Part shown: positions 1 to 64,000 of the stretch, in pieces
Layout of the letters: each line of letters begins with the position of its first letter
Position numbering within the stretch: position 1 is the first letter of the stretch
Sequence record: KY963424
DNA length: 64,000 nucleotides
DNA from: Shigella phage SSP1
Reading direction: 5' to 3' (one strand)
The notes under the pieces: model-generated
What the model was told of the DNA's origin: nothing
Databases searched by the model: none
What the model saw: only the letters and a program-made list of their open reading frames with translations
Made by a program: the position numbers and the translations under genes

Positions 1-2
1 TT

Positions 3-2051
3 TATGGTGTGCAGAAAATACCTGGAATACCTATTTTTGCGGATACGGAATTACATAATCCTAATATAGTTTACGTAGTATATGCTTTTGCTGAAGGAGA
101 GATAGACGGTTTTCTTGACTTTTCCTTTGGTGATAATCCTATGATTTGTATGGACTCTAATGATAGCTCTGCTAGAACCTGCTTCGGTGTTAAAAAAGTA
201 GCAGGAGACACCATGCAAAGAATAGCATCAGGAATATCTTCTAGTAGTCCTTCTGTGCATGGCCAGGAATATAAATATAACGATGGTAATGGTGATATAA
301 GGATTTGGACTTATCATGGAAAAGCCGATCAAACTGCTTCTGAAGTATTAGTAAATATAGCGAAGGAGCGTGGGTTCTATCTCCAAAGTATGAACGGTAA
401 TGGACCTGAGTACTGGGATGCTAGATATAAACTATTAGATACTGCATACGCGGTAGTACGCTTTACTATTAATGAAAATAGAACTGAGATCCCAGAAGTT
501 AGTGCTGAGATTCAGGGTAAGAAGATAAAAATCTACCATTCTGATGGTAGAGTAACTGCTAATAGTACTAGTTTAAATGGTATTTGGCAAACACTTGACT
601 ACTTAACTTCAGATAGGTATGGTGCAAACATTGCTATTGATCAGTTCCCTCTCCAACAATTGGTACAAGAAGCTGCTATCTTAGATATTATAGATGAATC
701 TTACCAGGTATCTTGGCAGCCATACTGGAGATATGTTGGGTGGACTGATCCATTAGCAGAAAATAGGCAAATAGTACAAATGAATACTATTCTAGATACA
801 TCTGAATCAGTATTTAAAAACGTGCAAGGTTTGCTAGAGTCCTACGGTGGGGCTATTAACAACTTATCTGGTCAATATAGGATTACTGTAGAAAAATATT
901 CTAATACTCCATTAGAGATTAATTTTCTGGATACTTATGGTGATTTAGAGCTATCAGATACTACTGGTAGAAATAAATTCAACTCAGTTCAAGCATCCAT
1001 CGTAGACCCAGCTCTTAGCTGGAAAACTAACTCTATTACCTTTTACAACTCTAAATATAAAGAGCAAGATAAAAATTTAGACAAAAAATTACAATTATCT
1101 TTTGCAAATATAACTAACTACTATACTGCTAGAAGTTTTGCAGACAGAGAGCTTAAAAAATCTAGGTATTCTAGAACCCTCTCATTTTCTTTACCATACC
1201 AATTCATTGGTATTGAGCCTAACGATGCTATTGCATTTACATACGACCGTTATGGATGGGATAAGAAATACTTTTTAGTAGATGAAGTCGAAAACTCTAG
1301 AGAAGGAAAGATAAATGTTACTCTACAAGAGTATGGGGAAGATGTATTTATCAACTCTGATCAAGTAGATAATAGTGGTAATGATATACCAGATATTAGT
1401 AACAATGTTCTTCCTCCTAGAGATTTTAAATATACCCCTACACCCGGTGGTTTAGTTGGTTCTATAGGAAAAAATGGTGAGCTATCTTGGCTTCCAAGTT
1501 TAACTAATAACGTAGTTTATTACTCTATCATGCATTCAGGTCATGCTGAACCCTATATCGTACAGCAACTAGAAACAAATCCCAATGAACGCATGATCCA
1601 AGAGATAATTGGAGAGCCTGCAGGTTTAGCAATATTTGAAATAAGGGCCGTGGATATAAACGGTAGAAGAAGTTCTCCAGTAACATTATCTATAGAACTT
1701 AACTCTGCTAAAAACCTAAGTGTAGTATCTAATTTTAGGGTAACTAATACGGCTTCTGGGGATGTAACTGAGTTTGTAGGCCCAGATGTAAAACTAGCTT
1801 GGGATAGGATACCAGAAGAAGATATAATAGAAAGTATATTCTATACTCTGGAGATCTATGATTCTCAGAATAGAATGCTAAGAAGTGTACGTATTGAAAA
1901 TCAGTATACTTATGACTATTTATTAATGTATAATAAGGCAGATTTTGCTCTTCATAACAGCGATGCTCTAGGAATCAATAGAAAACTATATTTTCGTATT
2001 AGAGCAGAAGGAGATGATGGAGAACAGTCTGTGGAGTGGGCATCCATTTAA
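3..2051 (+). CDS. Tail tip/baseplate protein, pb3-like, 5'-partial (reading frame is open to the window edge)
   Basis: Long ORF with no in-frame stop upstream of position 9; sits directly upstream of pb4-like and tail-fibre genes; product assigned by gene order and size only. Confidence 0.55.
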   Translation, partial: YGVQKIPGIPIFADTELHNPNIVYVVYAFAEGEIDGFLDFSFGDNPMICMDSNDSSARTCFGVKKVAGDTMQRIASGISSSSPSVHGQEYKYNDGNGDIRIWTYHGKADQTASEVLVNIAKERGFYLQSMNGNGPEYWDARYKLLDTAYAVVRFTINENRTEIPEVSAEIQGKKIKIYHSDGRVTANSTSLNGIWQTLDYLTSDRYGANIAIDQFPLQQLVQEAAILDIIDESYQVSWQPYWRYVGWTDPLAENRQIVQMNTILDTSESVFKNVQGLLESYGGAINNLSGQYRITVEKYSNTPLEINFLDTYGDLELSDTTGRNKFNSVQASIVDPALSWKTNSITFYNSKYKEQDKNLDKKLQLSFANITNYYTARSFADRELKKSRYSRTLSFSLPYQFIGIEPNDAIAFTYDRYGWDKKYFLVDEVENSREGKINVTLQEYGEDVFINSDQVDNSGNDIPDISNNVLPPRDFKYTPTPGGLVGSIGKNGELSWLPSLTNNVVYYSIMHSGHAEPYIVQQLETNPNERMIQEIIGEPAGLAIFEIRAVDINGRRSSPVTLSIELNSAKNLSVVSNFRVTNTASGDVTEFVGPDVKLAWDRIPEEDIIESIFYTLEIYDSQNRMLRSVRIENQYTYDYLLMYNKADFALHNSDALGINRKLYFRIRAEGDDGEQSVEWASI

Positions 2052-4108
2052 TGATTTCGAATAATGCACCAGCCAAAATGGTCTTAAATAGTATAATGAC
2101 TGGATATACAATGGCATATGTCCAGCACTCTATATATACTGACTATGACGTTATTGGCAGATCTTTTTGGTTAAAGACAGGAGAAAGTGTAGATAGACGT
2201 GATTATACTGGTATAGATACTTTCTTCGTAATGATTAATAATCTGACCCCTTCAACCTCTTATGAGATTCAAGGGGCTTTCTACGACTCTATTATTGATT
2301 CTGAACTGTTAGAGGCTAAGATTGGTATCAATCTCTCTAATGAGACTAACTTTAGGACAAAAGAGAAGCCAACAATTGTTGCAGCAAGATCTGAATCAGA
2401 ACCTGTGGATGTTGGGGTAGGTGCACCGATAGTTATCGTAGAAACAACTGGTGAAGCAAGCTACTGTACTATTGAGTTAAAAAGTACAGCTACTGAAGAC
2501 AGTCCTTGGACTAAGTATTACATTGGTGCTTTAGGTTCTACTATTAAATTTGGTGGAGTTCCTATCGGAGATTACAAGATCAGAATATCTGGTCAAGTAA
2601 CTATGCCTGATGGTGTTACAGTTGATTCTTCTGGGTATTATGAATTCCCTAATATTTTAACTGTAGCGTATAATTTTGTTCCTCCTACTGCACCTATCAA
2701 TATTGTTTTTAAAGCTGCACGAATTGCTGATGGTAAAGAACGCTATGATGTTAGAATTGAGTGGGATTGGGAACGCGGTGGCGGTGCTAATGTTCGTGAG
2801 TTCTTGGTTACTTATATAAACTCTGAAGAATACGGTAAGACTGGCTGGGCTAAAGCCCAAAAGATAAACGTTGGTGCTGCTAGAGCTGCAACAATTATAT
2901 CCTTTCCATGGAAAGTTGAGCATACTTTTAAGGTATCATCAATTGCCTGGGGACCAAATAAGCAGGATATAACAGAATCAGCTCCTGTAACATTTATATT
3001 GAATGAAGATACTCCTCTAGACAACAGCTTTGTCAATGAGACGGGTATTGATGTTAACTATGCCTTTATTAAAGGCAGCATGAAAGATGGAGAAATCTGG
3101 AGACAGACATTCTTAATCGATGCAGCTACTGGTGCTATTAACATCGGTCTGCTAGATGAAGAGGGAAAAGCACCTATTTCTTTTGATCCTATAAACCGTG
3201 TTGTTAACGTTGATGGTAAAGTAATTACTAGAGATATTAATGCTGCGAATTTTATCATGACTAACTTATCCGGTAAGGATAATCCAGCAATTTATACTCA
3301 AGGTAAATCTTGGGGAGATAATAACTCCGGTATTTGGATGGGCATGGATAATACCTCTGCCAAAGCTAAGTTAGACATTGGTAATGCCACACAGTGGATT
3401 CGTTATGATGGTGATGTGCTACGTATCTCTAGTGGTGTAGTAATTGGGACACCAAATGGCGATGTAGATATTGGTACTGGGATGCAGGGTAAACAAACAG
3501 TATTTGTTTATAAGTTAGCAACATCTCTACCCGCTAAACCACTAGAACAAGATTACCCGCCTCCTGGTTGGTCAAAAACTCCACCTAACCGTACAGATAT
3601 GACACAAAATATCTATGCAACTACGGGTACACTTGATCCGGTTACTAACAAACTTCTTGAAGGTACTAGCTGGTCTGATGTAGTTCAGTGGAGTGGTACT
3701 GAAGGTACTATTGGTGCAGATGGTCAAAGGGGGCCTGGCATGTATTCCTTAGGTATTCCAGGTCTTGGAGGCTGGGATGATGGACAAGCTAATGCCTTCT
3801 TCCAGAATAACTTTGGTAGTCCACCAGTTAGATATGATGTATTGACTGAGTTTAATAGTAATGCTCCGCAATCTGCATTTACTCGTCAATGGAATGGTTC
3901 CGGTTGGATTAACCCTGCAATGGTTCTTCATGGCAACATGATTGTTAATGGAACTGTGACTGCTGATAAGATTGTGGCAGGAAATGCCTTCTTATCACAA
4001 ATCGGTGTTAATATAATCTATGATAGAAATGCTGCGTTATCAGGGAACCCTGAAGCATACTATAAGATGAAGATAGACCTAAATAGTGGGTATATCCATA
4101 TAAGGTAA
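2051..4108 (+). CDS. Tail straight-fibre/baseplate protein, pb4-like (about 686 aa)
   Basis: ATG overlaps upstream stop (TAATG); size and position match T5 pb4 as recalled; a GTG/ATG at 2036 is an alternative start. Confidence 0.55.
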
Positions 4109-4112
4109 AATA

Positions 4113-4535
4113 ATGAGTACAGAAAATAGAGTAATTGATATTGTTGTTGATGAGAAAGTACCTTATGGTCTTGTCATGCAGTTTATGGATGTTGATGATA
4201 GTGTCTACCCTCCCTCTGAAATACCTGTTAACCTAACAGGTTACTCACTTCGTGGAACTATTAAAGCAAGTCTTGATGAAGATGCAGAAACTTTAGCTAC
4301 TTTTAAAACTCGTATAATCGATGCGGCTCAAGGAGCTGCTGCTATTAGCCTTAGTGTTGGAGATGTTAATAATATTGGTATTAAGGCATCCAAAGAGCGT
4401 GATAAATATAACCCAAGACAACGTTTTGCAGGCTATTACGATATTCTAATGACCCGCGATGTTATTGGTTCAGAAGTCAGTTCTTTCCGTATTATGGAAG
4501 GAAAGGTTTATGTGAGTGATGGGGTAACTCAATAA
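4113..4535 (+). CDS. Small tail protein, 140 aa, possibly collar (p132-like)
   Basis: Compact ORF between pb4-like and tail-fibre genes; same length as T5 p132 as recalled. Confidence 0.45.
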
Positions 4536-7500
4536 TGGCACTTAAAACTAAAATTATTGTACAGCAGATTCTGAACATAGATGACACTACAACTACTGCT
4601 AGTAAGTACCCTAAATATACAGTAGTTTTAGGAAATTCTATTAGCTCTATTACTGCTGGTGAATTAACTTCTGCTGTAGAAGCCTCCGCTGCTTCTGCGG
4701 CAGCAGCAAAAGGTTCTGAAATTGCTGCTAAAGATTCTGAGAATAAAGCAAAAGACTCCGAAATTATGGCGGGTATCTATGCAGATTCTTCCCAAACATC
4801 AGCTACTCAATCCGCAGCTTCAGCAGCAGAATCTGAGAAACAAGCTAGATTATCTCAGAAGAGTGCAGATGCTTCTGCTACATCAGCGGAAGAGTCTAAA
4901 GGATTTAGAGATTCTGCTGAACTAGCTGCTCAGAATGCTGAGAACAGTCGTAGACTTGCTGAACAAGCTAAGTCTGCTGCGCAAGCTGCTCAAACAGCGG
5001 CTGAAACTGCTAAGACTGGTGCTGAAACAGCAAAAGCTGGAGCAGATGCTGCTGCTACAACTGCTGGAGAACACGCTGCTGCTGCGAAACAATCAGAATT
5101 AAATGCTAAAACTTCTGAGACTAATGCTGCTAGCTCTGCTACAGAAGCGGGGGACAAAGCTATTGATGCTACTACTGAAGCAGATCGTGCTAAAGCTGAA
5201 GCAGATCGTGCAACTCAGATTGTTGATAGTAAACTTGATAAGGTAGATATTTCTGGTTTCATCAAAGTTTATAAGACTAAAGCAGAAGCCGATGCGGATG
5301 TTGGAAGTCGTGTACTAGGGGAGAAGATCCTAGTATGGAATCAAACTGATTCAAAATATGGGTGGTATAAGGTCACTGGTACTGCCGAAGCTCCTGTTCT
5401 AGAATTAGCAGAAATAGAGCAAAAGCTAGTTTCTATTAATAACGTTCGTGCAGATGACGCGGGTAACGTACAGATTACTCTTCCTGGTGGTAACCCCTCT
5501 TTATGGCTAGGTGAAGTTACTTGGTTCCCTTATGATAAAGATTCAGGTGTTGGCTATCCCGGTGTTCTGCCTGCCGATGGCCGTGAAGTCCTTCGTGTAG
5601 ACTACCCAGACACTTGGGAAGCCATCGAAGCTGGTCTAATTCCTTCTGTATCAGAAGCTGAATGGCAGGCTGGTGCAATACTCTACTTCTCCACTGGTGA
5701 TGGTTCTACAACCTTCCGTTTACCAGATATGATGCAAGGGCAGGCTTTCCGTGCACCAACTAAAGGTGAAGAAAATGCTGGTGCTATCAAAGAACAAATT
5801 CCTTATATCACCACTGTGAATGGAATTAGTCCTGCTGACGATACTGGAGCTATTAAGCTCCCTTACGTGGCGATGGTTAATGGAACTATTATACCAGATG
5901 AGAATGGAAACCTAGCACTAGGTAACGTTGTTACTAAGAATGTTTGGAATGGTACTGATGGAGAAGTTCTACTTCGTGGTGCTTTTGGTTTAGGTGGTGC
6001 TGGTATTGCGTTAAATGAACCTGATATAGTATCATTTTTTAAGGCTATGAGAGCTTTTGGCTCTGGGTATTATCGCAATGATACGGGATTTGATGGCTTG
6101 CCTGCATACGCTGCAGGTTTCTACTCCAGGGTAGCAGATACTAACTCGTTTATCTGCCCATCGTATGGTAGTGCTTCAGTATTTGTAGCTGCAATCAATG
6201 ATGCTGGTTTAGATAGTGAAAACCCTATTGTTCATACTAATATTCTTTATGGTACTGTTAATAAGCCAGATCTAAATGGTGATACTAATGGAGTTCTTAG
6301 TGTTGGTAAAGGCGGTACTGGAGCTACCACAGTTAGTGCTGCTAAGAAAGCTTTAGAAGTTGGTGGAGTTTTCTGTAATGATAGCCCAGCTGATGCTGCT
6401 TTCAACTCTCTCCAGAGCCCTGCTGGTATTCATGAGTTTAGACTAACTAATGAGGGGTTATGGGGTGTATGGAAGAAGGGGGAAGAAACGGTAGCTGCGT
6501 TGCCTATAGGCTCTGGTGGTACAGGAGCTACTGATAAAGTTGCTGCACGTGATAACTTTGAATTGGGGTATCATAATACTCCTAGATTTACTGGGGTAGA
6601 TCTATCTAATCCCGAAAGCATACCCTATAGTGGTATCCTTAATCTAAACAGGCTAAAGGAATCTGATCAAAATGTTATTACTCAGGGTAGAATCTATCAT
6701 GAGATGCAATCAGATTTGGCTAAAATTACCCTTCATATTAACAATACTTTAAATGGTGCAAACCGTTATATACAGTTTGTAGAAAATGGTGATTTAACTG
6801 GGCTACAGAATGTACATGCAGTTAACTACCTTGCAAGTGGTTATGTTACAGCCCAGGGATGGATCAAAGGCGGGGAAAAAATCTATATACAGCAAACAGG
6901 TGGGGGCAACAGGGAAATTAGTATGGCTGTACCTACTCCTAATAATGACCCTGGTGCTGGTTCTTGGGTTAACTTACTACAGGGTAACTGGTATAACGGT
7001 TACTGGCAAGTAGGTGGTATCCGTGGTAGTGGACCGGACTTAGACTGCCTCCGTATTGGAGTTAACAACTCTGGTACAGATTGGAAGGAATTCAATTTCT
7101 ACAACTCCTATGGTGGCCATATAACTGCTCCAAAAGGTTTTCGTGGTCAGTGTACTCAAGGATATTGGGGCTTAGAGTGGGATTACATGGGCGCCCCATT
7201 TCATGCAGAGTCTGTAGCAAATAATGATGGTGGTTGGTCTCCTATAGTATCGGGAGGTTCTTTATCCGCTGGTGGATATCATTTAAGAATAGGCCTTGGC
7301 TGTATCTCTAATGGTAACGCTGCATGGCCTGACGCTGCTCTTAAGTTAAATGGGGATGGCCAGTTCCACCGTTCATTCAACTTTAGAACAAACGGTAGCG
7401 TGTATACTTGGGGTAATGATCCTTGGGGAGGTAACTATGACTTTGCTATGAACCCTTCTTCAGATAGAGATATCAAAAGAGATATTAATTATGATGATGG

Positions 7501-7885
7501 GTTAGCCTCCTATGAGAATATAAAGCAATTTAAACCTACCACATTTATCTATAAACTAGATAAGTATAATCGTGTACGCCGTGGTGTTATTGCTCAAGAT
7601 CTTTATAAAATTGACCCTGAGTACGTAAAACTGGTTCCTGGTTCCCCTATCATAGAAACTCCAGAACATCATTGCTGTGACGAAAAAACTGAGAACGTAG
7701 AAAGTAAGATCATTGACTATGAGGATGATACTTTAGCTCTGGATATTAACCCGATCGCTATTGATACGGCATTAGCAGTTCGTTACTTGTCTCTAAAGTT
7801 CGAAGAGTCCCAGGAAGAACTGAAGTCCGTTAAGGCAGAACTGGCAGAGTTAAAAGCTCTAGTAGCCACTCTGGTAAATAAGTAA
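4535..7885 (+). CDS. L-shaped tail fibre protein (LtfA/pb1-like) with C-terminal intramolecular chaperone (peptidase S74) domain
   Basis: 1116 aa; Ala/Ser/Glu-rich N-terminal coiled region; repeated GGTGAT..AKKAL motifs; C-terminal DIKRDINYDD...VIAQDLYKIDPEYVKL resembles the self-cleaving chaperone domain of phage fibres and endosialidases. Confidence 0.8.
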   Translation: MALKTKIIVQQILNIDDTTTTASKYPKYTVVLGNSISSITAGELTSAVEASAASAAAAKGSEIAAKDSENKAKDSEIMAGIYADSSQTSATQSAASAAESEKQARLSQKSADASATSAEESKGFRDSAELAAQNAENSRRLAEQAKSAAQAAQTAAETAKTGAETAKAGADAAATTAGEHAAAAKQSELNAKTSETNAASSATEAGDKAIDATTEADRAKAEADRATQIVDSKLDKVDISGFIKVYKTKAEADADVGSRVLGEKILVWNQTDSKYGWYKVTGTAEAPVLELAEIEQKLVSINNVRADDAGNVQITLPGGNPSLWLGEVTWFPYDKDSGVGYPGVLPADGREVLRVDYPDTWEAIEAGLIPSVSEAEWQAGAILYFSTGDGSTTFRLPDMMQGQAFRAPTKGEENAGAIKEQIPYITTVNGISPADDTGAIKLPYVAMVNGTIIPDENGNLALGNVVTKNVWNGTDGEVLLRGAFGLGGAGIALNEPDIVSFFKAMRAFGSGYYRNDTGFDGLPAYAAGFYSRVADTNSFICPSYGSASVFVAAINDAGLDSENPIVHTNILYGTVNKPDLNGDTNGVLSVGKGGTGATTVSAAKKALEVGGVFCNDSPADAAFNSLQSPAGIHEFRLTNEGLWGVWKKGEETVAALPIGSGGTGATDKVAARDNFELGYHNTPRFTGVDLSNPESIPYSGILNLNRLKESDQNVITQGRIYHEMQSDLAKITLHINNTLNGANRYIQFVENGDLTGLQNVHAVNYLASGYVTAQGWIKGGEKIYIQQTGGGNREISMAVPTPNNDPGAGSWVNLLQGNWYNGYWQVGGIRGSGPDLDCLRIGVNNSGTDWKEFNFYNSYGGHITAPKGFRGQCTQGYWGLEWDYMGAPFHAESVANNDGGWSPIVSGGSLSAGGYHLRIGLGCISNGNAAWPDAALKLNGDGQFHRSFNFRTNGSVYTWGNDPWGGNYDFAMNPSSDRDIKRDINYDDGLASYENIKQFKPTTFIYKLDKYNRVRRGVIAQDLYKIDPEYVKLVPGSPIIETPEHHCCDEKTENVESKIIDYEDDTLALDINPIAIDTALAVRYLSLKFEESQEELKSVKAELAELKALVATLVNK

Positions 7886-7891
7886 GAGTAT

Positions 7892-7912
7892 AGGGGAGTA
7901 ATTCTCCCCTAT
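7892..7912 (+). terminator. Hairpin after first tail-fibre gene
   Basis: AGGGGAG-TAATT-CTCCCCT inverted repeat followed by ATTTACT. Confidence 0.45.
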
Positions 7913-7928
7913 TTACTAAGGAAATACT

Positions 7929-10016
7929 ATGTCACGTAATTTAATGCCTAAATCTGGCGCAATGGCGCCTTACGTAGTAGTTAACAGAGACGCTGCAGTT
8001 GCTGGTGTTTTCTCTGTCGATGGAGAGGCTGGTGCTGTTGTACTAACTTCCAAATATCTACAAATTACAAAATATACTACTGATAAAGCTGCTACTGATG
8101 CATCTATTAATAGTATTAATGAATCAATTGGTAATATTAATACTGCATTAGGTGGTATTAATACTACTTTAGGTACTAAAGCTGCTAAAGGTGCTAATAA
8201 CGATATTACAGAATTAAATGCACTGACTAAAGCTATTACTATTGCTCAGGGTGGTACTGGTGCTACTACGTTAGAGGGTGCTAAGAAGGCCTTACAAGTT
8301 GAGCGCCTTCGCCAACAGAGTAATGGAACTTTTATTGTATCTCCTAATGAGAAATATTCTTTATTTATATATGATAGTGGAGATTTTGGTCTACTTGATA
8401 ATTCTACCGCAGCAGTACAAGCATTAAAAGTTGCATTTGGTGGTACTGGAGGAACTACTCCAAAAGCAGCAAGAAAAAATCTTAATGTTCCGGTTGGCGC
8501 CTCGGCTGAAAAAATTGCTGATGGGGAAGATGTTCTAAACTATATTGCGGTTGCAGGTCAAAGTGGATACTATTCATCTGGTGAATTAATAGTTAATGGG
8601 CCTCCTAAGCAAGAAGGTTGGTGGGCCTATAACTTCCACTGTCATGGTGTGGATATTAACGGAGCTGCTCAGTATGGTACACTAAAAGCTACAGGAGCAC
8701 TTGGAAGTACTTGGATCAATATTCTAGATGGTACAGACAACTGGAGAGGATGGAAAGAGCAATTTAATACCCAGTCTATCATACAGTTTTCAAATGGGGG
8801 TACTGGTGCTACTTCTAAAGATGGTGCAAGAACTAACCTGGATATTGACAGATTCAAACAAAGTGCTACTGAGACTATGGTATATGCTCCCGGAAGTGGA
8901 TTTAGAATCACTGCTAGGCCTAATGGGGAATGGGGTACATGGAGAGATGATACCGGTACTTGGGTTCCTTTGGCTATTACAGCCGGGGGTACAGGAGCTA
9001 ATTCTGCCGACCAAGCTAGAAAAAATCTAGAGTTAACAGAGTGGAACCTCTTATCCTCTATGGATGGTAAATACCCTAATGGGTTTAATTTTGACACTCT
9101 TGCTGTAAATAGTAAGTTTACTGTTCCACCTACTGGAGGAAATATTGTTGGTACCCGACCATACCAACAAATAAACGGGTTGGAAGACGCTTGGTTTTTC
9201 CTAGAGACTCTAGTACACCCAGATCCTAACTATAGAATGCAAAGAGCCACCACGTTTACAGGAACTTGGAAAGGTTCAGTAAGCGTACGTATTATGGAGA
9301 ATGGTACTTGGGGTGTATGGCAACAAGCTCATGGGGCTTTGGGGCAATTAGTTAATGCAATCTCTAACCGAGGTGCCATTAGAGTACAGGGGGCTGCAAG
9401 TGGGGAATCTGGGTCACTAATAAGTGGTGCTATTACTGGTGGTTCATTTACTGATTGGAGATCAAGACCTACAGGAGTACTAGTAGAACATACTGGATTG
9501 GATTCTGCATCTTCTGTATTTAAAAGCGTAATGTGGGGTGTAGACTGGTTAGCCGGTATGGATGTAGTAGGCTGGAGTGCCGGCGGTGCACAGTTAAACA
9601 TGTATTGCAGGGGGGCTGAGTTTCGTTTTGATAGCGCTGGTAATGCTGTTGGTGGTAACTGGGTAAGCAGTTCTGATATTCGCATGAAAGCCAATCTTAA
9701 GGAAATTGAGAATGCTCGTGATAAGGTTAAGTCTCTAGTAGGCTATACATACTACAAGAGAAATACTCTAGCAGAAGAAAGAGATACCGTGTACAGTACT
9801 GAGGCTGGTGTTATCGCTCAAGATGTGCAATCTGTTCTCCCAGAAGCAGTGTACAAGATTGAGCCACAAAAAGAAGACAGTATGCTTGGTGTCTCCCATG
9901 CAGGTGTCAATGCTCTTCTAGTTAATGCTTTTAATGAACTTAACGAAGTTGTTGAAAAGCAGCAACAAGAGATTGATGAGCTTAAGAAACTGGTAAAACA
10001 GTTACTTGATAAATAA
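7929..10016 (+). CDS. Second tail fibre protein (LtfB-like) with C-terminal intramolecular chaperone (S74) domain
   Basis: 695 aa; four GGTGAT(T)..A(K/R)KAL/NL repeat units; C-terminal SSSDIRMKANL...VIAQDVQSVLPEAVYKI chaperone-like domain; RBS AAGGAAA upstream. Confidence 0.8.
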   Translation: MSRNLMPKSGAMAPYVVVNRDAAVAGVFSVDGEAGAVVLTSKYLQITKYTTDKAATDASINSINESIGNINTALGGINTTLGTKAAKGANNDITELNALTKAITIAQGGTGATTLEGAKKALQVERLRQQSNGTFIVSPNEKYSLFIYDSGDFGLLDNSTAAVQALKVAFGGTGGTTPKAARKNLNVPVGASAEKIADGEDVLNYIAVAGQSGYYSSGELIVNGPPKQEGWWAYNFHCHGVDINGAAQYGTLKATGALGSTWINILDGTDNWRGWKEQFNTQSIIQFSNGGTGATSKDGARTNLDIDRFKQSATETMVYAPGSGFRITARPNGEWGTWRDDTGTWVPLAITAGGTGANSADQARKNLELTEWNLLSSMDGKYPNGFNFDTLAVNSKFTVPPTGGNIVGTRPYQQINGLEDAWFFLETLVHPDPNYRMQRATTFTGTWKGSVSVRIMENGTWGVWQQAHGALGQLVNAISNRGAIRVQGAASGESGSLISGAITGGSFTDWRSRPTGVLVEHTGLDSASSVFKSVMWGVDWLAGMDVVGWSAGGAQLNMYCRGAEFRFDSAGNAVGGNWVSSSDIRMKANLKEIENARDKVKSLVGYTYYKRNTLAEERDTVYSTEAGVIAQDVQSVLPEAVYKIEPQKEDSMLGVSHAGVNALLVNAFNELNEVVEKQQQEIDELKKLVKQLLDK

Positions 10017-10020
10017 AAGA

Positions 10021-10050
10021 AAACCCCAGTGGATTGCCCACTGGGGTTTA
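10021..10050. terminator. Bidirectional intrinsic terminator between convergent late (+) and early (-) blocks
   Basis: CCCCAGTGG-ATTGC-CCACTGGGG perfect hairpin flanked by A-run upstream and T-run downstream. Confidence 0.7.
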
Positions 10051-10053
10051 TTA

Positions 10054-10320
10054 TTACCTGCTACCAGCAATAATACCTAAATTAAACACTGCTAACATAG
10101 CTCGAAGAGTAGGATCTTCTGAATTACTACATAGTTCGATAAAAGCCTCCTCATCCCAATGGATTACATTGCCTTCACGATCTACTTTGAGAACTACGTT
10201 ATTCATGTCTGGTTCTGCTACCATAACATGATGATATGTAGCGGGATGTTCAAATGATCCTACCATATTAGGATCAACAAAATTATTTACTTCCTGAACT
10301 TCCAAATCCACCTTCTCCAC
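10054..10320 (-). CDS. Hypothetical protein (88 aa)
   Basis: ORF at 3' end of the minus-strand early block; no recognisable motif. Confidence 0.4.
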   Translation of the reverse strand: MEKVDLEVQEVNNFVDPNMVGSFEHPATYHHVMVAEPDMNNVVLKVDREGNVIHWDEEAFIELCSNSEDPTLRAMLAVFNLGIIAGSR

Positions 10321-10729
10321 GATTAGTCTCCTCTAGTTCGTCAACGATTTTAAAATTATGGGTTGAGTAGTGTGGTACTATCACCAACTGACAAAGTCTT
10401 TCGAAATTTTCTAATGTTTGTATTTCAGAACCGTAGTTAAATAGATTCATCTTAATAGTTCCACGATAGTCTGAGTCAATCACTCCTGCGGTGTTTGCGA
10501 TCATCAGATGACGCTTACCTAAAGAGCTGCGAGGAACTACCAAACCGAACCAACCTCGCGGAATTTCCACCGCGACACCGGTGTCAATCATTAAGGATTT
10601 GCCTGGTGCAATAGCACGTAAATCTGCGGCAGGGTTAGTACCAAAGAACGCTCGTAAATCCATACCTGCGGCATCTTCGGAACCAATCTTAGGCATACAA
10701 TCTGGATGAGTTAATTTAATTTTAATCAT
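10283..10729 (-). CDS. dut: dUTP pyrophosphatase
   Basis: 148 aa; motifs AGMDLRA, RSSLGKRHLMIANTAGVIDSDYRG typical of trimeric dUTPases. Confidence 0.85.
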   Translation of the reverse strand: MIKIKLTHPDCMPKIGSEDAAGMDLRAFFGTNPAADLRAIAPGKSLMIDTGVAVEIPRGWFGLVVPRSSLGKRHLMIANTAGVIDSDYRGTIKMNLFNYGSEIQTLENFERLCQLVIVPHYSTHNFKIVDELEETNRGEGGFGSSGSK

Positions 10730-11601
10730 TGTTCTGCAATCTCCAAAATATCTTTTGTAAACTTATCTAATACATCTTGACCTACAGCAGCAATAGCATC
10801 TACACAGTAGGTAGGTAAATCAACCAGAATTAAGTTTCGGTAAAGCAATTCTTCCGAAGCATTTAAATTCTGTATATATTTCTGTTTTCCAGGTAGTGGA
10901 AGCTGATCAATAATATCCAGAACGTTACCAAATTCACGAATAATATTATACCCGCGTTTTGCCCCAATACCTTCAACACCACGGATATTATCCCCTAAAT
11001 CACCCATAATTGCTTTCAGAGAGATAAACTGCTCTACATCGTCAACATTATGATGCTCATACATATCACGAAGATGGTATTCGCGACGTGTTGTAAAAGA
11101 GAAGCGAGAAACTTTATCAGTTAATAAAGTATCCCAGTCACCATCAGTAGAAATCAACCAAACGTGATCATACAGATGTCCAATGAGTTTAACGATATAA
11201 GCCGCCATATCATCTGCTTCTACACCACGAATAGTGAATGTTGGGAATGTAGTTTCACATAGTTCGAAAGCATCTTTCAAATACTCGAAGAACTGCTCAT
11301 CTAACGCTTTCTCCTCTTCCGTACGCTGCGAGTATTTCTCATCTCGATTCCCTTTATACTCAGGGAGATGCTCTAAGCGGAATGCAGACTTCCCTTTATC
11401 TCCTAAAACTATTGTAGTTCTAGCGGAATAAGATTTTGCTAGAGACTGAATAGTGGAAACATAACTTGAGGCAAATGGTTTTTTACTGTTATTATGCTTG
11501 AAGCGAAAGCCTAAGTTAGTTCCATCAACAATCATTAGGTTACGACGGGAAGCCATTTCAGCTTCCTCTTCTTCAATAAATTTTCCCCAGGATTTACTCA
11601 T
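10726..11601 (-). CDS. Flap endonuclease / 5'-3' exonuclease (T5 D15-like)
   Basis: 291 aa; N-terminal MSKSWGKFIEEEE...NLMIVDGTNLGFRF and acidic metal-binding residues characteristic of FEN/5' nuclease family. Confidence 0.8.
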   Translation of the reverse strand: MSKSWGKFIEEEEAEMASRRNLMIVDGTNLGFRFKHNNSKKPFASSYVSTIQSLAKSYSARTTIVLGDKGKSAFRLEHLPEYKGNRDEKYSQRTEEEKALDEQFFEYLKDAFELCETTFPTFTIRGVEADDMAAYIVKLIGHLYDHVWLISTDGDWDTLLTDKVSRFSFTTRREYHLRDMYEHHNVDDVEQFISLKAIMGDLGDNIRGVEGIGAKRGYNIIREFGNVLDIIDQLPLPGKQKYIQNLNASEELLYRNLILVDLPTYCVDAIAAVGQDVLDKFTKDILEIAEQ

Positions 11602-12083
11602 TATTTAATTAAGTCCTCAACAGATGCATGATGTAGCCACGGCTCAAATAAACCAATTACGATTTCCATGTCTTTCTTATTTAACACCATATGGGTACGA
11701 CTCATTAAGTTGTCAACCATCGGGTCTGAGCTATCCAAAGCTATTAACCACTGTCCTCTGTCTTTCTTGAATATTAATGCAGGTTTGGAGTTCATCTGCT
11801 CACCTTCACGTGAGCACTGCTGCCACCACTTCTCTAGAGTGGATTCACCAACATTAAATAAATTACTTGATATATTATCATCTTTATACCACTTAACTTC
11901 GAAGCAGTATTTACTAATGTGTCCGCTTTGTGGTGGAAGGTAGATGTCACCCTTCAATCCGTGGCTCTGGCCAAAAGCACCAGAACCAGGAACACGTTCC
12001 CACTCAAGACCTGTACGTTCACGTAAAATATCTCTTACCTGATATTCACCACGTTTACCCTTCTCTCTACTATCTACAGCCAT
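11601..12083 (-). CDS. Hypothetical protein (160 aa, D14-like position)
   Basis: Conserved position between flap endonuclease and SbcC-like gene. Confidence 0.5.
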   Translation of the reverse strand: MAVDSREKGKRGEYQVRDILRERTGLEWERVPGSGAFGQSHGLKGDIYLPPQSGHISKYCFEVKWYKDDNISSNLFNVGESTLEKWWQQCSREGEQMNSKPALIFKKDRGQWLIALDSSDPMVDNLMSRTHMVLNKKDMEIVIGLFEPWLHHASVEDLIK

Positions 12084-12086
12084 GTT

Positions 12087-13925
12087 TTATTCTAAGTAGG
12101 AAAATCCTTCTGCATCTTTTTTGACAGTAATCTTATGGGCCAATGGATGCGTATGCCCATGAGAAACAATGATAGAATTTAGACTTTCTTCCTCATTTAA
12201 TAATTCAACAAGGGTGTCAAGTCCTTTAGTATCAATAAAGCTAATTACTTCATCAAGGAATAGAAGATTAATATTAACTTTACTAATAGATGTTAGTAGC
12301 ATTCGAATAGCTAACAGAGTTGCTAGGTTGATTCTACTTTGCTGACCAGTAGAGCAGTTCTCCATACTGGTACGGTTTCCATCATTGAAGATTACTACTT
12401 GTAATTTCGTTTCATCAAGCTCAAATCCAAGTGCGAACTTACCGCCAGTCATAATAGAAAGGTATTTATTGATAAGCTCTTCAAATACTTTCACACTATG
12501 CTCTAGTTTATACCCTACCAGATTTTTCAATGCGGCGATCAGAATATCGAGATCAGCAACAGCTTCTGATACTCCATCTAGTTTGGAAGTAATCTCAGAC
12601 ATTTCTGCCTCAGCTTTCTCAATCTGTTCTAGTTTCGCTCTATATTTTGCATTGGCTAATTCAACATTTGCATTATGCTCTTTGGCAATTGCAACCTTAG
12701 AACGTCCGTCAGCGATTTCCTGTTCTAGTTGTCGGATTTGCACCTGTAGGTTTTGCACATTGAGTTCTTCAAAAGAGGCATCACTCATTGAATTTTTGAA
12801 CTCGTCTCTAGCTGCTACTGCTTTATCCAAAGCATCCTTTGCTCTGATATACGTAGTGTACTCAAGTTGTTCTTTCTTCAGCTGTTCTAGCTTGGTTTCA
12901 AGAGATTGCTTCTCTTTGAACAGAGGATCATATTCTGTTCTAGCCATATCCATTGCTTTTTGAGCAGCAGTTATATCCAGATGAGTACCACAAGTAGGAC
13001 ATTCAGTATTTGAAGCCTCTTGCTTGAACTTCTGATAACGTTTCTTGACTTCGCCCGCACGTGAGGTCACAATTGTTAGGTCACGCGTAACACTCGAGAT
13101 CTCTTCATTTTGGTCGGTGGGCGCAGGTAAATTTTTGAAAGGCTCGAAAGATTGTTCGGCAACTTGTACAGCTTTGTCCAAATTACGCAATTTAGTAATA
13201 TTAGCCTCTTGAGACTTGGCTAATGCCGCCTTAATTTTCGATTCAGTAAGTTCTTGTGCTAAGGGTTCTTCGTCAAACTCAGGCACTTCGACTGGTTCCT
13301 GCAAAGTTCCCAGATTATTCTTTCCATTAAGGATTTTCGTAATTACAGCCATTTGGCCCTGCAAATTATTCAAGGTATTTGCTATTTCTTTACGGTCGGC
13401 CTTAATAGTTTCTGACATTTCTTTGTACTGTTCTTGATTGAACAAGTTAACAAGAAAAGCCTTACGTGTTGCATCTGTTGCTTTTAGAAAATCTAGGTTG
13501 GAACCCACTGATTGATAAATTAGTTTGGTGAATGTTTGGAAGTCACCACCCATAATCTCTTCAATCATCTTGTATGTTTGAGTTGCCGTGTGGCCACTAA
13601 TATCTTCTCCATTCTTAATAAGAGTTACTTTAGCAGTTGATTTAACTACTTTATGCAATTCATACTCATCTTCATCTTTTGAGAAGTAAGCGTGCATATC
13701 ATACTCTTTTTTCGGAGAAGACCAGGAGAACAGAGCATCCTTCTTAATACCACGTGAGTTCTTATTATAAAATAGTTCTTCAATAACAGTAGCAATAGTG
13801 GATTTTCCTAACCCATTGCCACCAATTAGTTGGGTAACTGGATTCTTATCGAAATGAATTACGATGTCCTTACCGTAAGACATAACGTTACTAAATTTTA
13901 GTGTCTTAATTGTAATCTTTGACAT
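12087..13925 (-). CDS. SbcC/Rad50-like recombination ATPase
   Basis: Walker A GGNGLGKST near N-terminus, long coiled-coil middle, C-terminal LLFLDEV signature/D-loop; start chosen at MSKITIK (ORF extends to 14006). Confidence 0.8.
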   Translation of the reverse strand: MSKITIKTLKFSNVMSYGKDIVIHFDKNPVTQLIGGNGLGKSTIATVIEELFYNKNSRGIKKDALFSWSSPKKEYDMHAYFSKDEDEYELHKVVKSTAKVTLIKNGEDISGHTATQTYKMIEEIMGGDFQTFTKLIYQSVGSNLDFLKATDATRKAFLVNLFNQEQYKEMSETIKADRKEIANTLNNLQGQMAVITKILNGKNNLGTLQEPVEVPEFDEEPLAQELTESKIKAALAKSQEANITKLRNLDKAVQVAEQSFEPFKNLPAPTDQNEEISSVTRDLTIVTSRAGEVKKRYQKFKQEASNTECPTCGTHLDITAAQKAMDMARTEYDPLFKEKQSLETKLEQLKKEQLEYTTYIRAKDALDKAVAARDEFKNSMSDASFEELNVQNLQVQIRQLEQEIADGRSKVAIAKEHNANVELANAKYRAKLEQIEKAEAEMSEITSKLDGVSEAVADLDILIAALKNLVGYKLEHSVKVFEELINKYLSIMTGGKFALGFELDETKLQVVIFNDGNRTSMENCSTGQQSRINLATLLAIRMLLTSISKVNINLLFLDEVISFIDTKGLDTLVELLNEEESLNSIIVSHGHTHPLAHKITVKKDAEGFSYLE

Positions 13926-14883
13926 ATTTCGCAGCTCTAGCCAAGATTCTATCAATGTCACCTTGAGATAGCTTCTCAACTTCACGGAAGTAAAGTTCAA
14001 GTTCACCTAACATATCAAGATCAACAAGATTTAACTTAGCGTCTTTAGTAACTCGATGATTAATCTTCTTATCTAATAAATCAGAGTCTTTGATAGACTT
14101 TAATTGAACAACGTCACCAGTAACTTCATAGACTACACGATCATAATCACTAGGTTCCATCTCTTCACCAGCTCCGATTGTTTTACGAATCAGTTGTGGT
14201 AAATCACCGAGTTCAATCCATTCTACTTTTAATGTATCGGTATCAATGATAAAGCAACCATTTGTACCTTTTGTGCGTTCTCTATGGAACGATGTAGTTA
14301 ATGGAGACCCTGGGTAGAGGAGTCTAGTAGATCCGATAGTCTGGCTATTAGTATAAGAATGTAAATCGCCAGCAATTACAGTATCATAACAGTTGTACTT
14401 AGTTAGATCAATTTCTGGTTTTACATGTGGAGGGATTTCACCACGAACATGCGTGAAACATAGTTTTGATTCAGATGGTTTCCACTTAGACTTATGGATC
14501 TCATCATACGGAACAATATCAAATTCAGGGGAACGATATGGTTTGGTAATTACTTCCCACTTCCCACTCGTTACTTTATTAATAACTCCCGCATAATGAT
14601 ATAGGCATGAAATAGTTTTAGTTAACATTTCATGATTTCCAGTAAAGATTTTGCCCGGATGGTCAAGTCTTGACATGAACTGTTCAAGCAGTTCTATTTC
14701 TTCTGACGACGGGTCGGCAACATCAAGTATATCACCACCAGCAATATGAAGATCACAGTTATGATTATGGAATATATCATTTAACCGTTCTCCTAGCATC
14801 AGGAAGCGACGCTTCTGCCATTCCTTTGGAACTTTATCTTGTCCTAGTTTGATATGATGATCAGCACTAAATAATATTCTCAT
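13906..14883 (-). CDS. SbcD/Mre11-like nuclease
   Basis: MRILFSADHH, GDILD, GNHE calcineurin-like phosphoesterase motifs. Confidence 0.8.
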   Translation of the reverse strand: MRILFSADHHIKLGQDKVPKEWQKRRFLMLGERLNDIFHNHNCDLHIAGGDILDVADPSSEEIELLEQFMSRLDHPGKIFTGNHEMLTKTISCLYHYAGVINKVTSGKWEVITKPYRSPEFDIVPYDEIHKSKWKPSESKLCFTHVRGEIPPHVKPEIDLTKYNCYDTVIAGDLHSYTNSQTIGSTRLLYPGSPLTTSFHRERTKGTNGCFIIDTDTLKVEWIELGDLPQLIRKTIGAGEEMEPSDYDRVVYEVTGDVVQLKSIKDSDLLDKKINHRVTKDAKLNLVDLDMLGELELYFREVEKLSQGDIDRILARAAKYVKDYN

Positions 14884-14888
14884 TGGTT

Positions 14889-14912
14889 AAAAAGAAAGGG
14901 GCCGAAGCCCCT
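14889..14912 (-). terminator. Intrinsic terminator (minus strand)
   Basis: AGGGGC-CGAA-GCCCCT hairpin with T-run on minus strand. Confidence 0.55.
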
Positions 14913-14919
14913 CTATTTA

Positions 14920-15693
14920 TTAGTCGTCCAGATCGCTTGCAGCTTCTGTGTCAATACCTTTCTGGGAGCCTGCATTGCTATTACCAGATTTGGCATCATC
15001 ATCTTTATTCTCACGACCCTCCATGAAGGCTTGAATTGCTTCTTTCTGCTCTTCATAGGTAGGAACCGGATAGGTTTGTTCCAGAGAAGGAACTTTTTCG
15101 AACTTAATGATGTCGCCATCTTCATCACACATAGCTTCACCGATCAGATCTACGTCTGCAGCATATTGCTTAGATTCTGCACTGTTAGGATCTTGCAGCT
15201 TAATCTGGAACTGCATAGCAGCAATCTGCTGTACATCATACTCAGTATCGAAACCTTTACCTTTTTTCTCGATAGAAATATCAATATCAAACGGAGTTGC
15301 CAGATTCAACTGCTTCATGATAGACTGGATGCCTTTCAGAATCGTAGCCTTGACTTCCATTACTTTCAGTTTGTTATCAGAACGGTCGATAACAAAAGCG
15401 ATATAGTTTTTCTTCGGTTTCAGCGGAACACGATTACCATCTTTATCCAGCTCTTTCTCGAAGAAGCCCATCTCATGAACCGGATCAGCTTTACCACGAA
15501 CAAAGCTCTCTTTGTCACGGTTAAAACGGAGGCATTCGAAAGGAGCTACGTTACCCTCTTTATTAGTCAGCCAATAGACATAACGTGGAAGAACACCAGA
15601 AACGATACGAACACGAGTGATACCGTTGTTGAACTTCAGGAATTCGATTTTATCGTTAGAACCGCCAGTAGTTTCGCCCCAAGACTTAGCCAT
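14920..15693 (-). CDS. Putative ssDNA-binding protein (acidic C-terminal tail)
   Basis: 257 aa; C-terminus DTEAASDLDD acidic tail typical of SSBs; location within replication module; assignment tentative. Confidence 0.45.
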   Translation of the reverse strand: MAKSWGETTGGSNDKIEFLKFNNGITRVRIVSGVLPRYVYWLTNKEGNVAPFECLRFNRDKESFVRGKADPVHEMGFFEKELDKDGNRVPLKPKKNYIAFVIDRSDNKLKVMEVKATILKGIQSIMKQLNLATPFDIDISIEKKGKGFDTEYDVQQIAAMQFQIKLQDPNSAESKQYAADVDLIGEAMCDEDGDIIKFEKVPSLEQTYPVPTYEEQKEAIQAFMEGRENKDDDAKSGNSNAGSQKGIDTEAASDLDD

Positions 15694-15970
15694 ATTTTAT
15701 TTCCTCTTTAAAGATTAATTTCGATTTGTTAATTGCGATTAGTGGGTTAGTGTCGATTACTAAACGTGGTATCCATACTGGAACATATTGTATGTCCAAA
15801 CTAGGATCGTTTGTAAACTTGTATTCGGCATAATTTCGTAGACTTAAAATCCCTAGATATTCTGCCAGTTGTCTATTAGACAATTTATTTGGATTATCAA
15901 CTATTGTTGATTCATTCAAAATGAATGAGGAACCGACCAATAATTGGTGAGCATCAGGCTCTGTAAGCAT
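15686..15970 (-). CDS. Hypothetical protein (94 aa)
   Basis: ORF downstream of tandem early promoters. Confidence 0.45.
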   Translation of the reverse strand: MLTEPDAHQLLVGSSFILNESTIVDNPNKLSNRQLAEYLGILSLRNYAEYKFTNDPSLDIQYVPVWIPRLVIDTNPLIAINKSKLIFKEEIKYG

Positions 15971-16077
15971 TCTTTTGAATAGCTTAATAATTAGGTCGGA
16001 ATTTCCTCTAGCTAGTAAGTATAGCTTTTCATAATCGAAGAATTTAATTTTTGTTTTCTCCTCGAATTTATGTATAT

Positions 16078-16107
16078 ATTATACTAGATTTCGAGAGAAT
16101 TTAGCAA
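16078..16107 (-). promoter_or_regulatory. T5-type early promoter (TTGCTA-18-TATAAT)
   Basis: Reverse complement reads AAAATTTTAGTTGCTAAATTCTCTCGAAATCTAGTATAAT with A-rich upstream region. Confidence 0.6.
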
Positions 16108-16178
16108 CTAAAATTTTTATTTTTCTGCTTCGGACTTTCTTATCAAACCGAAACTTTCTCTCTCAAATTTATGTATAT

Positions 16179-16207
16179 ATTATACATCATTTATGAGCTA
16201 TTGCCAA
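16179..16207 (-). promoter_or_regulatory. Second tandem early promoter (TTGGCA-17-TATAAT)
   Basis: Reverse complement TTGGCAATAGCTCATAAATGATGTATAAT followed by conserved ATACATAAATTTGAGAGAG box; overlaps stop of helicase gene. Confidence 0.5.
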
Positions 16208-17543
16208 ATGCAATTTTAGCTAATTGAACTGCTTTCTCCGGAGTCATAGTAATAGTTTTCCACCCGTTATTACGATATACTGCCATACGTCCAGAAGCCT
16301 GTCTTAGTCCAGTACCACCTTTCATAATTAGATCTACAACAATAGGATCGAGTTTACCCTTGACAATACGTTGAACACGGCCTGCAAGCTGTTCAATGAG
16401 AGATTCATTATTAATAAGACTTCCCATTATTAAACAAGACAGCTCATTAAGGGAAATACCTTCAGAGAAGATACTTTGAGCGGCTGCGAGTACACAAGGT
16501 CCACCTTTTGCTATATCTTCCTGAATTTTTAATCGATCATCTAAGTGGGTTGCCCCTATAATTTCATATGTTGTAACACCACGCTGTGCAAGAGCTTCTA
16601 GTACTGTTTGGATTAACTCTGTTCTGTCACTTACAATGAGTACTTTATGCCCCATATTCACATATAAATGTGCTAGATTTATAATAGTCTCTCGATATTC
16701 AGGATGGTTGTACACATCATTAGCACGTAATGCCCATGGCACATTCTGATTTCCTGATAACTCAACAGGCACGGAGTACCTATGGATTGTAGGTGCAATA
16801 GTATTATTAACCGGCGGGCTAAAGATCTTATATCCAAAGAAATCTTTGAACATAACTTGTAGACCATCTTTTCTTTTTAATGTTCCAGATAGCCCGATTT
16901 TATAGCGAGCACATGATATTTCTAGGAAGTTAGTGAAAGTTGTAGCCACACAATGGTGAACTTCATCAACTATAACAGTACCGAATACTTTAGAAAGATT
17001 ATTCGCATGTTTATTCACTGTTTGAATATTACTGACCACAATTGGTGGGTCAATATTGTATTTCCCGGAACCTATGATGCCTGGTTCAAACCCAAACCAT
17101 TTACGAACTTCTGCCGCCCACATTTCACGAATAGATGTGTTGGTACAAATTACCAAAGTTTTCTGGCCAAATTTATACGCAAGCGCAAGGGCTAGGATAG
17201 TTTTACCAAATCCAGGCTTACCATTAATAATACAGGTATCATCGCATTCTTCGTATATTGGAAGCTGGTCTTCTTCACGCAGCTTGAACTTAGGTTTTGG
17301 TATATCTACCGGAGCTAATGTGCGTTTATCAACTAATTCGTATTTTACTCCTTTAGCATCTAGTAAGTCTAGACGTGTAATAGGAATCCACTTAATCTCT
17401 TTGGCAACAACACCACTATTCTTATACATAATAGGGTATTTACTAGTCATTGTCTCAATGTGATAAGTGGTTTGCTTACTACAATAATCCCAAAGTTCAT
17501 CATCGGGCTTGAAATAGGCTTTATTAGATATAACAACCTTCAT
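16191..17543 (-). CDS. SF2 DNA helicase (DEAH box)
   Basis: Walker A GKPGFGKT, Walker B VIVDEVHH, C-terminal helicase domain. Confidence 0.8.
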   Translation of the reverse strand: MKVVISNKAYFKPDDELWDYCSKQTTYHIETMTSKYPIMYKNSGVVAKEIKWIPITRLDLLDAKGVKYELVDKRTLAPVDIPKPKFKLREEDQLPIYEECDDTCIINGKPGFGKTILALALAYKFGQKTLVICTNTSIREMWAAEVRKWFGFEPGIIGSGKYNIDPPIVVSNIQTVNKHANNLSKVFGTVIVDEVHHCVATTFTNFLEISCARYKIGLSGTLKRKDGLQVMFKDFFGYKIFSPPVNNTIAPTIHRYSVPVELSGNQNVPWALRANDVYNHPEYRETIINLAHLYVNMGHKVLIVSDRTELIQTVLEALAQRGVTTYEIIGATHLDDRLKIQEDIAKGGPCVLAAAQSIFSEGISLNELSCLIMGSLINNESLIEQLAGRVQRIVKGKLDPIVVDLIMKGGTGLRQASGRMAVYRNNGWKTITMTPEKAVQLAKIAFGNSS

Positions 17544-18037
17544 AATTTTATTCTAAGTCTAGGAATTTCAGGCTCCTCTTGATGGACTTGATAAATAACA
17601 GGGCTATTATTTACCAGAATATAGCTTATATAAGCTGGAACATAGGATAATACAAATGGATATGGAACCTTAGCTACATAGCATTGGTATTTTCCGTTAT
17701 AAATTCTAGCTGAATGCAAAACTTTAGAGGTGACAACATCATAGAACGTAGTTTTCTTCCAGTTAATAAGATTTCCATCAGAATCTATAAATTGGCTACG
17801 CTTTGACCCAACTAATTGAGACAACATTGATATTCTACCTCTAATAGGGTAGAGCTTGTATGGTAATTCTTTCCGTTTCTCAAATAGAATAAGCCTACGT
17901 TGAGAAAACGTGCCAGGCAACTTCCTGTTATCTAGCACATATTTATTATATCTTGTTGTAATTACGGAATAATCACCTTCTTGCTCAATTGATACAAATG
18001 CCCGTAAAGCATATACGGGCAATTTGAAATCAAGCAC
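17540..18037 (-). CDS. Hypothetical protein (165 aa)
   Basis: ORF translationally coupled between DNA polymerase and helicase. Confidence 0.5.
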   Translation of the reverse strand: MLDFKLPVYALRAFVSIEQEGDYSVITTRYNKYVLDNRKLPGTFSQRRLILFEKRKELPYKLYPIRGRISMLSQLVGSKRSQFIDSDGNLINWKKTTFYDVVTSKVLHSARIYNGKYQCYVAKVPYPFVLSYVPAYISYILVNNSPVIYQVHQEEPEIPRLRIKL

Positions 18038-20597
18038 CGAGAATCCTTCTCACGTTATCCAAATCTTTACATACAGCAATAAACTTATCATCCTTGTATT
18101 TGCTATGATCTGGATGCTCTTTATCCATTGCAGCTAGTTTCTTATACTCGAACTCTGCATCAAGTAATACACCCTTAACATAACGAGTATATTCATCATC
18201 ATCAATACAAGCGATTGATGGGTGCTGTTTCTTCATCTTACCACAAGAATAGTCACGAGAACCTCCAGCTTCAGAATCTGAATCAATACCAATCGGACAG
18301 CCAGGAATACTGATACCACGGTCTTTTTGAATATTACGAATCAGGATTTCATTGTATTGGTCGATCAAATCCTCACGAACAATAGCAACTACGGAGTCGT
18401 GAACCAGCATAACAATCTTCATCTCTTGTTCTAGGCCAAGAGAGATGATCTCATTATCTGCATCTACAGCCCCTAAAAGGAGACTATCAGAAGAAGCAGA
18501 CTGAATGATTGCGTTAAATCCAGAACGGATTTCTTCACCCTGAACACCACGGTCTTCGGAGTGGATATTATGCAGACGACGTTTACGACCAAAGTGACTA
18601 TAGATAAATCCATGATTCTTGATCTGATCGTGGCACTTATCAATCCAACGCTTAAGCTGTGGGAACTGACCGAAGTAAGTTTCAATGTACTCTTTAGCAT
18701 CTGCAACAGTACACTCTACAAACGGTTCACCTGTCTTAGCAGCCTGTTCCAGAAGAGCTTCGTTAACAGAATGAGCTACTTTAGCTGGGCCAGAACCATA
18801 CAGAATACCAAAGGTGATTGCTTTAGCTGCTTGACGCAGAGCTGGGAATAGCTTTTTAACATCACGAGGCTCGCATTGGAGTTTAAATACCATGTGTGCG
18901 ATGTTAGAGTGGAAGTCAGGGTATTTATCTGGTTCATTTCTCATGTTGATAAATACTTGTTGCATATTTCTATCGCCAGATAGAACAGCAGCATAATAAA
19001 CTTCCGCAGTTGTTAAGTCCCATGCAATTACACGGTATCCTACAGGGGCTACTACACAACCCTTGATAATGGATTCATCACGTGGTAACTGTTGCAGGTT
19101 CAGTTTACCAGAAGAACTCAGACGACCAGAAGTAGTCATATGTTCATGGAAGCCAGTACGAATGCAACCATCAGCATCAATACTCAGAAGAATTTTCTCA
19201 ACGTAAGTAGAGATCAGCTTAGTCAGCTTACGAATCTCTAGTAGAGTCTTAGCAATTGGATGCTGCGTAGACAATTCGTTCAGAGCTTCTGCATCTGTAG
19301 AGTCTGCTCCAGTATCCGTCAATTTACCTGTTGGAGTTAACCCAACATAATCAAACAGAAGAACACGGAGTTGTTTAACAGAGTTTGGGTTAAACGCTTC
19401 GTTCTGATCTTTCTCTAGCTGAACGACTTCTGGGTAAGTATACAGCTTCTCACGGGCTTTATTCAGATTATGAGTTAACTGATACTGAGCTTCTTTCAAG
19501 CGATCAATAGAAATTGGTACACCACGATCCTCAACACGCTGGAGAAATACACAACCAGGCATTAGGACATCATAATACAGGCTGCAAAGTTTTTCATTCT
19601 TCTCAATTTTTGGTAAGAAGAAGTTGTGCAAACGTAGTGTGGCATCAGTATCTTTTGCAGCGTAAGGCCACATAATATCAAACGGAATTAAATCATAGGT
19701 GAAATCTTCTTTCTTGATTTTATGTGCTTTGCAGTAATCCTCCTTGAACTTATCTAGTTCAAAGTCATAGTCACCCATATCGGTATACTTCATTGCTAGA
19801 GATTTCAAGCCATGAGTACCACGACGCTCATCTAGAACATAATGCTGCAACATTGTATCATGGAGCCTGCGTTCTTTATGTGCTTTATCAAAAGTAAGTC
19901 CCAGATGGTACTTATAAAAGTGCATATCAAACTTCAAGTTGTGAAAAACAATAGTGTGGTTTTCACTATCTAGAATTTTCTGGAGATAATATACTGCAAC
20001 CTCTGTGAGACAATCAGAATCGATATACACACCCTGATACTCTTGGTGAGACATAGAAACACCAAGCAGATAACCATCTCGACAGTATAGTGCTGAGGTT
20101 TCGGAGTCGAATGCGACAGGTCCGATAACCATATTATACACCATCTTGATATATTCTTCCGCCTCGTCAGGGTCAGTAATAGGACGGTAATCACCAGCTT
20201 TTGCAATCTTCTCACGACCATTGATAATATCGTGGATATTTTCTACTGTTGCATCGAAAACTGGTTTCATTTCAGGCTTAAAGTGTAACTGGGCTGGGCT
20301 GATACTCGCAATCCAGTTAGCATATCCATTATACTCTACACGTTTACCAGTATAGTCACCAATGCCTTTCTTACCTGCGAAATACAGGAAAGGTTCAGCA
20401 CCTACTAGTATAACAAAATCGTAATCATTCGGATCAAATGGGTTTTCTGGTGTTCCAATAGTAATGTGCTTTTTAAGCAAACGACCGGATAACTTTTCGT
20501 TACACATATGGAATACATCAACTTTCTCGCCGTATAGCTGGAAATGTTTATCGTAACGAGTGTTATTTAGAGCTTTATCAACTACTGCTATTTTCAA
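18030..20597 (-). CDS. DNA polymerase, family A, with 3'-5' exonuclease domain
   Basis: 855 aa; exo motif FDSETSALY; Pol A motif B RQAAKAITFGILYGSG; motif C VHDS. Confidence 0.9.
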   Translation of the reverse strand: MKIAVVDKALNNTRYDKHFQLYGEKVDVFHMCNEKLSGRLLKKHITIGTPENPFDPNDYDFVILVGAEPFLYFAGKKGIGDYTGKRVEYNGYANWIASISPAQLHFKPEMKPVFDATVENIHDIINGREKIAKAGDYRPITDPDEAEEYIKMVYNMVIGPVAFDSETSALYCRDGYLLGVSMSHQEYQGVYIDSDCLTEVAVYYLQKILDSENHTIVFHNLKFDMHFYKYHLGLTFDKAHKERRLHDTMLQHYVLDERRGTHGLKSLAMKYTDMGDYDFELDKFKEDYCKAHKIKKEDFTYDLIPFDIMWPYAAKDTDATLRLHNFFLPKIEKNEKLCSLYYDVLMPGCVFLQRVEDRGVPISIDRLKEAQYQLTHNLNKAREKLYTYPEVVQLEKDQNEAFNPNSVKQLRVLLFDYVGLTPTGKLTDTGADSTDAEALNELSTQHPIAKTLLEIRKLTKLISTYVEKILLSIDADGCIRTGFHEHMTTSGRLSSSGKLNLQQLPRDESIIKGCVVAPVGYRVIAWDLTTAEVYYAAVLSGDRNMQQVFINMRNEPDKYPDFHSNIAHMVFKLQCEPRDVKKLFPALRQAAKAITFGILYGSGPAKVAHSVNEALLEQAAKTGEPFVECTVADAKEYIETYFGQFPQLKRWIDKCHDQIKNHGFIYSHFGRKRRLHNIHSEDRGVQGEEIRSGFNAIIQSASSDSLLLGAVDADNEIISLGLEQEMKIVMLVHDSVVAIVREDLIDQYNEILIRNIQKDRGISIPGCPIGIDSDSEAGGSRDYSCGKMKKQHPSIACIDDDEYTRYVKGVLLDAEFEYKKLAAMDKEHPDHSKYKDDKFIAVCKDLDNVRRILGA

Positions 20598-20658
20598 ATT
20601 TAATCTCCTCTTGGTAAGTAAGTATAACTTCAGTGTTTCTTCTCTAACTTACCAATAT

Positions 20659-20688
20659 ATTATACCAAATCTTTAAGCGATTCAGCAA
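20659..20688 (-). promoter_or_regulatory. Putative early promoter inside 3' end of primase gene (TTGCTG-18-TATAAT)
   Basis: Reverse complement TTGCTGAATCGCTTAAAGATTTGGTATAAT upstream of polymerase start. Confidence 0.45.
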
Positions 20689-21550
20689 CTAAAATTTCAA
20701 TACGTTTTGCTAACATATCAATTTCATCTTTGTTTAAGTCACCTGGATCTTTGCCTTCTGGTAGAAGAAAGTTAGCAACTACAGGTGTTAAACGCGTTTT
20801 TGTACGAATTAATTTGGCCAATGCTTGTGCAGCTTTATTACCAGAAGCATCATTATCTAGTAAGATAACAACAACTTTAACACCAGCAATAATATAAGGA
20901 CTGAACTTATCTGCAATGTTATCTGGAGTGAACTGATGTGTACCAAAGCAGCAAGAAGCATAGTCTATACCATTATCCTCTAGGTTCAGCATATCAAAGA
21001 TACCTTCAACTAGGATAAGAACTGGAGTATTATATCGTACAGGGAAAATCGGTGGTGAAACTTGTTTTGGTTTTACTAAGTATTTAGGAGGGGCAGAACT
21101 GTTTATAGAACGACCCAAAAATAGGATATTGCGTCCAACAGCATCTGTGATTGGGAATACAATTCTGCCTTCCCAGTCTGCTTGGTGTTGGAAAGCAAAA
21201 TATTTCTTCAAGGTCTTAGAACTTATACCTCGGAAATCACCTTCGAAAAGGTAAGCAGATTCAGGAATTGCAAGATTCGTAGATCCATTCCTAATCTCTG
21301 AAATCTTTTTACGTACCTGCGATAGTCTTGGGGACTGTCGGTACTGAGTCTCATTAAAATAATGGTAAATGCTCGGTATACCTTTACCGAAGCCACAACT
21401 CAAGCAGTGCATAATACCTGTTTCAGGATCAATACGCAAACTTGGGTGTTTATCGTCATGATCTGGATTGAGACAACAGATGAGGATGTCCCCACCTGTG
21501 TCTTTATATTCAATGCCTTTCAGATCAAGTAGTTCTGTTATTCTACTCAT
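20660..21550 (-). CDS. DNA primase (DnaG-like zinc-binding + Toprim)
   Basis: CxxC...HCLSCGF zinc ribbon near N-terminus; Toprim-like acidic cluster VVILLDNDASG. Confidence 0.75.
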   Translation of the reverse strand: MSRITELLDLKGIEYKDTGGDILICCLNPDHDDKHPSLRIDPETGIMHCLSCGFGKGIPSIYHYFNETQYRQSPRLSQVRKKISEIRNGSTNLAIPESAYLFEGDFRGISSKTLKKYFAFQHQADWEGRIVFPITDAVGRNILFLGRSINSSAPPKYLVKPKQVSPPIFPVRYNTPVLILVEGIFDMLNLEDNGIDYASCCFGTHQFTPDNIADKFSPYIIAGVKVVVILLDNDASGNKAAQALAKLIRTKTRLTPVVANFLLPEGKDPGDLNKDEIDMLAKRIEILVAESLKDLV

Positions 21551-23019
21551 ATATCGCTGGCCTGTTCACCTGTTGAATTTTCAGCTTTGTCTTTCTTAGC
21601 ACGTTTAGGTTGAGCCGGCTTATCCTTCTCAATAGGGATAACGAACTCAGCTTCCATTTGAGATATATCTTCCATTGCTAGGTTGGTAGTGTTATCCATT
21701 CGCAGAGTTTCCCAGTTCATTTTAGGCATAAACTTCACGCTATCAGAAGAACGAGTCTTAACGAAGTCAAACATAATAGCACCTTGACCATTATCAGCTT
21801 TTGCAGCATTAAGATTAGCAGCCATGTCTGCGGAATCAAGAATCCCCTTTGACATACGTGTTCTACCATCTTGATCGATCTGGTAAGGAGCTACACCAGC
21901 CACGTTATGTTTCTGGCAGATAGATTTGAAAGACGAGCTGACAACCATCTGTTCTTTCCAGTCATACATATCAATGGTTTTAGAGTCTGGAAGTCGGGTT
22001 TGGTTAATATAGTCCAGTAAAGCTACTGTAACTTTATCACCATATCTAGCAACTAATTTATTTAGTTCTACGTCAACTGTTGTAATGGACAGTTCAGGAT
22101 CATAAACAATAATCATAGGAGTATGTAGCTCATACCCTTCTATTAGTTTACTCTCCATATCGTAGAAATCACTCATCTTAGCCATTGTGTACTGTTTAAC
22201 GAAGCTATCGAAAAGCTCTTCACCACCATTAAACATTCTAGCTCTAGTTCTGGCTAATCTCAACAGAGCTGCACCTTCTAGAGTATTATTACGCATTGCT
22301 AGTGCTGATACACCTGCTAACATGGCTAAATTACGCCTAAATACTTCATGTTCTTTCATCTCAATTGAGAAGTATGGAGCAATATCCCCATTCAAATATT
22401 GCTGAACCTGTATGTTTGAACAGATAATGGATTTACCAGTACCACGCCAACCACCAAGCAGTAACGTTTCTGTGCGAGCTAAACCAATTTGAGCGTCGAA
22501 CTCATTACAAATACCAAGAGCGATTAAGTTCAGTTTGGTATCTTCTTCTCTCTGGAAAATACGCATGTTATCTGCGTTGAATACTTTTCCAGTATTCGTT
22601 ACTTTCTCTTCTAATTTTAAGTGAAGGGAGGCAACTCGGTTGAGAATTTCTCCCTGATCCAGCATTGTTAAATCTTGAAGCACGTCTGTTTCTAGAAGCT
22701 TCAGGAATAAATCCTGTGTATATTCGGCTTCTAGGACTTCAAGTGCCTGTTCCATGCTCACTTCTGGAATTTGAGTGTTAGCTAAGACGACTAGAGCTTG
22801 AGAAAGGCGGGCGTTCCTATTAGCTTCAAGCATAAGTGCGTCAATGGACGGCATTGTGTTATATTTTTTATAATAATTCTGGACGGCTTGGTAAATTGAG
22901 GAGAAAGCGTCATTAAAATGATCTTTATGCAGTTTTGAGAATGTTTCCAATGCTATTTGCTTCTGTTCGGAAGCTAGAAGCATCTTCAACACTACAGCTT
23001 GCACGTTAAACAAGGTCAT
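21547..23019 (-). CDS. Replicative helicase, DnaB-like
   Basis: Walker A GGWRGTGKS; RecA-fold C-terminal half; start set at MTLFNV with AGGAGA RBS (ORF extends to 23070). Confidence 0.7.
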   Translation of the reverse strand: MTLFNVQAVVLKMLLASEQKQIALETFSKLHKDHFNDAFSSIYQAVQNYYKKYNTMPSIDALMLEANRNARLSQALVVLANTQIPEVSMEQALEVLEAEYTQDLFLKLLETDVLQDLTMLDQGEILNRVASLHLKLEEKVTNTGKVFNADNMRIFQREEDTKLNLIALGICNEFDAQIGLARTETLLLGGWRGTGKSIICSNIQVQQYLNGDIAPYFSIEMKEHEVFRRNLAMLAGVSALAMRNNTLEGAALLRLARTRARMFNGGEELFDSFVKQYTMAKMSDFYDMESKLIEGYELHTPMIIVYDPELSITTVDVELNKLVARYGDKVTVALLDYINQTRLPDSKTIDMYDWKEQMVVSSSFKSICQKHNVAGVAPYQIDQDGRTRMSKGILDSADMAANLNAAKADNGQGAIMFDFVKTRSSDSVKFMPKMNWETLRMDNTTNLAMEDISQMEAEFVIPIEKDKPAQPKRAKKDKAENSTGEQASDI

Positions 23020-23049
23020 TCTCCTTTGCACGCTTTCGTGCCTTCTAAA

Positions 23050-23095
23050 TGCAAAAAGGGGAAGGAGCATAGCCCCCTCCCCTTAGGTTTAATTT
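23050..23095 (-). terminator. Possible hairpin terminator
   Basis: GGGGAAGG...CCCCCTCCCC imperfect inverted repeat with T-run on minus strand. Confidence 0.35.
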
Positions 23096-23101
23096 ACCAG
23101 A

Positions 23102-23869
23102 TTATTCAGCAGCCGCAGCTTTTGCATCCAGTTTAGCACGCTTAGCGGCACCATCATAGTCCTTAGCAACCAGACCACGACGAGACAGCATAGATTTAAC
23201 ACCACGCTCAGACTTACCAGTTTTCTCAGCGATCTCAGCAACAGTCATGTTAACCAGATCCAGACCTTCTAACAGATCTTCACGAGTTTTAGCACTTGAA
23301 GTTTCCTGTACCGGCATAGCAGCGATACGACCTTCACGAAGCAGGCTCAGAGCTTTACCACGGATCTGCTTAATATTGCGGCCGAAGTGAGCAGCGATAG
23401 CTTCAATAGTAGCACCAGCAACAACCTGATTAACAAAATCAGTTTCTTCATCCGGAGTGAAGGAACGAACAGCAGCAGCTTTTTCAGTTGGCTTAACAGA
23501 AGCGGTCATTTCCAGGCTCAGAATCTTACCCTGTACCTGCTTAGCACCGAACTGACCACCAGCTACAGCAGCAGCGATTTCAGCATAGGTATACTGACCA
23601 GCATGAGCGTTCAGGAAATCAACCAGTTCAGCTTCCTGCTCAGGAGTCCACGGGGATTTCTGTACTTCGTTAGCTTTCTGTACTTCAAAACCTTCTTTAC
23701 GCAGTTTAGAGCCAACAGAGCGAGCAGTAACGTCTTTGCCAGTTTCAGCAGCCAGTTCAGTAGCGATAGCAGCTACTTGTTCTTGAGAGATTACAGCAAC
23801 ACCCAGAGCAGTGGCTTTTGCTTTCAGAGACTCGGTTACACCTTCTACGTTCCAGTTCAGTTTAGACAT
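23102..23869 (-). CDS. Ala-rich hypothetical protein with internal repeats and C-terminal HTH-like segment
   Basis: 255 aa; visibly higher GC and host-like codons (CTG, CGT, GCA) than neighbours; repeated ...EIAAAV/IEAIAAHF...; TVAEIAEKTGKSERGVKSMLSRRGL resembles an HTH. Confidence 0.6.
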   Translation of the reverse strand: MSKLNWNVEGVTESLKAKATALGVAVISQEQVAAIATELAAETGKDVTARSVGSKLRKEGFEVQKANEVQKSPWTPEQEAELVDFLNAHAGQYTYAEIAAAVAGGQFGAKQVQGKILSLEMTASVKPTEKAAAVRSFTPDEETDFVNQVVAGATIEAIAAHFGRNIKQIRGKALSLLREGRIAAMPVQETSSAKTREDLLEGLDLVNMTVAEIAEKTGKSERGVKSMLSRRGLVAKDYDGAAKRAKLDAKAAAAE

Positions 23870-24644
23870 TATTATTTTTCTCCAATAGTTCTTTAATCGA
23901 CAGGATTTCTATCCCATTCGTTTCGGCTTTCTTATAAGATGAGGAAGAACGTTTTGATTCATCCTCACAGATTAGGTATTTGACGTCTTTAGTAACGGAT
24001 TTCTTAACCGTATACCCTAGACTTTCTAAATAGTTTGTTGCATCCGTTCTATTTGCAAAATCTTGCAAAGATCCGGTAATACATACCGCGATTCCGTTTG
24101 GCTGGGCAACTAATTCATCTGTAATTATGATATTAGCTTTTGCACCTCTGATACCAGTTGAGAATTTCCACGGTAGTTCGATAACATCCTTGCCTTGTGG
24201 GGAATTTAGCCAGGCTCTATAGTTTTCTCCAGCCTTGCCGTCAGCCTTCACATCGTGGAAGCTAGTGCAATTTTGGGATAATTTCTTTGCTGCAACCTCT
24301 CCAATTAGAGGGATTCCTAAAGAACCGAGAACTGAATCAAAGTCAATGTCTCCGCGAACTTTAGTATTTAATTCGCTAATTAACTTAGCGGCAACCTTGC
24401 TACCCACGGCTCTAACCAAATCTTCTTCGGTTAGGTAAAACAGTTCTGAAATCTTCGTCAGCTCCAGCTTCTCAATAGTTTTTGGGCCAAAGCCCTTTAA
24501 CTTCATTTTTGTACAGAAGTTCTCAATTAACTTACTTGATTGCGCTGGACAGTTGGACTTATTCCGACAGAATAATTGTCCGTTGACAAGATCTAGCTTA
24601 GAACCACAAGAGGGACATTGTGTTGGAATTTCGATTTTCATCAA
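23862..24644 (-). CDS. NAD-dependent DNA ligase, C-terminal part (zinc finger/HhH/BRCT-like), subunit B
   Basis: CPSCGSKL...CRNKSNCPAQ Cys4 zinc finger, helix-hairpin-helix region, C-terminal BRCT-like fold. Confidence 0.65.
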   Translation of the reverse strand: MMKIEIPTQCPSCGSKLDLVNGQLFCRNKSNCPAQSSKLIENFCTKMKLKGFGPKTIEKLELTKISELFYLTEEDLVRAVGSKVAAKLISELNTKVRGDIDFDSVLGSLGIPLIGEVAAKKLSQNCTSFHDVKADGKAGENYRAWLNSPQGKDVIELPWKFSTGIRGAKANIIITDELVAQPNGIAVCITGSLQDFANRTDATNYLESLGYTVKKSVTKDVKYLICEDESKRSSSSYKKAETNGIEILSIKELLEKNNNV

Positions 24645-24671
24645 ATTTCTTCCTTATCAATTTATATAAAT

Positions 24672-24700
24672 ATTATAGCAAGTATTTAAGCATTTAGCAA
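24672..24700 (-). promoter_or_regulatory. T5-type early promoter in ligase inter-subunit gap (TTGCTA-17-TATAAT)
   Basis: Reverse complement AAAATTGTAGTTGCTAAATGCTTAAATACTTGCTATAAT. Confidence 0.6.
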
Positions 24701-24843
24701 CTACAATTTTAACTAACTTTGCTTACCCTCGCCATAACTTTCTATCCCTCAACTGAATGATAATAGTATATACCTAAGCGGCGAAAATGTCAATAACCAC
24801 TTTATAATTCCGATATGGTAGATGGGTAGCAAAGGGTTATGTA

Positions 24844-25815
24844 TTAATCGTATACTCGCTCTACTATGCACGGGATTACACCACCAGCACGAATTACTCG
24901 AATCTGGCAACCGATCTCTAGATCAAGAGAGTTAATATAATCAACGTTATTAAGAGTCGCTTTAACAATTGTAGCATCATCAATAATTACCGGTTCGAAA
25001 TAACCAACTGGAGTTACTTTACCAGAAGCCCCTACCTGCCACTCAACTTTAGTAAGAGTTGTAATCTCGCCTTCTTCATCCTCTTTAATAGCGAATGCTC
25101 CACGAGGGAATTTATTAGTCCAGCCTTCTCGGAAGAATTTGTTGTTGTCATTAATACGAACAACTTTACCGTCCGTCGGAATCCATTTAAAGAAGGAACG
25201 CACATTAACAACTGTTAAGAAATCTTCATTCTCTAGCCAGAGCATATCTTTTAAATATGATTCTGTAATACCTACAGATTCAGCAGAACACTGGATACCA
25301 TATGCAACGAAGATTAAACCACCTTCCCCGATACGTTGTACGAAATCATCGCTATCTTTGAGGTTAATAGCGCCAGAGGCAAAGTTACGTTTATTTTCTA
25401 CTTCTTTTGTAATTAGAACTTCACCAGTGATTTGAGTAGGTACTTTTTGGGAAATCTTTTGAGGGATATTTAGCAATCTTACGTTGCTTGTGACATCATT
25501 CCCTAGAATACCATTACCACGAGTTAGTGCTTGAACAAAATCTCCATTAATATATAACAGAGAAATCGCACAACCATCTAACTTATCAGTTTCTACCTGA
25601 CCTAATGGATTAAATGGAGGTTTATCTCCACGATTATAATAAACTTTCTGTAAAGAATACATACGATACAGATGTGGAATATCACCTTTAGGCCCGATCT
25701 CTTCTTCTAACGGAAATCTTTTAATCAGACGATCATATTCTTCGTCAGAGATTAAAGACATTCCCTGGTAATATGCTTCTTGACAACGTTTAATAAAGTC
25801 TTTTACATTAGTCAT
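24844..25815 (-). CDS. NAD-dependent DNA ligase, N-terminal adenylation/OB part, subunit A
   Basis: SDEEYDRL and KLDG (adenylation lysine motif) typical of LigA domain Ia/NTase. Confidence 0.75.
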   Translation of the reverse strand: MTNVKDFIKRCQEAYYQGMSLISDEEYDRLIKRFPLEEEIGPKGDIPHLYRMYSLQKVYYNRGDKPPFNPLGQVETDKLDGCAISLLYINGDFVQALTRGNGILGNDVTSNVRLLNIPQKISQKVPTQITGEVLITKEVENKRNFASGAINLKDSDDFVQRIGEGGLIFVAYGIQCSAESVGITESYLKDMLWLENEDFLTVVNVRSFFKWIPTDGKVVRINDNNKFFREGWTNKFPRGAFAIKEDEEGEITTLTKVEWQVGASGKVTPVGYFEPVIIDDATIVKATLNNVDYINSLDLEIGCQIRVIRAGGVIPCIVERVYD

Positions 25816-26014
25816 TCATTTCTACCTGTAGTTCTTTATTATACTGAGTAGTGAGATCGGCTAACTCTTGCGCTTCTTTCAACCACGCATCTTTGTACGC
25901 TTTATCGTTGATTCCACCAAAGTTATCTAGATAGTTATTTCTAGCAGTTGATACTAGGTTTAACTTTGCTTGAATTTTTGGAAGTGTTATGTTCATAATT
26001 GATCCTCTCATCAA
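25808..26014 (-). CDS. Hypothetical protein (68 aa)
   Basis: ORF directly downstream of an early promoter. Confidence 0.45.
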   Translation of the reverse strand: MMRGSIMNITLPKIQAKLNLVSTARNNYLDNFGGINDKAYKDAWLKEAQELADLTTQYNKELQVEMND

Positions 26015-26025
26015 TTTATATAAAT

Positions 26026-26054
26026 ATTATATAACAAAACTGAGTTGAAAGCAA
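26026..26054 (-). promoter_or_regulatory. T5-type early promoter (TTGCTT-17-TATAAT)
   Basis: Reverse complement ATTTGCTTTCAACTCAGTTTTGTTATATAAT. Confidence 0.6.
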
Positions 26055-26081
26055 ATACATTTATAAAGAAAAAGCCAAGAA

Positions 26082-26390
26082 CTAGGCATTCTTGGCTTTT
26101 AGTTCTTCAGCTCGTTTCTGTACTTCATGTAAAACCTCAGATTCGCTAAGAATCTGTGTAAACGCATAGAAAAGCTGTGATGTTGTTTCTAGGGTGTAAG
26201 GAAAAGAGAAGCCAGATTTCGTTGGAAACCATTCATCATTAATATCAAGAAGCCAGTAACGAATACCCATGTATAGATTCCCACGAAATTCAGATACTGT
26301 TAATCTTACTTGTTCTCCCTCCTTCTCCCAAAGTATGATGGACTGGTCATCAACGTGTCCTTCATAGTTTTGATTTACCTGTTCGCTCAT
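26082..26390 (-). CDS. Hypothetical protein (102 aa)
   Basis: ORF with upstream RBS. Confidence 0.5.
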   Translation of the reverse strand: MSEQVNQNYEGHVDDQSIILWEKEGEQVRLTVSEFRGNLYMGIRYWLLDINDEWFPTKSGFSFPYTLETTSQLFYAFTQILSESEVLHEVQKRAEELKAKNA

Positions 26391-26410
26391 TTACATATCC
26401 CAAATACACA

Positions 26411-26430
26411 AAAAGCCCCATATAGGGGCT
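26411..26430 (-). terminator. Intrinsic terminator (minus strand)
   Basis: AGCCCC-ATAT-AGGGGCT hairpin, T-run on minus strand. Confidence 0.6.
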
Positions 26431-26440
26431 AATTGGTTTC

Positions 26441-26737
26441 TTATCGGCCTACTGGAGAAGCACGATCTAACTCTGATTGGAGGCTAGTCACACGACGGAC
26501 TTTCTCGACAGGAATAAAACGGAAGCTATCATTAGTACGAGAGAAGACAAGGATCTCATCATCTTTCGCTTTACGAATACGTTCACGTTTAATACGCTCA
26601 GCCAGATATTTATCTTGGGCTGGATCAAATTCCATCGTACCCTGAAGGTACGTGGTTCCTTTCTGACGAAGTTTCTCGTAATGAAGATAAAACTCACCAA
26701 ATTTTTCACATTGTGCGATAATTTCAGCTTTGGTCAT
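26441..26737 (-). CDS. Hypothetical protein (98 aa)
   Basis: ORF; basic/acidic mixed small protein. Confidence 0.5.
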   Translation of the reverse strand: MTKAEIIAQCEKFGEFYLHYEKLRQKGTTYLQGTMEFDPAQDKYLAERIKRERIRKAKDDEILVFSRTNDSFRFIPVEKVRRVTSLQSELDRASPVGR

Positions 26738-26773
26738 AACTGTATTCCTTTTGTTGGTGGATTTATCTAAAAA

Positions 26774-27184
26774 TTACTTAGTGATAGCTCGGATTGCTTC
26801 TGCCAGATGAGCAGCTGCTTTACCGGTCAGTTTGTCGATAATTGCATCATCCAGAAAATCTGGTGCTAGGCCAGCATCAGAGAATGCTGAACGAAGATCG
26901 GCATGAGCTTGGGCTTTGGAAGTACGAGAACCACCAGAGGCTTTTTCTCCAGTAGATGCGCTAGATTTAGAAGCAGAGCCAGCAGCTTTCTTGATATACA
27001 AACCTGCTTTAGTCAGCTTCATACGAAAACCGTTCGGAGTTACACCATTTTCCTGGGCAATTTCGCTAACAATTTCCATGCTAACACCGGGACGTTCATC
27101 CTCTGGGAATTGCTCCATACGAGCAACGTATTCGGAAGACATTTTTTCGAACAGTTCATCAGTCCACTGAGTTGGAGTAGTCAT
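26774..27184 (-). CDS. Hypothetical protein (136 aa)
   Basis: ORF downstream of early promoter at 27242..27270. Confidence 0.5.
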   Translation of the reverse strand: MTTPTQWTDELFEKMSSEYVARMEQFPEDERPGVSMEIVSEIAQENGVTPNGFRMKLTKAGLYIKKAAGSASKSSASTGEKASGGSRTSKAQAHADLRSAFSDAGLAPDFLDDAIIDKLTGKAAAHLAEAIRAITK

Positions 27185-27241
27185 ATTTTATATTTCCTTA
27201 ATTAAGAATTAAACAGAATAGTTCTTTCAAACTATGAGAAT

Positions 27242-27270
27242 ATTATATCAAGAATTATAGAATTAAGCAA
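27242..27270 (-). promoter_or_regulatory. T5-type early promoter (TTGCTT-17-TATAAT)
   Basis: Reverse complement TTTCAGTTGCTTAATTCTATAATTCTTGATATAAT. Confidence 0.6.
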
Positions 27271-27290
27271 CTGAAATTTTTCGGTAATTG

Positions 27291-27545
27291 CTACACATCT
27301 AGTTCAACAATCTCCCAATCATCAGCCAGAGCCTCGTCTAGGGTAAGGTTTACTTGACGGATAAGCGGGGATTCCATACCGTTCTCCCACACATGTTCAG
27401 TCACTGTACCCTGCTCTACGTTAAATTCTAAAACCACTGTAAAGTGTTTATTGTTTTCCCAGCAATCTCGCTGGAGATATTTTACGTCCCCAGCTTTCAG
27501 CAAATCTGTTAGCTTACTCACGGCGTTTTCCTTTTTCTTTATCAA
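27291..27545 (-). CDS. Hypothetical protein (84 aa)
   Basis: ORF overlapping stop of upstream gene. Confidence 0.45.
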   Translation of the reverse strand: MIKKKENAVSKLTDLLKAGDVKYLQRDCWENNKHFTVVLEFNVEQGTVTEHVWENGMESPLIRQVNLTLDEALADDWEIVELDV

Positions 27546-28218
27546 GTTTCAGGGCAGCCTTAACAGCTTCGTTAATCAACGTAATAATTTCTTCACGAGT
27601 CCATTTATATCCCAGAGATTTTACGTCAACCCCTAGCTTTTCCAGGTGTTTAACAGAAGCCAGCTCGTAATTCATATAATGGACGTTCTGTTGTTTGCCT
27701 TCTGATAGAAGCCATACACGGTAGCAACCAACAGGATTATCCATTGCTTTTTTGATTTCACCGATACACTGGTATCCAGGAACCCAAACAAGCTCACCAA
27801 CTGCAAATTCTTCTGCTACAGCATCATCAGGAATAATTGGAGGATTCAATGGATCTACAATATCGTTCAAACGAAGTAAAGCACCATAGCGTTCCAAAAC
27901 TGATTTGACCATTGCTACAGAGCGATAATTACGATCAGCAATTTCTTCAAAAGAATCACCAGATAAATACTGCTCAATAACGTTAGCTAACTCAATGCCT
28001 TCAATGAGTGTGCCACGTTTCTTTTTCTTCATTTCGGCAACTTGGATCTGGCGGTCTTGCCATTCTTCAATCATCCTTTCCATAGTTGGATTGGATGATA
28101 CGCCGAGCATTTCACATGCTGCTTTCTTAGTACCACCGTTCTCCAGATGCTCTATAACTTTTTTAAAGACTTCATCCGGGATTTCATGGATATGTTTCTT
28201 TCTACGAGAACCAGCCAT
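27514..28218 (-). CDS. Putative DNA-binding protein (HTH), first gene behind PN25-like promoter
   Basis: 234 aa; GGTKKAACEMLGVSSNPTMERMIEEW helix-turn-helix-like N-terminus. Confidence 0.55.
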   Translation of the reverse strand: MAGSRRKKHIHEIPDEVFKKVIEHLENGGTKKAACEMLGVSSNPTMERMIEEWQDRQIQVAEMKKKKRGTLIEGIELANVIEQYLSGDSFEEIADRNYRSVAMVKSVLERYGALLRLNDIVDPLNPPIIPDDAVAEEFAVGELVWVPGYQCIGEIKKAMDNPVGCYRVWLLSEGKQQNVHYMNYELASVKHLEKLGVDVKSLGYKWTREEIITLINEAVKAALKLDKEKGKRRE

Positions 28219-28249
28219 ATTTAAACTCCTCTCTCAAATTTATGAATCT

Positions 28250-28278
28250 ATTATACAGAAAAATTTTCCTGAAAGCAA
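28250..28278 (-). promoter_or_regulatory. Early promoter matching T5 PN25 as recalled (TTGCTT-17-TATAAT + ATAAATTTGAGAGAGG box)
   Basis: Reverse complement reads AAAAATTTATTTGCTTTCAGGAAAATTTTTCTGTATAATAGATTCATAAATTTGAGAGAGGAG, which matches the PN25 sequence as I remember it. Confidence 0.8.
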
Positions 28279-28286
28279 ATAAATTT

Positions 28287-28529
28287 TTACGATTCCTTGA
28301 GCAAAGAAGCAAGTTCAGCATAGACTTTATCTAACTCAAAGCCGATGCGAAGAGACACGTTTGTTTTCCGTTGTTTAAGTAACCACTCGGATATGTTAGG
28401 GATGCCAGCTAATCTATGCGGTACCACCCTACATAGCTTTTCCGAAGTGTCGTAAACAGGAACTTTACGTTCTTTTACTGGGAACTTCCTTGTTTCCCAT
28501 TTTTTATTCTTCACTGTCATTTCTAGCAC
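28287..28529 (-). CDS. Hypothetical protein (80 aa)
   Basis: ORF overlapping end of 929-aa gene. Confidence 0.4.
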   Translation of the reverse strand: MLEMTVKNKKWETRKFPVKERKVPVYDTSEKLCRVVPHRLAGIPNISEWLLKQRKTNVSLRIGFELDKVYAELASLLKES

Positions 28530-31293
28530 CTAGCTCTGCCATTGCTTCATCATGCATATGTTTCTCCTCGTCAGTCATAAACTTATATGGGATTGGCATA
28601 CACTCGATTTTACAATAAGTTCTGTACCAGTCTACAATATTCTCCGTATTCATATCCTTACCAATACCCATCATACCAAGATACATTCTCGCATATTTTG
28701 GGTTAGCACTCTGACCTGTTTTAAGGAAGAAATCTTTCTTTTTACCTTTCAGAGCTTCTATGAATGGTTTGATAGTGACATTTGAACACTTCTTAATATC
28801 TTCCCAGAACATCTCGTGCATTTTATGGAAAAATGCCGCTCGATCATTCGGTTTATCCTTGATATATTGTTCAACATGCTCAACTGTTACATCTTTAATA
28901 GACTCAAGATGATAGTAGCGAACAAGAAGTAGTTTAGCTTCATACGCATCTGCATGGCGTGGAGCACAATAATCAGGAGTTGAATACAAAATAGCTTTGA
29001 TTCGCTCTTCCGTATATTCCTTCCCAGCACCTTCGATAGTTCCCCAGCTTTCACTGAAAATATCAATAGTTGCACCCTGATCAAGCAAGTAATAACGTAA
29101 AGTACTAGTATAGTTCCTAGATTCCAGCTCCCTACGACGTGCGTATAATTGCTGTGCTAACTCCAGCCAACCTTCATCAATGTTATATTGCTCAGAACCT
29201 GCGGAGAATCCACTCGTAGATTTATCAATAAAATAATAAATGTTCTGAGCGCCACGGTCGCGCCTGATTGCTTGAAAACGCATGTTTGGCGCTTGGTTGC
29301 TGGTTCTAGTAATAACGAATACGTTATCAAAATAGTTGAAGTCAACACCACTAGTTACTGATGGACTACATAATAAGCAATCAATTTGTTGGTCAATTAG
29401 CTCATTAGTTGTGTAATCCAGAATACGTCTAATATCTACATCAGACGTAGAGTTTGAGTGGATTTCCTTAACTAACGCACCCGTATTACGACGCAACGCC
29501 ATGCCCTTCTCATTCAGTTCATCTGGACCACAGTCAGATACTAGGATAGATTTCTCACCCATCTCTAGAGAAGTCTGAAGTGCAACCCAAATACTGGATT
29601 CATCAGGGAACTCATAAGCATGAGCTTTTGACAGCATTTTACGGTGGTGATTATAAAATGCAACCGGTTTATCAAAATCAATTAGAGAACCGTAGGCTTC
29701 AATAGTCTCAGCACTAATATCACCATCGGATAAGATTACAGTTTTAGCTGTCATGAGGATGTCACGTAGAACTTGAATACACTCGCGACGTTGTTTAACA
29801 ACTGGGGCGAATAATAGATCATTCATTACAGCGTCACATTCATCAATAAAGATGGTGTCTATTTGACCAATAAAACTTTTGAACTTATGCAAAGAGTGAA
29901 TAGTTGTGGACATACGATCAATAGCTCCACGTTTAAAGTTGAGCATATCTACAGACTTATCATATTGTCCTGCGCTAAATTTCTTAGCGTTTGAAGATAC
30001 CAGCGCTCTAGTATTTGTAACTGCTAAAAAGTTGCCAGGAAGAACCCCTGCGTCCAGCCATTTAGTTACTGCCGTAGTTTTACCAGTACCAAGACTTGCC
30101 TTAACAAATGTTATATGGCCCTTTGGGGGCACAATGTTAATCTTCAGGTATGGAACTTCTGGTGGAGAATCCACTTCTAATTTCTTGAGTGGAACACCCT
30201 TCAGATTTAATGGAATCTCACGTTTAGAATTATTAACAAACGCTTTGAGAGCCTGCTTACGACCGTTATTAAAGTAATCTTGAATATTACGACTGTTATC
30301 TTTAGTTGCAATATATTCAGATAAAGCGGGTTTAATCTCACGTTCTAGCCATGCGAAATCAACACCATCCTCTAATGCTCTATGGTATAGTTTGGGGATA
30401 ATACGCAAGTACACCCCATCATCAGCTTCTTCCAATTCGCTGATGGTTTCTTCTACTTTATCAGAAGCAATCTTTTTGCCTTTAATTTGATCAAGTAAAG
30501 AATAAAACTCTTCCTTAAACTCCCCTCTAGTTGTTTCATAGTCAACCAGATTATTAGGCAAATTTACCTTCGAACCTTTAACATACACCAGACGTGGCTT
30601 ACTCTCCGCTTTAAACGGATCAACAATACCATCGCTAAATAAAGGGTCGGCAAAATAGTGAAGCTGGACAGATGAATAATAAGCTAAGTCGGCAATATCA
30701 AAACCGAATTTTTGCTTACTACTATCATTGATAGACGTAAATAGGAACTTTAACTGACCTTGAGTTACCTTGACGTTAGATTCTAGCATTAAGTGCATTC
30801 GGATACCTGGTTTTAGGCCAGCCGAAGACGATGCATGAGCAATAAACCCTGCATCAAGAGGAAACATGTCCTCACTAATACTATTCAACATCTTAATAAT
30901 GTGGCGGGCCATACCTACAAGATTAAACTTGTCGTACCCACCGGTATCTATGATACCATCCACGTCCATAGCAATAATATTGCTAGGGTTGGATACATTA
31001 AAGTTACCTTTCTTACGTCGCACATTATTTTTAGGTGCAAGACATCGACCTCGTACCGCAACGATATGAGGGTCAGACGTTAAACGTCTCATAAGTGGTA
31101 ACATTTCGGCAAGGCTTTGCGGGTCATGCTCTTCTATTACATCAAATTTGAAGGGCATAGAAGCTGGTTTACCTTCTGGATGCTCTTTCGAGAATCGTTT
31201 GGCAAAGGTATAATCTTCCGCTTTGATTTCTCGCCAAATACCTGTTGCTAAATCACGAGAAAATCCGGCGTGACCTTGGAGGATAGAAAACAC
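28504..31293 (-). CDS. Putative replication-origin-binding protein / SF2 ATPase (UL9-like)
   Basis: 929 aa; Walker A VKASLGTGKTT, Walker B/DExD IFIDECD; large N-terminal domain. Confidence 0.65.
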   Translation of the reverse strand: MFSILQGHAGFSRDLATGIWREIKAEDYTFAKRFSKEHPEGKPASMPFKFDVIEEHDPQSLAEMLPLMRRLTSDPHIVAVRGRCLAPKNNVRRKKGNFNVSNPSNIIAMDVDGIIDTGGYDKFNLVGMARHIIKMLNSISEDMFPLDAGFIAHASSSAGLKPGIRMHLMLESNVKVTQGQLKFLFTSINDSSKQKFGFDIADLAYYSSVQLHYFADPLFSDGIVDPFKAESKPRLVYVKGSKVNLPNNLVDYETTRGEFKEEFYSLLDQIKGKKIASDKVEETISELEEADDGVYLRIIPKLYHRALEDGVDFAWLEREIKPALSEYIATKDNSRNIQDYFNNGRKQALKAFVNNSKREIPLNLKGVPLKKLEVDSPPEVPYLKINIVPPKGHITFVKASLGTGKTTAVTKWLDAGVLPGNFLAVTNTRALVSSNAKKFSAGQYDKSVDMLNFKRGAIDRMSTTIHSLHKFKSFIGQIDTIFIDECDAVMNDLLFAPVVKQRRECIQVLRDILMTAKTVILSDGDISAETIEAYGSLIDFDKPVAFYNHHRKMLSKAHAYEFPDESSIWVALQTSLEMGEKSILVSDCGPDELNEKGMALRRNTGALVKEIHSNSTSDVDIRRILDYTTNELIDQQIDCLLCSPSVTSGVDFNYFDNVFVITRTSNQAPNMRFQAIRRDRGAQNIYYFIDKSTSGFSAGSEQYNIDEGWLELAQQLYARRRELESRNYTSTLRYYLLDQGATIDIFSESWGTIEGAGKEYTEERIKAILYSTPDYCAPRHADAYEAKLLLVRYYHLESIKDVTVEHVEQYIKDKPNDRAAFFHKMHEMFWEDIKKCSNVTIKPFIEALKGKKKDFFLKTGQSANPKYARMYLGMMGIGKDMNTENIVDWYRTYCKIECMPIPYKFMTDEEKHMHDEAMAELGARNDSEE

Positions 31294-31790
31294 AACAATA
31301 CTCCTGTATTGATTAATCGAAATCTTTTCTTTAGGACTATTCAGAAAGAATAGAACAACTATTACTACTATTTACGTAAACATCAATTATCATCAAACAA
31401 TATGAATAAGTTATCATATCTCAGTGCTGTGCTCTCTTCGCTCATATACAGAATAGAACCTAGGTCATTGGCCGCTAAGCCGATTCTATTTGTCCTCACT
31501 ATCCTATTGGTAGGTGACTACTGTACGTGCCGCCATTCGCTGCTCTTTTCGTTCGCACCCCCATATAAAGCTCTGCCTATATAACGAGCTAAATATGCAC
31601 GGTTTGGATTTACCTTTCCGAATTCAGGGTACACAGATCACTTAATTGAAGATTAACTAATGCAATATAAACACTAGTAATAGTTAAAACAACCCTTAAT
31701 GGGGCAGCCTAACTGTTCCGTATCGCGGATTGTAAACAAGAAAAATTAGCAAAATCAATTTTTACTAATGTCTCTCAATTCAATATAAAT

Positions 31791-31819
31791 ATTATATCAA
31801 GATTTTGGGCATCCTGCAA
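31791..31819 (-). promoter_or_regulatory. Early promoter (TTGCAG-17-TATAAT)
   Basis: Reverse complement TTTTACTTGCAGGATGCCCAAAATCTTGATATAAT; followed by about 480 nt leader before the 929-aa gene. Confidence 0.5.
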
Positions 31820-31913
31820 GTAAAATTTTCCGGATGGTGCTATCATTGGTCTTGAGTACGGGTAAAACCGAGCCAAAATGACTCGGTAATCAGAGTTCAG
31901 CCAATAAAAATCA

Positions 31914-32303
31914 TTAGTCATTTAATCCCGGAACATAGATCCCAACACGGTTTAATTGTTCTTTAGCTTCTTTGAGAATATCTGGAGTGTACTCCCAAAT
32001 ATCATCTTCCACCTGTAAAAGATGGGGCGAACAACCGTCATCCGGCACACGGCATATGGCCAAACCACGTGGGTGGAACAAAGAGAAATTTAGGGCAACA
32101 ATTAAACCCATAGCAGACAATTCATTCCAATCCAATTCCCATTCCCCCGCGTAGCCGGATAGGAAAACACCAACACAGGGATCATCTATTTGCTGCTCCG
32201 GAAAAGTGAAGGAGGCTTGTCTTACCCCCAACCAACGTTGTAGCAGCTTCTCCGCACGTTTCACCAAACTAGGATCAATCTGACGCCAATATACTTGTTC
32301 CAT
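31914..32303 (-). CDS. Hypothetical protein, paralog A (129 aa)
   Basis: Shares ...GxxExxxxELxxMGLxxALNxxLF...VPGL(N/T) architecture with adjacent ORF. Confidence 0.55.
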   Translation of the reverse strand: MEQVYWRQIDPSLVKRAEKLLQRWLGVRQASFTFPEQQIDDPCVGVFLSGYAGEWELDWNELSAMGLIVALNFSLFHPRGLAICRVPDDGCSPHLLQVEDDIWEYTPDILKEAKEQLNRVGIYVPGLND

Positions 32304-32312
32304 TGTGCCCCC

Positions 32313-32741
32313 TTAGGCAGTTAAACCTGGGATCATATACCCGAAACGTCGAAGTTTCTGAATCCCCTCATTTACTTCTTCCGGTGAGTAAGACCAACCA
32401 TAACGTTCATTAACCTGAAAACCAGGAGATTCACTAGTTTTATAGTTAACAACGAGGCGATGCTTAGCAGGCATAAACAGCTTATAGTTTAACGCAAAAA
32501 CTAAGCCCATTTCATCTAACTCTTTCCAGCCGACAATCTCTTCAAGACCCTCCTCTACCTGAACAATTAAACCAATACAGGGAGCCTCATCAATATCATC
32601 TTTAAAAGCAAAGGAGATTTCGTTATTCTCACACCATATTTTCAAAGAGTTAATAGCCTCATTATACAGGCTAGCTGGGAGAGTACGCCAAAAGTTAACC
32701 AAAATTGGATTAGCTTCTTTAGAGAATACATTATTGAACAT
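32313..32741 (-). CDS. Hypothetical protein, paralog B (142 aa)
   Basis: Tandem paralog of 31914..32303. Confidence 0.55.
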   Translation of the reverse strand: MFNNVFSKEANPILVNFWRTLPASLYNEAINSLKIWCENNEISFAFKDDIDEAPCIGLIVQVEEGLEEIVGWKELDEMGLVFALNYKLFMPAKHRLVVNYKTSESPGFQVNERYGWSYSPEEVNEGIQKLRRFGYMIPGLTA

Positions 32742-32743
32742 AT

Positions 32744-33256
32744 TTACACCTTAAATTGTTGTAGGGCTTTACACATTTCAAGATCTGGACTAAATTCTAA
32801 CATATAGCTAACAGCTCTTAAATCTTGAAGATTTATCCCAGTTCTACCATTGACTATAACTGTTGGATACTGATACATCATAGCACCGGCATCATCCAGC
32901 ACACACCAATGTTTGAGCCTATGCTTTTCAACGAAGCGAAGAACAGAATTACCCCTAGATAATCCACCCCCAGTAAAATCCGTTGTACCAAGAAAACGAT
33001 CGATAAGGCCTAATCCGGTCATAATCTGAACGTTCTCCATCTCATTTCTGACAGAGAACCAAGATGATACTCCAACAATCATTATCGGAGAAGGACGAAT
33101 AAAGTCCTGAAAAGCCTTGAGAAGCGGTTTGAAAACCCAGTCACTTCCAAAGAAAATCTTTTCATCATCAGGTGCATGATGGTGGGAGATGCTCGAATTG
33201 AGCACCCCATCAATGTCTAGAAAAATAATTGGAATATTACTTATTTCCTGACACAT
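32744..33256 (-). CDS. HAD-superfamily hydrolase (putative nucleotidase/phosphatase)
   Basis: N-terminal IIFLDIDGVL HAD motif I (DxDGx). Confidence 0.6.
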   Translation of the reverse strand: MCQEISNIPIIFLDIDGVLNSSISHHHAPDDEKIFFGSDWVFKPLLKAFQDFIRPSPIMIVGVSSWFSVRNEMENVQIMTGLGLIDRFLGTTDFTGGGLSRGNSVLRFVEKHRLKHWCVLDDAGAMMYQYPTVIVNGRTGINLQDLRAVSYMLEFSPDLEMCKALQQFKV

Positions 33257-34052
33257 AAGGTCTACCCCCTAAATGAGCTTCTACACGAGCAATAAAATCA
33301 GTATCACTGAAAGCATCTACCGCACCTTTACTCCAGTAAGGGATACCGCGTTCTTCCAGCTGGTACATCTCACTACGAGTCATACCTTGATAGCTCGGTT
33401 CCGCCGCTAGTACACTATCATAGTAGTTAACAACCATAAGTTTCGCAGCAGTCAAATTAAGAACAGGAAATAATTCCCAATAGAAGTTAATTACTTGGTT
33501 AGAGCAACCAACCACAATGATCATATCTTGACTAGTAATACCATCAAAAACATTATACATTTCTGCATACGCTGGAGCATGCTCCCCAAAGAAGACTACA
33601 TTAGGTTTAACCCATTTATAATCATCTGGGTCAATAGAATTGTATCCTACATCAATAATCCGTTTATTGCTACTATTGTAGCTATCAGCTACAACAACCT
33701 CTTTTAAATATCCGTGAATGTGCAGAATGTCACTATGTGGAACGCCAGCACGCTCAATAAGGTCATCAACGTTGGTAGTCAAGTTTACTACTTGACCTGG
33801 GTATTGTTTATACCATTCACCAATACGCAAATGCGCAAGATTGGGTTCAACAGTTTTTAGCTCTTCACGACGCTTGTTGTAAAACATATGGGTTTTATGG
33901 TAAAAATTACCACGAAAGGCATGAATATTACACACTTCTTCTAGATCATAATCATCCCACAATGCTTTACCACTAGCAGTATCAGTACGAAAAGCTCGTA
34001 CACCACTTTCAACACTCAAACCTGCACCGCTAATAATAATTAACCTACGCAC
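33237..34052 (-). CDS. SIR2-family (sirtuin-like) NAD-dependent enzyme
   Basis: LIIISGAGLSVESGVRAFR Rossmann/NAD-binding sirtuin signature; 271 aa. Confidence 0.65.
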   Translation of the reverse strand: MRRLIIISGAGLSVESGVRAFRTDTASGKALWDDYDLEEVCNIHAFRGNFYHKTHMFYNKRREELKTVEPNLAHLRIGEWYKQYPGQVVNLTTNVDDLIERAGVPHSDILHIHGYLKEVVVADSYNSSNKRIIDVGYNSIDPDDYKWVKPNVVFFGEHAPAYAEMYNVFDGITSQDMIIVVGCSNQVINFYWELFPVLNLTAAKLMVVNYYDSVLAAEPSYQGMTRSEMYQLEERGIPYWSKGAVDAFSDTDFIARVEAHLGGRPYVSGNK

Positions 34053-34246
34053 TATACGATTCCTCGCTTAAATCCTTCGATAATATTTCGGAGTAAAATT
34101 GCTTCCTCCGGGCGTACCTTTTCTTGCTTAATAAGCATATCCAATCCAGCAATACAACTAGCTACACCAGCATTATAACCAGAGTTCCATTGCTCAATAA
34201 GCATGTTTTCTAGATTACTTTTTAGACTCTGATTCAAGAAGTCCAT
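34052..34246 (-). CDS. Hypothetical protein (64 aa)
   Basis: Small ORF. Confidence 0.35.
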   Translation of the reverse strand: MDFLNQSLKSNLENMLIEQWNSGYNAGVASCIAGLDMLIKQEKVRPEEAILLRNIIEGFKRGIV

Positions 34247-34418
34247 AAAGTTTCTCCTCTAGTTCCATAACACGATTTTCATAAGAAGCACGCAACTTTT
34301 CAATTGCCAGCGCACGCACTGTAACCTCATTAGAATTAATAGCTAACTGGGCCAGGTCTTCTGTTTCCATACGTCCGTTGTAAATTAAGCGATATTTAAG
34401 ATGTTTTACGTTTTTCAT
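34215..34418 (-). CDS. Hypothetical protein (67 aa)
   Basis: Small ORF. Confidence 0.35.
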   Translation of the reverse strand: MKNVKHLKYRLIYNGRMETEDLAQLAINSNEVTVRALAIEKLRASYENRVMELEEKLYGLLESESKK

Positions 34419-34427
34419 TCTTGTTCC

Positions 34428-34709
34428 TTAGTTCTGTACTGTAAACTCATTCTTATCACAGTGAGCATAATAATACCCATACATACGATAAATTTTCACA
34501 GCCTTAGTAGACCCCTTCGATTCTTCATAATCAATCCAGAGCCACTTGTCTTTACCTACATAATGTACCCGAAACTTCTTAACTTTCTTATCATTCCATG
34601 TTGCAACAACACGACGATAATCAAATCCACCCAACCAATCTAGAGCCTTACGTTCTTCACTAGGCTCTCCAAGATGGGAGACATCTACTTTAGGAAGCAA
34701 CTCGCTCAT
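34428..34709 (-). CDS. Hypothetical protein (93 aa)
   Basis: ORF downstream of early promoter at 34738..34766. Confidence 0.45.
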   Translation of the reverse strand: MSELLPKVDVSHLGEPSEERKALDWLGGFDYRRVVATWNDKKVKKFRVHYVGKDKWLWIDYEESKGSTKAVKIYRMYGYYYAHCDKNEFTVQN

Positions 34710-34737
34710 AGCTTTCTCCTCTCAAATTTATAAATCA

Positions 34738-34766
34738 ATTATACATAAATTTTTGGCTGAAAGCAA
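34738..34766 (-). promoter_or_regulatory. T5-type early promoter (TTGCTT-17-TATAAT + ATAAATTTGAGAGGAG box)
   Basis: Reverse complement TTTATTTGCTTTCAGCCAAAAATTTATGTATAATTGATTTATAAATTTGAGAGGAG. Confidence 0.65.
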
Positions 34767-34808
34767 ATAAAATAAAAGCCAGGTCGACTAGCAACCCGGC
34801 TGATTAGC

Positions 34809-36683
34809 TTATTTAGCTCGAATATCCTGATGTTTCACTCTGCCCATAACCTCGTGCTGTTTGCCGGGGTTAAATGGACGAGCACCCGGATTTCCAAGAT
34901 ACCCACAAACTCGACGAGTTACCTCAAGAGTTTCGGGGTCATGATTACCACAGATAGGGCACTTAAATCCATCTTCGGATGCTATTGTTTCACCTAAGAA
35001 TCCACATTTACCGCAAGAATCCACTGGAGTATTAATACCGAAGTAATGAACTTTACTAGCAGCATAATTAATAACCCATTCCAGTGCATCTGGGAATCGT
35101 TTCATATCTGGTAGTTCTACATAGGAAATGCACCCACCAGAAGCAATCGGAGTGAAATTAGATTCATAATCAAATTTCACGTTAGGAGCAACTTTACGTT
35201 CTACATCAAGGTGGTGAGAGTTAGTGTAGTATCCTTTGGACAGAATATCTTCATGCTCCGGGAAATATTCGCGGTCTAGACGACAAAAACGGTCACATAG
35301 GGATTCTGATGGTGTAGCATACAGGCTATAACCTAATTTAGTTTCTTCCTTCTTCTGATCGACTCTATCCCGCATGTACTGCAATACACGCTGAACAAAC
35401 TTGATGCAGGTCTCGGACATTGTGTCTACATCTTTGCCAAACATAAACTGTAGCATTTCATGGCAACCAATATACCCTAGAGATACAGAAGCACGGTTAT
35501 AGAAATGATCGAATACATACTCATCCGGCTCCAAGCGTAACCCAAAGGCTCCTGACATATAGAGGATGGGTGCAGCTTTAGCTTGAATGTATTTTAAGCG
35601 ATCAACTCTCCACTCCAATGCTTTTAACGCTGTATCCACACGTAGCTCAAGCAAATCAAAGAATAGATCAATATTTCCTTCAGCTTCGATAGCAATTCTA
35701 GGCAAGTTTACAGAAACAACACCTAAGTTATTACGACCGGCAGTTTCACCATCTTCTGTAGCAGCTAGGAATGAACGGCAGCCCATAGAAACTTTATAGT
35801 CACCAGTAACTTCCACAACCTTATCATAGCTGATATAATCTGGATACATACGTTCAGCAGTACATTTCATAGCTAACTTCTTGATGTCATAATTAACATC
35901 TCCTGGTTTCATATTTACGCCATCACGAAGTACAAATACCAGTTTCGGGAAGATAGCTGTACGTTTATTGATACCTAAACCATCCATGCGTACTTTCAGT
36001 ATTGCTTTCTGTACTAGACGTGCTTCCCAAGAAGTTCCTAGACCAAAACCAAAGGTAATAAATGGACTCTGCCCATTAGAGTTGAACATGGTATTGATTT
36101 CATATTCTAAACCCTGACAAGCGTCATAGACTTCTTTTTCAGTCATCTCCGTAGCCATTACGGATGCTTTGGCTTCATCCTTAGTCCAACGTTTTGCAAA
36201 CGCATGATTTTTGTCATAGGATTTACGAACATAAGGGGCTAATACTTCATCAAGGCGATCTACAGAAGTACCACCATACTGATGGGAGCTAACCTGAGTG
36301 ATAATCTGAGCAGTAATAGCCGCCGCAGTAGTGATAGAGTTTGGAGTGCTAATTTCAGCATTACCAACCTTCATGCCATTCTTCAACATATCTTCCAGGG
36401 CCACCAGACAACAGTTAGTCATGCCTAATGCAGCATAATCAGCATCATGGAAATGAATATCCCCAATCATATGAGCATTTCGAATCTGAATTGGCATTTC
36501 TTCTAGAATTAGATACTTACTCAACTCACCTGCAAGCATATCCCTTTGTGTAGGGAAACGTTCTGAGGGTTTATTGGCATTATTAAATAGCAGTTCTTCA
36601 TCTGCTGACCCTTCGATAATCTCTTTGCAGTTTCTAATTAACGCCTGCATTTCTTTATACTTTAGTTCTTCATTACGATTCAT
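34809..36683 (-). CDS. nrdD: Anaerobic ribonucleoside-triphosphate reductase (class III)
   Basis: 624 aa; C-terminal glycyl-radical motif RVCGYLG and Cys4 zinc site CGKCGF...CPICG. Confidence 0.9.
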   Translation of the reverse strand: MNRNEELKYKEMQALIRNCKEIIEGSADEELLFNNANKPSERFPTQRDMLAGELSKYLILEEMPIQIRNAHMIGDIHFHDADYAALGMTNCCLVALEDMLKNGMKVGNAEISTPNSITTAAAITAQIITQVSSHQYGGTSVDRLDEVLAPYVRKSYDKNHAFAKRWTKDEAKASVMATEMTEKEVYDACQGLEYEINTMFNSNGQSPFITFGFGLGTSWEARLVQKAILKVRMDGLGINKRTAIFPKLVFVLRDGVNMKPGDVNYDIKKLAMKCTAERMYPDYISYDKVVEVTGDYKVSMGCRSFLAATEDGETAGRNNLGVVSVNLPRIAIEAEGNIDLFFDLLELRVDTALKALEWRVDRLKYIQAKAAPILYMSGAFGLRLEPDEYVFDHFYNRASVSLGYIGCHEMLQFMFGKDVDTMSETCIKFVQRVLQYMRDRVDQKKEETKLGYSLYATPSESLCDRFCRLDREYFPEHEDILSKGYYTNSHHLDVERKVAPNVKFDYESNFTPIASGGCISYVELPDMKRFPDALEWVINYAASKVHYFGINTPVDSCGKCGFLGETIASEDGFKCPICGNHDPETLEVTRRVCGYLGNPGARPFNPGKQHEVMGRVKHQDIRAK

Positions 36684-36712
36684 TACACCCTCCTTCTCTA
36701 ACTAAGACTACT

Positions 36713-36741
36713 ATTATAACTCATTCGAGGGCGGATGTCAA
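36713..36741 (-). promoter_or_regulatory. Consensus sigma70-like promoter for nrdD (TTGACA-17-TATAAT)
   Basis: Reverse complement TTGACATCCGCCCTCGAATGAGTTATAAT. Confidence 0.6.
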
Positions 36742-36876
36742 TATAATTTTTCTCTTAGATATCGTATTTTGATCTGTGCTAAGAAACTTGATCAGAGTGT
36801 CAAAATTTTATTGACACCACCGTAACTTTTGTATAAGATATACACATAATTTAAGAAATTTGACAAGGAAATAAAA

Positions 36877-37368
36877 ATGAACACTGAAATAACACAAGAC
36901 CTACTAAGAACTTACTTTGACTATAAAGATGGAGAATTGTTTTACAAACCAACTTATAAAACCCCTGCAGGAAGAATATCCAAAAAAGCAGGTAAATCCG
37001 CCAGACTAACTCCGAGTAACGGGTACTATCGTATAAATGTACCAAGAATAGGTGTACAGAAAGAACATAGGATGATTTTCCTATATCATGAAGGATACCT
37101 ACCAGAAGTAGTAGATCATATTGATAGGGATAAGGAAAATAATAGGATAGAGAACCTTAGGGCATCTAATCTTCAGGACAACGCTATTAATCGCTCCATA
37201 AGTAAGAGTAACACCTCTGGCATTGTGGGTGTCCATTATGATGAATCGTATGGTAAGTGGGTTGTAACGTATAGGGGTAAGTACTTTGGAAGATTTGATA
37301 CCAAAGAAGAAGCTGCCGAAGTTAATGCTAATGTTCGTGCCCTTGATCAAACCCGTATAAATAGTTGA
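36877..37368 (+). CDS. HNH homing endonuclease with AP2 DNA-binding domain
   Basis: VDHIDRDKENNRIENLRASNLQDNAIN (HNH) followed by GVHYDESYGKWVVTYRGKYFGRFDTKEEAA (AP2-like). Confidence 0.75.
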   Translation: MNTEITQDLLRTYFDYKDGELFYKPTYKTPAGRISKKAGKSARLTPSNGYYRINVPRIGVQKEHRMIFLYHEGYLPEVVDHIDRDKENNRIENLRASNLQDNAINRSISKSNTSGIVGVHYDESYGKWVVTYRGKYFGRFDTKEEAAEVNANVRALDQTRINS

Positions 37369-37451
37369 TTATCTAGTATCACACATCTCCCGTTAAAAGC
37401 AAGCAAATTTTTTATTTAAATGCAATATCATAGGCTTATTTAAAATTGTAG

Positions 37452-37480
37452 TTGCTTTTTACTGTATATATTGGTATAAT
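37452..37480 (+). promoter_or_regulatory. T5-type early promoter (TTGCTT-17-TATAAT)
   Basis: AAAATTGTAGTTGCTTTTTACTGTATATATTGGTATAAT. Confidence 0.6.
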
Positions 37481-37553
37481 ATATTTGTAAGTTGATAAAC
37501 AAGATCTTTTTGTTGATCCTCTGTTAGCGAAGTACACTATAGGAGTGTTATTT

Positions 37554-38306
37554 ATGGGAAAAGCACGTCAAAAAAGAGAGAACCGCAATGGTTCAAGAAA
37601 GCGTGGCAACAAATATGAGAACAACGTAATTCAGGCTGATTTTTCTAATGATTACGCTAATCCAGTTGCTAAATCCCTAGTAGGTAAAAACCGCGAGCAA
37701 AAATCATATATCAATATGATCAAGAACAACACAGTGACTGTGGGTATCGGTGAGCCAGGTACTGGTAAAACCTTTATTCCGTCCGTTCTTGCAGCTCAGG
37801 AACTCGTAGACATTCACTCAGATATTGAGCAAGTGATCCTCGTACGTCCTAATGAACCTCTAGGTAAGTCTCTTGGTATGCTTCCTGGTGATCTAGCGGA
37901 AAAGCTAGAGCCTTGGTTAGAGCCAATAGCTGATGGTATGAAATGGGCCATCGGCGATCATGCGTATAAAGGATATGTCGAACGTCAGAAAATTAAATTT
38001 TTGGCTGTCGAACATGCTCGTGGCAGAACTTTCAACAACTCCTATGTAATTGTCGATGAAGCTCAGAATATTTCCGTTGAGGCAATGATTTGTCTCCTAA
38101 CTCGTGTAGGACAAGACTGCCGTTTAATTATCTGCGGAGATATAGCTCAGAAAGACATTAAAGGTGACTCAGGTCTAGCACTCCTTATGGAAGTCTATGA
38201 AAAATACGAAAATGCCCCATTCTCAATGATCGAATTGATTGATAACGTTCGTTCTGTTGAGTCTAAAGCATTCTATGATATTTTTAAAGACATGGGGAAG
38301 GTGTAA
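37554..38306 (+). CDS. phoH: PhoH-like ATPase
   Basis: Walker A GEPGTGKT, Walker B VIVDEAQN; ATG with AGGAG RBS (ORF track starts at GTG 37545). Confidence 0.8.
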   Translation: MGKARQKRENRNGSRKRGNKYENNVIQADFSNDYANPVAKSLVGKNREQKSYINMIKNNTVTVGIGEPGTGKTFIPSVLAAQELVDIHSDIEQVILVRPNEPLGKSLGMLPGDLAEKLEPWLEPIADGMKWAIGDHAYKGYVERQKIKFLAVEHARGRTFNNSYVIVDEAQNISVEAMICLLTRVGQDCRLIICGDIAQKDIKGDSGLALLMEVYEKYENAPFSMIELIDNVRSVESKAFYDIFKDMGKV

Positions 38307-38307
38307 T

Positions 38308-38550
38308 ATGGGAAACGTCGTTCATCTGAGCCGTAAAACTAAAATACATCGTACTTCACTGAGTGCTGCTAATATGATTACACGTAAGGAAGGGGAAGAA
38401 AGTCCTAAGACAACCCTAGCGTGGAAAATTGTAACCTCAAATCCAAATAAACCATTCAATTATAACGAGTTGAGCACCTCCATAGATATTCTATTAAAAG
38501 AGGCAGCTAGAGCTAAAGTAATTGAACAAGCTAAAAAGCTAGACTGGTAA
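38308..38550 (+). CDS. Hypothetical protein (80 aa)
   Basis: ATG with GGGGAAGG RBS immediately after phoH stop. Confidence 0.45.
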   Translation: MGNVVHLSRKTKIHRTSLSAANMITRKEGEESPKTTLAWKIVTSNPNKPFNYNELSTSIDILLKEAARAKVIEQAKKLDW

Positions 38551-38671
38551 TATACAGGGCCTGGGTATGAAAATACTCGGGCCTTTTCTATCAGAAAATT
38601 TTATTTGCCTAATGACCGATAATAAAGTAGAATATTCCTTAAATCCTGATAACTATAAAAAGGAAAGCCAA

Positions 38672-41002
38672 ATGAGTCATCGCATTGAAAAAGTAATTAA
38701 ACGTGACGGTACTGTAGAAGACTTTGCTCCTGAAAAAATCAATGGTTGGGCAGAGTATGGTTGCAAAACAGTTGATGTAAGTTGGTCAGCCATTACTATG
38801 GCTGCTCAAAAAACTCTGCCTAAAGGGGTTGTAGATTCCGACACTCTGATGGATGCATTAATTAAAGCTGCTGAAAGTCTTATTAAAGATAATCCAGCAT
38901 ATGATGTGCCAGCAAAGGAATTACGTCTTGCGCAAATGCGTAAACGCCTTTATGATTCTTTCGAACCACCTTCTCTACGCTTCTTCCATGATCACATGGT
39001 TAGCGTAGGTGCATGGGAAGACATGAGTGCATGGATTACCGATGAGCAATTTGAAGCTCTGAATCAGGTTATCGACCATGATCGTGACCGTCTTTTTACT
39101 AGTGGTGGGCTGAAGCAGTTCTTTGATAAGTATTCCCGTCGTAACATAGCCACTGGTGAAATCTATGAAACTCCGCAGTTTGCCTACATGGGTATGGCAA
39201 TGGCGATGTTATCTCAACCTAACTGGACAATTCTAGATGCAATCGACCTCTACAACGCAATGTCACTCCACAAAATCAACGTTCCTACGCCGCCACTGGT
39301 TGGTCTGCGCTCTAGTGACCGTGGATTTGCTAGTTGCTGCCTCGTGGATTCCACTGACACGTTGGATTCAATCGACACCGCCGAGCACATCGTCTTCAAA
39401 ATGGTCGCAGCCAGAGCGGGAATCGGGTATCATCTTGAAAGCCGATCAATTGCTGATCCGGTGCGAAATGGGGCATTCCCGCATTCCGGAAAACTGCCAT
39501 ATTATCGACACATTGACCGCTCAGTAAAGGCCAATACTCAGCAAACTCGTGGTGGTTCTGCTACAGTGTCTTATCCGTACTTCGACCCTGAAATCATTCA
39601 ATTGATGCAGGTTAAGCAGCAACGTGCTACAGATGAGAATAAAATCGATAAGATGGATTATTCTCTGAGCTTTAACAATCTTTTGTTAAAACGTTATCTT
39701 AAAAACGAAGATATTACGCTAATGTCATACTTCTATGCTCCAGAAGTTCATGAAGCGTTTTATAGTGATGACGAGGCTAAATTTGAAGAAATCTACGTGG
39801 CAGCGGAGAAACGTGTGGCATCTCTTACAAAGATCGACCACGAAGGAAAAACAGTTCCAGCAGCTCCTAAAGTCTCTGCAAAAGAAATCCTAGATACTTG
39901 GCTACGTATCCGAATGGAAACAGGACGTATGTATGCTCATCACATCGGGGAATCTAATCGTCACGGTAACTTCCTTGATCCGATCCGTATGACAAACCTT
40001 TGTGTTGAAATTACTCAGCCTACACGCCCATTCCATCATATCACGGAACTGTATAAAACAAAAGAACAACTTGATCAAATGAAGCCGGAGGATATTGGTG
40101 AAGTATCTCTGTGTAACTTAGGTGGTGTTGTACTTGGACGCATGGAATCTCTGGCCGAGTGGGAAAAAACTTGCTACATCCTCCTGAAATTCGTTGATAC
40201 AATTATTGAAATTCAGGATTATCCGTTCCCAACTATGGAATATACGGCTAAGAAACGTCGTAATGTTGGTATTGGCCTGATGAACGCAGCAGGTGCAATG
40301 GCAGCAGAAGGTCTGGCTTATGAAGGTATTGAAGCCCGTAACTGGATTCACCGTGAGGCTGAAAAACTGTCTTACTTCCTGCATAAAGCCTCTGTACGCC
40401 TAGCTAAAGAACAGGGCGCATGTGAGTGGTTTGATCGTACTAAACCATCTAAAGGAATTCTGGTAATCGACACGTACAAGAAAACTGTTGATGAACTGGT
40501 ATCCGTAGGTCTAGAAATGGATTGGGAGTCTCTACGTGCAGATATTCTGAAATATGGTATGCGTAACTCTGTTCTGACTGCTCAGATGCCGGGAGAAAGT
40601 TCTTCTGTTCTGTTAGGTGTTACTAACTCTATCGAACCACCTCGTAAGATTGTATCTATCAAGGGTAGTGCAGTTAATAAAGTAATTGCAATTGCTCCAG
40701 GTGCAACCGATTGGGAAACGTTAATGAGCTATAAACTGGCTTATGATGTAGATCGTATCGAGTGGATCAAGTGGGTAGCAACTATGCAGAAATTCTTCAG
40801 TCAGTCTATCAGTACGAATATGTACTATGACTACACCAAGTTTGAGAATGAAATCATTCCTGGCCCAGTAGTAGTTCGTGATTTCATGACTGCTGTTAAG
40901 TATGGGTGGAAAACTTGGTATTATGCTAACTTCAATACCGCAAATGGTGGAGGTGCTGGAGAAGAAGCAGCCGGTTGTGCATCCGGCGGTTGTACTATTT
41001 AA
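38672..41002 (+). CDS. nrdA: Ribonucleoside-diphosphate reductase, alpha subunit (class Ia)
   Basis: N-terminal ATP-cone (IKRDGTVEDF), catalytic core, C-terminal CxxxxC tail; start at MSHRIEK with AAAAGGAAAG RBS. Confidence 0.9.
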   Translation: MSHRIEKVIKRDGTVEDFAPEKINGWAEYGCKTVDVSWSAITMAAQKTLPKGVVDSDTLMDALIKAAESLIKDNPAYDVPAKELRLAQMRKRLYDSFEPPSLRFFHDHMVSVGAWEDMSAWITDEQFEALNQVIDHDRDRLFTSGGLKQFFDKYSRRNIATGEIYETPQFAYMGMAMAMLSQPNWTILDAIDLYNAMSLHKINVPTPPLVGLRSSDRGFASCCLVDSTDTLDSIDTAEHIVFKMVAARAGIGYHLESRSIADPVRNGAFPHSGKLPYYRHIDRSVKANTQQTRGGSATVSYPYFDPEIIQLMQVKQQRATDENKIDKMDYSLSFNNLLLKRYLKNEDITLMSYFYAPEVHEAFYSDDEAKFEEIYVAAEKRVASLTKIDHEGKTVPAAPKVSAKEILDTWLRIRMETGRMYAHHIGESNRHGNFLDPIRMTNLCVEITQPTRPFHHITELYKTKEQLDQMKPEDIGEVSLCNLGGVVLGRMESLAEWEKTCYILLKFVDTIIEIQDYPFPTMEYTAKKRRNVGIGLMNAAGAMAAEGLAYEGIEARNWIHREAEKLSYFLHKASVRLAKEQGACEWFDRTKPSKGILVIDTYKKTVDELVSVGLEMDWESLRADILKYGMRNSVLTAQMPGESSSVLLGVTNSIEPPRKIVSIKGSAVNKVIAIAPGATDWETLMSYKLAYDVDRIEWIKWVATMQKFFSQSISTNMYYDYTKFENEIIPGPVVVRDFMTAVKYGWKTWYYANFNTANGGGAGEEAAGCASGGCTI

Positions 41003-41010
41003 TAAAAACA

Positions 41011-41038
41011 AGGAGATCTTCGGGTCTCCTTTTTCTTT
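41011..41038 (+). terminator. Intrinsic terminator after nrdA
   Basis: GGAGATC-TTCG-GGTCTCC hairpin followed by TTTTTCTTT. Confidence 0.65.
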
Positions 41039-41048
41039 GAAATTTTAC

Positions 41049-41078
41049 TTGCTAATCGCTACCAGATTTGCTATAATA
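41049..41078 (+). promoter_or_regulatory. T5-type early promoter (TTGCTA-18-TATAAT)
   Basis: AAATTTTACTTGCTAATCGCTACCAGATTTGCTATAAT. Confidence 0.6.
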
Positions 41079-41108
41079 TTCCTGAAATAGTGAGAAAGAG
41101 GAAAATCA

Positions 41109-42254
41109 ATGACTACTTTACTAAACCTGAACTGGGATCATACTAACGCTGACCTTTTCCTGGGAGATTCTCTCGGTATCGCAGATTATGTACGTGTAGC
41201 ACATCCAGAACTAGAACGTCTGGCACTTCTGCAACGCTCTCAATTTTGGACTGAAACTGAAATCAGTCTGGAAGCAGATAAGAAACAATGGCCTAATCTC
41301 CCGCGTGAAATTCAGGAAATTACACTCCTGAACTTAGCATGGCAGACTCAAACAGATTCCTTTATCAGTCGTGCTCCTGAAGCAGCTATTATGCCGCTTG
41401 TAAGTCGTCCAGAATTGGAAGGTATGCTCAAGCAGTGGAGCTACTTCGAAGATCTACATAGTCGTGCTTATAGCAATATTATTCGTAATGTGCTAACTGA
41501 TCCAGCAGAATTTATTGATTCTGTAACCAAAAACCAAGAAGCATTCGCACGCATCGCTGATTCTGTTGAACTATTCGATGAACTGTACCAGTTAGGTCAG
41601 TATTTCATCGCAGTACGCGATCATCGTGGCGACAATACATATCCAGAAACTGAGTTCCCTGAAGTTAAACGTGAAACTCAGGCTAAACTATTAGACGCTT
41701 ACTTTGCGATCTATGGTCTGGAAGCAATGCAGTTTTACGCATCCTTTGCATGTACCTTTGCATTAGCAGAGAACGATATTCTGCAAGGTATTGCTAAAAA
41801 TCTGCAATTAATCGCTAAAGATGAAGCTCTGCACACTCAGATGTCCAAAGCAATCATCCAGATTATGTTCCAGCAGTTTGACAAAGACCTGGTGGATGAA
41901 GCAGTGGCTAAAGCACCAGCACAGCTCCTGAAAACTCTGAAAACTGAAATTGAATGGGGTCACTTCATTTTCAAAGGTCGTAGTCTGATTGGCTTGAATG
42001 CAGAACTTCTAGAAGAATATCTGTACTTTGTGGGGCGTAATGCATTTATGCACATCGGTGTAGAATGGCCAAGTAACCTGCCGGTAATCACCAAGAACCC
42101 TATTCCATGGATCATGAACTGGTTGGATACCACTTCTTTACAGCCTGCTCCACAAGAAATCCAGATTGGTGCAGCATATCGTGTAGGTCAGGTAACTGAG
42201 ACCTCTACTGATACTCTGAAAGATCTGGGCAATGAATTTGGAGATTTCTTATGA
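41109..42254 (+). CDS. nrdB: Ribonucleoside-diphosphate reductase, beta subunit
   Basis: 381 aa; di-iron/tyrosyl radical ferritin-like fold; follows nrdA. Confidence 0.9.
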   Translation: MTTLLNLNWDHTNADLFLGDSLGIADYVRVAHPELERLALLQRSQFWTETEISLEADKKQWPNLPREIQEITLLNLAWQTQTDSFISRAPEAAIMPLVSRPELEGMLKQWSYFEDLHSRAYSNIIRNVLTDPAEFIDSVTKNQEAFARIADSVELFDELYQLGQYFIAVRDHRGDNTYPETEFPEVKRETQAKLLDAYFAIYGLEAMQFYASFACTFALAENDILQGIAKNLQLIAKDEALHTQMSKAIIQIMFQQFDKDLVDEAVAKAPAQLLKTLKTEIEWGHFIFKGRSLIGLNAELLEEYLYFVGRNAFMHIGVEWPSNLPVITKNPIPWIMNWLDTTSLQPAPQEIQIGAAYRVGQVTETSTDTLKDLGNEFGDFL

Positions 42255-42784
42255 TAACGGCATTATATGCAGTTGGGCCGAATGGGGAGTTCGGCCTCCG
42301 AGGTAAACTCCCCTGGGGTTCCTTCAAAGAAGAACTAGATGCTTTCTACTCTCAACTGGACGTGTTGAACCCAGATAACATCATCATTGGTGCGGGCACT
42401 TATTTAGCACTTCCAGAAGTTGTTCGGCAACGTATGATTGGAGAATCTGACCTCTTTATTCGTGCGGATCGTCCTCTGCCTGATGATATTAAACATGGTA
42501 TTTACACTCCAATTTCTAAGATTGGGGATACATTACCTACGTTCTTAAAAGATCAACAGACAGTGGTTTTAGGTGGTGCAACATTACTGTACGAAATGTA
42601 TATTCATGGACATATTGAAAGTGCTTTTGTATCAACAATCTTTAGTAATCAAAAACTAGAGGCAGATGTACATCTGGATAATATGATTCTAGATTACAAC
42701 TATGAATCTACTCGTTTAGTTTACGCAACTGGCGCAAACAGTGATAACAGCCTGCGATTTGTACAGGAATTGGTTACTTATTAA
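42251..42784 (+). CDS. Dihydrofolate reductase
   Basis: MITALYAVGPNGEFG...LPW DHFR N-terminal signature; translationally coupled to nrdB and thyA. Confidence 0.85.
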   Translation: MITALYAVGPNGEFGLRGKLPWGSFKEELDAFYSQLDVLNPDNIIIGAGTYLALPEVVRQRMIGESDLFIRADRPLPDDIKHGIYTPISKIGDTLPTFLKDQQTVVLGGATLLYEMYIHGHIESAFVSTIFSNQKLEADVHLDNMILDYNYESTRLVYATGANSDNSLRFVQELVTY

Positions 42785-43623
42785 TGCAACAATATTTAAA
42801 AATTCTAACAGATGTAATTCTACTAGGTGAACCACGTAACGATCGTACAGGAACAGGCACAGTTTCAATTTTTGATTCCTATGCTAAGTTCGACCTACGT
42901 GAAGGATTCCCTGCCGTAACCACTAAACGTCTAGCTTGGAAATCGGTAGTTGGAGAACTCTTATGGTTTTTATCTGGATCTACAAATCTCCATGATCTGC
43001 GAGTATTCACATTTGGGCGTGACGAAGGACAGTGGACTATCTGGACTCCAAATTATGAAGACCAAGCCATAAGCATGGGTTATGACAGGGGTAATCTGGG
43101 GCCAGTATATGGTAAACAATGGCGCAACTTTGGTGGACGAGATCAGATCCTAGAACTCATTGAGGGTCTTAAGAATAATCCACATGGTCGTAGACACCTA
43201 GTATCTGCATGGAACGTTGCCGAACTAGATAAGATGGCACTACCACCATGTCACTATGGTTTCCAGTGTTACGTAAGTAATGATGGATACTTAGATCTTA
43301 AATGGACACAACGTTCTGTAGACTGTTTTCTAGGTCTGCCTTTTAATATTGCTAGCTATGCTTTATTAACACATATCCTGGCAAAACTGACTGGATTAAA
43401 ACCTCGTTATCTCATCTTTAGTGGTGGAGATACACATATTTACAGTGATCATATAGAGCAAGTAGAGGAGCAAATGAAACGTAAACCACGTCCTTTGCCA
43501 ACTCTAGTAATGCCAGAGTTTGTAGATCTCTATGATTTATTAGAGAATAATACTGCGGCTTGGTCCTTCCAACTTGAAGGATATGATCCACATCCCGCTC
43601 TTAAAGCTAAAATGTCCTCTTAA
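42784..43623 (+). CDS. thyA: Thymidylate synthase
   Basis: RNDRTGTGT, catalytic PPCH, and DxxxxxxNxxxY motifs. Confidence 0.9.
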   Translation: MQQYLKILTDVILLGEPRNDRTGTGTVSIFDSYAKFDLREGFPAVTTKRLAWKSVVGELLWFLSGSTNLHDLRVFTFGRDEGQWTIWTPNYEDQAISMGYDRGNLGPVYGKQWRNFGGRDQILELIEGLKNNPHGRRHLVSAWNVAELDKMALPPCHYGFQCYVSNDGYLDLKWTQRSVDCFLGLPFNIASYALLTHILAKLTGLKPRYLIFSGGDTHIYSDHIEQVEEQMKRKPRPLPTLVMPEFVDLYDLLENNTAAWSFQLEGYDPHPALKAKMSS

Positions 43624-43627
43624 CTTA

Positions 43628-43650
43628 AGTAGCCCTTCGGGGCTATTATA
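43628..43650 (+). terminator. Intrinsic terminator after thyA
   Basis: AGCCC-TTCG-GGGCT hairpin followed by ATTATATTT. Confidence 0.6.
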
Positions 43651-43693
43651 TTTGAAATTGTACTTGCTTATTAAGTACAATTTCAAATATAAT
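43651..43693 (+). promoter_or_regulatory. Early promoter embedded in a 15-17 bp perfect inverted repeat (TTGCTT-18-TATAAT)
   Basis: TTTGAAATTGTACTTGCTTATTAAGTACAATTTCAAATATAAT; the two arms are exact reverse complements flanking the -35. Confidence 0.55.
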
Positions 43694-43722
43694 ATACTCA
43701 ATAAGTACAAAAGGATAATAAA

Positions 43723-44106
43723 ATGAGTAAAGAAATTGAATTAGAACAAGCCCTTCTGAATTACTCCAATTACTTGCAGGGTGATAAAGAAACTATTACT
43801 AAGGAACAGGTATTATTAATACTAGACTCTATCACTTCTAAATTCAGGACTTTAGAAGACTACTACTCTGTAGGCAATGGAGATGAGAAGGTAGAGTTAT
43901 GTCTAAATCTCCTAGAAGATATGGGTTGGGATGAGGAAGATCAAGTAGGGTATTTAGGTATATCTACAGAAATTCTAGAAAATACAGAGCATGAAAATAT
44001 ACTTGAAGTAAAGAGCAGAAGTGCTATTCGATATAATACTTATGGTACAGGTATTACAGGAATAAAAGCATTACTTAGTATAGACATAGGATGGTTAGAT
44101 GAGTAA
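43723..44106 (+). CDS. Hypothetical protein (127 aa)
   Basis: ORF with GGATAA RBS-like sequence. Confidence 0.5.
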   Translation: MSKEIELEQALLNYSNYLQGDKETITKEQVLLILDSITSKFRTLEDYYSVGNGDEKVELCLNLLEDMGWDEEDQVGYLGISTEILENTEHENILEVKSRSAIRYNTYGTGITGIKALLSIDIGWLDE

Positions 44107-44647
44107 AAAGTTACCTAGCCAAGAAAGATTAAAAGAAATACTAATCTATGATCCAGATACTGGTATATTTACTAATAAGGTAAGTCGTGGTAGGGGAGGA
44201 AAAGCAGGTTCGCCAGCTGGATACCTAAGAAAAGATGGCTATATAACTATTAAGATAGATAAAATAGATTATTTAGCGCATAGGTTAGCCTTTCTATACA
44301 TGACAGGATCAATACCTGATTTAATAGACCACAAAAATAGAATTAGGTCAGATAATAGGTGGATAAATCTAAGAGAAGCTACAAGCCAGTCTAATAACAG
44401 AAATTGTACCGCATCGAGTAAATCTGGATATCTAGGTGTACACTGGAACAAACAACTACAGAAATGGCAAGTACAGGTGATTGATAATAATGGTAAAAAT
44501 ATTTACGGGGGTGTTTTTGATTACTTAGACCTAGAAAGTGCGGTCATAAAGGCTAATGAACTAAGAAAAACACTTCATGGTAGCGAAGCAGTTATAGAAG
44601 ATTTCTATACCAACTATTACCCACCAATAGAGGAACTTAATAAGTGA
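44099..44647 (+). CDS. HNH homing endonuclease with AP2 domain
   Basis: DHKNRIRSDNRWINLREATSQSNNRN (HNH) and GVHWNKQLQKWQVQVIDNNGKNIYGGVFD (AP2-like). Confidence 0.75.
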   Translation: MSKKLPSQERLKEILIYDPDTGIFTNKVSRGRGGKAGSPAGYLRKDGYITIKIDKIDYLAHRLAFLYMTGSIPDLIDHKNRIRSDNRWINLREATSQSNNRNCTASSKSGYLGVHWNKQLQKWQVQVIDNNGKNIYGGVFDYLDLESAVIKANELRKTLHGSEAVIEDFYTNYYPPIEELNK

Positions 44648-45120
44648 GCGTTTTCCACATTTACACAGATGGTGCTTGTAAGTCTAACCCAGGTCCAGGT
44701 GCTTGGGGTTTTATTGTTTATGATGATAACGACGATCGTTTAGGTTCTAAATCTGGTTATAATCCTAAAACTACAAATAATGAGATGGAACTCACAGCTA
44801 TTGTAGAAGCTTTACGTTGGTCTGTTAAAAAAGATAATAGACCAATTGCTATCTATACTGACTCTGCTTATTGCAAAAATGGCATGGAAAGTTGGATGTT
44901 TTCTTGGCAAAGGAAAGGCTGGAAGAAAGCAGATGGTGAAGTTCCTCTTAATCTAGAACTTTGGCAGGAAGCATTTAAATTAACACAGCAGTATATCAAC
45001 TTTCATAATACTAATCCTACCTTTATTAAGGTTAAAGGACATTCTGGTATTAGTGGTAATGAAGCTGTAGATGCATTGTGTAATACTGTTATTACTGAAG
45101 CTGAAATGGCTGAGATGTAA
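44644..45120 (+). CDS. Ribonuclease H
   Basis: IYTDGACKSNPGPGAWG...TNNEMEL...YTDS...H motifs of RNase HI. Confidence 0.8.
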   Translation: MSVFHIYTDGACKSNPGPGAWGFIVYDDNDDRLGSKSGYNPKTTNNEMELTAIVEALRWSVKKDNRPIAIYTDSAYCKNGMESWMFSWQRKGWKKADGEVPLNLELWQEAFKLTQQYINFHNTNPTFIKVKGHSGISGNEAVDALCNTVITEAEMAEM

Positions 45121-45140
45121 TAAATAAATTAAAAATTCAC

Positions 45141-45169
45141 TTGCTTAAAGCCCTCTAATTTAGTATAAT
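45141..45169 (+). promoter_or_regulatory. T5-type early promoter (TTGCTT-17-TATAAT)
   Basis: AAAAATTCACTTGCTTAAAGCCCTCTAATTTAGTATAAT. Confidence 0.65.
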
Positions 45170-45196
45170 ATTCGTATTGAAAGTGAGGAGGGCTTT

Positions 45197-45481
45197 ATGC
45201 GGATTTATAACTCAAATTCATTAGGATTTAAGCCATTGAGAAAACGTGCACAATCACCTCGTCAAATAAGAAAGGCTAATATTGGTGAGCCAGAAACACG
45301 TCTTCCACCTCCTCCAGAGCAACGTTTAGTTTATCTGGACGAAGAGTTAGCTGAACGCGAAAGAAAAGCTCAAGAAGAGATTGAGCGTAAGAAAATGTGT
45401 ACTGCTCCAGCCTACTCCAAAGGGGCTTATCAGTATATCTATACAGCCGAGGAGGCTAAAGATGCGGGGCGTAAAAAATGA
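45197..45481 (+). CDS. Hypothetical protein (94 aa)
   Basis: ORF with GAGGAGGG RBS. Confidence 0.5.
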   Translation: MRIYNSNSLGFKPLRKRAQSPRQIRKANIGEPETRLPPPPEQRLVYLDEELAERERKAQEEIERKKMCTAPAYSKGAYQYIYTAEEAKDAGRKK

Positions 45482-45927
45482 AGATTACCGAATTTAAAGG
45501 TACTTATAGTTTCTTATCTAACTTTTATTTATCACCAATTACTTTCGAATACCTAAACGAGATATGGCATGCTGATACTGTAGAACATGCTTTTCAGGCT
45601 ATGAAATCCGACCAAAAAGATGATGTAGCTCATGTACTGCGCTCCCTAAATGCAGGTGTTGCCAAACGTAGAGGACGTAAATTAACTCTGCGCTCTGACT
45701 GGGATAAGGTAAAAGATGATGTAATGCTAGAGCTTTTACGGTTAAAGTTTGCAATCCCTGATTTGAGAGACAAACTGTTAGCAACAAAAAATGCAACTTT
45801 GATCGAAGGAAATACCTGGGGAGATACATATTGGGGTGTTTGCCGAGGAATCGGGGATAATACTTTAGGAGTTCTTTTGATGCAGGTAAGGTCTGAAATT
45901 AAAAGAAGCTTACAGTTAATAAATTAA
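45478..45927 (+). CDS. NADAR-family (YbiA/DUF1768-like) protein
   Basis: 149 aa; FLSNFY...EHAFQA...KSDW...GxxxWG pattern typical of the NADAR domain. Confidence 0.6.
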   Translation: MKITEFKGTYSFLSNFYLSPITFEYLNEIWHADTVEHAFQAMKSDQKDDVAHVLRSLNAGVAKRRGRKLTLRSDWDKVKDDVMLELLRLKFAIPDLRDKLLATKNATLIEGNTWGDTYWGVCRGIGDNTLGVLLMQVRSEIKRSLQLIN

Positions 45928-45935
45928 AAATTCAT

Positions 45936-45964
45936 TTGCTAAACGCTTCAAATTCTCGTATAAT
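45936..45964 (+). promoter_or_regulatory. T5-type early promoter (TTGCTA-17-TATAAT)
   Basis: AAAAATTCATTTGCTAAACGCTTCAAATTCTCGTATAAT + CATAAATTGA box. Confidence 0.65.
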
Positions 45965-46002
45965 ATACTTCATAAATTGATAAACAAAAAGGAAAACAAA
46001 TA

Positions 46003-46518
46003 ATGGCTAAGCAGAAAAACGCAAAAACTCAAGCAGCTCCGGCAGTTAAAACTTTCCCGAAGACTGAGGCTAATCGCAAAGCTCGTCTGGAACGTCACCT
46101 GCGTAAGCATCCTACCGATGCTCAGGCTGCGCAAGCACTGAATAATCCGGCTCCGATTCGTCAGAAGCCTAAAGCTAAAAATGCCACCCGTAAATCCTAC
46201 AAAATGGTTATGTATGTAGAAAATTACGGCCACAAATCTGTCCCAGTTTCCCTGAGCTTCAACGCCGGGGCTGAATTGTTCTCTCGTAATGGCATGGCTA
46301 TGAAAGACTATGAGAAAGCAGTTAACCAAAAACGTAAACCAACGGCAGACGTACTACGTGATGCTCGTGGACAGTTTGGTTCTGTTAAGCCAAATATCTT
46401 TGGCGTAGAGTATAGTAAAGATAACGTTCGCGCTCTGTGTTACGGCGTAGGTATTAAGTTCACGGGTGATTCTGCTCGTAAATCTGCTAAACCAGCTCGT
46501 AAGCGTAAAGCGAAGTAA
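46003..46518 (+). CDS. Basic hypothetical protein (171 aa), Lys/Arg-rich termini
   Basis: Strong RBS AAAAGGAAAACAAATAATG; high-GC host-like codon usage. Confidence 0.55.
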   Translation: MAKQKNAKTQAAPAVKTFPKTEANRKARLERHLRKHPTDAQAAQALNNPAPIRQKPKAKNATRKSYKMVMYVENYGHKSVPVSLSFNAGAELFSRNGMAMKDYEKAVNQKRKPTADVLRDARGQFGSVKPNIFGVEYSKDNVRALCYGVGIKFTGDSARKSAKPARKRKAK

Positions 46519-46582
46519 TAGATAAATAGGGGCTTCTGCCCCTACAATCTACTAATTCTCTAACTAATCAAGGATATTTTTT

Positions 46583-46798
46583 ATGTTCTCTAAGAAACCA
46601 CGTTCCGTTACTGAAATCGTTGCTTCCTTTACCACTATCACTGATGAGCTTCAAGCCCGTATTGAAGCTGATCAAAAAATTGCTGCGGATATTCAGAAAC
46701 AGCAGGAAGAACTCGCTTTAAAGTTGGCTGAAACCAACAAGAGTGAAAAATCTGCCCAAACTATTATGGAAAATATCCTTAAACTGCTGGGTAAGTAA
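46583..46798 (+). CDS. Hypothetical protein (71 aa)
   Basis: ORF with AAGGA RBS. Confidence 0.45.
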   Translation: MFSKKPRSVTEIVASFTTITDELQARIEADQKIAADIQKQQEELALKLAETNKSEKSAQTIMENILKLLGK

Positions 46799-46799
46799 T

Positions 46800-47060
46800 A
46801 TGAAAGAAAATAACGCTCGTATTATGTCAGGTATGCTGCAACGCCTGTTCTACGATGGTGCAGTAAAAGCGTACAAAACTGAATTTCCAAATATCTGGAA
46901 ACTAGAGTTTCGGTCATCAGATGACCCAGATTTTTTGTACAACCAAACATTTACTTGGTATGAATATTCTGATGAGTGTGAACAGTTTAGCGAGGGCTAC
47001 TTCGTTACGCCTGGAGAGGCTCAGGCTGCTTTAGAGCATTACTGTCGAACTTGTCTTTGA
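46800..47060 (+). CDS. Hypothetical protein (86 aa)
   Basis: Start MKENNAR coupled to upstream stop. Confidence 0.45.
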   Translation: MKENNARIMSGMLQRLFYDGAVKAYKTEFPNIWKLEFRSSDDPDFLYNQTFTWYEYSDECEQFSEGYFVTPGEAQAALEHYCRTCL

Positions 47061-47065
47061 TAGGT

Positions 47066-47095
47066 AGGGGGCGAAAGCCCCTCTTATTTGGAGAA
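47066..47095 (+). terminator. Intrinsic terminator
   Basis: AGGGGGCG-AAA-GCCCCTCT hairpin followed by TATTT. Confidence 0.55.
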
Positions 47096-47098
47096 ACT

Positions 47099-47335
47099 AT
47101 GCGTAATTTTGTAGCAAAGAATGATTTTAACCGTGCTAGCACCCATAAGTCAGCTAGGGATTATACACGACTTTCTAGTCATGAGGTAATGGATACTTGT
47201 TATGAAGAGCTGGAAGGTAGCTGGAATGAGTGGCCCGACTTCTCTATGGAAGAGAACTGGGATGTCGGTGAGGATATGCTTCCTGGTTTTAAAGACCCCA
47301 AGAAGTGGGAGTCTATTAAAGAGACAGCTCTTTAA
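47099..47335 (+). CDS. Hypothetical acidic protein (78 aa)
   Basis: Start MRNFVAK after terminator. Confidence 0.4.
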   Translation: MRNFVAKNDFNRASTHKSARDYTRLSSHEVMDTCYEELEGSWNEWPDFSMEENWDVGEDMLPGFKDPKKWESIKETAL

Positions 47336-47363
47336 TAGTTTTCTACACAATAAAGGATAAGTT

Positions 47364-48065
47364 ATGAAAGTAAAACCATTTGGTATGCTAGATATTGAAT
47401 CTCTAGGAACTCCAGGAGATTGTGGTACTACTCATATCGCAATGCCTTCTTTCGCTTTTGTGGCTATGCATGGAATTGATAAAGATCCTGATCTAGTATT
47501 TGTTACTTTGGATGTACAAGATCAGCTTAATTCTGGTGCTAAAGTTACAGCATCTACTCTAGCATTCTGGATGGATCAAGCTAAAAATAGCCCGTCTGCT
47601 ATCCACATTATGGAAGCTATGAAGGAACGTAATCCAAAACTGATTGCCTTCCAAAATGGTAAACATCATTGCACTAATAAATTAGGCTCAAACTATGCTG
47701 CCTTCTCTATGGCTCAAAATATTATGGAGTTGGCTCTAGGCGAAAACGCTTTGTATTATGGCAATGGTCCAGAGTTTGATATGACTATCTACTCCGCAAA
47801 TACGTTCCATGCTGGAACCAATGGAGAGGTAGTTCCGTGGAAATTCTGGAATTTGGGCAATGTTCGATCTCTTCGTAATCTCTGGATGCAAACTGGCTAT
47901 AGTTATAAAGCTCTAGAAACCGAAGGTATTAGCTGGGCAATAGCTAAAATGGAGAAGATGGACACCATTCGTTATGGGATCTATCCGGTTAAGCACGACC
48001 CAGCATTCGATGCCCTAGTTGAGAGCTATTGTGTTGCAGCTATGATCGAAAAAATGAAAATTTGA
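47364..48065 (+). CDS. Putative DEDDh 3'-5' exonuclease
   Basis: MLDIESLG (Exo I-like D-x-E) and KHDPAFDA (Exo III H-x4-D) motifs; tentative. Confidence 0.45.
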   Translation: MKVKPFGMLDIESLGTPGDCGTTHIAMPSFAFVAMHGIDKDPDLVFVTLDVQDQLNSGAKVTASTLAFWMDQAKNSPSAIHIMEAMKERNPKLIAFQNGKHHCTNKLGSNYAAFSMAQNIMELALGENALYYGNGPEFDMTIYSANTFHAGTNGEVVPWKFWNLGNVRSLRNLWMQTGYSYKALETEGISWAIAKMEKMDTIRYGIYPVKHDPAFDALVESYCVAAMIEKMKI

Positions 48066-48066
48066 T

Positions 48067-48095
48067 TTGCTTCCGGCTCCAAAATTCTGTATAAT
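48067..48095 (+). promoter_or_regulatory. T5-type early promoter (TTGCTT-17-TATAAT)
   Basis: GATTTGCTTCCGGCTCCAAAATTCTGTATAAT + CATAAATTTGAGA box. Confidence 0.65.
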
Positions 48096-48135
48096 ATATT
48101 CATAAATTTGAGAAAACAATAAAAGGAAAACAAAT

Positions 48136-48318
48136 ATGCCAGTATCTAAAAATGTTCGTAAAAATGGTAAGAAAGCTACTCGTAATCTGGGTATCCGTCG
48201 TATGGCTGAACGTCAATCAGGTATCCAGAAAATCTTTGATCTGCTAAATCGTGCTAATCCTAAAATTGATAACAGTAACGATACTGTTCTGCGCACTCTG
48301 CTGGCAATTGGTCTGTAA
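48136..48318 (+). CDS. Hypothetical basic protein (60 aa)
   Basis: AAAGGAAAACAAATATG RBS. Confidence 0.45.
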   Translation: MPVSKNVRKNGKKATRNLGIRRMAERQSGIQKIFDLLNRANPKIDNSNDTVLRTLLAIGL

Positions 48319-48371
48319 TAGACCAACTTTAAACAAATTCAAATCTCAAACTTCATATAAGGAAACAAATA

Positions 48372-49010
48372 ATGACTACTCGTATTTCTAAAACTCGCGC
48401 TCTGGCAACTATTAAATCTCTGGAAGCTAAAATCCGTAAAGCTACTGAACAGCAGCTTCTGATCGCTGTTGGTGAAGGTAAGGATAAAAACCAGGTTGTA
48501 GTTGGCGCTGCAATCGAAGTAGCTGATCTGTCTACTCGTATTAAGGCAGATTTCCAATCTCTCCTGGATATGATGTCCCAGCGTGATCGTATCAAAGCCG
48601 CTCTGATTAAGAGCAATGCGGAAACAGTAGTTGAGATTGGTTCTCGTAAGATGACTGTTGCGGAAGCAATTGAAGCTAAGCGTTCTATGGAACTTAAAGC
48701 CCAACTGCTGGCTAATATGCGTAAGCAGTTCCATGCCGCTACGGTTAAGTTTAATACGCAGAAAGCACAGTTTGATGCTAAATATGAGCGTTTGCAGGAT
48801 AGCATGGCTACCCGCGATAAGAAAACTTCCGAAGATGAAGTTAAAATGCAGCTCAACCTGCTGGAACTCAAGAATACTCCATTCTTGATTGATCCGCTGG
48901 AACTGGAAAAGCTGATTAAGCAGCATGATGAGGAATATCAGGACTTTGCAACAAATGTTGACTTTGTTCTGTCCGAGTCTAACGCCTCTACCTTCATTGA
49001 AGTAGAGTAA
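48372..49010 (+). CDS. Hypothetical coiled-coil protein (212 aa)
   Basis: AAGGAAACAAATAATG RBS; heptad-like charged pattern. Confidence 0.55.
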   Translation: MTTRISKTRALATIKSLEAKIRKATEQQLLIAVGEGKDKNQVVVGAAIEVADLSTRIKADFQSLLDMMSQRDRIKAALIKSNAETVVEIGSRKMTVAEAIEAKRSMELKAQLLANMRKQFHAATVKFNTQKAQFDAKYERLQDSMATRDKKTSEDEVKMQLNLLELKNTPFLIDPLELEKLIKQHDEEYQDFATNVDFVLSESNASTFIEVE

Positions 49011-49393
49011 TAATTTAAAAGCTAGTAAATCGGTAGACGAAAGCCCAAGCATCTTACCTCGCAGCAGCGGTTGAAATACGAGGTTAAATAGGACCGCTGA
49101 CCATACTATAAAGTATAATCTATTGGAGATTATGTTTATTACACCAGCCTTTTAAGCTGACACGTAAGAACAAAGCGTCGTTGATATTACCGACACAACT
49201 TCAAAGATCAACATTTAAGTATGAAAGCTGAAAAGTTTAAAGAACTCAAACTTCTAAACTTCTAAAGCTAAAAGATGCAAAGTATTCGTTGATGATTCAA
49301 ACCCTAGATCAAAGGTACATGGCTCATAAGATATGGCCTGTGGCGCCTCTAGGCTGTTTATCGGTTTACTAGTTTCACAATTTAAAAATGTAT

Positions 49394-49422
49394 TTGCTAA
49401 TCTACTAAATTATATGTATAAT
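49394..49422 (+). promoter_or_regulatory. T5-type early promoter (TTGCTA-17-TATAAT)
   Basis: AAAAATGTATTTGCTAATCTACTAAATTATATGTATAAT. Confidence 0.65.
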
Positions 49423-49452
49423 ATATTTTTAAATTGATGAAACGAGGCTATT

Positions 49453-49770
49453 ATGACTTTTCATATTTTGATTGATGATGTGCGTAATCTTCACGGAATG
49501 GACATTATCATTCGAACCCCAGAAGCCGCTGTAGAGTTTCTGAATAAAACTGATACCACAGGCCATTTCGTTTATATGGATAATGACTTGGCTGTAGATG
49601 GTATGGAAGGTTATCAAATTCTTCGTTTACTCTTAGAATTTGGGCAGAGACCAAAGAAAGTGGTACTAGTAACCTCGAACCCAGTAGCTAAGCAAAATAT
49701 GCGTAATGATTTGCTTGACTTAGGGTATAAAGAAAATCCCAATCGTGTTGAATATGATTGGCAGGAGTAA
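49453..49770 (+). CDS. Small protein with receiver (CheY-like) domain-like pattern
   Basis: HILIDDV...FVYMDNDLAVDGMEGYQILRLL...VVLVTSNP resembles an orphan REC fold (acidic pocket, phospho-Asp position, T/S, hydrophobic beta strands); tentative. Confidence 0.4.
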   Translation: MTFHILIDDVRNLHGMDIIIRTPEAAVEFLNKTDTTGHFVYMDNDLAVDGMEGYQILRLLLEFGQRPKKVVLVTSNPVAKQNMRNDLLDLGYKENPNRVEYDWQE

Positions 49771-49775
49771 AAAGA

Positions 49776-50225
49776 ATGAAGGCAGCTTTGCTTTTAGTAG
49801 CTGCCCTTACCTTCAGCTTTAGTAGTCAGGCATCGCACGATGCAAAAGAAATAGATTGCATTGCTAAAAATATCTATTTCGAGAGTCGTGGTGAGGGCAT
49901 AAAGGGAATGACGGCGATTGCACATGTTACTAAAAACCGTGTAAACTCCGGTAAATTCCCAGATTCCTACTGTAAAGTAGTATATCAGTCTAACCAGTTC
50001 TCTTGGGTATCTAAGAGACCAAAAGTTGATAAAACTGATGAGGCTTGGCAAACCGCTAAGAATTTAGCTAGAGTGATATACTACGTTGATTTACCACAAG
50101 ATCCTACATATGGAGCACTATACTTCCATAGTGGTAAAGATAAACCTTACTGGACAAAGAAGTTTAAGAAAACAACTAAGATTAAGGGGCATACGTTTTA
50201 TAAACCTGTTGTCACTAAAACTTAA
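49776..50225 (+). CDS. Secreted cell-wall hydrolase, SleB-like (Hydrolase_2)
   Basis: N-terminal signal peptide MKAALLLVAALTFSFSSQA; IAKNIYFESRGEG...AIAHVTKNR core similar to SleB/CwlJ-type hydrolases. Confidence 0.55.
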   Translation: MKAALLLVAALTFSFSSQASHDAKEIDCIAKNIYFESRGEGIKGMTAIAHVTKNRVNSGKFPDSYCKVVYQSNQFSWVSKRPKVDKTDEAWQTAKNLARVIYYVDLPQDPTYGALYFHSGKDKPYWTKKFKKTTKIKGHTFYKPVVTKT

Positions 50226-50233
50226 AAATTTAC

Positions 50234-50262
50234 TTGCTTAAATACTTAAATTTCCGTATAAT
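50234..50262 (+). promoter_or_regulatory. T5-type early promoter (TTGCTT-17-TATAAT)
   Basis: AAAAATTTACTTGCTTAAATACTTAAATTTCCGTATAAT. Confidence 0.65.
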
Positions 50263-50293
50263 ACTTCCATAAATTAATGAGAGGAAGCGAAAT

Positions 50294-50464
50294 ATGAAAT
50301 CAGTTGTAATTATTGGTGTTAACACTCGCGGTATTCGTACTACGAAAACTGTTAAAACTTCTAACGTTGCTGAAATCACTACGAACCCTAAAAAGTTTGA
50401 TTTCGCCAAAGTCTCAGCAGTTATGACAGAACAATCTTTTAACCAAGCGTTAGGAATGAAATAA
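50294..50464 (+). CDS. Hypothetical small protein (56 aa)
   Basis: GAGGAAGCGAAATATG RBS; below 60-aa cut-off of ORF track; stop overlaps next start (TAATG). Confidence 0.35.
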   Translation: MKSVVIIGVNTRGIRTTKTVKTSNVAEITTNPKKFDFAKVSAVMTEQSFNQALGMK

Positions 50465-50907
50465 TGGAAGAGAATATTTTAGATGTTTTGCGTAGAGCTT
50501 TGCAGGATTCTAAGTTTAATGGTTCTGATAAAGAAGTCGCTAAAAGCTATCAGACCATAATTGGGGATCTTCAGCGTATTGATAAAGATTTCATCACTTC
50601 TGAACAATTTGTGTCTTATCTCAAAGCTCAACTAAAAAGCATTAACCAGATGAAAGCTAAACTTCATGGTCAAGATCTTGATAGTTATAGCTTGCAGTCT
50701 GCTCAGTATGAATACATTCTAAATAAGTGGTTGCAGGAGTATCTGCCCCCTCAGTTATCTGATACTGAGATTCGTAAATACTTTGCAGAATTAGTTAAGC
50801 TAAACCCTGGAATTACAAAAGGTATGCTGATGAAAGCGATTAAGGAAGAATTTCCTGGGCGTTATGATGGTGGTACTGCTGCTCAGATTGCTGGCGAATT
50901 TAATTAA
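50464..50907 (+). CDS. GatB/YqeY-domain protein
   Basis: 147 aa; LSDTEIRKYFAEL...GMLMKAIK pattern typical of YqeY/GatB C-terminal domain. Confidence 0.55.
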   Translation: MEENILDVLRRALQDSKFNGSDKEVAKSYQTIIGDLQRIDKDFITSEQFVSYLKAQLKSINQMKAKLHGQDLDSYSLQSAQYEYILNKWLQEYLPPQLSDTEIRKYFAELVKLNPGITKGMLMKAIKEEFPGRYDGGTAAQIAGEFN

Positions 50908-50915
50908 AAATTTAT

Positions 50916-50944
50916 TTGCTAAATGCCTTTAAATTCTGTATAAT
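50916..50944 (+). promoter_or_regulatory. T5-type early promoter (TTGCTA-17-TATAAT) preceding ORF-less region
   Basis: AAAAATTTATTTGCTAAATGCCTTTAAATTCTGTATAAT + CATAAATTAGGGAAC. Confidence 0.65.
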
Positions 50945-51182
50945 ATATTCATAAATTAGGGAACAGCGAGCCGATTACGCTGAACTTGTCTTAATGTAAG
51001 ATGCGTCGAGCACTAAGATTCGTTGAATAGAGTCGGTGGGTTAGTTGTAAAACTAGTACACATGGGGCGGCAATCCCGGTTAGTGGCTAGAACGTGTAAA
51101 ATGAGGCGTCTGAAACCTCTCCCCTAAACTCTTCTCTAATTTATAAATAGTGGGGTGTGGAAATCACTTATGTAGTAACACT

Positions 51183-51254
51183 GCCGTCCTAGTATAATTG
51201 GTATTATCAAGCCGTAACTGGTGGAAGATGTAGGTTCGAATCCTACGGTCGGTA
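51183..51254 (+). ncRNA. tRNA-like element (canonical T-arm, 6/7 acceptor pairs, no recognisable anticodon arm)
   Basis: GTAGG-TTCGAAT-CCTAC T-arm; 5' GCCGTCC pairs with 3' GGTCGGT except one U-U; D- and anticodon regions do not fold canonically. Confidence 0.35.
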
Positions 51255-51754
51255 AGAACTGGATAACTGATGCTTTTAACGTAAAAGCTTCCGAGGTTAG
51301 TTGCGCACTGCCTAAACCACGCGGTAGTTGGTTCCAGACTAACCAACCAGTCTGCTGAATAGTTTTATTACGATTTAACTATGTCCAGGCTAAAGAAGAA
51401 CTTTAGAAGGTATTCTAGGATAGTGAAGTTCTTCCTCCATATCGGAGTAGTTTTTCAAGCTATCCACAAAGTGGGAAATGCTGACATGAGAGATGTCACT
51501 AATGGTGCACAATAGCACAGGTAATTCGCGATAATTCCTGTTGAGTAGCAGCAAAAGGCGGGAAGTCATGACCCCAAGCCTAACCGAGTCCTCAATATAC
51601 CGCAGGACATAACCACTAAGTCACCCTGACTTAAACTGGAAAATAATAGACGTTACCGTATTTTGTCTTGAAATACTTAATGAGTGAGACTTATGACTCT
51701 CCCGGTATCGTCTGTATTTTTAAGAGTTTTTACGAGAGTTCTTAAAAATACTTA

Positions 51755-51827
51755 AACGGGGTGTAGTCTAAGGGAGAGGCAGGAGTCTTCTAAATTCCTT
51801 TATGCAGGTTCGAATCCTGTATGAGCA
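51755..51827 (+). ncRNA. tRNA-like 3' element (T-arm GCAGG-TTCGAAT-CCTGT) at end of ORF-less region
   Basis: Canonical T-loop; no complementary 5' acceptor strand found by eye. Confidence 0.3.
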
Positions 51828-52734
51828 AAAATTGATGCGTAATATCAAACGTTGGGGTATTGGTGCTGCAGTTGGTTTGGTAGGTTTAGTTCTGGCCCTT
51901 AACTCCTATACTGTTGTTCAAGACGGTACTGTTAAAACCCAGACTTTCCTGGGTAAAGTTGACCCTAGCCCAGTATTACCCGGCTTTCATATTGTAAATC
52001 CTTTTGCTTCTTTCGATACTTTTAGTACTAAAGATATTGCTCTAAAATTAGATAAACTTCAGGTTCCTAGTCAGGATAAGTTTAAATCCACTGTTGACCT
52101 GACTGTTATGTTGCAGTTTGATGGTTCTAAGGCACCGATTAACCGTATTAATGCAGGTACTCAGGATCAATCGTTAGACAAATATGTAACTGAAAAATTA
52201 CTGTCTACTATTCGTGAGTTTGGTAAATCTGTACCTAAAGCACAAGATTTGTTTGATGCTAAAATTCAGGCTCAATTGCAAACTGCAATTCAACAGGAAG
52301 TTGAAGAGTATGCACGCCCATATGGTTACACAGTTAAGCAGGTGTTCCTTCAGGATATTACTTTGCCACCGGTAATCATGGAACAGGTACAGAATACCAA
52401 AGTTCGTGAAGAGCAGGTTAATGCTGCTAAAGCTGAATTAGCTCGTGTTGAACAGGAAGCACAGCAAAAAGTTAAACAAGCAGAAGCAGATCGTGAAGCC
52501 CGCAACAACCAAGCTATTGCCAATGAACGTGACGCAGATGCTAAACTATACGCAGCTAAGAAAGAAGCTGAAGCTAACGCCGCATTACAACGTACCATTA
52601 CTCCTGAGATGATTCGCTGGAAGCAACTGGAAGTCGAAATGATTCGTGCTCAGAAATATCAAGGTGGTGTACCCCAGACTGTGGTAGGTACTGGCTACGA
52701 TGGTCAAATGATCATGGATATGCGTAATAAATAA
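51802..52734 (+). CDS. SPFH/band-7 domain membrane protein (prohibitin/HflC-like)
   Basis: N-terminal TM helix WGIGAAVGLVGLVLAL, SPFH-like core, C-terminal Ala/Glu/Gln-rich coiled coil; likely start at ATG 51835 (MRNIKRW); no clear SD. Confidence 0.65.
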   Translation: MQVRILYEQKLMRNIKRWGIGAAVGLVGLVLALNSYTVVQDGTVKTQTFLGKVDPSPVLPGFHIVNPFASFDTFSTKDIALKLDKLQVPSQDKFKSTVDLTVMLQFDGSKAPINRINAGTQDQSLDKYVTEKLLSTIREFGKSVPKAQDLFDAKIQAQLQTAIQQEVEEYARPYGYTVKQVFLQDITLPPVIMEQVQNTKVREEQVNAAKAELARVEQEAQQKVKQAEADREARNNQAIANERDADAKLYAAKKEAEANAALQRTITPEMIRWKQLEVEMIRAQKYQGGVPQTVVGTGYDGQMIMDMRNK

Positions 52735-52759
52735 TACCCGCATGTAACATCTGAAGTAA

Positions 52760-52796
52760 GCCCTGCGTTCCCTGGAGAGCGCAGGGTTTTTCTGTA
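52760..52796 (+). terminator. Intrinsic terminator after SPFH gene
   Basis: CCCTGCG...CGCAGGG hairpin followed by TTTTTCTG. Confidence 0.65.
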
Positions 52797-52812
52797 TTTA
52801 AGATAAAAGAAA

Positions 52813-52850
52813 AGCCCCTAAGTCTTTCGACTAGGGGCTTTATTGTTTGG
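52813..52850. terminator. Second hairpin, potentially bidirectional terminator
   Basis: AGCCCCTAG-TCTTTCGA-CTAGGGGCT flanked by A-run upstream and TTATTGTTT downstream. Confidence 0.55.
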
Positions 52851-53058
52851 TTCTTTAGAACCATATACTCTTATTACAGCAACCACCCATACGGGAGGCC
52901 AACCTTGACTGAAAATCTACTCTAGGGGGCAGGATAAGAGTAGGCTTAAAGGCAAACGGATTGAACGCCGGTATTTGCGTAAACATTGCTGGAGAGCAAC
53001 AACGTGCTACAGGCATTGGGCAGCACGAAACAGATTTTCTGCAACACATAATTCCTCC

Positions 53059-53475
53059 TTAGGAGTTATTACCACCATTTTGAGCTTTTGCAACTTGGCT
53101 TTGGCAGAAGCTATTAAACTTACCCATAAGTGATACAAGCTGTTTCCCATCCTCTGTCTTTGCGAAGTCTTCGAAAAGGGCTAGTACTGCCTGTCCTTCC
53201 GCAGAAACCTGCGGTTGTTGGGTTTGTTGCTGAACTTGCTGCTGCGGCACCTGTTGCTGCATTTGTTGAGGCATTTGCGACTGCCCGCTCATTTGCTGCA
53301 TCATTTGCATAGGACTCACACTTCCAGGGTTTTGCTGGAGTTGTTGCTGCATCTGTTGCGCTTCTGCTAAACGCTGTTGCAATTGTTGTAAGTAGGGGTT
53401 ATCCAGACCCGGAACGGGCTGCTGGGAGCCCATATTTTGATTAAGTCCGTTATTTACAAAACCATATTTACTCAT
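53059..53475 (-). CDS. Gln-rich low-complexity protein (138 aa)
   Basis: About 30% Gln (QQLQQRLAEAQQMQQQLQQ...QQMQQQVPQQQVQQQTQQPQ); RBS GGAGGAG upstream; second gene of minus-strand island. Confidence 0.6.
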   Translation of the reverse strand: MSKYGFVNNGLNQNMGSQQPVPGLDNPYLQQLQQRLAEAQQMQQQLQQNPGSVSPMQMMQQMSGQSQMPQQMQQQVPQQQVQQQTQQPQVSAEGQAVLALFEDFAKTEDGKQLVSLMGKFNSFCQSQVAKAQNGGNNS

Positions 53476-53496
53476 AATGGGCTCCTCCCCTTAATA

Positions 53497-54483
53497 TTAA
53501 GCCGGCAGTTTAGCCTGCAGACCAGCCAGAGTCTGAGTGATAGCACCAAGACTTAAAGCGATTTGATTAATTACCTGACCGTTAGCACCGCTACCCGCAG
53601 CGATTGCTTCACGTAGGCGACATGCGTCTAACTCATCCTGGATACGCGCAGTAGTTACACCAGCTATCGCAGTCTGAAGTTCACAGCAACATTCAGCGAT
53701 CTGACGTTCCAAAGAGTTCTGGTTAGCACACATCTGAGCCTGAACAGCGGCAAACTGGTTATTAGTTTGTAAAGTCTGCTGGAAAGCGATCTGTGCAGAA
53801 TCAAACTTATCTTGTGCACGAGCTATCTGATTAGCTGCGAAAGATTGATCAATCTGGCGAGAAAGATCGAACTGACCCTGAATAACGTTGCGAGTTTCCT
53901 GGCAGATTTGATTAGACAGATTAGCACCCGTACCATAGATCGTAGTTAGTACAGACTGAGTATCACGGCTCTGGTTTTGGGATGTCTGGCTAAAACCATT
54001 GTTAACTGCGCTTAAAACAGCTCCAGTACCCTGGTTAGCTTCTGTACGAGTAGTGTTAATAGCTGCTAGAATACTAGCGGTATCTTGGTTCTGAAGTACT
54101 GCATCAACTGCGGTACCTTCACCAACTACACCACGTCCACCGAATCCACCGAAACCACCGAATCCGCCTGTTAATAGAGCACCGATTAGGATAGCTCCGA
54201 ATAGCCCCATACCTTCACCACCGAAAGCACCTGCGTTTGCTGGGTAACCACCCAGTAGGCCAGGGAAGCCACTAGTGAATACGTTTACTGGTTCTTGCAT
54301 TTTATGTTTTCCATATTTATGACAATGTTCATCATCGTCATCTTCTTCATCGTCGTGTTCGCGATGTTTCTCTTCGTAGGCTCTGACCTTCTCCCACTTT
54401 TTCTTATCTGATTCCTCGTGACGGTGCAGTTCTGCTGCAACGCTAGCGACGGTCTCAGGACTCTTAGCTACTTCTTCTGTCAT
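53497..54483 (-). CDS. Membrane protein with acidic/His-rich N-terminus, glycine-zipper TM (GGFGGFGGFGG) and Gln/Asn/Thr-rich C-terminal domain
   Basis: Start MTEEVAK with AGGAGGTG RBS (ORF track extends to 54543); MGLFGAILIGALLTGGFGGFGGFGG hydrophobic Gly-zipper; long Q/N/A/T-rich tail. Confidence 0.6.
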   Translation of the reverse strand: MTEEVAKSPETVASVAAELHRHEESDKKKWEKVRAYEEKHREHDDEEDDDDEHCHKYGKHKMQEPVNVFTSGFPGLLGGYPANAGAFGGEGMGLFGAILIGALLTGGFGGFGGFGGRGVVGEGTAVDAVLQNQDTASILAAINTTRTEANQGTGAVLSAVNNGFSQTSQNQSRDTQSVLTTIYGTGANLSNQICQETRNVIQGQFDLSRQIDQSFAANQIARAQDKFDSAQIAFQQTLQTNNQFAAVQAQMCANQNSLERQIAECCCELQTAIAGVTTARIQDELDACRLREAIAAGSGANGQVINQIALSLGAITQTLAGLQAKLPA

Positions 54484-54545
54484 TTTTTGACACCTCCTAG
54501 TATATAGAAAATGTGTGTCTCTTTGATCACTCATCCATAACATAT

Positions 54546-54574
54546 ACTTTACACTACCCCAGCGAAAATGTCAA
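54546..54574 (-). promoter_or_regulatory. Host-like sigma70 promoter for minus-strand island (TTGACA-17-TAAAGT)
   Basis: Reverse complement CCCTTGACATTTTCGCTGGGGTAGTGTAAAGT; differs from the phage early-promoter family. Confidence 0.5.
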
Positions 54575-54690
54575 GGGGTCTTTAAAAATTGCCCCCGGAT
54601 TTTTAGTGGGGTCACAAATTTTGGTCCTCACCACTTATCTGCTACCCTTAAGTGCCCTATGATTTTCCTCTAAAAAGTTAAAAAATTTGA

Positions 54691-54719
54691 TTGCTTGAAT
54701 GCTAAATTCTCTGTATAAT
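54691..54719 (+). promoter_or_regulatory. T5-type early promoter (TTGCTT-17-TATAAT)
   Basis: AAAAAATTTGATTGCTTGAATGCTAAATTCTCTGTATAAT + CTATAAATTTGAGAGAGG. Confidence 0.65.
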
Positions 54720-54749
54720 ATATCTATAAATTTGAGAGAGGAACCAAAT

Positions 54750-55268
54750 ATGAATGTTGATGAGCTAACACAGCACCTCTTATCTAGAGGATTTGATACA
54801 GATAAATATCATTGCTGGTTAAGTCCGGAAGGGTGGCTAACTGTCCCGTTGTATGACTTCTCTGGGATGTTGAGAGGCTATCAGACGTATAATCCTTCTG
54901 CTCCAAAAGGTCATGGTAAGTGCCCCTTTGAAGCTAAATATTTTACTTATTCTACTACACAGTGTGTATGGGGACTAGAAACTCTCAATGGAGATGAAAA
55001 AGTAGTATTGATTGCTGAATCTGTATTTAAGGCAGTTGCATTACATAACGCTGGTTATCCAGCCCTGGCAATGTTGGGTTCTTCTCCAGGAAAAGCGTTA
55101 TTAAAGCAACTGAAATTATTACCTTTTAAATTGGTAGCTGTCGGGGACAACGATCCTGCTGGTGAAAAATTTGCTAGAAAATTGAACGGCTTTGTTTCTC
55201 CCGTAGATGTGGATGAGATGTCTACCGAAAACTTGAAAAATTTTCTTGCTATGAAGCTAAATTTCTAA
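54750..55268 (+). CDS. Toprim-domain protein (primase-like)
   Basis: VVLIAESVFKAVAL (Toprim Glu) and VAVGDNDPAGEKFARKL (DxD) motifs; start MNVDEL with GAGAGAGG RBS. Confidence 0.5.
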   Translation: MNVDELTQHLLSRGFDTDKYHCWLSPEGWLTVPLYDFSGMLRGYQTYNPSAPKGHGKCPFEAKYFTYSTTQCVWGLETLNGDEKVVLIAESVFKAVALHNAGYPALAMLGSSPGKALLKQLKLLPFKLVAVGDNDPAGEKFARKLNGFVSPVDVDEMSTENLKNFLAMKLNF

Positions 55269-55289
55269 TATAATATATCTTATAAATTC

Positions 55290-55378
55290 GGAAGAATAGC
55301 ATAACGGTATTGCAGCAGATTGCTAATCTGTCGGTTTGAAATATAGCCTTGTGGGTTCGATTCCCACTTCTTCCGCCA
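55290..55378 (+). tRNA. tRNA-Ser(GCT), type II
   Basis: Acceptor GGAAGAA/TTCTTCC, anticodon loop TTGCTAA, long variable arm, T-arm GTGGG-TTCGATT-CCCAC, encoded CCA. Confidence 0.8.
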
Positions 55379-55384
55379 GATTTT

Positions 55385-55462
55385 GGTTCTCAAGCTCATA
55401 TGGTATGAGCACCCGGCTCATAACCGGAAGGTACGTAGGTTCGAATCCTCGGGGAGCCACCA
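55385..55462 (+). tRNA. tRNA with CAT anticodon (Met or Ile2)
   Basis: Acceptor GGTTCTC/GGGAGCC (with G-U pairs), D-stem GCTC/GAGC, anticodon loop CTCATAA, T-loop TTCGAAT with imperfect stem, CCA encoded. Confidence 0.6.
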
Positions 55463-55480
55463 GTTAAATAGAGGTCACAA

Positions 55481-55669
55481 ATGGATCTATATATAGTTTA
55501 TGTTGTGTTTATTCAAGATAGAGAATACCCGGATGAATATAAAAAAGGATATAGGTTAGCCAGAGCTACCTCTGTAGCCCAAGCTATGGATAAAGTGGCA
55601 GATTATATGATTACGGTAGAAAACGTACACTATATCGACTACCTTGAAGCCTCAAAAGTAATTGACTAA
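55481..55669 (+). CDS. Hypothetical protein (62 aa)
   Basis: ORF immediately after tRNA; weak RBS. Confidence 0.4.
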   Translation: MDLYIVYVVFIQDREYPDEYKKGYRLARATSVAQAMDKVADYMITVENVHYIDYLEASKVID

Positions 55670-55678
55670 GGAGACTAT

Positions 55679-55864
55679 ATGTCTAAGTTTCAAGAACTCA
55701 AGCAAGAGCTAGAAGAATGTGCCTGCCCCGAATGTAGGGGAATTGGTGAAAGTTCTGATGCAGAAGCAGGAGATACTTTTTGCAATATCTGGGTTTGCTC
55801 AAATTGCAATGGTACAGGTATTAATCCTAACTGCGGTATTTCCCTAGATATTGAACGAGGATAA
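55679..55864 (+). CDS. Small Cys-rich (zinc-ribbon-like) protein (61 aa)
   Basis: CPECRG...CSNCNGTG two CxxC pairs; AGGAGACTATATG RBS. Confidence 0.45.
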   Translation: MSKFQELKQELEECACPECRGIGESSDAEAGDTFCNIWVCSNCNGTGINPNCGISLDIERG

Positions 55865-55965
55865 TACCTGTGAAACTAAAAGATTATTATATTGGTTGGT
55901 TTGTAGGATTAGTAGTAGGATTTTCACTAGGCTATAATATGTATCAACTAATAAACTGATTACAT

Positions 55966-56042
55966 GGGGGTGTAATCGAATTGGCATAGGTACTGGACTT
56001 AAAATTCAGGTTTTGTGGGTTCGAATCCCACCACCCCTACCA
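55966..56042 (+). tRNA. tRNA with anticodon TAA (Leu-type anticodon) but short variable arm
   Basis: Acceptor GGGGGTG/CACCCCT, anticodon arm CTGGA-CTTAAAA-TTCAG, T-arm GTGGG-TTCGAAT-CCCAC, CCA encoded; D-arm non-canonical. Confidence 0.55.
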
Positions 56043-56057
56043 AATTAAGGAAATAAG

Positions 56058-56225
56058 ATGTATAGACATCCACCTCCGCCAACACGTCGTTCTAGAGAAG
56101 TTATTCTCATGGAATTGACTAAAAACTTCAAGGCAACCCTTGAAGATAGAGATCTAGGCACGGATGAAGACATTGATTTTATTTGTAGACTATTAAAGAT
56201 GAAACTGGAGAAACAACATGGCTAA
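56058..56225 (+). CDS. Hypothetical small protein (55 aa)
   Basis: AAGGAAATAAGATG RBS right after tRNA; below ORF-track cut-off. Confidence 0.35.
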   Translation: MYRHPPPPTRRSREVILMELTKNFKATLEDRDLGTDEDIDFICRLLKMKLEKQHG

Positions 56226-56424
56226 TCCTGAAATTACCGCACAACGCTTCATGCTTAAAGGCATGATTGCTGAGGCAGGTATAACTCAAGAGGTTGCAGA
56301 TTTTCATAAGCAATTTCTTGATATTATAACTCTAGCTAAAGAGACTGGAGAAAAAGAGCACGGAGCAGCAATTATGGCTATATCTCTTATTAGTCTAGAC
56401 TTGGCTGAAGAATCTGGAGTTTAG
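56218..56424 (+). CDS. Hypothetical protein (68 aa)
   Basis: ORF overlapping previous stop. Confidence 0.4.
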   Translation: MANPEITAQRFMLKGMIAEAGITQEVADFHKQFLDIITLAKETGEKEHGAAIMAISLISLDLAEESGV

Positions 56425-56454
56425 CTCCTCCAAACAGAATTTTTAAAAATGTAC

Positions 56455-56484
56455 TTGCCTTTTGCTTTAAATTTCTGATATAAT
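56455..56484 (+). promoter_or_regulatory. T5-type early promoter (TTGCCT-18-TATAAT)
   Basis: AAAAATGTACTTGCCTTTTGCTTTAAATTTCTGATATAAT. Confidence 0.55.
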
Positions 56485-56514
56485 AGTTATATAAATTGAT
56501 GAAGGAGTTAACGA

Positions 56515-56790
56515 ATGCAAAATCGTGTTATAGCTGCTGGTATTGAAAGTGCAATCTGTAAATCCTGGGAAGGCTGGGAAGGTGAGATTGAATGGCTTTA
56601 TTTCTACGATGTAGAACTTCTGCCGGAAATTAAAGCTAAATGTGTTGAAGCTGGCATGGCTCCAGATGCAAAAGCTGATATTGATATTTCAATGTCTGAA
56701 CTTAAAGGTCGTGTAATCACTGTTAGTGATGAGGGTGAAGAAGTTTTTGAACTTCCGTTCTCCTTAACTGTCACTCCTAAGTTCGACTAG
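56515..56790 (+). CDS. Hypothetical acidic protein (91 aa)
   Basis: GAAGGAG RBS. Confidence 0.45.
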   Translation: MQNRVIAAGIESAICKSWEGWEGEIEWLYFYDVELLPEIKAKCVEAGMAPDAKADIDISMSELKGRVITVSDEGEEVFELPFSLTVTPKFD

Positions 56791-56826
56791 CTAATACAGC
56801 ATTGGGCAAGTTCTTTAAAATTTGAC

Positions 56827-56855
56827 TTGCTCAGTGCCTTAAAACTTGATATAAT
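56827..56855 (+). promoter_or_regulatory. T5-type early promoter (TTGCTC-17-TATAAT) upstream of tRNA-Tyr
   Basis: AAAATTTGACTTGCTCAGTGCCTTAAAACTTGATATAAT. Confidence 0.6.
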
Positions 56856-56979
56856 AGTTATCTAATTTGGAAACATATCTGAATGAGAAGTAATTAAGCG
56901 AGTTGCTTTGAGGGGTAAAGTCAGGAAATCCTGAAATATTCCACCTTGAGTTTAACCGACTTACTTTTCATTCAAATAT

Positions 56980-57060
56980 GAGGGATTGGCTCAGTGGCGA
57001 CGGCGCCTGGCTGTAGACCGGGTATATCACGCGGAGGTTCGAGTCCTCCATCCCTCACCA
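56980..57060 (+). tRNA. tRNA-Tyr(GTA)
   Basis: Acceptor GAGGGAT/ATCCCTC perfect, anticodon arm CCTGG-CTGTAGA-CCGGG, extended variable region, T-arm GGAGG-TTCGAGT-CCTCC, CCA encoded. Confidence 0.7.
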
Positions 57061-57078
57061 AATTACTAAGGAAGTAAT

Positions 57079-57624
57079 ATGCACAATAAGTTAATAAATG
57101 AGCTTCAAAAAAGACAAATAATAACAAAAACTAAGGAGTTTGATATAACTCCAGATTTAATAGTTGAATGTTCAAAAGTTTACTTAGAATTAAGTAACAC
57201 AAAAGCTAAGAAAGTCTCTTTAGGGGATCTTAGATATAACGTTAAACTATTGTGCTTATCATTAATTAAATTTAAACAGGAAAATAAACTTGCTATAAAA
57301 GAAGGCTTCATATATTTTATAGCAAATAAGGCCTGGCCCAATTATTTTAAGATTGGTATGTCAGCTAACCCAAAGAAACGCTTAGCGAACTATCAAACAT
57401 ATAGCCCCTTTAGGGATTATACAATGCTACACTGGTCTTTCTGGTTTGATAGAAAGGAAGGTGAAAAGTTTGTCCATAGTCTCTATCATGATAGAGATCA
57501 TGAATGGGTTAAGTTGCCTCAAAGAAAACTAAATAAAATATTTGAACAAATTAATAAACTTTCTGGTTTGGAACATTTAGTACAGAAAGTTAATAGAGAA
57601 ATAGTTAATGCACCTATCGTCTAA
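57079..57624 (+). CDS. T5orf172/GIY-YIG-like domain protein (mobile-element-type)
   Basis: GFIYFIANKAWPNYFKIGMSANPKKRLANYQTYSP resembles the T5orf172 (GIY-YIG-related) signature; AT-rich codon usage; stop overlaps tRNA-Glu 5' end. Confidence 0.55.
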   Translation: MHNKLINELQKRQIITKTKEFDITPDLIVECSKVYLELSNTKAKKVSLGDLRYNVKLLCLSLIKFKQENKLAIKEGFIYFIANKAWPNYFKIGMSANPKKRLANYQTYSPFRDYTMLHWSFWFDRKEGEKFVHSLYHDRDHEWVKLPQRKLNKIFEQINKLSGLEHLVQKVNREIVNAPIV

Positions 57625-57684
57625 TGGTTAGGACATCAGGATTTCAATCTGAGAATCGGAGTTCAATTCTCCGTGGGTGTACCA
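57610..57684 (+). tRNA. tRNA-Glu(TTC)
   Basis: Acceptor GCACCTA/TGGGTGT (two G-U), D-stem GTC/GAC, anticodon arm TCAGG-ATTTCAA-TCTGA, T-arm CGGAG-TTCAATT-CTCCG, CCA encoded. Confidence 0.75.
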
Positions 57685-57692
57685 GTTTCTGC

Positions 57693-57769
57693 ATTCCTAG
57701 AGTGTTACTGGACAGCATGTCGGTCTCCAAAACCGTACGGTCTAGGTTCGAGTCCTAGTAGGTTTGCCA
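57693..57769 (+). tRNA. tRNA-Trp(CCA)-like (acceptor stem with two U-U mismatches)
   Basis: Anticodon arm CGGT-CTCCAAA-ACCG, D-stem GTGT/GCAT, T-arm CTAGG-TTCGAGT-CCTAG, CCA encoded; acceptor ATTCCTA/TAGGTTT pairs only 5 of 7. Confidence 0.5.
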
Positions 57770-57775
57770 AAATTT

Positions 57776-57850
57776 GCACCTTTAGCTGAGATGGATTAGC
57801 GCTTGCCTGAAGAGCTTGAGAGGTTCGTTCGATACGAACAGGGTGCACCA
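57776..57850 (+). tRNA. tRNA-Phe(GAA)-like
   Basis: Acceptor GCACCTT/AGGGTGC, D-stem GCTG/TAGC, anticodon loop CTGAAGA (stem has two U-U), T-arm GTTCG-TTCGATA-CGAAC, CCA encoded. Confidence 0.6.
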
Positions 57851-57852
57851 AT

Positions 57853-58140
57853 TTGAATGAGCTGCTGATGCATCCTGAAAACTTCTTTATTTACTGCGCG
57901 GATAAGTCGCTGAAACGTAGAATTAACAAAGTCTATCATTATCGTGCTAGTCAACAGCCTTATGTATATGCTTTTGACGGTGATCACATTCCACTAGAAC
58001 AATTATCTTGTGATTACATGATATTGAAGAACTTTGACGAGACGAAGATCTCAAGCGTTCATAATCGACAGAATCCATTAACGTGGAAATATAAGAAGAA
58101 AAAGAAAGGCATCAAATTCTTAAAAAATGTAGTTGCTTAG
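57853..58140 (+). CDS. Hypothetical protein (95 aa)
   Basis: ORF following tRNA block; 3' end overlaps a promoter; weak evidence. Confidence 0.35.
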   Translation: MNELLMHPENFFIYCADKSLKRRINKVYHYRASQQPYVYAFDGDHIPLEQLSCDYMILKNFDETKISSVHNRQNPLTWKYKKKKKGIKFLKNVVA

Positions 58141-58161
58141 TTTCCAAAAGTTCTGTATAAT
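58133..58161 (+). promoter_or_regulatory. T5-type early promoter (TTGCTT-17-TATAAT)
   Basis: AAAAATGTAGTTGCTTAGTTTCCAAAAGTTCTGTATAAT + ACATAAATTGAACTGGAG. Confidence 0.6.
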
Positions 58162-58190
58162 AATTACATAAATTGAACTGGAGAAGCAAC

Positions 58191-58415
58191 ATGACAGAAC
58201 AAGAATTGAATGAACGTAAGCTGGTAATGCTTCGCTTACTAAATATTTTCTCTGGTATGGACGGTGGAATTGACTTTGTTCATCTACGTTCTTTCGTAGA
58301 AGAAGCCGAAGGCGAATCTATCACTAAAATCCTTAAACACATGGGATTACTTTTAGATGCTGCTAATGTGGCTACTGAATATAAACTAGAAGATCTACCG
58401 AAGCGTGTTAAATGA
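58191..58415 (+). CDS. Hypothetical protein (74 aa)
   Basis: Start MTEQEL with GGAGAAGCAACATG RBS. Confidence 0.45.
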   Translation: MTEQELNERKLVMLRLLNIFSGMDGGIDFVHLRSFVEEAEGESITKILKHMGLLLDAANVATEYKLEDLPKRVK

Positions 58416-58603
58416 GAAAGTTAGTTAAATTTAAGTGTTGTGGTTCTGAACATATTTTCACACATCTTCGTGAATTTAAAATGTGTGATTGTGGTAAATC
58501 AGGCTATGACTCAGGAGATGGGTTCTACACCCGTACTCTAGGGAACTTCAATGATCTAGAATTTGAAGATCTCGAAAAACAAGATAAATCGACCGTTGGC
58601 TGA
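58412..58603 (+). CDS. Small Cys-containing protein (63 aa)
   Basis: Translationally coupled; CCGSEH...CDCGKSG; stop overlaps tRNA-Cys 5' end. Confidence 0.4.
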   Translation: MRKLVKFKCCGSEHIFTHLREFKMCDCGKSGYDSGDGFYTRTLGNFNDLEFEDLEKQDKSTVG

Positions 58604-58665
58604 ATGGCTTAGGCGAAGGATTGCAAATCCTTTTTATGTGAGTTCAAATCTCATGCGGTCGTCCA
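58590..58665 (+). tRNA. tRNA-Cys(GCA)
   Basis: Acceptor CGACCGT/GCGGTCG, anticodon arm AAGGA-TTGCAAA-TCCTT, T-arm GTGAG-TTCAAAT-CTCAT, CCA encoded. Confidence 0.75.
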
Positions 58666-58667
58666 AT

Positions 58668-58808
58668 TTGCTGAAAGAATTGTTAAATCAATTCAGGCAC
58701 GCGTAGGAACACTGTCTCCGCAATTGAAAGATGAGGCACGGTTTGGAGAGGTATGCCGCTACACGCTACGGTGCTAACTCCGTCTAGGTGAAAATCCTAG
58801 TCAGCAAT
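58668..58808 (+). ncRNA. 141-nt tRNA-like structured RNA (perfect 7-bp terminal stem, T-arm-positioned hairpin, long insertion)
   Basis: 5' TTGCTGA pairs perfectly with 3' TCAGCAA; hairpin CTAGG-TGAAAAT-CCTAG immediately precedes the 3' strand; no ORF. Confidence 0.35.
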
Positions 58809-58817
58809 ATAAATTTA

Positions 58818-58900
58818 GGGTCGTTAGCCAAGCGGTTTGGCGGTGGACTGTTAATCCATGTCGAAAGACAACGTAGGTTCGAATCCTACACGGCCCGCCA
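58818..58900 (+). tRNA. tRNA with Asn-type anticodon arm (GTT) but extended 13-nt variable arm
   Basis: Acceptor GGGTCGT/ACGGCCC, D-stem GCC/GGC, anticodon arm GTGGA-CTGTTAA-TCCAT (close to the E. coli tRNA-Asn arm as recalled), variable GTCGAAAGACAAC, T-arm GTAGG-TTCGAAT-CCTAC, CCA encoded. Confidence 0.6.
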
Positions 58901-59002
58901 AATTCTGTGTAGAGTTAAGTAAACCGGTAGCCAACCAGCTATCATTGCTGATATCGAATTCAGCCACAGATACCATTTTCATTAATAACTGAGGAAACAA
59001 GC

Positions 59003-59188
59003 ATGTCCAAGAATGTAATTGCACAGTTAGAAGTTCATCGTGATAGCACTATCAACAATATTGAAGTTGAGAAGAAATACATAGAAGAACTTAAACACGA
59101 TATACTAGTAAGTCTCAATCGTCTTAATGTACGAAAAGAGTTTCTTAAAGAACTTAATGCAGCTATTGAAAAACTCAAAGCTGAGTAA
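59003..59188 (+). CDS. Hypothetical coiled-coil protein (61 aa)
   Basis: GAGGAAACAAGCATG RBS. Confidence 0.45.
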   Translation: MSKNVIAQLEVHRDSTINNIEVEKKYIEELKHDILVSLNRLNVRKEFLKELNAAIEKLKAE

Positions 59189-59195
59189 ATGAATT

Positions 59196-59777
59196 ATGCA
59201 CGGAATATTTTTACCTATTCCTATGTTTGATGAATATCTGGTAAGTCTAGATGGGTTAGTGTTCAGTATTAAATCAAATAAAATACTAACCCCAATAACT
59301 AGTAATTATGGATATGTATCTGTACGCCTACATCATAACGGTAGGCAAAGAAATACTGGTATACATAGAATCATAGCATGTGCCTTTAAAAGGTTACCTA
59401 GTTTAGACTCTGTACTAGAGGTTGATCATATTGATACAGATATCACCTATTGGGGATTAAATAATCTACAAGTCCTTACTAAAGAACAGCATTTAGAAAA
59501 AACCCTGAAAGATAAGGGCTATAATAAACTAATACATAATAAACAGTGTAGTATATGTGGTGAACCTATATCACTGAAAGCAGATAAGTGTCAAAAATGC
59601 TCATCACATAAACTGAAAGATCCATCTATTACTAAAGAAATAATAGAATCTACTGTAAAAGAGTTAGGATGGTCTGGTGCTGGAAGAAGATTATCTTATT
59701 CTGATAACGGGTTAAGAAAACGTTATAAAGCATTAGGTGGTGATCCAAAAGAATTAAAAAAGTTAAAGGTACTATAG
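59196..59777 (+). CDS. HNH homing endonuclease (NUMOD4-like N-terminus + HNH)
   Basis: IHRIIACAF...EVDHIDTDITYWGLNNLQVLTKEQHLEKT HNH core; paralog of 62914..63474 with shared C-terminal SGAGRRLSYSDNGLRKRYKALGG; stop overlaps tRNA-Asp. Confidence 0.7.
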   Translation: MHGIFLPIPMFDEYLVSLDGLVFSIKSNKILTPITSNYGYVSVRLHHNGRQRNTGIHRIIACAFKRLPSLDSVLEVDHIDTDITYWGLNNLQVLTKEQHLEKTLKDKGYNKLIHNKQCSICGEPISLKADKCQKCSSHKLKDPSITKEIIESTVKELGWSGAGRRLSYSDNGLRKRYKALGGDPKELKKLKVL

Positions 59778-59842
59778 TCTAACGGTTAGGATACTCCCCT
59801 GTCACGGGAGAGGTAGGGTTTCGATTACCCTTAGTACCGCCA
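59768..59842 (+). tRNA. tRNA-Asp(GTC)
   Basis: Acceptor GGTACTA/TAGTACC perfect, anticodon arm CTCCC-CTGTCAC-GGGAG, T-arm AGGGT-TTCGATT-ACCCT, CCA encoded. Confidence 0.8.
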
Positions 59843-59868
59843 AACTAAACTAGCACGAGAAATATGCT

Positions 59869-60216
59869 ATGATTAATGCTAAAGAAGAATTGTTACTTGC
59901 CCTAAAGAATATTAATTCTGAAGTTAAGTGTATTAAGATAGAATTCGGTTATTATGGGGACAAAGAAGTTTGGGTATTACCCATAGGTTATACAGAAAAA
60001 GATATTGAAGATTTTCTAAATAATCTAGACTTTAAATATGATTCTGGTTTCGGTGGACAATTGCTTTATGGTAACGTATGGTTTACTGATGGAACTTGGT
60101 TAGAACGTGGTGAATATGATGGTTCTGAATGGTGGGAATATAAGACTACACCGGCAATCCCAGAAGAATGCCGAACAATTAATGGTGAAGTAGATAATAC
60201 TTTACGGTTAAACTAA
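59869..60216 (+). CDS. Hypothetical protein (115 aa)
   Basis: ORF with Trp/Gly-rich C-terminus. Confidence 0.5.
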   Translation: MINAKEELLLALKNINSEVKCIKIEFGYYGDKEVWVLPIGYTEKDIEDFLNNLDFKYDSGFGGQLLYGNVWFTDGTWLERGEYDGSEWWEYKTTPAIPEECRTINGEVDNTLRLN

Positions 60217-60220
60217 TAAA

Positions 60221-60329
60221 ATTTCAGTGCAGAACACGGAGCTAGCAATTCGGAAGTGCTGACTCATGATAAGCTGCCTATGTACTTGCTAAGCGGTCGT
60301 GTCCAAGACTCGGACTCTTGCACTGAAAA
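60221..60329 (+). ncRNA. Structured RNA candidate closed by about 11-bp terminal stem
   Basis: TTTCAGTGCAG (60222-60232) is complementary to CTTGCACTGAAA (60317-60328); internal hairpin GTCC-AAGACTC-GGAC; no ORF. Confidence 0.35.
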
Positions 60330-60338
60330 CAATCAAAC

Positions 60339-60459
60339 ATTCTAGCGTGGTTGATGGAGAAACCAGCTTGGCGAGGGCAGAAGCTCGTTCGATTCGAGTG
60401 AAAGAATGGTTCTCGTAAGTCCGCACAAGTGATAACAGGTTCGAGTCCTGTCTAGAATG
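60339..60459 (+). ncRNA. 121-nt tRNA-like RNA (perfect acceptor stem + canonical T-arm, oversized body)
   Basis: 5' ATTCTAG pairs with 3' CTAGAAT; T-arm ACAGG-TTCGAGT-CCTGT; second internal T-arm-like hairpin GCTCG-TTCGATT-CGAGT; no CCA encoded. Confidence 0.4.
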
Positions 60460-60469
60460 ACACTATAAA

Positions 60470-60592
60470 GTTTACTTATTATGTAGGTTCCGATAGATCG
60501 GCGGGTCTATTCTGGCATTTAAGAGAGGTCTCGCAAACTTCTTTGTCAGCCGTGGGGTTCATAGCCTCCAGGTGGCCTACACAATAAGTAAA
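60470..60592 (+). ncRNA. Structured RNA candidate closed by 14-bp terminal stem
   Basis: ACTTATTATGTAGG (60474-60487) pairs with CCTACACAATAAGT (60576-60589) with one mismatch; internal palindromes; no ORF. Confidence 0.35.
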
Positions 60593-60608
60593 TTTATTAA
60601 AAATTCAT

Positions 60609-60638
60609 TTGCTATTCTGCTTTATTATCTGTATAATA
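60609..60638 (+). promoter_or_regulatory. T5-type early promoter (TTGCTA-18-TATAAT)
   Basis: AAAAATTCATTTGCTATTCTGCTTTATTATCTGTATAAT. Confidence 0.6.
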
Positions 60639-60669
60639 TATTTTATAAAGTGAAGAGAAGGAAAGCTAA

Positions 60670-60867
60670 ATGAAGAAAGTTTTATTACTATCTGTATTCC
60701 TACTTACTGGTTGTTTTAAATTTGACTCAACCATTAATAAAGAGTATGAATTTGCTAAAAATTTCTGTGGCGGAGAGAGTAATATAAAGAATTTCTACAT
60801 ATATAGTACAATTCCTAGTACCGTTTATTGTGTAGACGGACGAATTATTAATATTCCTCCACAATAA
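60670..60867 (+). CDS. Small lipoprotein (65 aa)
   Basis: MKKVLLLSVFLLTGC lipoprotein signal peptide with lipobox LTGC; GAGAAGGAAAGCTAAATG RBS. Confidence 0.55.
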   Translation: MKKVLLLSVFLLTGCFKFDSTINKEYEFAKNFCGGESNIKNFYIYSTIPSTVYCVDGRIINIPPQ

Positions 60868-60876
60868 AAGAATTAA

Positions 60877-60952
60877 CAGTGCGTAGCGCAGTTGGTAGCG
60901 TGGGAGCCTTGGATGCTTCGGGTCGCAGGTTCGAGTCCTGCCGCACTGACCA
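60877..60952 (+). tRNA. tRNA-Pro(TGG)
   Basis: Acceptor CAGTGCG/CGCACTG perfect, D-stem GCGC/GCGT, anticodon arm GGAGC-CTTGGAT-GCTTC, T-arm GCAGG-TTCGAGT-CCTGC, CCA encoded. Confidence 0.8.
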
Positions 60953-60958
60953 AACAAT

Positions 60959-61036
60959 TGCGGGTTAGATCTCTGGTAGAGATCACTAGTCTCATAAGCT
61001 AGAAAGAGGTAGGTTCGATTCCTGCACCCGCTTCCA
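60959..61036 (+). tRNA. tRNA with CAT anticodon (second Met/Ile2-type), unpaired 1-72
   Basis: D-stem GATC/GATC, anticodon arm CTAGT-CTCATAA-GCTAG, T-arm GTAGG-TTCGATT-CCTGC, CCA encoded; acceptor TGCGGGT/ACCCGCT with T-T at 1-72. Confidence 0.6.
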
Positions 61037-61056
61037 TTTTAATAGAGGATTTCGAA

Positions 61057-61224
61057 ATGAAAGTATTTCGATTAGTAGTAAGTGACAAACGTTCAGGTAA
61101 AAATACCTCAAAATCCTTACTCGCTCATTATGGTAAAAATTGGGATGAAGTAATGTCAGAGTTTAATACTAATCACCCTTACTTGAAAGTTCACTCTATT
61201 AAAGAAGTATATAATGGTTACTAA
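61057..61224 (+). CDS. Hypothetical small protein (55 aa)
   Basis: TAGAGGATTTCGAAATG RBS; below ORF-track cut-off. Confidence 0.35.
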   Translation: MKVFRLVVSDKRSGKNTSKSLLAHYGKNWDEVMSEFNTNHPYLKVHSIKEVYNGY

Positions 61225-61225
61225 T

Positions 61226-61304
61226 AGATCGCTAGCTCAATAGGTTTAGTAGCATCCGACTTTTAATCGGAAGGTTCTGGGTTCGAGTCCCAGGCGATCT
61301 ACCA
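61226..61304 (+). tRNA. tRNA-Lys(TTT)
   Basis: Acceptor AGATCGC/GCGATCT perfect, anticodon arm TCCGA-CTTTTAA-TCGGA, T-arm CTGGG-TTCGAGT-CCCAG, CCA encoded. Confidence 0.8.
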
Positions 61305-61323
61305 ATTTCAAGAAAAATGTACT

Positions 61324-61351
61324 TGCTTGATGCTTAATTTCTTGTTATAAT
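61324..61351 (+). promoter_or_regulatory. T5-type early promoter (TTGCTT-16-TATAAT)
   Basis: AAAAATGTACTTGCTTGATGCTTAATTTCTTGTTATAAT + ATATAAATTGATGGGGAG. Confidence 0.55.
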
Positions 61352-61589
61352 ATTTATATAAATTGATGGGGAGAAATCCTCATCATAGTTCACTAAGGTA
61401 TTAGCTCGACCTAGGACTGGCTGCCAAAAAGCACGATCCCTACGATTCGGGAGAAGTTCTAGATTAGTCCACTAGATTCAGTGGCAACTGAGTAGTGTAT
61501 CGGGTTTGCGAGATGACGCGGTTCCTTCCGCTTGAAGCGAAGGTGCTGTAGTTACGCCGAGCTAATAGCCTTAGTAAACTAAAGAATTT

Positions 61590-61663
61590 GGGGATATAGT
61601 TTAATGGTAGAACATCTGCTTTGCACGCAGAAGACGAGGGTTCAACTCCCTCTTTCTCCACCA
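61590..61663 (+). tRNA. tRNA-Ala(TGC)
   Basis: Acceptor GGGGATA/TTTCTCC (one mismatch), anticodon arm TCTGC-TTTGCAC-GCAGA, T-arm GAGGG-TTCAACT-CCCTC, CCA encoded. Confidence 0.7.
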
Positions 61664-61668
61664 AATTT

Positions 61669-61753
61669 GGGGCTATGCTGGAACTGGTAGACAATACGGC
61701 CTTAGATTCCGTAGCTTAAATGCGTGGGAGTTCGAGTCTCCCTAGCCCCACCA
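61669..61753 (+). tRNA. tRNA-Leu(TAG), type II
   Basis: Acceptor GGGGCTA/TAGCCCC perfect, D-loop with GGTAGAC, anticodon loop CTTAGAT, 13-nt variable arm, T-arm GGGAG-TTCGAGT-CTCCC, CCA encoded. Confidence 0.75.
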
Positions 61754-61865
61754 AATTTGATGGTCAGAGTAAAATAAACCTACTATCTCGGTTGAGCTGT
61801 TTTAATGGGTTCGAATCCCAGCGAGGCGTAACTGCCTGGTGTGATAGAGGCATCATCTTATTATT

Positions 61866-61956
61866 GGAAGAGCAAATCGAATTGGCGACGAAAACCGCTT
61901 GGAAAGTGGCTGACTGGTAAAACGGCTTGAGAGTTCAAATCTCTCCTCTTCCGCCA
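61866..61956 (+). tRNA. tRNA-Ser(GGA), type II
   Basis: Acceptor GGAAGAG/CTCTTCC perfect, anticodon loop TTGGAAA, long variable arm, T-arm GAGAG-TTCAAAT-CTCTC, CCA encoded; D region irregular. Confidence 0.6.
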
Positions 61957-61978
61957 AACAATTTATATGGTAGGTCAA

Positions 61979-62073
61979 TCCAACGGCTGGCGCTGGACTC
62001 CGACTTGAAATCGGTTGATCGTAGTGATACGGTGTAAGGGTTCGATCCCCTTACCTACCTCCAAATCTTGAAG
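61979..62073 (+). tRNA. tRNA-Ser(TGA), type II
   Basis: Acceptor GGTAGGT/ACCTACC perfect, anticodon arm CCGA-CTTGAAA-TCGG, long variable arm, T-arm AAGGG-TTCGATC-CCCTT, CCA encoded. Confidence 0.7.
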
Positions 62074-62439
62074 TATGCCGGAATCGGTAGACGGGGCTGC
62101 CTAAAAGGTTTATAGGGAACATCCACTCCCTGCAATATACCTCATAAAGCGGCTGAGATAAATGGTCTATCTCGTGAAGGTTCAAGTCCTTCTACTTCTT
62201 GATATATCAATGGCTCAAAGTGTAACGGTGCTATTTGATGCGCTTGGAAAGACTTCCCCGACATGCGTTCGGGAGTAAGCTACTAAGGCTAGAGTAGAAG
62301 AGTTTCGGAGAGCCGCCACAATTGAAAATTCGTACTCGTCTTGAGCTGCGTGCAATAGGAGATAACTTGATTAGTATTCTAGAACATGCTAATTGAGGAA
62401 GGTTTCGCTAACCCTGCGAGTTTTCAATTGTGGCTATAT
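62074..62439 (+). ncRNA. ORF-less segment with degenerate tRNA-like pieces and a 14-bp long-range stem
   Basis: T-arm GAAGG-TTCAAGT-CCTTC without matching acceptor; ...GAGAGCC-G-CCA 3'-end-like motif at 62308-62318; GCCACAATTGAAAA (62314-62327) is the exact reverse complement of TTTTCAATTGTGGC (62431-62444). Confidence 0.3.
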
Positions 62440-62516
62440 CATAATTGGTTAATGATCCTGATTGTGAATCAGGCCTATGTGGATTCGAATTCCACTAGCC
62501 ACCCCAAATTAACTTA
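62440..62516 (+). tRNA. tRNA-His(GTG)
   Basis: Acceptor GTGGCTA/TAGCCAC perfect, D-stem TCAT/ATGA, anticodon arm CCTGA-TTGTGAA-TCAGG, T-arm GTGGA-TTCGAAT-TCCAC, CCA encoded. Confidence 0.8.
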
Positions 62517-62531
62517 AATAGGAAATAAAAT

Positions 62532-62732
62532 ATGGCTGATTTCTGCAAACAATGCTCCATTGATATGTGGGGCAGAGATACTGGTGATCTTTCTGGTTTG
62601 ATTACAGAAGCTGAAGTTAAAGAAGGCTACGGTGCTGTTGTGATTTGCGAAGGATGCGGAGTTATTCGAGTAGATCATGAAGGCAAACGTTTAGAAGATC
62701 CAGAACCAATCGCCACGGTTCCTGTAGAATAA
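62532..62732 (+). CDS. Small zinc-ribbon-like protein (66 aa)
   Basis: CKQC...CEGC two CxxC pairs; AATAGGAAATAAAATATG RBS. Confidence 0.45.
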   Translation: MADFCKQCSIDMWGRDTGDLSGLITEAEVKEGYGAVVICEGCGVIRVDHEGKRLEDPEPIATVPVE

Positions 62733-62739
62733 AAATTAT

Positions 62740-62815
62740 TGGGATGTAGATCAATTGGCAGATCGTCGGCCTCTGACTCCGAAGGTTCCACGTTCGATCC
62801 GTGGCATCCCAGCCA
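62740..62815 (+). tRNA. tRNA-Gln(CTG)
   Basis: Acceptor TGGGATG/CATCCCA perfect, D-stem GATC/GATC, anticodon loop CTCTGAC, T-arm CCACG-TTCGATC-CGTGG, CCA encoded. Confidence 0.7.
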
Positions 62816-62821
62816 AATAAT

Positions 62822-62897
62822 TGGAGAGTAGTGTAACGGTTAGCACAACGGCCTTTGACTCCGTTAATGGTAGGTTCGATTCCTCCTTCTCCAGCCA
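62822..62897 (+). tRNA. tRNA-Gln(TTG)
   Basis: Acceptor TGGAGAG/TTCTCCA, D-stem GTG/CAC, anticodon loop CTTTGAC, T-loop TTCGATT, CCA encoded; near-duplicate of the CTG isoacceptor. Confidence 0.7.
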
Positions 62898-62913
62898 AAA
62901 TAAATAAAGTATT

Positions 62914-63474
62914 ATGAAAATAATTCCTGAATTTCCAAACTATAGTATAACTGAGGATGGTAAGGTATGGTCTAAAAATATTAATGCATTTTTATCTCCA
63001 TATGTTAATAACTCAGGATACCCATGCTATAAACTCCACAAGAATGGTATTCAGTACACACAGTCTATCCATAGATTACTTGCTAGAGTGTATAAGGGTT
63101 TACCTTCACTAGACTCTGAACTAGAGGTAGATCATAAAGATACCGATCCTTCTAATTATAGTTTAGATAATATACAAGTTCTAAGTAAAGAAGAACACTT
63201 GAAGAAAACCCTTCAAGATAGGAAACAGTTGCCTTATAATACTATTTGCCCACTTTGCTCAGGCTACAAAGATCCTGGTGCTTCTAAGTGTAAGAAATGT
63301 TCTTCTTTATCACAAGTAAAAGATAAATCTGTTACCGTAGAACAGATCGAATACTGGGTTAAAAACTATTCTTGGGTAAGAGCTGGAAAGGAATTAGGTT
63401 ATTCAGATAGTGGATTACGTAAACGTTATAAAGCTCTTACTGGTAAAGACCCTAAACAAATAAAATGCGGTTAG
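62914..63474 (+). CDS. HNH homing endonuclease (NUMOD4-like N-terminus + HNH)
   Basis: EFPNYSITEDGKVWS; IHRLLARVY...EVDHKDTDPSNYSLDNIQVLSKEEHLKKT; paralog of 59196..59777; stop overlaps tRNA-Gly. Confidence 0.7.
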   Translation: MKIIPEFPNYSITEDGKVWSKNINAFLSPYVNNSGYPCYKLHKNGIQYTQSIHRLLARVYKGLPSLDSELEVDHKDTDPSNYSLDNIQVLSKEEHLKKTLQDRKQLPYNTICPLCSGYKDPGASKCKKCSSLSQVKDKSVTVEQIEYWVKNYSWVRAGKELGYSDSGLRKRYKALTGKDPKQIKCG

Positions 63475-63538
63475 CCTCATGGTGGGGACTTAGTCTTCCA
63501 AACTAATGGAGAGGGTTCGATTCCCTCTAGCCGCTCCA
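63467..63538 (+). tRNA. tRNA-Gly(TCC)
   Basis: Acceptor GCGGTTA/TAGCCGC, anticodon arm TTAGT-CTTCCAA-ACTAA, T-arm GAGGG-TTCGATT-CCCTC, CCA encoded; short D-arm. Confidence 0.7.
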
Positions 63539-63554
63539 ACTTTAAGGAAACGTT

Positions 63555-63776
63555 ATGCACGTTTTTGAATTTCGTAATAAAAGTACCGATAAACGAGTTA
63601 TTGTTATTGGAGAAACATACCGAGCATACGAACAAACTGACGGCTCTGTTATCCTGAATGACGAGAAAGGAGGTTTTAGCTTTTATCCCAAAGAAACTTA
63701 CGAAGAATTTCGTACAAAGTTTCTTCTACCAGACTGGCTAGAAGTAGCGCAGCAACGAGAACCCGAAGATGGCTGA
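63555..63776 (+). CDS. Hypothetical protein (73 aa)
   Basis: AAGGAAACGTTATG RBS. Confidence 0.45.
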   Translation: MHVFEFRNKSTDKRVIVIGETYRAYEQTDGSVILNDEKGGFSFYPKETYEEFRTKFLLPDWLEVAQQREPEDG

Positions 63777-63933
63777 TAATCTGAAAGTCAAGATCGATAA
63801 ACAAAAGAAACGTGTAGAAGTAGAGATTGGTGAAGAACGTGTAGCCTTCACCTTTGAATTTCTACAACAAATGGCAATGACAGTCATGACTGACAAGTCC
63901 CCTGTTATTGAAAAAGAAATCCCGTTGAAATAA
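63769..63933 (+). CDS. Hypothetical small protein (54 aa)
   Basis: ATG overlapping previous stop; below ORF-track cut-off. Confidence 0.3.
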   Translation: MADNLKVKIDKQKKRVEVEIGEERVAFTFEFLQQMAMTVMTDKSPVIEKEIPLK

Positions 63934-63941
63934 CGGGTTCT

Positions 63942-64000
63942 GCTGGGTTGGCAGAATGGTTGAATGCACCTGATTTGTAATCAGGAGGAGTAATCCCGTT
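63942..64000 (+). tRNA. tRNA, 3'-truncated by window edge (anticodon loop TTTGTAA, Thr-type TGT)
   Basis: D-arm GCA-GAATGGTTGAA-TGC and anticodon arm CCTGA-TTTGTAA-TCAGG visible; T-arm lies beyond window. Confidence 0.4.

What the first reader, a model, noticed from the sequence alone, without database searches (positions are those of the whole stretch)
36877..63474. Five homing-endonuclease-type ORFs, including a paralogous HNH pair that invades the tRNA cluster
There are two HNH-AP2 genes (36877..37368, 44099..44647), two NUMOD4/HNH genes (59196..59777, 62914..63474) sharing a near-identical C-terminal tail, and a T5orf172/GIY-YIG-like gene (57079..57624). Three of them end a few nucleotides inside the 5' end of a tRNA gene (Asp, Gly, Glu). 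This is the insertion pattern of free-standing homing endonucleases and probably explains the patchy, degenerate tRNA content nearby.
Basis: partly seen in the sequence, partly recalled or inferred. Interest (0 to 1): 0.4.

Follow-up and report, generated by a model that had tools for sequence, protein, structure and literature searches.

The report
Mobile nuclease genes in T5-like phage
This stretch of a T5-like phage genome carries five selfish "homing endonuclease" genes that most related phages lack at the same spots; three sit directly against tRNA genes and travel with their own version of that tRNA, a known kind of element seen here in useful detail.

Summary
All five ORFs exist at the stated coordinates, and three end 15, 10 and 8 nt inside tRNA-Glu, tRNA-Asp and tRNA-Gly. 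ORF1, ORF2 and ORF5 are clear HNH proteins, and ORF4 is their homologue. ORF3 is a T5orf172 protein with a GIY-YIG-type fold. ORF4 and ORF5 belong to the family of T5's characterised F-TflI/II/IV endonucleases. Two refinements. First, these are cassette replacements, not clean insertions. ORF4 comes with a different tRNA-Asp allele (6 of 6 genomes with the gene, 0 of 10 without), ORF5 with a hybrid tRNA-Gly, and ORF3 with different tRNA-Tyr and tRNA-Glu. Second, ending inside the next tRNA is a general rule in 17 T5-like tRNA regions, for both nuclease families. The genes are under purifying selection (dN/dS 0.03-0.19). This is a new member of a well-known kind, of modest interest.

The parts
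36754..37368 (+). ORF1 cassette. It holds a 163-aa HNH (AP2-like C-terminus) endonuclease gene (36877-37368) with its own upstream promoter-like TTGACA...TATAAGAT and RBS. It lies in the divergent nrdD-phoH intergenic region and replaces about 94 bp of the empty alleles.
   Evidence: ORF. HNH_3 49.7 bits. Breakpoints 36753/36782 and 37366, and the alignment with T5, fp01 and PH204. Present in 10 of 442 records. 99% identical in phage X5.
43705..44649 (+). ORF2 cassette. It holds a 127-aa ORF of unknown function (43723-44106, phrog_26840) and a 182-aa HNH (AP2-like) endonuclease (44099-44647) between thy and rnh. The ORF2 stop overlaps a GTG start of rnh.
   Evidence: The 945 bp replace 64 bp in T5, or a 301-bp segment with an unrelated 93-aa ORF in PH204, SP33 and X5. 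Present in 34 of 436 records.
56980..57060 (+). tRNA-Tyr(GTA), the variant allele on the left side of ORF3. It is 60-65% identical to the other three tRNA-Tyr alleles in the sample.
   Evidence: 49.0 bits.
57079..57624 (+). ORF3, a 181-aa T5orf172 / GIY-YIG-type endonuclease. Its last 15 nt, including the TAA stop, lie inside tRNA-Glu.
57610..57684 (+). tRNA-Glu(TTC), the variant allele downstream of ORF3. It is 58% identical to the T5-type allele. Homology to HE-less genomes resumes right after its 3' end.
   Evidence: 56.9 bits. The same allele is also found without the HE in 3 genomes.
59196..59777 (+). ORF4, a 193-aa F-Tfl-family HNH endonuclease with an N-terminal NUMOD4-like domain, an HNH domain, a CxxC...CxxC zinc finger and a C-terminal HTH-like tail. 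It starts at the ATG that directly precedes tRNA-Asp in empty alleles. Its TAG stop is tRNA-Asp positions 8-10.
   Evidence: No record reaches 80% coverage at DNA level. 56 records carry orthologues at 80-90% aa identity and none at 90% or above. dN/dS 0.06 with dS about 1.8.
59768..59842 (+). tRNA-Asp(GTC), the HE-linked allele. It is 66% identical to the allele of HE-less genomes and shares only the anticodon arm with it. It is 100% identical in all six genomes that have an ORF4-type gene.
   Evidence: 63.1 bits.
62914..63474 (+). ORF5, a 186-aa F-Tfl-family HNH endonuclease. It is 49% identical to T5 F-TflII and 50% to ORF4. It sits in the 7-nt spacer between tRNA-Gln(TTG) and tRNA-Gly. Its TAG stop is tRNA-Gly positions 6-8.
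   Evidence: Matches I-HmuI (1U3E), E=0.007, residues 9-93. Present in 3 of 442 records. 99.5% identical in PH204.
63467..63538 (+). tRNA-Gly(TCC), a hybrid allele. The 5' half (D-arm and anticodon stem, to about 63511) is unique to ORF5-carrying genomes. The 3' half is identical to the T5-type allele.
   Evidence: 39.0 bits. 2 of 2 HE+ genomes carry it and 0 of 14 HE- genomes do.
63539..63939 (+). Flank downstream of the ORF5 cassette, shared with PH204. It is 100% identical over the 300 bp tested, against 92% or less in every other genome, so it is a probable co-conversion tract.
   Evidence: (H241).

Best explanation
The window comes from a T5-like phage (Demerecviridae) and carries five free-standing homing endonuclease genes of three kinds:
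- two HNH enzymes with an AP2-like tail (ORF1, ORF2) in the nucleotide-metabolism block;
- one T5orf172/GIY-YIG enzyme (ORF3) in the tRNA cluster;
- two members of the T5 F-TflI/II/IV HNH family (ORF4, ORF5) in the tRNA cluster.

Shown here: each is an optional cassette that most relatives lack at that exact site, and the genes are intact and under purifying selection. In the tRNA cluster each nuclease gene abuts the next tRNA gene so closely that its stop codon lies inside the tRNA. Each also travels with its own version of that tRNA: a wholly different tRNA-Asp, a hybrid tRNA-Gly, and different tRNA-Tyr and tRNA-Glu.

Inferred mechanism: during co-infection the nuclease cuts the HE-less allele of a related phage at or near the tRNA junction. 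Repair from the HE-carrying genome copies in the nuclease gene together with the linked tRNA sequence. That linked sequence differs enough not to be a target, and the crossover sometimes falls inside the tRNA, which produces hybrids. Because the ORFs sit inside tRNA transcription units, with no good promoter of their own directly upstream, and end inside a tRNA, 5' processing of that tRNA should cut the mRNA before its stop codon and keep nuclease levels low. This was proposed earlier for T4 SegB and for the T5 F-Tfl enzymes.
For: Identity of the genome.

Nuclease domains.

Homology to experimentally characterised T5 F-TflI/II/IV: 34-49% identity over nearly full length for F-TflI and II, with invariant H78, N90 and H99, four zinc-finger cysteines and the C-terminal motif.

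Presence/absence: 10/442, 34/436, 13/456, 0/459 and 3/442 records. T5 is empty at all five sites.

Exact junctions.

Stop codon inside or at the next tRNA in about 10-11 of 12 independent site/family combinations across 17 regions plus L010:
- Glu -15 and -10
- Asp -10
- Gly -8
- Asn -24
- Ser-gga -14
- Gln-ctg -23
- Lys-ttt -10 (twice, once for each nuclease family)
- Ser-gct 0
- Pro -30

Allele linkage:
- tRNA-Asp: 6/6 against 0/10.
- tRNA-Gly: 2/2 against 0/14.
- tRNA-Asn with T5.069: 2/2 against 0/12.
- The Gln pair with F-TflII.
- Hybrid tRNA-Gly here and hybrid tRNA-Lys in PH204.

Co-converted flank shared with PH204.

Purifying selection: dN/dS 0.06 for ORF4 and 0.03-0.19 for ORF3.

Low GC: 30-37.6% against 39.4% for the window.

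No strong promoter-like site directly upstream of ORF3, ORF4 or ORF5.

Precedent: T4 SegB cleaves inside tRNA genes and spreads with neighbouring tRNA genes. Processing at the tRNA next to the HE stop codon was proposed to limit its expression, and the same was proposed for the F-Tfl enzymes (PMC2330249). HE genes are the main differences between T5-like genomes (PMC10644984). T5orf172 and HNH-AP2 HEGs sit near nrd genes and at exchange boundaries (PMC10448857).
Against: - No cleavage or cross data exist for these five proteins, so targets and immunity of the linked tRNA alleles are inferred.
- The linkage counts come from 17 related genomes and are not phylogenetically independent.
- tRNA-Glu linkage is imperfect: the HE-type allele occurs without an HE in 3 genomes, and a different T5orf172 gene sits next to the T5-type allele in GreteKellenberger.
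- tRNA-Pro (4 alleles) and tRNA-Ala (5 alleles) vary with no adjacent HE in the sample, so the tRNA region is mosaic for other reasons too.
- HNH-AP2 genes abutting tRNA-Ser(GCT) in polluks and atrejo leave that tRNA unchanged.
- ORF4 scores below the Pfam cut-off for HNH_3.
Confidence: 0.8

Rival explanations
1. Passive passengers. The five ORFs are, or were, nuclease genes, but their patchy distribution reflects ordinary homologous recombination in a generally mosaic, non-essential region. On this view there is no nuclease-driven homing today, and the tRNA allele linkage is just physical proximity.
For: tRNA-Pro and tRNA-Ala have 4-5 alleles with no HE next to them, and tRNA-Glu linkage is imperfect. 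ORF4 differs by dS of about 1.8 from its orthologues, so it is not a recent arrival from any sampled donor.
Against: Strong purifying selection on ORF3 and ORF4 (dN/dS 0.03-0.19). Conserved catalytic residues. No decayed copies in the window. Cassette edges coincide exactly with the ORF start and the tRNA. The same architecture recurs at about 10 different tRNA genes for two unrelated nuclease families. Relatives F-TflI/II/IV are active site-specific endonucleases (PMC2330249).
Confidence: 0.1
2. Beneficial cassettes. The payload that matters is the tRNA variant, for example one that escapes host tRNA-cleaving defences. The nuclease serves mainly as the vehicle, or as a weapon against co-infecting phages, so the elements are kept by selection on the phage rather than as pure parasites.
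For: T5 tRNAs counter retron and PARIS defences (PMC11555353, PMC11464382). The HE-linked tRNA-Asp is 100% conserved across six genomes while the HE gene has diverged to 77% nt identity. The HE genes are under strong purifying selection.
Against: For tRNA-Asp the two alleles share exactly the anticodon arm and differ elsewhere. That is not where escape from anticodon-loop nucleases would be expected. The elements are rare, in 0-8% of relatives. That fits poorly with a general benefit. No defence assay exists for these alleles.
Confidence: 0.08
3. Core phage enzymes. The HNH proteins carry out a conserved T5 function, such as making the site-specific nicks of T5 DNA or degrading host DNA.
For: T5 DNA has sequence-specific nicks, annotated in AY543070. 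I-HmuI-type HNH enzymes are nickases (established knowledge; one search shows the homology).
Against: Each ORF is absent from 92-100% of T5-like genomes, including T5 itself. A conserved function cannot depend on them.
Confidence: 0.02

Closest known systems
T5 F-TflI (hegC), F-TflII (hegD) and F-TflIV (hegA): HNH site-specific endonucleases in the T5 tRNA gene region (Akulenko et al. 2004, PMID 15456135, as cited in PMC2330249 and PMC10644984)
   Same: ORF4 and ORF5 are 38-49% identical to F-TflI and F-TflII over nearly their full length, and 34-45% to F-TflIV over the C-terminal two-thirds. They share the same HNH residues, CxxC...CxxC finger and C-terminal SDxGLRKRY motif. They lie in the same tRNA cluster. 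Like F-TflI and F-TflII, they end inside the next tRNA gene.
   Different: They occupy different sites (before tRNA-Asp and tRNA-Gly rather than tRNA-Ser2 and tRNA-Gln2), and T5 is empty at those sites. Activity is not tested. The window's ORF4 is at most 82.6% identical to any protein encoded in the phage collection.
T4 SegB: a free-standing GIY-YIG homing endonuclease in the T4 tRNA cluster (PMC2330249)
   Same: It is a free-standing HE inside a phage tRNA gene cluster. It cleaves within tRNA genes of HE-less relatives and is inherited together with neighbouring tRNA genes. The end of its ORF coincides with a tRNA processing site, which was proposed to limit expression. This is the closest mechanistic model for ORF3, ORF4 and ORF5.
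   Different: It comes from a different phage family and, for ORF4 and ORF5, a different nuclease family. In SegB processing falls between the last sense codon and the stop codon, whereas here the stop codon lies 8-15 nt inside the tRNA.
T5orf172-family and HNH-AP2 ('IPA-HNH') homing endonuclease genes of ICP1, T5-like and other phages (Barth, Dunham and Seed 2023, PMC10448857)
   Same: ORF3 has the T5orf172 domain. ORF1 and ORF2 have HNH plus an AP2-like C-terminus. Their location next to nrd and thy genes, and at boundaries of exchanged segments, matches that paper's general findings.
   Different: 87% of the T5orf172 HEGs in that survey carry Zn-finger DNA-binding domains. ORF3 instead has a roughly 70-residue three-helix N-terminal domain and no cysteine pairs. 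The AP2 hits of ORF1 and ORF2 are below the Pfam cut-off.
T5.069 of phage T5 (annotated 'hypothetical protein' in T5 and 'putative GIY-YIG nuclease family protein' in JLBYU40)
   Same: It is 50% identical to ORF3 over 165 aa. It ends 24 nt inside tRNA-Asn and is linked to a distinct tRNA-Asn allele.
   Different: It occupies a different site, between tRNA-Cys and tRNA-Asn, which is empty in the window.
I-HmuI (PDB 1U3E), the intron-encoded HNH nicking homing endonuclease of Bacillus phage SPO1
   Same: It is the only solved structure found by sequence for ORF5 (E=0.007, residues 9-93, covering the N-terminal and HNH domains).
   Different: It is intron-encoded rather than free-standing. The similarity is weak, and the middle and C-terminal parts are different.

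Membership tests
Free-standing homing endonuclease gene (functional class) | Encodes a nuclease domain of a family used by homing endonucleases | tested here: met
   HNH_3 is above cut-off for ORF1, ORF2 and ORF5. T5orf172 and MUG113 are above cut-off for ORF3. ORF4 is below cut-off (16.3 against 24.8) but is 50% identical to ORF5 with conserved H78, N90 and H99.
Free-standing homing endonuclease gene (functional class) | Sporadic presence at one locus among close relatives, with empty-site alleles | tested here: met
   10/442, 34/436, 13/456, 0/459 and 3/442 records are occupied. Empty alleles in T5, X5, fp01, SP33 and PH204 were mapped to the nucleotide.
Free-standing homing endonuclease gene (functional class) | Co-conversion of flanking markers with the HE gene | tested here: met
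   tRNA-Asp, tRNA-Tyr and tRNA-Glu alleles and the 5' half of tRNA-Gly move with the HE. The 300 bp downstream of ORF5 are 100% identical to PH204 against 92% or less elsewhere. This is comparative evidence, not a cross.
Free-standing homing endonuclease gene (functional class) | Site-specific cleavage of the HE-less allele, and biased inheritance in mixed infection | not testable with these tools
   This needs protein expression with cleavage assays, and phage crosses.
T5 F-Tfl HNH family (F-TflI/II/IV) | Full-length sequence homology, including HNH, the CxxC...CxxC finger and the C-terminal SDxGLRKRY helix-turn-helix-like tail | tested here: met
   ORF5 against F-TflII: 49% over 184 aa, E=4e-61. 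ORF4 against F-TflII: 42% over 186 aa, E=2e-42. There are 30 invariant columns in the five-way alignment.
T5 F-Tfl HNH family (F-TflI/II/IV) | Location inside the tRNA gene cluster, immediately 5' of a tRNA | tested here: met
GIY-YIG superfamily / T5orf172 (ORF3) | Pfam domain above the curated cut-off | tested here: met
   T5orf172 36.3 bits against 20, and MUG113 38.4 bits against 22.3.
GIY-YIG superfamily / T5orf172 (ORF3) | GIY-YIG fold | tested here: met
GIY-YIG superfamily / T5orf172 (ORF3) | Conserved catalytic Tyr, Arg and Glu residues | tested here: inconclusive
   G76-F-x-Y79, K91-I-G93, R101, E129 and E142 are invariant in 10 homologues. Their equivalence to the catalytic residues of I-TevI was not established by a structural superposition.
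HNH-AP2 homing endonucleases (ORF1, ORF2) | AP2 DNA-binding domain C-terminal to the HNH domain | tested here: inconclusive
   AP2 hits are at the right place but below cut-off: ORF1 21.3 bits and ORF2 15.1 bits against 33.3. ORF2 residues 108-161 match a Plasmodium AP2 structure, 3IGM, at E=0.26.
NUMOD4-containing HNH endonucleases (ORF4, ORF5) | NUMOD4 motif at the N-terminus | tested here: inconclusive
   ORF4 scores 23.1 bits against a cut-off of 23.4. ORF5 has no hit. The ORF5 N-terminus aligns with the N-terminal domain of I-HmuI.

The most novel reading that the evidence does not exclude
In T5-like phages, nuclease genes of two unrelated families have converged on one design: a two-part cassette of a nuclease gene plus a cognate, cleavage-immune tRNA allele, with the stop codon deliberately placed inside the tRNA. 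RNase P processing would then turn the mRNA into a non-stop message, giving built-in dose control. On this reading, competition between such cassettes, each keyed to a different tRNA gene, is the main driver of tRNA allele turnover and of hybrid or pseudo-tRNAs in the cluster. It could also spread tRNA variants that matter for escape from host tRNA-targeting defences.
Probability: 0.3. Interest if true: 0.5.

Novelty: new member of a known kind. Interest (0 to 1): 0.3.

Why it matters
This does not change how we understand phage homing endonucleases, but it is a clean and well-replicated natural example. One genome has five optional nuclease cassettes. Empty sites are known to the nucleotide in the classic phage T5, so the predicted targets can be tested directly with T5 DNA.

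Two points may interest specialists:
- Both HNH and T5orf172 nuclease genes in T5-like tRNA clusters almost always terminate inside the next tRNA gene.
- The nuclease is tightly and anciently paired with a specific tRNA allele. tRNA-Asp is 100% conserved while the nuclease gene has diverged to 77% identity.

Both fit ideas put forward for T4 SegB and, only in passing, for T5. Here they become countable. They also suggest that nuclease-driven exchange is one source of hybrid tRNAs in phage tRNA clusters. That is relevant now that T5 tRNAs are known to counter bacterial defences.

On the practical side, the ORF3 and ORF5 homologues are left unannotated in at least two GenBank records, probably because they overlap tRNA genes.

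Tried and rejected
- ARAGORN-based allele tables missed the T5-type tRNA-Gly in seven genomes and tRNA-Asn in mar004NP2. I redid the Gly slot by position.
- The first BLAST script assumed one file per locus and mislabelled hits. I repeated it with subject ids.
- Pairwise MAFFT for allele clustering timed out. I replaced it with an in-process aligner.
- The viral-contig scan with the F-Tfl alignment returned only 20 loci. That was too few for statistics but enough to show further tRNA-abutting paralogues.
- I looked for decayed HE fragments in the window that could tie missing tRNAs to past HE occupancy. There were none at E<1e-3.
- I looked for promoter-like sites directly upstream of ORF3, ORF4 and ORF5. 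None was of good quality, and promoter-like sites are not enriched in the region (21 found against 28 expected).
- I considered and rejected the idea that the HNH proteins are T5's conserved nicking enzymes, because they are absent from T5 and from most relatives.
- I considered the idea that variant tRNAs are anti-defence payloads. I kept it only as a low-probability rival, because the tRNA-Asp alleles share the anticodon arm.


Full report
**What the window is.** Megablast of 36000-46000 and 54600-64000 against 50,697 phage records hits 540-605 records, almost all of them Salmonella, Escherichia or Klebsiella T5-like phages (Demerecviridae) at 80-99% identity. No record covers more than 83% of the tRNA region. 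Coverage of the nrd region comes in steps of about 95%, 89% and 84%, which already suggests 500-bp optional segments. The richly annotated T5 record AY543070 gives the gene map. The order is nrdD, phoH, nrdA, nrdB, frd, thy and rnh, followed by early genes and then the tRNA cluster.

**Checking the observation.** All five ORFs are in the mechanical ORF list at exactly the stated coordinates. ARAGORN finds 18 tRNA genes. tRNA-Glu starts at 57610, tRNA-Asp at 59768 and tRNA-Gly at 63467. ORF3 (ends 57624), ORF4 (ends 59777) and ORF5 (ends 63474) therefore overlap them by 15, 10 and 8 nt.

Pfam results:

| ORF | Hits (bits, curated cut-off in brackets) |
|---|---|
| ORF1 | HNH_3 49.7 (24.8); AP2 21.3 (33.3) |
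| ORF2 | HNH_3 51.4 (24.8); AP2 15.1 (33.3) |
| ORF3 | T5orf172 36.3 (20); MUG113 38.4 (22.3) |
| ORF4 | NUMOD4 23.1 (23.4); HNH_3 16.3 (24.8) |
| ORF5 | HNH_3 30.1 (24.8) |

PHROGs puts ORF1 and ORF2 in phrog_99 and ORF4 and ORF5 in phrog_59, both named HNH endonuclease. ORF3 falls in phrog_5032, which has no named function. ORF4 and ORF5 are 50% identical, and ORF1 and ORF2 are 35% identical. The 'near-identical tail' is a 13-residue core (12 of 13 identical) that T5 F-TflI, II and IV also carry.

I searched each ORF with about 600 bp of flank on each side. The table counts records in which one place covers at least 80% of the query, out of all records matched.

| ORF | Records with ORF and both flanks | Records matched |
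|---|---|---|
| ORF1 | 10 | 442 |
| ORF2 | 34 | 436 |
| ORF3 | 13 | 456 |
| ORF4 | 0 | 459 |
| ORF5 | 3 | 442 |

For ORF4 the best record covers 78% at 87% identity. Most records have both flanks joined across a much shorter span. At protein level, 56 records encode an ORF4 orthologue at 80-90% identity and none at 90% or above, and 103 more carry paralogues below 60%. T5 itself is empty at all five sites, while it carries its own HE genes (hegA, hegC, hegD, hegH, hegI and T5.069) at other sites.

**Anatomy of the junctions.**
- ORF1: 612 bp (36754-37365) replace about 94 bp of the divergent nrdD-phoH intergenic region. The segment brings a promoter-like TTGACA...TATAAGAT and an RBS, and its right edge is the ORF1 stop codon.
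- ORF2: 945 bp (43705-44649) hold a 127-aa ORF of unknown function (phrog_26840) and the HNH gene. They replace 64 bp in T5, or 301 bp with an unrelated 93-aa ORF in PH204, SP33 and X5. The ORF2 stop overlaps a GTG start of rnh, where the empty alleles have ATG.
- ORF4: it starts at the very ATG that precedes tRNA-Asp in empty alleles. The tRNA-Asp that follows is a different gene copy. Its acceptor, D and T arms all differ, and only the anticodon arm is shared (66% identity). Homology to HE-less genomes resumes right after its 3' end.
- ORF5: it sits in the 7-nt spacer between tRNA-Gln(TTG) and tRNA-Gly. The tRNA-Gly 5' half is unique and its 3' half is identical to the T5-type allele, so the crossover lies inside the gene near 63512.
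- ORF3: it lies between tRNA-Tyr and tRNA-Glu, which are separated by a 6-nt spacer in T5. Both flanking tRNAs are alleles only about 58-65% identical to the T5-type ones.

These are cassette replacements rather than simple insertions.

**Generality.** I fetched 15 further T5-like tRNA regions from both Tequintavirus and Epseptimavirus. In each I located HE-type ORFs by BLASTP and tRNAs by ARAGORN. Almost every HE ORF inside a tRNA cluster ends inside, or exactly at, the next tRNA:

| Next tRNA | tRNA start relative to end of ORF stop codon (nt; negative = overlap) | HE type |
|---|---|---|
| Glu | -15 | ORF3 type |
| Glu | -10 | a 44%-identical paralogue in GreteKellenberger |
| Asp | -10 | ORF4 type |
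| Gly | -8 | ORF5 type |
| Asn | -24 | T5.069 |
| Ser-GGA | -14 | F-TflI |
| Gln-CTG | -23 | F-TflII |
| Lys-TTT | -10 | an HNH in PH204, and a T5orf172 in atrejo |
| Ser-GCT | 0 | HNH-AP2 in polluks and atrejo |
| Pro | -30 | an HNH in metagenomic locus L010 |

The clear exception is F-TflIV. The stop codons are supplied by tRNA sequence, for example the conserved U8-A9-G10, which reads TAG. Two unrelated nuclease families therefore share this arrangement at about ten different tRNA genes.

**Linkage of HE and tRNA allele.**
- tRNA-Asp: the window-type allele is in 6 of 6 genomes with an ORF4-type gene and 0 of 10 without, across both genera.
- tRNA-Gly: the hybrid allele is in 2 of 2 genomes with ORF5 and 0 of 14 without.
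- tRNA-Asn: a distinct allele is in 2 of 2 genomes with T5.069 and 0 of 12 without.
- The T5-type tRNA-Gln(CTG) and tRNA-Gln(TTG) alleles go with F-TflII in T5, fp01 and Cit2. They also occur in DT571/2, which lacks the gene.
- tRNA-Glu is imperfect. The window allele is in five HE+ genomes and three HE- genomes.
- Controls cut both ways. tRNA-His has a single allele in 16 genomes. tRNA-Pro has four alleles and tRNA-Ala five, with no HE next to them in this sample. The tRNA region is therefore mosaic beyond the HE sites.
- In PH204 the tRNA-Lys after an HNH paralogue has only its first five nucleotides swapped (GGGTT for AGATC). Its acceptor stem stays paired through G-U wobbles. This is direct evidence that cassette ends fall inside tRNA genes and create hybrids.

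**Age and selection.**
- ORF5 is 99.5% identical to its PH204 copy. The next 300 bp are 100% identical, against 92% or less in all other genomes. This looks like a recent transfer with a co-converted flank.
- ORF3 is 95-98% identical in SP33, Cit2, faergetype and an S124-like contig.
- ORF4 is only about 77% identical in nucleotides to its five orthologues, yet the linked tRNA-Asp is 100% identical in all six genomes, and the outer flanks are 96-98% identical to HE-less Tequintavirus genomes.
- Nei-Gojobori estimates give dN/dS of 0.06 for ORF4 (dS about 1.8) and 0.03-0.19 for ORF3. The proteins are being maintained, not decaying.
- The five ORFs have 30-37.6% GC, against 39.4% for the window and 40-43% for the neighbouring nrd, thy and phoH genes.

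**Nuclease identity.** ORF4 and ORF5 align over nearly their full length with F-TflI and F-TflII, and over the HNH-to-C-terminus part with F-TflIV. Invariant positions include H78, N90 and H99, four cysteines of a CxxC...CxxC finger, and the C-terminal motif. ORF5 matches the N-terminal and HNH domains of I-HmuI (1U3E, E=0.007).

**The tRNA content.** Rfam recovers all 18 tRNAs. It also finds one that ARAGORN missed (55385-55459, the homologue of T5 tRNA-Ile2), a sub-threshold tRNA-Ser-like element (61969-62059), and a tRNA cut by the window end (checked). The HE-adjacent tRNAs all score well above the family cut-off. No HE remnants are present anywhere in the window. 'Degenerate tRNA content caused by HEs' is therefore not shown for this window. 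HE-driven allele replacement and hybrid formation are shown.

**Mechanism.** Shown here:
- the cassettes are optional;
- their junctions are exact;
- tRNA alleles are linked to them;
- hybrid tRNAs exist;
- the genes are under purifying selection.

Inferred, by analogy with T4 SegB and the T5 F-Tfl enzymes:
- the nucleases cut HE-less alleles at or near the tRNA junction during co-infection;
- repair copies in the nuclease gene together with the adjacent tRNA sequence.

SegB cleaves inside tRNA genes of HE-less phages, recognises the T-psi-C motif, and is inherited with neighbouring tRNA genes (PMC2330249).

ORF3, ORF4 and ORF5 have no good promoter-like site directly upstream, lie within tRNA transcription units, and end inside a tRNA. 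5' processing of that tRNA should therefore remove the stop codon and limit expression. The SegB paper proposes exactly this for SegB and, citing a personal communication, for the F-Tfl enzymes.

**Novelty.**
- HE genes are already described as the main source of differences between T5-like genomes (PMC10644984; PMC12639943).
- T5orf172 and HNH-AP2 HEGs are known to be enriched in T5-like phages, to sit near nrd genes, and to lie at boundaries of genetic exchange (PMC10448857).

The finding is therefore a correct identification of new members of a known kind. What is added here is countable evidence for the rule that the stop codon lies inside the next tRNA, evidence for tight HE-tRNA allele pairing, and a set of directly testable target sites in T5 DNA.

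**Rivals.**
- Passive recombination of inactive genes is unlikely, given the purifying selection, the exact junctions and the recurrence of the same architecture.
- A benefit through the tRNA payload is possible, since T5 tRNAs counter retron and PARIS defences. It is not favoured, because the tRNA-Asp alleles share the anticodon arm and the elements are rare.
- A conserved core function is excluded by the distribution.

Noticed in passing
window 55385-55459 (+): A tRNA gene (Rfam tRNA 40.3 bits, above the cut-off of 29) that ARAGORN did not report. It is the homologue of T5 tRNA-Ile2(CAU), but the window copy ends ...GGGGAGCCA where T5 continues ...GCCACCA.
   Followed up: partly
window 61969-62059 (+): A tRNA-Ser(UGA)-like element, found only as a sub-threshold Rfam tRNA-Sec hit (38.3 against 47) and not called by ARAGORN. 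It lies in the slot where T5 has F-TflI, tRNA-Ser2 and tRNA-Ser1. Whether it is a working type-II tRNA or a degenerate copy is open.
   Followed up: partly
window 44644-45120 (+): The RNase H gene starts with GTG, overlapping the ORF2 stop codon (GTGA). HE-less alleles (T5, PH204) start with ATG after an intergenic spacer. This suggests translational coupling of rnh to the HNH gene in occupied alleles.
   Followed up: no
window 43723-44106 (+): A 127-aa acidic ORF (phrog_26840, no Pfam hit) always accompanies ORF2 in the cassette (window and fp01). It is replaced by an unrelated 93-aa ORF (phrog_5321) in PH204, SP33 and X5, and by nothing in T5, so there are three alleles at one site.
   Followed up: partly
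L004 22483-23028 (SP33, OR862218) and L005 27666-28226 (PH204, OR492254): The ORF3 and ORF5 homologues are intact but not annotated in these GenBank records. In PH204 the tRNA genes are also annotated on the wrong strand relative to the surrounding genes.
   Followed up: no
L005 about 25498-25576 (PH204 tRNA-Lys(TTT)): This tRNA lies downstream of an HNH paralogue. Its first five nucleotides are swapped to the T5-type sequence (GGGTT for AGATC), and its acceptor stem is kept only through G-U wobble pairs. It is a natural hybrid tRNA at an HE cassette edge.
   Followed up: yes
L001 37893-37968 and the same slot in X5, fp01, SP33, JLBYU40, Cit2 and HASG4: ARAGORN does not recognise the T5-type tRNA-Gly(UCC) allele in seven genomes, although the T5 record states that it can be converted into an efficient suppressor. 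It has an unusual D-arm region.
   Followed up: partly
L031 8811-9050 (DT571/2): This genome has the F-TflII-linked tRNA-Gln(CTG) and tRNA-Gln(TTG) alleles but no F-TflII gene, and the T5.062 homologue runs into tRNA-Gln. It may be an example of HE loss that leaves the linked tRNA alleles behind.
   Followed up: no
window 59196-59777 against L006, L026, L027, L030 and L032: The window's ORF4 is an old, separate lineage of this HNH gene, with dS of about 1.8 and at most 82.6% aa identity to anything in the phage collection. Tequintavirus HZ_ZJUN2 carries the same ORF4 variant as the Epseptimavirus genomes (83% aa to the window's ORF4, like atrejo and faergetype), which may point to transfer between the two genera.
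   Followed up: partly

What the first reader, a model, noticed from the sequence alone, without database searches (positions are those of the whole stretch)
43651..43693. Perfect 15-17 bp inverted repeat wrapped around the -35 of an early promoter
TTTGAAATTGTACTT-GCTTATT-AAGTACAATTTCAAA: the arms are exact reverse complements and the -35 TTGCTT sits at the centre. None of the other promoters in this family show this. It could be an operator for a repressor or activator, or a hairpin that modulates read-through from thyA.
Basis: seen in the sequence. Interest (0 to 1): 0.4.

Follow-up and report, generated by a model that had tools for sequence, protein, structure and literature searches.

The report
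Conserved hairpin wrapped around phage promoter
A perfect 22-base-pair hairpin-forming repeat encloses the early promoter downstream of the thymidylate synthase gene of this T5-like phage. It is kept by compensating mutations across the whole phage family, so it is most likely a sense-strand RNA stem-loop that acts only on transcripts that escape the upstream terminator, not a repressor site.

Summary
The arms are 22 nt, perfectly complementary (43644-43665 / 43673-43694), with a 7-nt loop. The longest such repeat in simulated sequence is 10-13 nt. The window is a T5-like phage (Tequintavirus).

The repeat lies just after the thyA GC-rich terminator hairpin and encloses a T5 early promoter. 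The -35 TTGCTT sits at the loop and the -10 TATAAT at the base of the 3' arm. None of the 20 other family promoter-like sites in the window folds comparably (-24.8 vs -0.3 to -7.4 kcal/mol).

Eighteen haplotypes in T5-like phages keep the pairing through compensatory substitutions and a compensated indel. The same architecture, with different arm sequences, occurs at the same junction (nucleotide-metabolism operon to rnh operon) in Yersinia, Klebsiella, Pantoea, Vibrio and Proteus Demerecviridae.

Mismatches are mostly G·U on the sense strand. The Pantoea version is stable only as sense-strand RNA.

This argues against a dyad operator and weakens the cruciform reading. Best reading: a stem-loop present only in thyA read-through RNA, acting as a back-up terminator, an RNase III site or an exonuclease barrier. 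Which of these applies is untested. I rate it a new variant of overlapping promoter-terminator cassettes.

The parts
42784..43623 (+). thyA (thymidylate synthase), last gene of the nrdB-frd-thyA operon. Its read-through transcripts are the only RNAs that would contain the hairpin.
   Evidence: ORF list. 97-100% identical to T5-like ThyA, annotated as thymidylate synthase in relatives.
43630..43653 (+). T1: GC-rich terminator hairpin TAGCCC-TTCG-GGGCTA (43630-43645) plus an interrupted T-tract TTATATTT (43646-43653). Its last two stem bases and its T-tract are also the start of the palindrome's left arm.
   Evidence: Sequence. The homologous hairpin is annotated as a rho-independent terminator (ARNold) in Bf23. 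Relatives keep the stem, for example NR01 GCCGC-TTCG-GCGGC. The in-house scan misses it because it extends the stem greedily into the T-tract.
43644..43665 (+). Left (5') arm of the palindrome. It is also the T1 T-tract and the A/T-rich upstream element of the promoter (-57 to -36).
   Evidence: The inner part, TTTGAAATTGTAC, matches the family upstream element, for example TTTGAAATTTTAC at 41036.
43666..43672 (+). Loop GCTTATT. Together with TT 43664-43665 it forms the -35 hexamer TTGCTT (43664-43669).
   Evidence: The loop is invariant apart from one T/C position in the 18 T5-like haplotypes of the alignment. Yersinia phiR2-01 has GCTAATT.
43673..43694 (+). Right (3') arm of the palindrome. 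It comprises the promoter spacer, the -10 TATAAT (43688-43693) and one more base.
43664..43701 (+). T5-type sigma-70 early promoter: TTGCTT, 18-nt spacer, TATAAT. The start site is inferred at about 43700-43701, so its own transcripts contain neither arm.
   Evidence: Member of a family of 21 sites in the window that includes a PN25-like sequence. The homologous T5 segment is annotated 'promoter' in AY543070 and in Bf23. The start site is inferred from the usual spacing, not measured.
43652..43681 (+). Second promoter-like match inside the palindrome (TTGAAA-18-TACAAT), with mirror-image matches on the minus strand (43686-43657 and 43674-43645).
   Evidence: In T5 itself the same site is TTGAAA-18-TATAAT, 11 of 12 matches. 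Function not tested.
43695..43722 (+). Discriminator and leader. A mosaic breakpoint lies at about 43696-43697: homology to most relatives ends here. The T-rich tail present in relatives (TATATTTTAT) is replaced here by TACTCAATAAG.
   Evidence: H36-H40 end at query position 397, which is window 43696. Alignments.
43723..45120 (+). Genes driven by the promoter here: a 127-aa ORF of unknown function (43723-44106), HNH endonuclease hegE (44099-44647) and RNase H rnh (44644-45120).
   Evidence: PHROG 26840 (unknown function), HNH_3 PF13392 and RNase_H PF00075. In T5 the promoter drives rnh directly.

Best explanation
The palindrome encodes a sense-strand RNA stem-loop of about 22 bp. It is built from the promoter's own upstream element (5' arm) and its spacer plus -10 (3' arm), with the -35 left unpaired in the loop.

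The promoter's start site lies about 6 nt beyond the 3' arm. RNAs initiated at this promoter therefore never contain the hairpin. Only RNAs that read through the weak thyA terminator (T1, whose T-tract is the first part of the 5' arm) fold it.

The element therefore marks and acts on read-through transcripts. I infer that it insulates the nucleotide-metabolism operon from the rnh operon. Three mechanisms are possible:
- a second, fail-safe terminator or pause, in relatives where it is followed by UAUAUUUUAU;
- a substrate for RNase III, since the helix is about 22 bp;
- a barrier to 3' exonucleases.

Shown here:
- the structure exists;
- its pairing, not its sequence, is conserved across Demerecviridae at this one junction;
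- it is sense-strand biased;
- it coexists with an intact sigma-70 promoter.

Inferred, not shown:
- that read-through RNA exists;
- which enzyme or step the hairpin affects.
For: 1. Pairing is maintained.
- 18 haplotypes in T5-like phages keep 19-23 pairs.
- Compensatory double changes occur at pairs 11, 17 and 18. Pair 20 goes C-G to U-G to U-A with the intermediate observed, and pair 17 goes G-C to G-U to A-U. There is also a 1-nt deletion in both arms.
- 96.9% of cells are paired, against 37-47% when partners are slid. The covariation score is 0.193 against 0.118±0.010 in shuffles, 0 of 500 reaching it.

2. Positional orthologues have different arm sequences.
- They occur in Yersinia phiR2-01, Klebsiella K7_rec7, Pantoea AAS21, Vibrio AG74 and Proteus RP7.
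- Each is 19-22 pairs, with the -35 at the loop, the -10 at the base of the 3' arm and a 17-nt spacer.
- Each follows a GC-rich hairpin (a tetraloop in four of the five), directly or, in AG74, about 30 nt downstream.
- 6-9 pairs differ on both sides from the window, by ungapped base-anchored indexing.
- In RP7 the -10 is GATAAT and the far end of the 5' arm covaries to TTATC.
- All five have RNA z-scores of -5.5 to -7.0 on the sense strand.

3. The structure is strand specific.
- There are 28 G·U cells on the sense strand against 4 on the antisense, and 96.9% against 90.7% of cells paired.
- Sense RNA is more stable than antisense in 21 of 23 sequences, with 1 tie and 1 reversal. Examples: Pantoea -16.0 vs -4.5, phiR2-01 -15.3 vs -7.6, T5 -21.8 vs -13.7 kcal/mol.
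- With DNA parameters the Pantoea hairpin is not better than shuffles (-2.5 kcal/mol, z -1.25).

4. The geometry fits.
- The 5' arm begins at the last two bases of T1, and the 3' arm ends at -10+1.
- The T1 tail is TTATATTT, against the 9-bp stem followed by TTTTTCTTT in the equivalent cassette at 41010.

5. It is unique. It is the only promoter of 21 in the window that folds like this, and no comparable AT-rich promoter hairpin was found in the rest of the closest genome, Lindwurm.

6. In PH204, which has the same palindrome, the stem plus TATATTTTAT fits the terminator-like pattern. The Lindwurm record annotates the palindrome as 'terminator'.

7. A double-stranded region of 22 nt is the quoted minimum RNase III target size (PMC5371410).
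Against: - No transcript data were available, so read-through of T1 is assumed.
- In this window the tail after the hairpin (UACUCAAU) is not U-rich, so the back-up-terminator version cannot apply here as it might in PH204 or T5.
- U-richness after the stem is part of the promoter-family consensus and is not conserved across genera.
- The stem length of about 20-22 bp may simply follow from promoter geometry (loop at -35, base at -10). It need not reflect an RNase III requirement.
- The G·U bias is modest when counted as inferred events: about 10-11 against 3, binomial p about 0.03-0.05 by my own count.
- Some G·U-creating changes in T5 also improve an internal -10-like hexamer (TACAAT to TATAAT). 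They may be selected for that reason.
- With DNA parameters both strands of the T5-like versions fold about equally, so DNA-level structure is not excluded for these phages.
- Klebsiella phage vB_Kpn_3 has a promoter without a palindrome at the same place, so the element is dispensable in at least one phage.
Confidence: 0.5

Rival explanations
1. DNA-level switch. Under negative supercoiling the AT-rich perfect palindrome extrudes as a cruciform. That puts the -35 in a loop and the -10 in a stem, and so shuts the promoter off. RNA polymerase binding and extrusion would compete with each other.
For: The repeat here is perfect, AT-rich and has a short loop. Both DNA strands fold equally well (-18.0 and -18.2 kcal/mol, z about -10.6 to -11). 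The promoter is centred exactly on the dyad. A synthetic precedent exists: the cruciform-regulated promoter of Horwitz and Loeb 1988 (from memory).
Against: A cruciform needs both strands to fold. Mismatches in relatives are mostly G·T on the sense strand, which means A·C on the other strand. With DNA parameters the Pantoea orthologue does not fold better than shuffles on either strand, and phiR2-01 and AG74 reach only about -7 kcal/mol. T5 virion DNA is linear and nicked (PMC10644984), which does not favour stable supercoiling.
Confidence: 0.12
2. No selected function. The repeat is a quasi-palindrome that arose by inverted duplication of promoter sequence. It is kept symmetrical by template-switch (intrastrand templated) mutation and by overlapping constraints: the T-tract of T1, the A/T-rich upstream element, the AAATTT-type spacer and the -10.
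For: Family promoter elements are partly self-complementary: upstream GAAAATTT against spacer AAATTTC. Template switching is known to correct quasi-palindromes (from memory). One phage lacks the element.
Against: Twenty other promoters with the same consensus elements fold at -7.4 kcal/mol or weaker. Stepwise G·U intermediates are observed (C-G, U-G, U-A and G-C, G-U, A-U), which is the pattern of point mutation plus selection, not one-step templated correction. The architecture persists at the same junction in at least six lineages with 6-9 pairs changed on both sides. The sense-strand bias is unexplained by this model.
Confidence: 0.12
3. Recombination or module-junction element. The palindrome, or the conserved terminator-promoter cassette that contains it, serves as the crossover point for exchanging downstream gene modules between co-infecting T5-like phages.
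For: Homology to most of the 133 related records ends at 43696, the right edge of the palindrome. At least four unrelated modules follow the same cassette, and a different thyA allele precedes it in BUCT632 and LVR16A. This is analogous to PeSL cassettes in T4-like phages (PMC2839356, PMC4122927).
Against: Any conserved cassette would give such breakpoints without needing a hairpin. This model explains neither the compensatory changes nor the strand bias. Whether other promoters are equally frequent breakpoints was not compared.
Confidence: 0.08
4. Dyad-symmetric operator. A phage-encoded or host dimeric protein binds the two arms and represses or activates this early promoter.
For: Dyad symmetry centred on a promoter is typical of operators. 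Terminator palindromes can double as transcription-factor sites (LexA at yobI/ruvA, bioRxiv 10.64898/2026.08.19.745784).
Against: Half-site sequence is not conserved while complementarity is. 22-nt perfect arms are far longer than operator half-sites. No second copy exists in the window or in the genome. The G·U-type asymmetry has no meaning for duplex recognition. The downstream ORF cannot be a cognate autoregulator because the palindrome is present in phages that lack it.
Confidence: 0.06
5. Replication or R-loop element. The hairpin would form on the displaced sense DNA strand or in the transcript. It would stabilise an R-loop or primer at this promoter, giving a transcription-primed origin or an RNase H-coupled control in front of rnh.
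For: The element keeps a fixed position in front of the rnh operon in all genera examined. It is sense-strand specific. Promoter plus AT-rich element is the layout of the T7 and T4 origins and of ColE1 (from memory).
Against: The GC-skew minimum and strand switch is at about 37 kb, not here. The Pantoea hairpin is not stable as DNA. There is no experimental link.
Confidence: 0.04

Closest known systems
Promoter-coupled terminators (Fletcher, Forrest, Grainger et al., bioRxiv 10.64898/2026.08.19.745784)
   Same: A terminator and the next promoter share the same DNA between tandem genes. The stem-loop DNA overlaps the -35, and the T-tract contributes to the promoter. Polymerase bound at the promoter can affect termination.
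   Different: In the described class a GC-type stem is followed by a T-tract in the spacer and then the -10, with the termination site about 10 bp upstream of the start site. Here a separate GC hairpin comes first. A second, AT-rich stem of about 22 bp spans the whole promoter, with the -10 inside the stem and any T-run downstream of the -10.
PeSL (promoter-early stem-loop) cassettes of T4-like phages (PMC2839356, PMC4122927)
   Same: A composite terminator plus early sigma-70 promoter cassette lies between early genes and coincides with insertion, deletion and replacement junctions.
   Different: PeSLs are short GC stem-loops next to a promoter and are repeated many times per genome. Here the distinctive part is a single-copy long hairpin that encloses the promoter itself. 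It occurs in a different phage family.
Phage RNase III sites: lambda sib/tI retroregulator and T7 early-mRNA processing sites
   Same: These are long RNA helices between genes. In lambda sib, the full helix forms only in transcripts that read through a terminator, so read-through and terminated RNAs are treated differently (from memory). Phage targets of RNase III and the 22-nt minimum duplex are cited in PMC5371410.
   Different: No cleavage has been shown here. The proximal and distal box features were not examined. Those sites do not have a promoter built into the helix.
T5 early promoter family (PN25, P25, P26, PH207 and others)
   Same: TTGCTT -35, TATAAT -10, an A/T-rich upstream block and the same host sigma-70 polymerase. 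Twenty other sites are in the window, including a PN25-like sequence at about 28278 on the minus strand.
   Different: The spacer is 18 nt (17 in most of the family). The discriminator here is ATACT instead of the ATATT noted for early promoters (PMC7472727). It lacks the ATAAATT downstream motif in this window, and it is the only one enclosed in a hairpin.
Cruciform-regulated promoters and single-strand promoters (Horwitz and Loeb synthetic bla promoter; F plasmid Frpo; M13 minus-strand origin; N4 early promoters)
   Same: Promoter elements are embedded in an inverted repeat (from memory).
   Different: Those act as DNA structures. Here the comparative data favour RNA. In the hairpin form the -35 would be single-stranded in the loop, unlike Frpo and M13, where both boxes are in the stem.

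Membership tests
T5-type sigma-70 early promoter | -35 TTGCTT/TTGCTA, 17±1-nt spacer, -10 TATAAT | tested here: met
   TTGCTT 43664-43669, 18-nt spacer, TATAAT 43688-43693. The homologous site is annotated as a promoter in T5 and Bf23.
T5-type sigma-70 early promoter | A/T-rich upstream block (AAAAATTT-like) | tested here: met
   TTTGAAATTGTAC, compared with TTTGAAATTTTAC at 41036 and the family list.
T5-type sigma-70 early promoter | ATATT discriminator and ATAAATT motif in the initial transcribed region | tested here: not met
   The window has ATACTCAATAAG. Relatives with other downstream modules have ATATTTTATAAATT. The ATATT consensus is from PMC7472727.
Intrinsic (rho-independent) terminator, applied to the 22-bp hairpin | Stable stem-loop directly followed by a U-rich tract | tested here: not met
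   The window tail TACTCAAT has 3 T in 8, and the pattern scan makes no call. In PH204 the same stem plus TATATTTTAT is called terminator-like. Lindwurm annotates it as a terminator.
Intrinsic (rho-independent) terminator, applied to the 22-bp hairpin | G+C-rich stem, especially at its base | tested here: not met
   Only 3 G-C pairs in 22, and the base of the stem is entirely A-U.
Promoter-coupled terminator (Fletcher et al. 2026) | Stem-loop DNA overlaps the -35 of the downstream promoter | tested here: met
   The -35 lies at the junction of the left arm and the loop.
Promoter-coupled terminator (Fletcher et al. 2026) | T-tract in the spacer just upstream of the -10; termination site about 10 bp upstream of the start site | tested here: not met
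   The T1 T-tract is upstream of the -35. The spacer is the 3' arm. Any T-run lies after the -10. RNA ends cannot be tested here.
PeSL-like mobile regulatory cassette | Terminator stem-loop plus early promoter at the borders of variable gene modules | tested here: met
   The cassette 43624-43696 is conserved while both flanks are replaced in relatives.
PeSL-like mobile regulatory cassette | Many near-identical copies per genome that recombine with each other | tested here: not met
   The palindromic version is single-copy. Ordinary terminator-promoter cassettes do recur.
RNase III processing site | Double-stranded RNA of about two helical turns (22 nt or more) | tested here: met
   22 Watson-Crick pairs plus 1 G·U here, and 19-23 pairs in relatives. 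The threshold is quoted in PMC5371410.
RNase III processing site | Cleavage by RNase III; absence of antideterminant pairs in the proximal and distal boxes | not testable with these tools
   Needs an in vitro cleavage assay or a comparison of rnc mutant and wild-type hosts.
Dyad-symmetric operator | Half-site sequence conserved among relatives | tested here: not met
   Arms vary at 12 of 22 pairs among T5-like phages, with pairing preserved. 6-9 pairs are changed on both sides in other genera.
Dyad-symmetric operator | Further copies of the site at co-regulated promoters | tested here: not met
   With up to 3 mismatches there are 10 matches against 5.15 expected by chance. All matches other than the two arms themselves have 1-3 mismatches, and those compared with the promoter list lie in promoter upstream elements, without a paired arm. 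There is one match per T5-like contig.
Dyad-symmetric operator | A cognate DNA-binding protein | not testable with these tools
   The downstream ORF has no Pfam domain and is absent from many phages that keep the palindrome.
Cruciform-forming promoter | Both strands able to form the hairpin, across relatives | tested here: inconclusive
   Met in the window and in T5. Not met in Pantoea, and weak in phiR2-01 and AG74, with DNA parameters.
Any Rfam RNA family | Score at or above the gathering threshold | tested here: not met
   Only sub-threshold matches to eukaryotic microRNA-precursor hairpin models, 27 bits or less against thresholds of 54-195.

The most novel reading that the evidence does not exclude
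The hairpin is not only an RNA insulator. It marks a transcription-primed replication start or an RNase H-coupled control point. The sense-strand hairpin would stabilise an R-loop or primer made at or through this promoter, and the RNase H encoded just downstream would process it. That would explain why the element sits in front of the rnh operon in every Demerecviridae genus examined.
Probability: 0.04. Interest if true: 0.85.

Novelty: new variant of a known kind. Interest (0 to 1): 0.52.

Why it matters
T5 early promoters are textbook strong promoters and are widely used in expression vectors, but I found no description of one enclosed in a conserved hairpin.

If the reading is right, Demerecviridae use a compact design. 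The promoter's own flanks form an RNA helix that exists only in transcripts arriving from upstream. Read-through RNA and locally initiated RNA are then handled differently without any extra sequence.

This would extend the recent idea of coupled promoters and terminators to a new geometry. It would give a directly testable case of post-transcriptional insulation between phage operons. It would also offer a small part for synthetic insulators.

The same cassette is the junction at which at least four alternative gene modules and two thyA alleles are exchanged. It is therefore also relevant to how these phages shuffle genes.

Tried and rejected
- Rfam scan of 43000-44300 at a permissive E-value: only sub-threshold eukaryotic microRNA-precursor hairpin matches.
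- Half-site search in the window: the matches compared with the promoter list lie in the generic upstream element of family promoters, and none has a paired arm.
- Metagenome scan with the left arm plus -35 pattern: 64 hits, mostly chance AT-rich matches. A few T5-like contigs added haplotypes.
- Literature searches for T5 transcript-end maps, or for any mention of this palindrome: nothing found.
- Nick sites in T5/BF23 DNA: no positional information near thy.
- Replication-origin idea tested through GC skew: the minimum is at about 37 kb, where gene orientation switches, not at 43.6 kb.
- Minus-strand mirror promoter (TTAATA-18-TATAAT), which would make antisense thyA RNA: considered and set aside. 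Its -35 lies in the loop, which is not symmetric, and that sequence varies in relatives.
- Autoregulation by the downstream 127-aa ORF: rejected, because the palindrome is present where that ORF is absent.
- The MAFFT alignment of haplotypes put the two compensating gaps out of register. I re-made it with N placeholders so that the true partners face each other.
- The built-in terminator scan does not call T1 because it extends the stem with G·T and A·T pairs into the T-tract. The ARNold annotation in Bf23 was used instead.
- I did not build a covariance model or a structural alignment across genera. The cross-genus comparison is base-anchored and ungapped, so some 'both sides changed' pairs may be register shifts of both arms.
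Full report
**What is in the sequence**

The window is a T5-like phage. A 900-bp query around the finding matches 133 phage records, all Tequintavirus-type. The best are Lindwurm and fp01 at about 97%.

- thyA ends at 43623.
- It is followed by a GC-rich hairpin with a UUCG loop, TAGCCC-TTCG-GGGCTA (43630-43645), and an interrupted T-tract TTATATTT. I call this T1. The homologous hairpin is annotated as a rho-independent terminator in the Bf23 record.
The arms are 43644-43665 and 43673-43694, 22 nt each and 100% complementary, with a 7-nt loop.
- The -35 TTGCTT (43664-43669) straddles the end of the left arm and the loop. The -10 TATAAT (43688-43693) is the outer end of the right arm, with an 18-nt spacer.
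- The start site, inferred from the usual spacing, is near 43700. Transcripts from this promoter would therefore contain neither arm.
- Downstream lie a 127-aa ORF of unknown function, an HNH endonuclease and RNase H.

**Is it more than chance?**

- It is the longest short-range inverted repeat in the 64 kb. In 40 Markov simulations of the window the longest perfect repeat with a loop of 60 nt or less was 10-13 nt.
- Folding z-scores are -8.7 for RNA in context and about -10.6 to -11 for DNA on either strand.
- The promoter belongs to a family of 21 TTGCTW-N16-18-TATAAT sites in the window, which includes a PN25-like sequence.
- The family's upstream A/T block and spacer are slightly self-complementary. 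Even so, the equivalent segments of the other 20 sites fold at only -0.3 to -7.4 kcal/mol, against -24.8 here.
- In the parts of the closest genome (Lindwurm) that lie outside the window, no comparable AT-rich promoter hairpin was found. The left arm plus -35 pattern occurs once per T5-like contig.

**Comparative evidence within T5-like phages**

I collected the junction from IMG/VR, metagenome and GenBank phage records. This gave 18 distinct haplotypes of the 49-51-nt element. All keep 19-23 pairs.

Two main sequence families differ at pairs 11, 17 and 18 by changes on both sides: G-C to A-U, G-C to U-A, and U-A to C-G. One family has lost one base from each arm.

Within the first family two stepwise paths are visible:
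- C-G (window), U-G (NBSal005 type), U-A (NR01) at pair 20;
- G-C (window), G-U (T5), A-U (DT571/2 type) at pair 17.

The formal counts on the alignment are as follows.

| Measure | Observed | Control |
|---|---|---|
| Cells paired | 96.9% | 37-47% when partners are slid by 1-3 columns |
| Cells changed on both sides | 19 | 7.7±2.1 in shuffles (0 of 500 reach it) |
| Covariation score | 0.193 | 0.118±0.010 in shuffles (0 of 500 reach it) |

The shuffle control ignores relatedness, so these numbers are supportive rather than decisive.

**Comparative evidence across genera**

This is the strongest result. I looked upstream of rnh in more distant Demerecviridae.

| Phage | Left arm | Loop | Right arm | Note |
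|---|---|---|---|---|
| Yersinia phiR2-01 | TATTATATTTAAATTTTATTT | GCTAATT | GAGTAGAATTTAAATATAATA | |
| Klebsiella K7_rec7 | TTATATTAAAAATTCAT | TTGCAAACCAC | GTGAATTTTTAATATAA | |
| Pantoea AAS21 | GTTATACCAAAGTTTTATTTGC | TAA | GTAAGTAGAATTTTGATATAAT | |
| Vibrio AG74 | TGTTATATAAAAATCTTCTTG | CTATTT | CGAGAGAATTTTTATATAATA | |
| Proteus RP7 | TATTATCTCAAATATTTTA | GTTGACATCTTG | TAGAATATTTGAGATAATA | -35 is TTGACA, -10 is GATAAT |

- In every case there is a GC-rich hairpin first (a tetraloop in four of the five). It is directly adjacent to the left arm, or about 30 nt upstream in AG74.
- Next comes an AT-rich stem of 19-22 pairs, with the -35 at the loop, the -10 at the base of the 3' arm and a 17-nt spacer.
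- In RP7 the -10 is GATAAT, and the far end of the 5' arm has changed to TTATC to match it.
- Relative to the window, 6-9 pairs differ on both sides while pairing is kept. This uses ungapped indexing from the base of the stem, so some of these may be register shifts of both arms.
- In each 4-6.5-kb locus this is the top or near-top inverted repeat.
- All five sense-strand RNAs have z-scores of -5.5 to -7.0.

There are informative exceptions:
- Klebsiella vB_Kpn_3 carries a promoter without a palindrome at that place.
- Two Vibrio phages solve the junction differently. In one a GC hairpin wraps the -35. In the other a GC hairpin encloses the -10, the start site and the ribosome-binding site.

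**Which molecule folds?**

- Non-Watson-Crick cells are mostly G·U on the sense strand: 28 cells at 8 pairs, against 4 cells at 3 pairs on the antisense strand.
- Counting inferred events gives about 10-11 G·U-type against 3 A·C-type. By my own count the binomial p is about 0.03-0.05.
- Sense RNA is more stable than antisense RNA in 21 of 23 sequences, with 1 tie and 1 reversal. Examples: Pantoea -16.0 vs -4.5, phiR2-01 -15.3 vs -7.6, T5 -21.8 vs -13.7 kcal/mol.
- With DNA parameters the Pantoea hairpin is no better than shuffled sequence (z -1.25), and phiR2-01 and AG74 reach only about -7 kcal/mol.
- With DNA parameters the T5-like versions fold about equally on both strands.

The family-wide constraint therefore fits sense-strand RNA best. 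DNA structure is not excluded for the T5-like phages themselves.

**Interpretation**

A dyad operator is unlikely.
- Pairing is conserved, not sequence.
- The arms are far longer than operator half-sites.
- There is no second site.
- Strand bias has no meaning for duplex recognition.

A cruciform switch remains possible here, but it fits the distant orthologues poorly.

The best-supported reading is an RNA stem-loop that exists only in thyA read-through transcripts. It is assembled from sequence that also has to be a promoter.
- The -35 is left in the loop because it need not pair.
- The complement of the -10 (ATTATA) doubles as the T-rich tail of T1.

What the hairpin does to that RNA is inferred, and there are three candidates.
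- **Fail-safe terminator.** In PH204 the identical stem is followed by TATATTTTAT and fits a terminator-like pattern, and the Lindwurm record annotates it as a terminator. In this window the tail is TACTCAAT, and the T-run is not conserved across genera.
- **RNase III substrate.** A duplex of 22 nt is the quoted minimum target size (PMC5371410). Cleavage would turn read-through RNA into approximately the same two RNAs as termination plus re-initiation. However, the stem length could simply follow from promoter geometry.
- **3' exonuclease barrier.**

I commit to 'read-through-specific RNA insulator' at about 0.5. I cannot rank the sub-mechanisms firmly.

**Relation to known systems**

- The nearest concepts are promoter-coupled terminators (bioRxiv 10.64898/2026.08.19.745784) and the PeSL terminator-promoter cassettes of T4-like phages (PMC2839356, PMC4122927).
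- Neither has this geometry: a second, long AT-rich helix that spans the whole promoter, single-copy, and conserved in position.
- Lambda sib/tI is a functional analogue for a helix that is complete only in read-through RNA (from memory).
- No Rfam family matches.
- No paper I could search describes the element.
- I therefore rate it a new variant of a known kind.

**Mosaic context**

- Only 32 of the 133 related records cover at least 80% of the query. In several relatives (H36-H40) the match ends at 43696, the right edge of the palindrome.
- At least four unrelated modules follow the same cassette, and in T5 it drives rnh directly.
- BUCT632 and Epseptimavirus LVR16A carry a different thyA allele upstream of the same cassette.
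- The cassette is thus a shared junction for module exchange. Whether the hairpin contributes to that exchange is unknown.

Noticed in passing
window 43696-43697 and 43621; loci L003, L008, L009/L179, L177, L180: The terminator-palindrome-promoter cassette is a mosaic junction. At least four unrelated downstream modules follow it: 127-aa ORF plus HNH; a roughly 93-aa ORF; direct rnh in T5; and an MGLF... ORF. Two different thyA alleles (840 and 855 nt) precede it.
   Followed up: partly
window 49378-49436: A second promoter (TTGCTA at 49394) is flanked by a 17-nt, 94% inverted repeat (CAATTTAAAAATGTATT / AATATATTTTTAAATTG). It pairs the promoter's upstream element with its discriminator and initial transcribed region. 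It is all A/T and weak, and its conservation was not checked.
   Followed up: no
window about 28230-28290, minus strand: A sequence resembling the classic T5 PN25 promoter as I recall it (AAAAATTTATTTGCTTTCAGGAAAATTTTTCTGTATAATAGATTCATAAATTTGAGAGAGGAG) is present. The window holds 21 TTGCTW-N16-18-TATAAT sites: 7 on the minus strand up to about 34.8 kb and 14 on the plus strand from about 37.4 kb.
   Followed up: partly
window about 35000-37500: Early transcription diverges here (last minus-strand promoter at 34766, first plus-strand promoter at 37452). The cumulative GC skew has its minimum here too.
   Followed up: no
L179 2671-2700 (T5); window 43652-43681: Inside the palindrome T5 has a second, near-consensus promoter match, TTGAAA-18-TATAAT (11 of 12). 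The window has TTGAAA-18-TACAAT. The substitutions that create G·U pairs in T5 also create this TATAAT.
   Followed up: no
L187 about 3190-3250 (Vibrio phage VspSw_1, thy to next gene): A GC-rich hairpin with a core 16-bp stem (AAAAGCCCTCAATTCC ... GGAATTGAGGGCTTTT) encloses the -10 and the predicted start site. Its 3' arm holds the ribosome-binding site and is followed by TTTT. Only upstream transcripts would fold it, so this looks like a promoter inside a terminator.
   Followed up: no
L186 about 2855-2900 (Vibrio phage 70E37.6, thyA to next gene): A 12-bp hairpin with a UUCG loop carries the -35 TTGCTT in its stem and loop. It is followed by TTTT in the spacer and then TATAAT. This is the promoter-coupled-terminator geometry described by Fletcher et al.
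   Followed up: no
L181 about 2150-2215 (Klebsiella phage vB_Kpn_3): At the position where its relative K7_rec7 has the palindromic promoter, this phage has a promoter whose printed sequence matches the PN25-like site in the window (about 28278, minus strand). This suggests promoter replacement by recombination.
   Followed up: no
window 55290-63538: There are 18 tRNA genes on the plus strand, interspersed with early-type promoters. For example, tRNA-Lys ends at 61304, just upstream of the promoter at 61323.
   Followed up: partly
L190 24294-24344, 25415-25466 and 27638-27690 (Lindwurm pre-early region, outside the window): Three imperfect inverted repeats of 22-23 nt (78-87% complementary) that contain G and C lie around the A1/A2 genes. 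They differ in kind from the AT-rich promoter palindrome.
   Followed up: no

Follow-up and report, generated by a model that had tools for sequence, protein, structure and literature searches.

DarT1 joins C1 of ribose to the N2 of guanine in single-stranded DNA, and NADARs hydrolyze the N2-guanine-linked ADP-ribose made in this way (PMC11543638). Not every such enzyme protects cells: E. coli YbiA and T4 gp30.3 hydrolyze guanine-linked ADP-ribose in vitro, yet neither relieves DarT1 toxicity when tested in cells (PMC11125620). According to one preprint and the corresponding article (bioRxiv 2024.07.11.602962; Nat Commun 2025;16:1598, PMC11825919), orphan NADARs that overcome DarTG1 are encoded by phages and have been termed AdfN. 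The closest described case is that of phages Bas32 and Bas33, presented there as 'Markadamsvirinae closely related to T5' and encoding identical NADARs (Nat Commun 2025;16:1598, PMC11825919). AdfN-Bas32 neutralizes DarT1 alone in E. coli, with no phage needed (PMC11825919; bioRxiv 2024.07.11.602962). When expressed from a plasmid, it brings RB69, T5 and Bas25 back to full titer on DarTG1 hosts, and it is guanine-specific, giving T5 no help on the thymine-modifying DarTG2 (PMC11825919). This evidence, as far as the article was available to us, consists of cell and plaque assays, and T5 itself is described there as sensitive to DarTG1 (PMC11825919).

Identification of the gene and its family

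We analyzed a 64,000-nucleotide stretch of Shigella phage SSP1 (record KY963424), hereafter the window. The earlier note, made from the sequence alone, had proposed a 149-aa product of the NADAR (YbiA-like) type at 45478-45927, and this assignment proved exact. The gene (45478..45927, + strand) begins with ATG at 45478, ends with the stop codon at 45925-45927 and consists of 149 codons plus the stop. Its product matches the Pfam family NADAR (PF08719) with 79 bits (E 6.3e-22; the gathering cut-off is 35.1 bits), residues 9-142 being aligned with profile positions 9-163 of 163. It also matches phrog_1017 (E 8e-45), and both matches are far beyond chance. A search of a large protein collection returned more than 1000 homologs, and among the matches listed PF08719 was present in 120 of 120. 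Conservation was assessed using an alignment of 106 of the listed homologs, which are 46-59% identical to the window protein. The homologs align from residue 3 (I3 is kept in at least 90% of them and F6 is invariant), which supports the start codon. Gene and window are similar in GC content (37.4% and 39.4%, respectively).

Membership in bacterial defense families was also considered. PADLOC gave a weak match to a candidate system only (PDC-M42C, 27.8 bits). With the NCBIfam model NF053876 ('NADAR family anti-phage protein') the protein reached 45 bits, where the cut-off is 240. Neither result supports membership.

At 147 of 149 positions (99%) the window protein is identical to AdfN-Bas32, that is, bas32_0066 (QXV80247.1) of Escherichia phage IrisVonRoten. 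The Bas32 accession (MZ501075) was taken from the supplement of the BASEL paper, and the respective region was compared with the window. Both differences (T9A and K104E) fall at positions that are variable in the alignment of 106 homologs. The two alleles differ by 11 synonymous and 2 nonsynonymous changes (dN/dS 0.047), which indicates strong purifying selection on the gene. The two phages are also ~99% identical in the surrounding DNA, both flanking promoters included.

Fold and active site

For structural analysis we used an AlphaFold model based on a multiple sequence alignment (pLDDT 97.6, pTM 0.91) instead of the single-sequence model, which was unusable (pLDDT 49). The window protein has the YbiA-like fold, an α-helical core flanked by small β-sheets. 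In structure comparison the best match was E. coli YbiA (2b3w; score 19.0, 1.7 Å over 144 residues, 37% identity), followed by the Phytophthora nicotianae NADAR (PnNADAR) with ADP-ribose (8bau; 17.4, 1.9 Å over 141 residues, 32%), and a much lower score was obtained for the DarT1-associated NADAR of Geobacter lovleyi (8bat; 8.5, 3.3 Å over 122 residues, 16%). Foldseek returned the same top two structures.

Residue equivalences were derived from sequence and profile alignments to 2b3w and 8bau, and residue roles were assigned following PMC11543638. Residues invariant in the 106 homologs include F6, S14, N15, E36, Q40, K43, K90, E110, D116, W119, G120, N128 and R138; K63, G66, R72 and W75 are kept in at least 90% of them. 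The first active site segment (codons E36 to K43, VEHAFQAMK motif; 45583..45606, + strand) contains the putative distal ribose-coordinating glutamate and the phosphate- and adenine-binding lysine. E36 corresponds to E43 of PnNADAR, E88 of C7 NADAR, E48 of YbiA and E36 of T4 AdfN, while K43, expected to be essential, corresponds to K50, K95, K55 and K43 of the same proteins. The roles of this Glu and Lys come from mutagenesis (PMC11543638 and PMC11257639). The second segment (codons K63 to R67, KRRGR; 45664..45678, + strand) is predicted from the alignment to 8bau and 2b3w to form a basic loop over the ADP-ribose pyrophosphate; here K63 is equivalent to PnNADAR K75 and C7 K115, and R67 to PnNADAR R79. 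C7 K115 is dispensable for catalysis but required for rescue in cells (PMC11543638). The third segment (codons E110 to W119, EGNTWGDTYW; 45805..45834, + strand) would provide the second catalytic acid, E110, which occupies the position of E125 in both PnNADAR and YbiA and of D171 in C7 NADAR, together with D116 (PnNADAR D130) and W119 (PnNADAR W133). Further equivalences to PnNADAR are D74 (D86), W75 (W89), K79 (R93) and R72, the last one substituting for Y84 and being Arg in YbiA as well. The acid at the E125 position distinguishes NADAR types: it is Glu in the YbiA and NADAR types, Asp in the DarG1 type and His in the T4-like type (PMC11543638). The residue mapping thus describes a complete NADAR of the Glu type with a minimal core. 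Profile, alignment and model together bear out the NADAR fold and all of the catalytic residues, the check that the earlier note had proposed for its assignment.

Gene neighborhood and expression

The gene had initially been placed in an early nucleotide-metabolism block, next to RNase H and an HNH endonuclease. The block itself stands, as it also holds thymidylate synthase, ribonucleotide reductases and PhoH, and both RNase H and HNH genes do lie upstream; the immediate neighbor, however, is a homolog of T5.090. Thymidylate synthase (42784..43623) is followed by a 127-aa ORF (phrog_26840; 43723..44106), a homing-type HNH_3 endonuclease (44099..44647), RNase H (PF00075; 44644..45120, GTG start) and the 94-aa T5.090 homolog (phrog_4593; 45197..45481, + strand), the first gene of a two-gene unit with NADAR as the second. 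A DUF7022 gene (46003..46518) lies downstream of NADAR. The phage-encoded NADAR is thus without an adjacent DarT, none of its neighbors (T5.090 homolog, RNase H, HNH, DUF7022) being an ADP-ribosyltransferase.

Each side of the two-gene unit has a promoter-like sequence. Upstream of the T5.090 homolog, direct reading of the sequence revealed a probable sigma-70 early promoter of the bicistron (45141..45169, + strand; TTGCTT, 17 nt, TATAAT). It is absent from the list produced by the consensus scan because its -35 hexamer matches at only 3 of 6 positions; the equivalent position is annotated as a promoter in the T5 record AY543070. Downstream of NADAR, the promoter scan identified the homolog of P-H207 (45936..45964, + strand; TTGCTA, 17 nt, TATAAT), which serves the DUF7022 gene. 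The DNA gained or lost together with NADAR (see below) has no promoter of its own; transcription of the gene presumably starts at the promoter that precedes T5.090. The stop codon of the T5.090 homolog overlaps the NADAR start codon (ATGA), and translation of NADAR is presumably coupled to that of the T5.090 homolog, as judged from this arrangement.

Several other features of the surrounding DNA deserve mention. Upstream of both flanking promoters (45134..45146 and 45929..45941) the motif AAAAATTCAyTTGCT recurs, in which an A-rich element precedes the -35 hexamer. It coincides exactly with the right-hand junction of the NADAR indel as defined against T5. Early-promoter sequences present in several copies might act as recombination points. 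The stop codon of the HNH gene overlaps the GTG start of RNase H. The HNH_3 gene and the 127-aa ORF are absent from T5 and Bas32, and few relatives (Lindwurm, Stp1) cover that part of the query; the window region 43723..44647, comprising both, looks like a mobile insertion. A second HNH_3 endonuclease (36877..37368, + strand), with a weak AP2 match below the Pfam cut-off, is located between the anaerobic ribonucleotide reductase gene and PhoH. About 12 kb upstream of NADAR there are a Sir2-family gene (PF02146, 89.9 bits; 33237..34052, - strand) and a gene with a HAD_SAK_2 domain (32744..33256, - strand). The former represents a further NAD-linked gene of this phage, and a Sir2-like gene is present at the equivalent position in Bas32.

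Distribution and insertion history in T5-like phages

The 2-kb region around the gene matches 440 phage records, those of T5-like phages of Escherichia and Salmonella (Demerecviridae, Markadamsvirinae), the best match being Escherichia phage Lindwurm (96.9%). At least 80% of this 2-kb query is covered in 91 records, and the window allele of NADAR (at least 95% identity) occurs in only 94. NADAR is thus an accessory gene, present in about 94 of roughly 445 Escherichia and Salmonella T5-like records. The T5.090 homolog is, by contrast, a core gene of T5-like phages (539 phage records, including T5). In 95 records it shares 95% or higher identity with the window version, a count that matches the number of NADAR records and is consistent with linkage of the two genes.

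By annotation and alignment of the locus, T5 has no NADAR at this site, and T5.090 is followed directly by P-H207 and T5.089. Starting at AAAAATTCATTTGCT (the -35 region of P-H207), window and T5 sequences are the same, which sets the right boundary of the insertion. At the left side, divergence of the T5.090 protein begins at residue 81, with the tail IYTAEEAKDAGRKK in the window and Bas32 and VSDEEQAKMVGR in T5 and UTK0009. In this comparison the C-terminal tail of T5.090 is remodeled only in genomes that bear NADAR at this site (window and Bas32 versus T5 and UTK0009). Judging from the junctions relative to T5, NADAR and the remodeled 3' end of T5.090 make up an indel of roughly 0.45-0.5 kb. 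The junctions were defined by a global alignment with long cheap gaps and by protein alignment of the upstream gene, as MAFFT misplaced the T5 sequence.

UTK0009 (Epseptimavirus Salmonella phage vB_SenS_UTK0009, NC_111487) carries a different NADAR allele, 60% identical (2489-2938 of the region compared) and unique to this phage in the phage collection. Its slot differs too, as RNase H precedes the gene and a T5.090 homolog of the T5 type follows it. The different allele and slot suggest a second, independent acquisition of NADAR within the same neighborhood of about 1 kb.

The nearest non-T5 relatives examined (about 55-60% identical) are found on phage-like contigs (L006:5001-5826 and L007:5001-5444). 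The 3' end of one is overlapped by a gene with a YAcAr domain, which we take to be another NAD/ADP-ribose-associated domain; nearby are genes for QueC, PTPS and GTP cyclohydrolase I, presumably of the 7-deazaguanine pathway. The other is part of a 168-kb contig with Thg1, a KTI12-like kinase, dCMP deaminase and an adenylosuccinate-synthase-like gene.

Proposed function and alternative explanations

We propose, with a probability of about 0.87, that the gene product is an AdfN-type NADAR ADP-ribosylglycohydrolase, orphan and antitoxin-like, directed against DarTG1. The identity to bas32_0066 at 147 of 149 positions together with synteny makes the window gene an allele of an experimentally characterized anti-DarTG1 factor. 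The mechanism would be as follows. DarT1 of a DarTG1-carrying host would modify single-stranded DNA with ADP-ribose at the guanine N2 amino group and so block phage replication. NADAR would be produced early, as the coupled second gene of the transcript starting at the sigma-70 promoter that precedes the T5.090 homolog. K43, K63, R67, W75, D116 and W119 would hold the phosphates and adenine of ADP-ribose, with the distal ribose positioned between E36 and E110. Hydrolysis of the N-glycosidic bond between ribose and guanine would then restore unmodified DNA. DarT1 would be neutralized in cells and phage growth rescued, with specificity for guanine over thymine.

The individual parts of this scheme differ in their basis. 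DarT1 toxicity and hydrolysis at guanine N2 have been demonstrated in published work, including work on the near-identical ortholog, and by analogy should hold for the window protein as well. To this our analysis adds, for the window protein itself, its family and fold, the conservation of its residues, synteny with AdfN-Bas32 and near-identity to this tested protein. Early expression, the binding of ADP-ribose at the level of individual residues and the need of T5-like phages for NADAR on natural DarTG1-positive hosts are what we infer, as is the lack of functional effect of the T9A and K104E substitutions. Knockouts of the NADAR gene in the native phage were not found for Bas32 or any T5-like phage in the literature surveyed, and the HIDEN-SEQ preprint covers T4 adfN only. 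Three further points weigh against the proposal. The window protein has no N-terminal basic extension of the kind proposed to bind single-stranded DNA in DarT1-associated NADARs, its closest solved relative is YbiA, which does not rescue in cells, and the gene, retained in about a fifth of T5-like genomes only, is dispensable in many settings. Overall, the original suggestion that this NADAR removes ADP-ribose from DNA guanines and thereby counters DarT gains support from the 99%-identical, syntenic AdfN-Bas32. Its reference to DarT-type defense in general needs narrowing, as it holds for DarTG1 (guanine) but not for DarTG2 (thymine), on which the ortholog has no effect.

The most serious alternative is a broad nucleic acid de-ADP-ribosylase whose main natural target is not the DarT1 product but, for example, cytidine-linked or RNA-linked ADP-ribose produced by ADP-ribosyltransferase toxins or defenses of other kinds, reversal of DarT1 being one activity among several. 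NADAR- and YbiA-family enzymes do remove cytidine-ADP-ribose from DNA and RNA, an activity missing in the DarG1-type and T4 NADARs (PMC12945103). In the AdfN paper, ADP-ribosylating defenses yet to be discovered are likewise put forward as possible targets of some phage NADARs, and a close relative of the window protein adjoins the YAcAr domain gene mentioned above. Nevertheless, DarT1 neutralization has been shown directly for the ortholog and is enough to explain retention of the gene. Moreover, a broad range of substrates would extend the AdfN-type explanation rather than exclude it. We see a main target other than DarT1 as unlikely.

Lysine 63 (45664..45666) also deserves attention. We compared the position equivalent to C7 K115 across five proteins (including those encoded at L010:32014-32565 and L005:4308-4766). 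Lys occupies it in C7 NADAR, the window protein/AdfN-Bas32 (K63) and AdfN-Bas60 (YYKRLGR), autonomous rescue being known for C7 NADAR, AdfN-Bas32 and AdfN-Bas60, as opposed to Ala75 in YbiA and Gln in T4 AdfN, neither of which rescues alone. Our hypothesis is that Lys at this position tracks autonomous DarT1 rescue (5 of 5), a correlation from just five proteins. Two more far-reaching readings follow: the minimal Glu-type NADAR might be a broad eraser, acting on cytidine- and RNA-linked ADP-ribose besides the guanine adduct and protecting T5-like phages from defenses beyond DarTG1, and, separately, the single lysine at the K63 position might decide whether a NADAR detoxifies DarT1 in cells unaided. 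We offer these readings tentatively and consider them possible, though on the whole rather doubtful.

Much less probable is a YbiA-like housekeeping N-glycosidase that destroys reactive intermediates of the riboflavin pathway, which would make the gene an auxiliary metabolic one without an anti-defense role. Many GenBank records do carry the label GTP cyclohydrolase II, N-glycosidase or YbiA, and TIGR02464 (riboflavin intermediates N-glycosidase) scores 66.8 bits on the window protein; this is, however, below its equivalog cut-off of 73.7. The Glu at the E125 position considered a signature of the YbiA family (de Souza and Aravind, cited in PMC11543638) is present as E110, but alone it is not decisive because it is also common to stand-alone NADARs. 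Among the genes scanned or listed around NADAR in the window or Bas32 there is no riboflavin-pathway gene, and the closest relatives reside on phage-like contigs rather than in rib operons. The 99%-identical ortholog neutralizes DarT1 in cells and YbiA does not; at position 63 the window protein has Lys and YbiA has Ala. The earlier note had counted placement in the riboflavin subgroup, lacking the residues needed for DNA de-ADP-ribosylation, as evidence against its own proposal; in fact, all of those residues are present.

That DarT1 is blocked by binding or sequestration of the toxin, not by hydrolysis, is hardly credible: some antitoxins do act by binding (e.g. the DarG2 C-terminal domain, PMC11543638), and the importance of C7 K115 (K63 here) in cells but not in catalysis could reflect an interaction with DarT1, but no catalytic residue varies among the homologs, the gene is subject to strong purifying selection, and catalytic mutants of related NADARs lose function (T4 AdfN E36A and K43A, PMC11257639) or rescue (C7 NADAR, PMC11543638), which makes sequestration without catalysis unlikely.

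Implications for annotation and host range

GenBank labels of the gene are inconsistent and include 'swarming motility protein YbiA', 'GTP cyclohydrolase II', 'N-glycosidase', 'DUF1768' and 'hypothetical protein', with a single recent 'antitoxin-like enzyme'. The gene should carry the name AdfN-type anti-DarTG1 ADP-ribosylglycohydrolase, and some of the T5-like records belong to candidates for therapy or biocontrol. Given that T5, which has no NADAR at the locus, is sensitive to DarTG1, presence or absence of the gene is expected to predict which T5-like phages plate on DarTG1-positive hosts.

Two more annotation problems were encountered. GenBank entry OR847649.1 ('Listeria phage LM 4-11-1', 2,093 bp) encodes a protein 100% identical to the 94-aa T5.090 homolog of the window and is probably a mislabeled or contaminating T5-like fragment. 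In several T5-like records small neighboring ORFs are labeled 'tail length tape-measure protein'.

Comparison with known NADARs

AdfN-T4 (gp30.3) belongs to the same superfamily and has the same role, that of an orphan anti-DarTG1 ADP-ribosylglycohydrolase, and its E36...K43 motif even has the same numbering. Yet BLASTP detects no similarity between the window protein and gp30.3 (E 1.2), and profile comparison relates only the N-terminal half (88% probability), which contains this motif. The His typical of the T4-like type in the literature and the Gln of T4 AdfN stand against E110 and K63, respectively, in the window protein, which by both His at the E125 position and similarity to gp30.3 is not a member of the T4-like NADAR family. 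T4 AdfN needs phage infection to neutralize DarT1, whereas AdfN-Bas32 does not. The weak relation to T4 AdfN fits the published view of repeated NADAR acquisition by phages.

DarG1 and other DarT1-associated NADARs (E. coli C7, G. lovleyi 8bat) are encoded in darT1 operons, unlike the orphan gene of the window with no darT nearby. They possess an N-terminal positively charged extension with a proposed role in binding single-stranded DNA (PMC11543638); this basic β1-β2-α1 extension is absent from the window protein. Their second acid is Asp (C7 D171) instead of Glu110, identity is only 16%, and the DarG1-type family profile does not detect the window protein at E 0.01 or better. YbiA is the nearest solved structure and differs from the window protein by Ala75 in place of Lys63. 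It also differs in context, as ybiA is part of the LexA-controlled dinG-ybiB operon (PMC11125620) and the window gene is surrounded by phage early genes.

AdfN-Bas60 (bas60_0111, phage PaulScherrer) is another orphan phage NADAR described as neutralizing DarT1 alone and as belonging to a separate branch of the NADAR tree (PMC11825919). It shares with the window protein the Glu at the E110 position and the Lys in the KRxGR loop, but it is only 24% identical, is longer (183 aa, with insertions) and comes from another phage family and locus.

The correspondence with AdfN-Bas32 is of a different order. The gene order from thymidylate synthase through RNase H, the 94-aa T5.090 homolog, the 450-nt NADAR and the 516-nt DUF7022 ORF is common to both phages, as are the ATGA overlap and the flanking promoters; the HNH endonuclease and the 127-aa ORF that the window phage has between the thymidylate synthase and RNase H genes are missing in Bas32. 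Anti-DarTG1 function is therefore already known, having been published for a protein with just two differences, both at variable positions, and little is new in this respect: family, chemistry and anti-DarTG1 activity of an essentially identical protein of a T5-like phage have all been reported. To this the present analysis adds the accessory distribution of the gene, the contrast with the T5 locus, the insertion site between T5.090 and P-H207, the presumed coupling to T5.090 and the dN/dS estimate.
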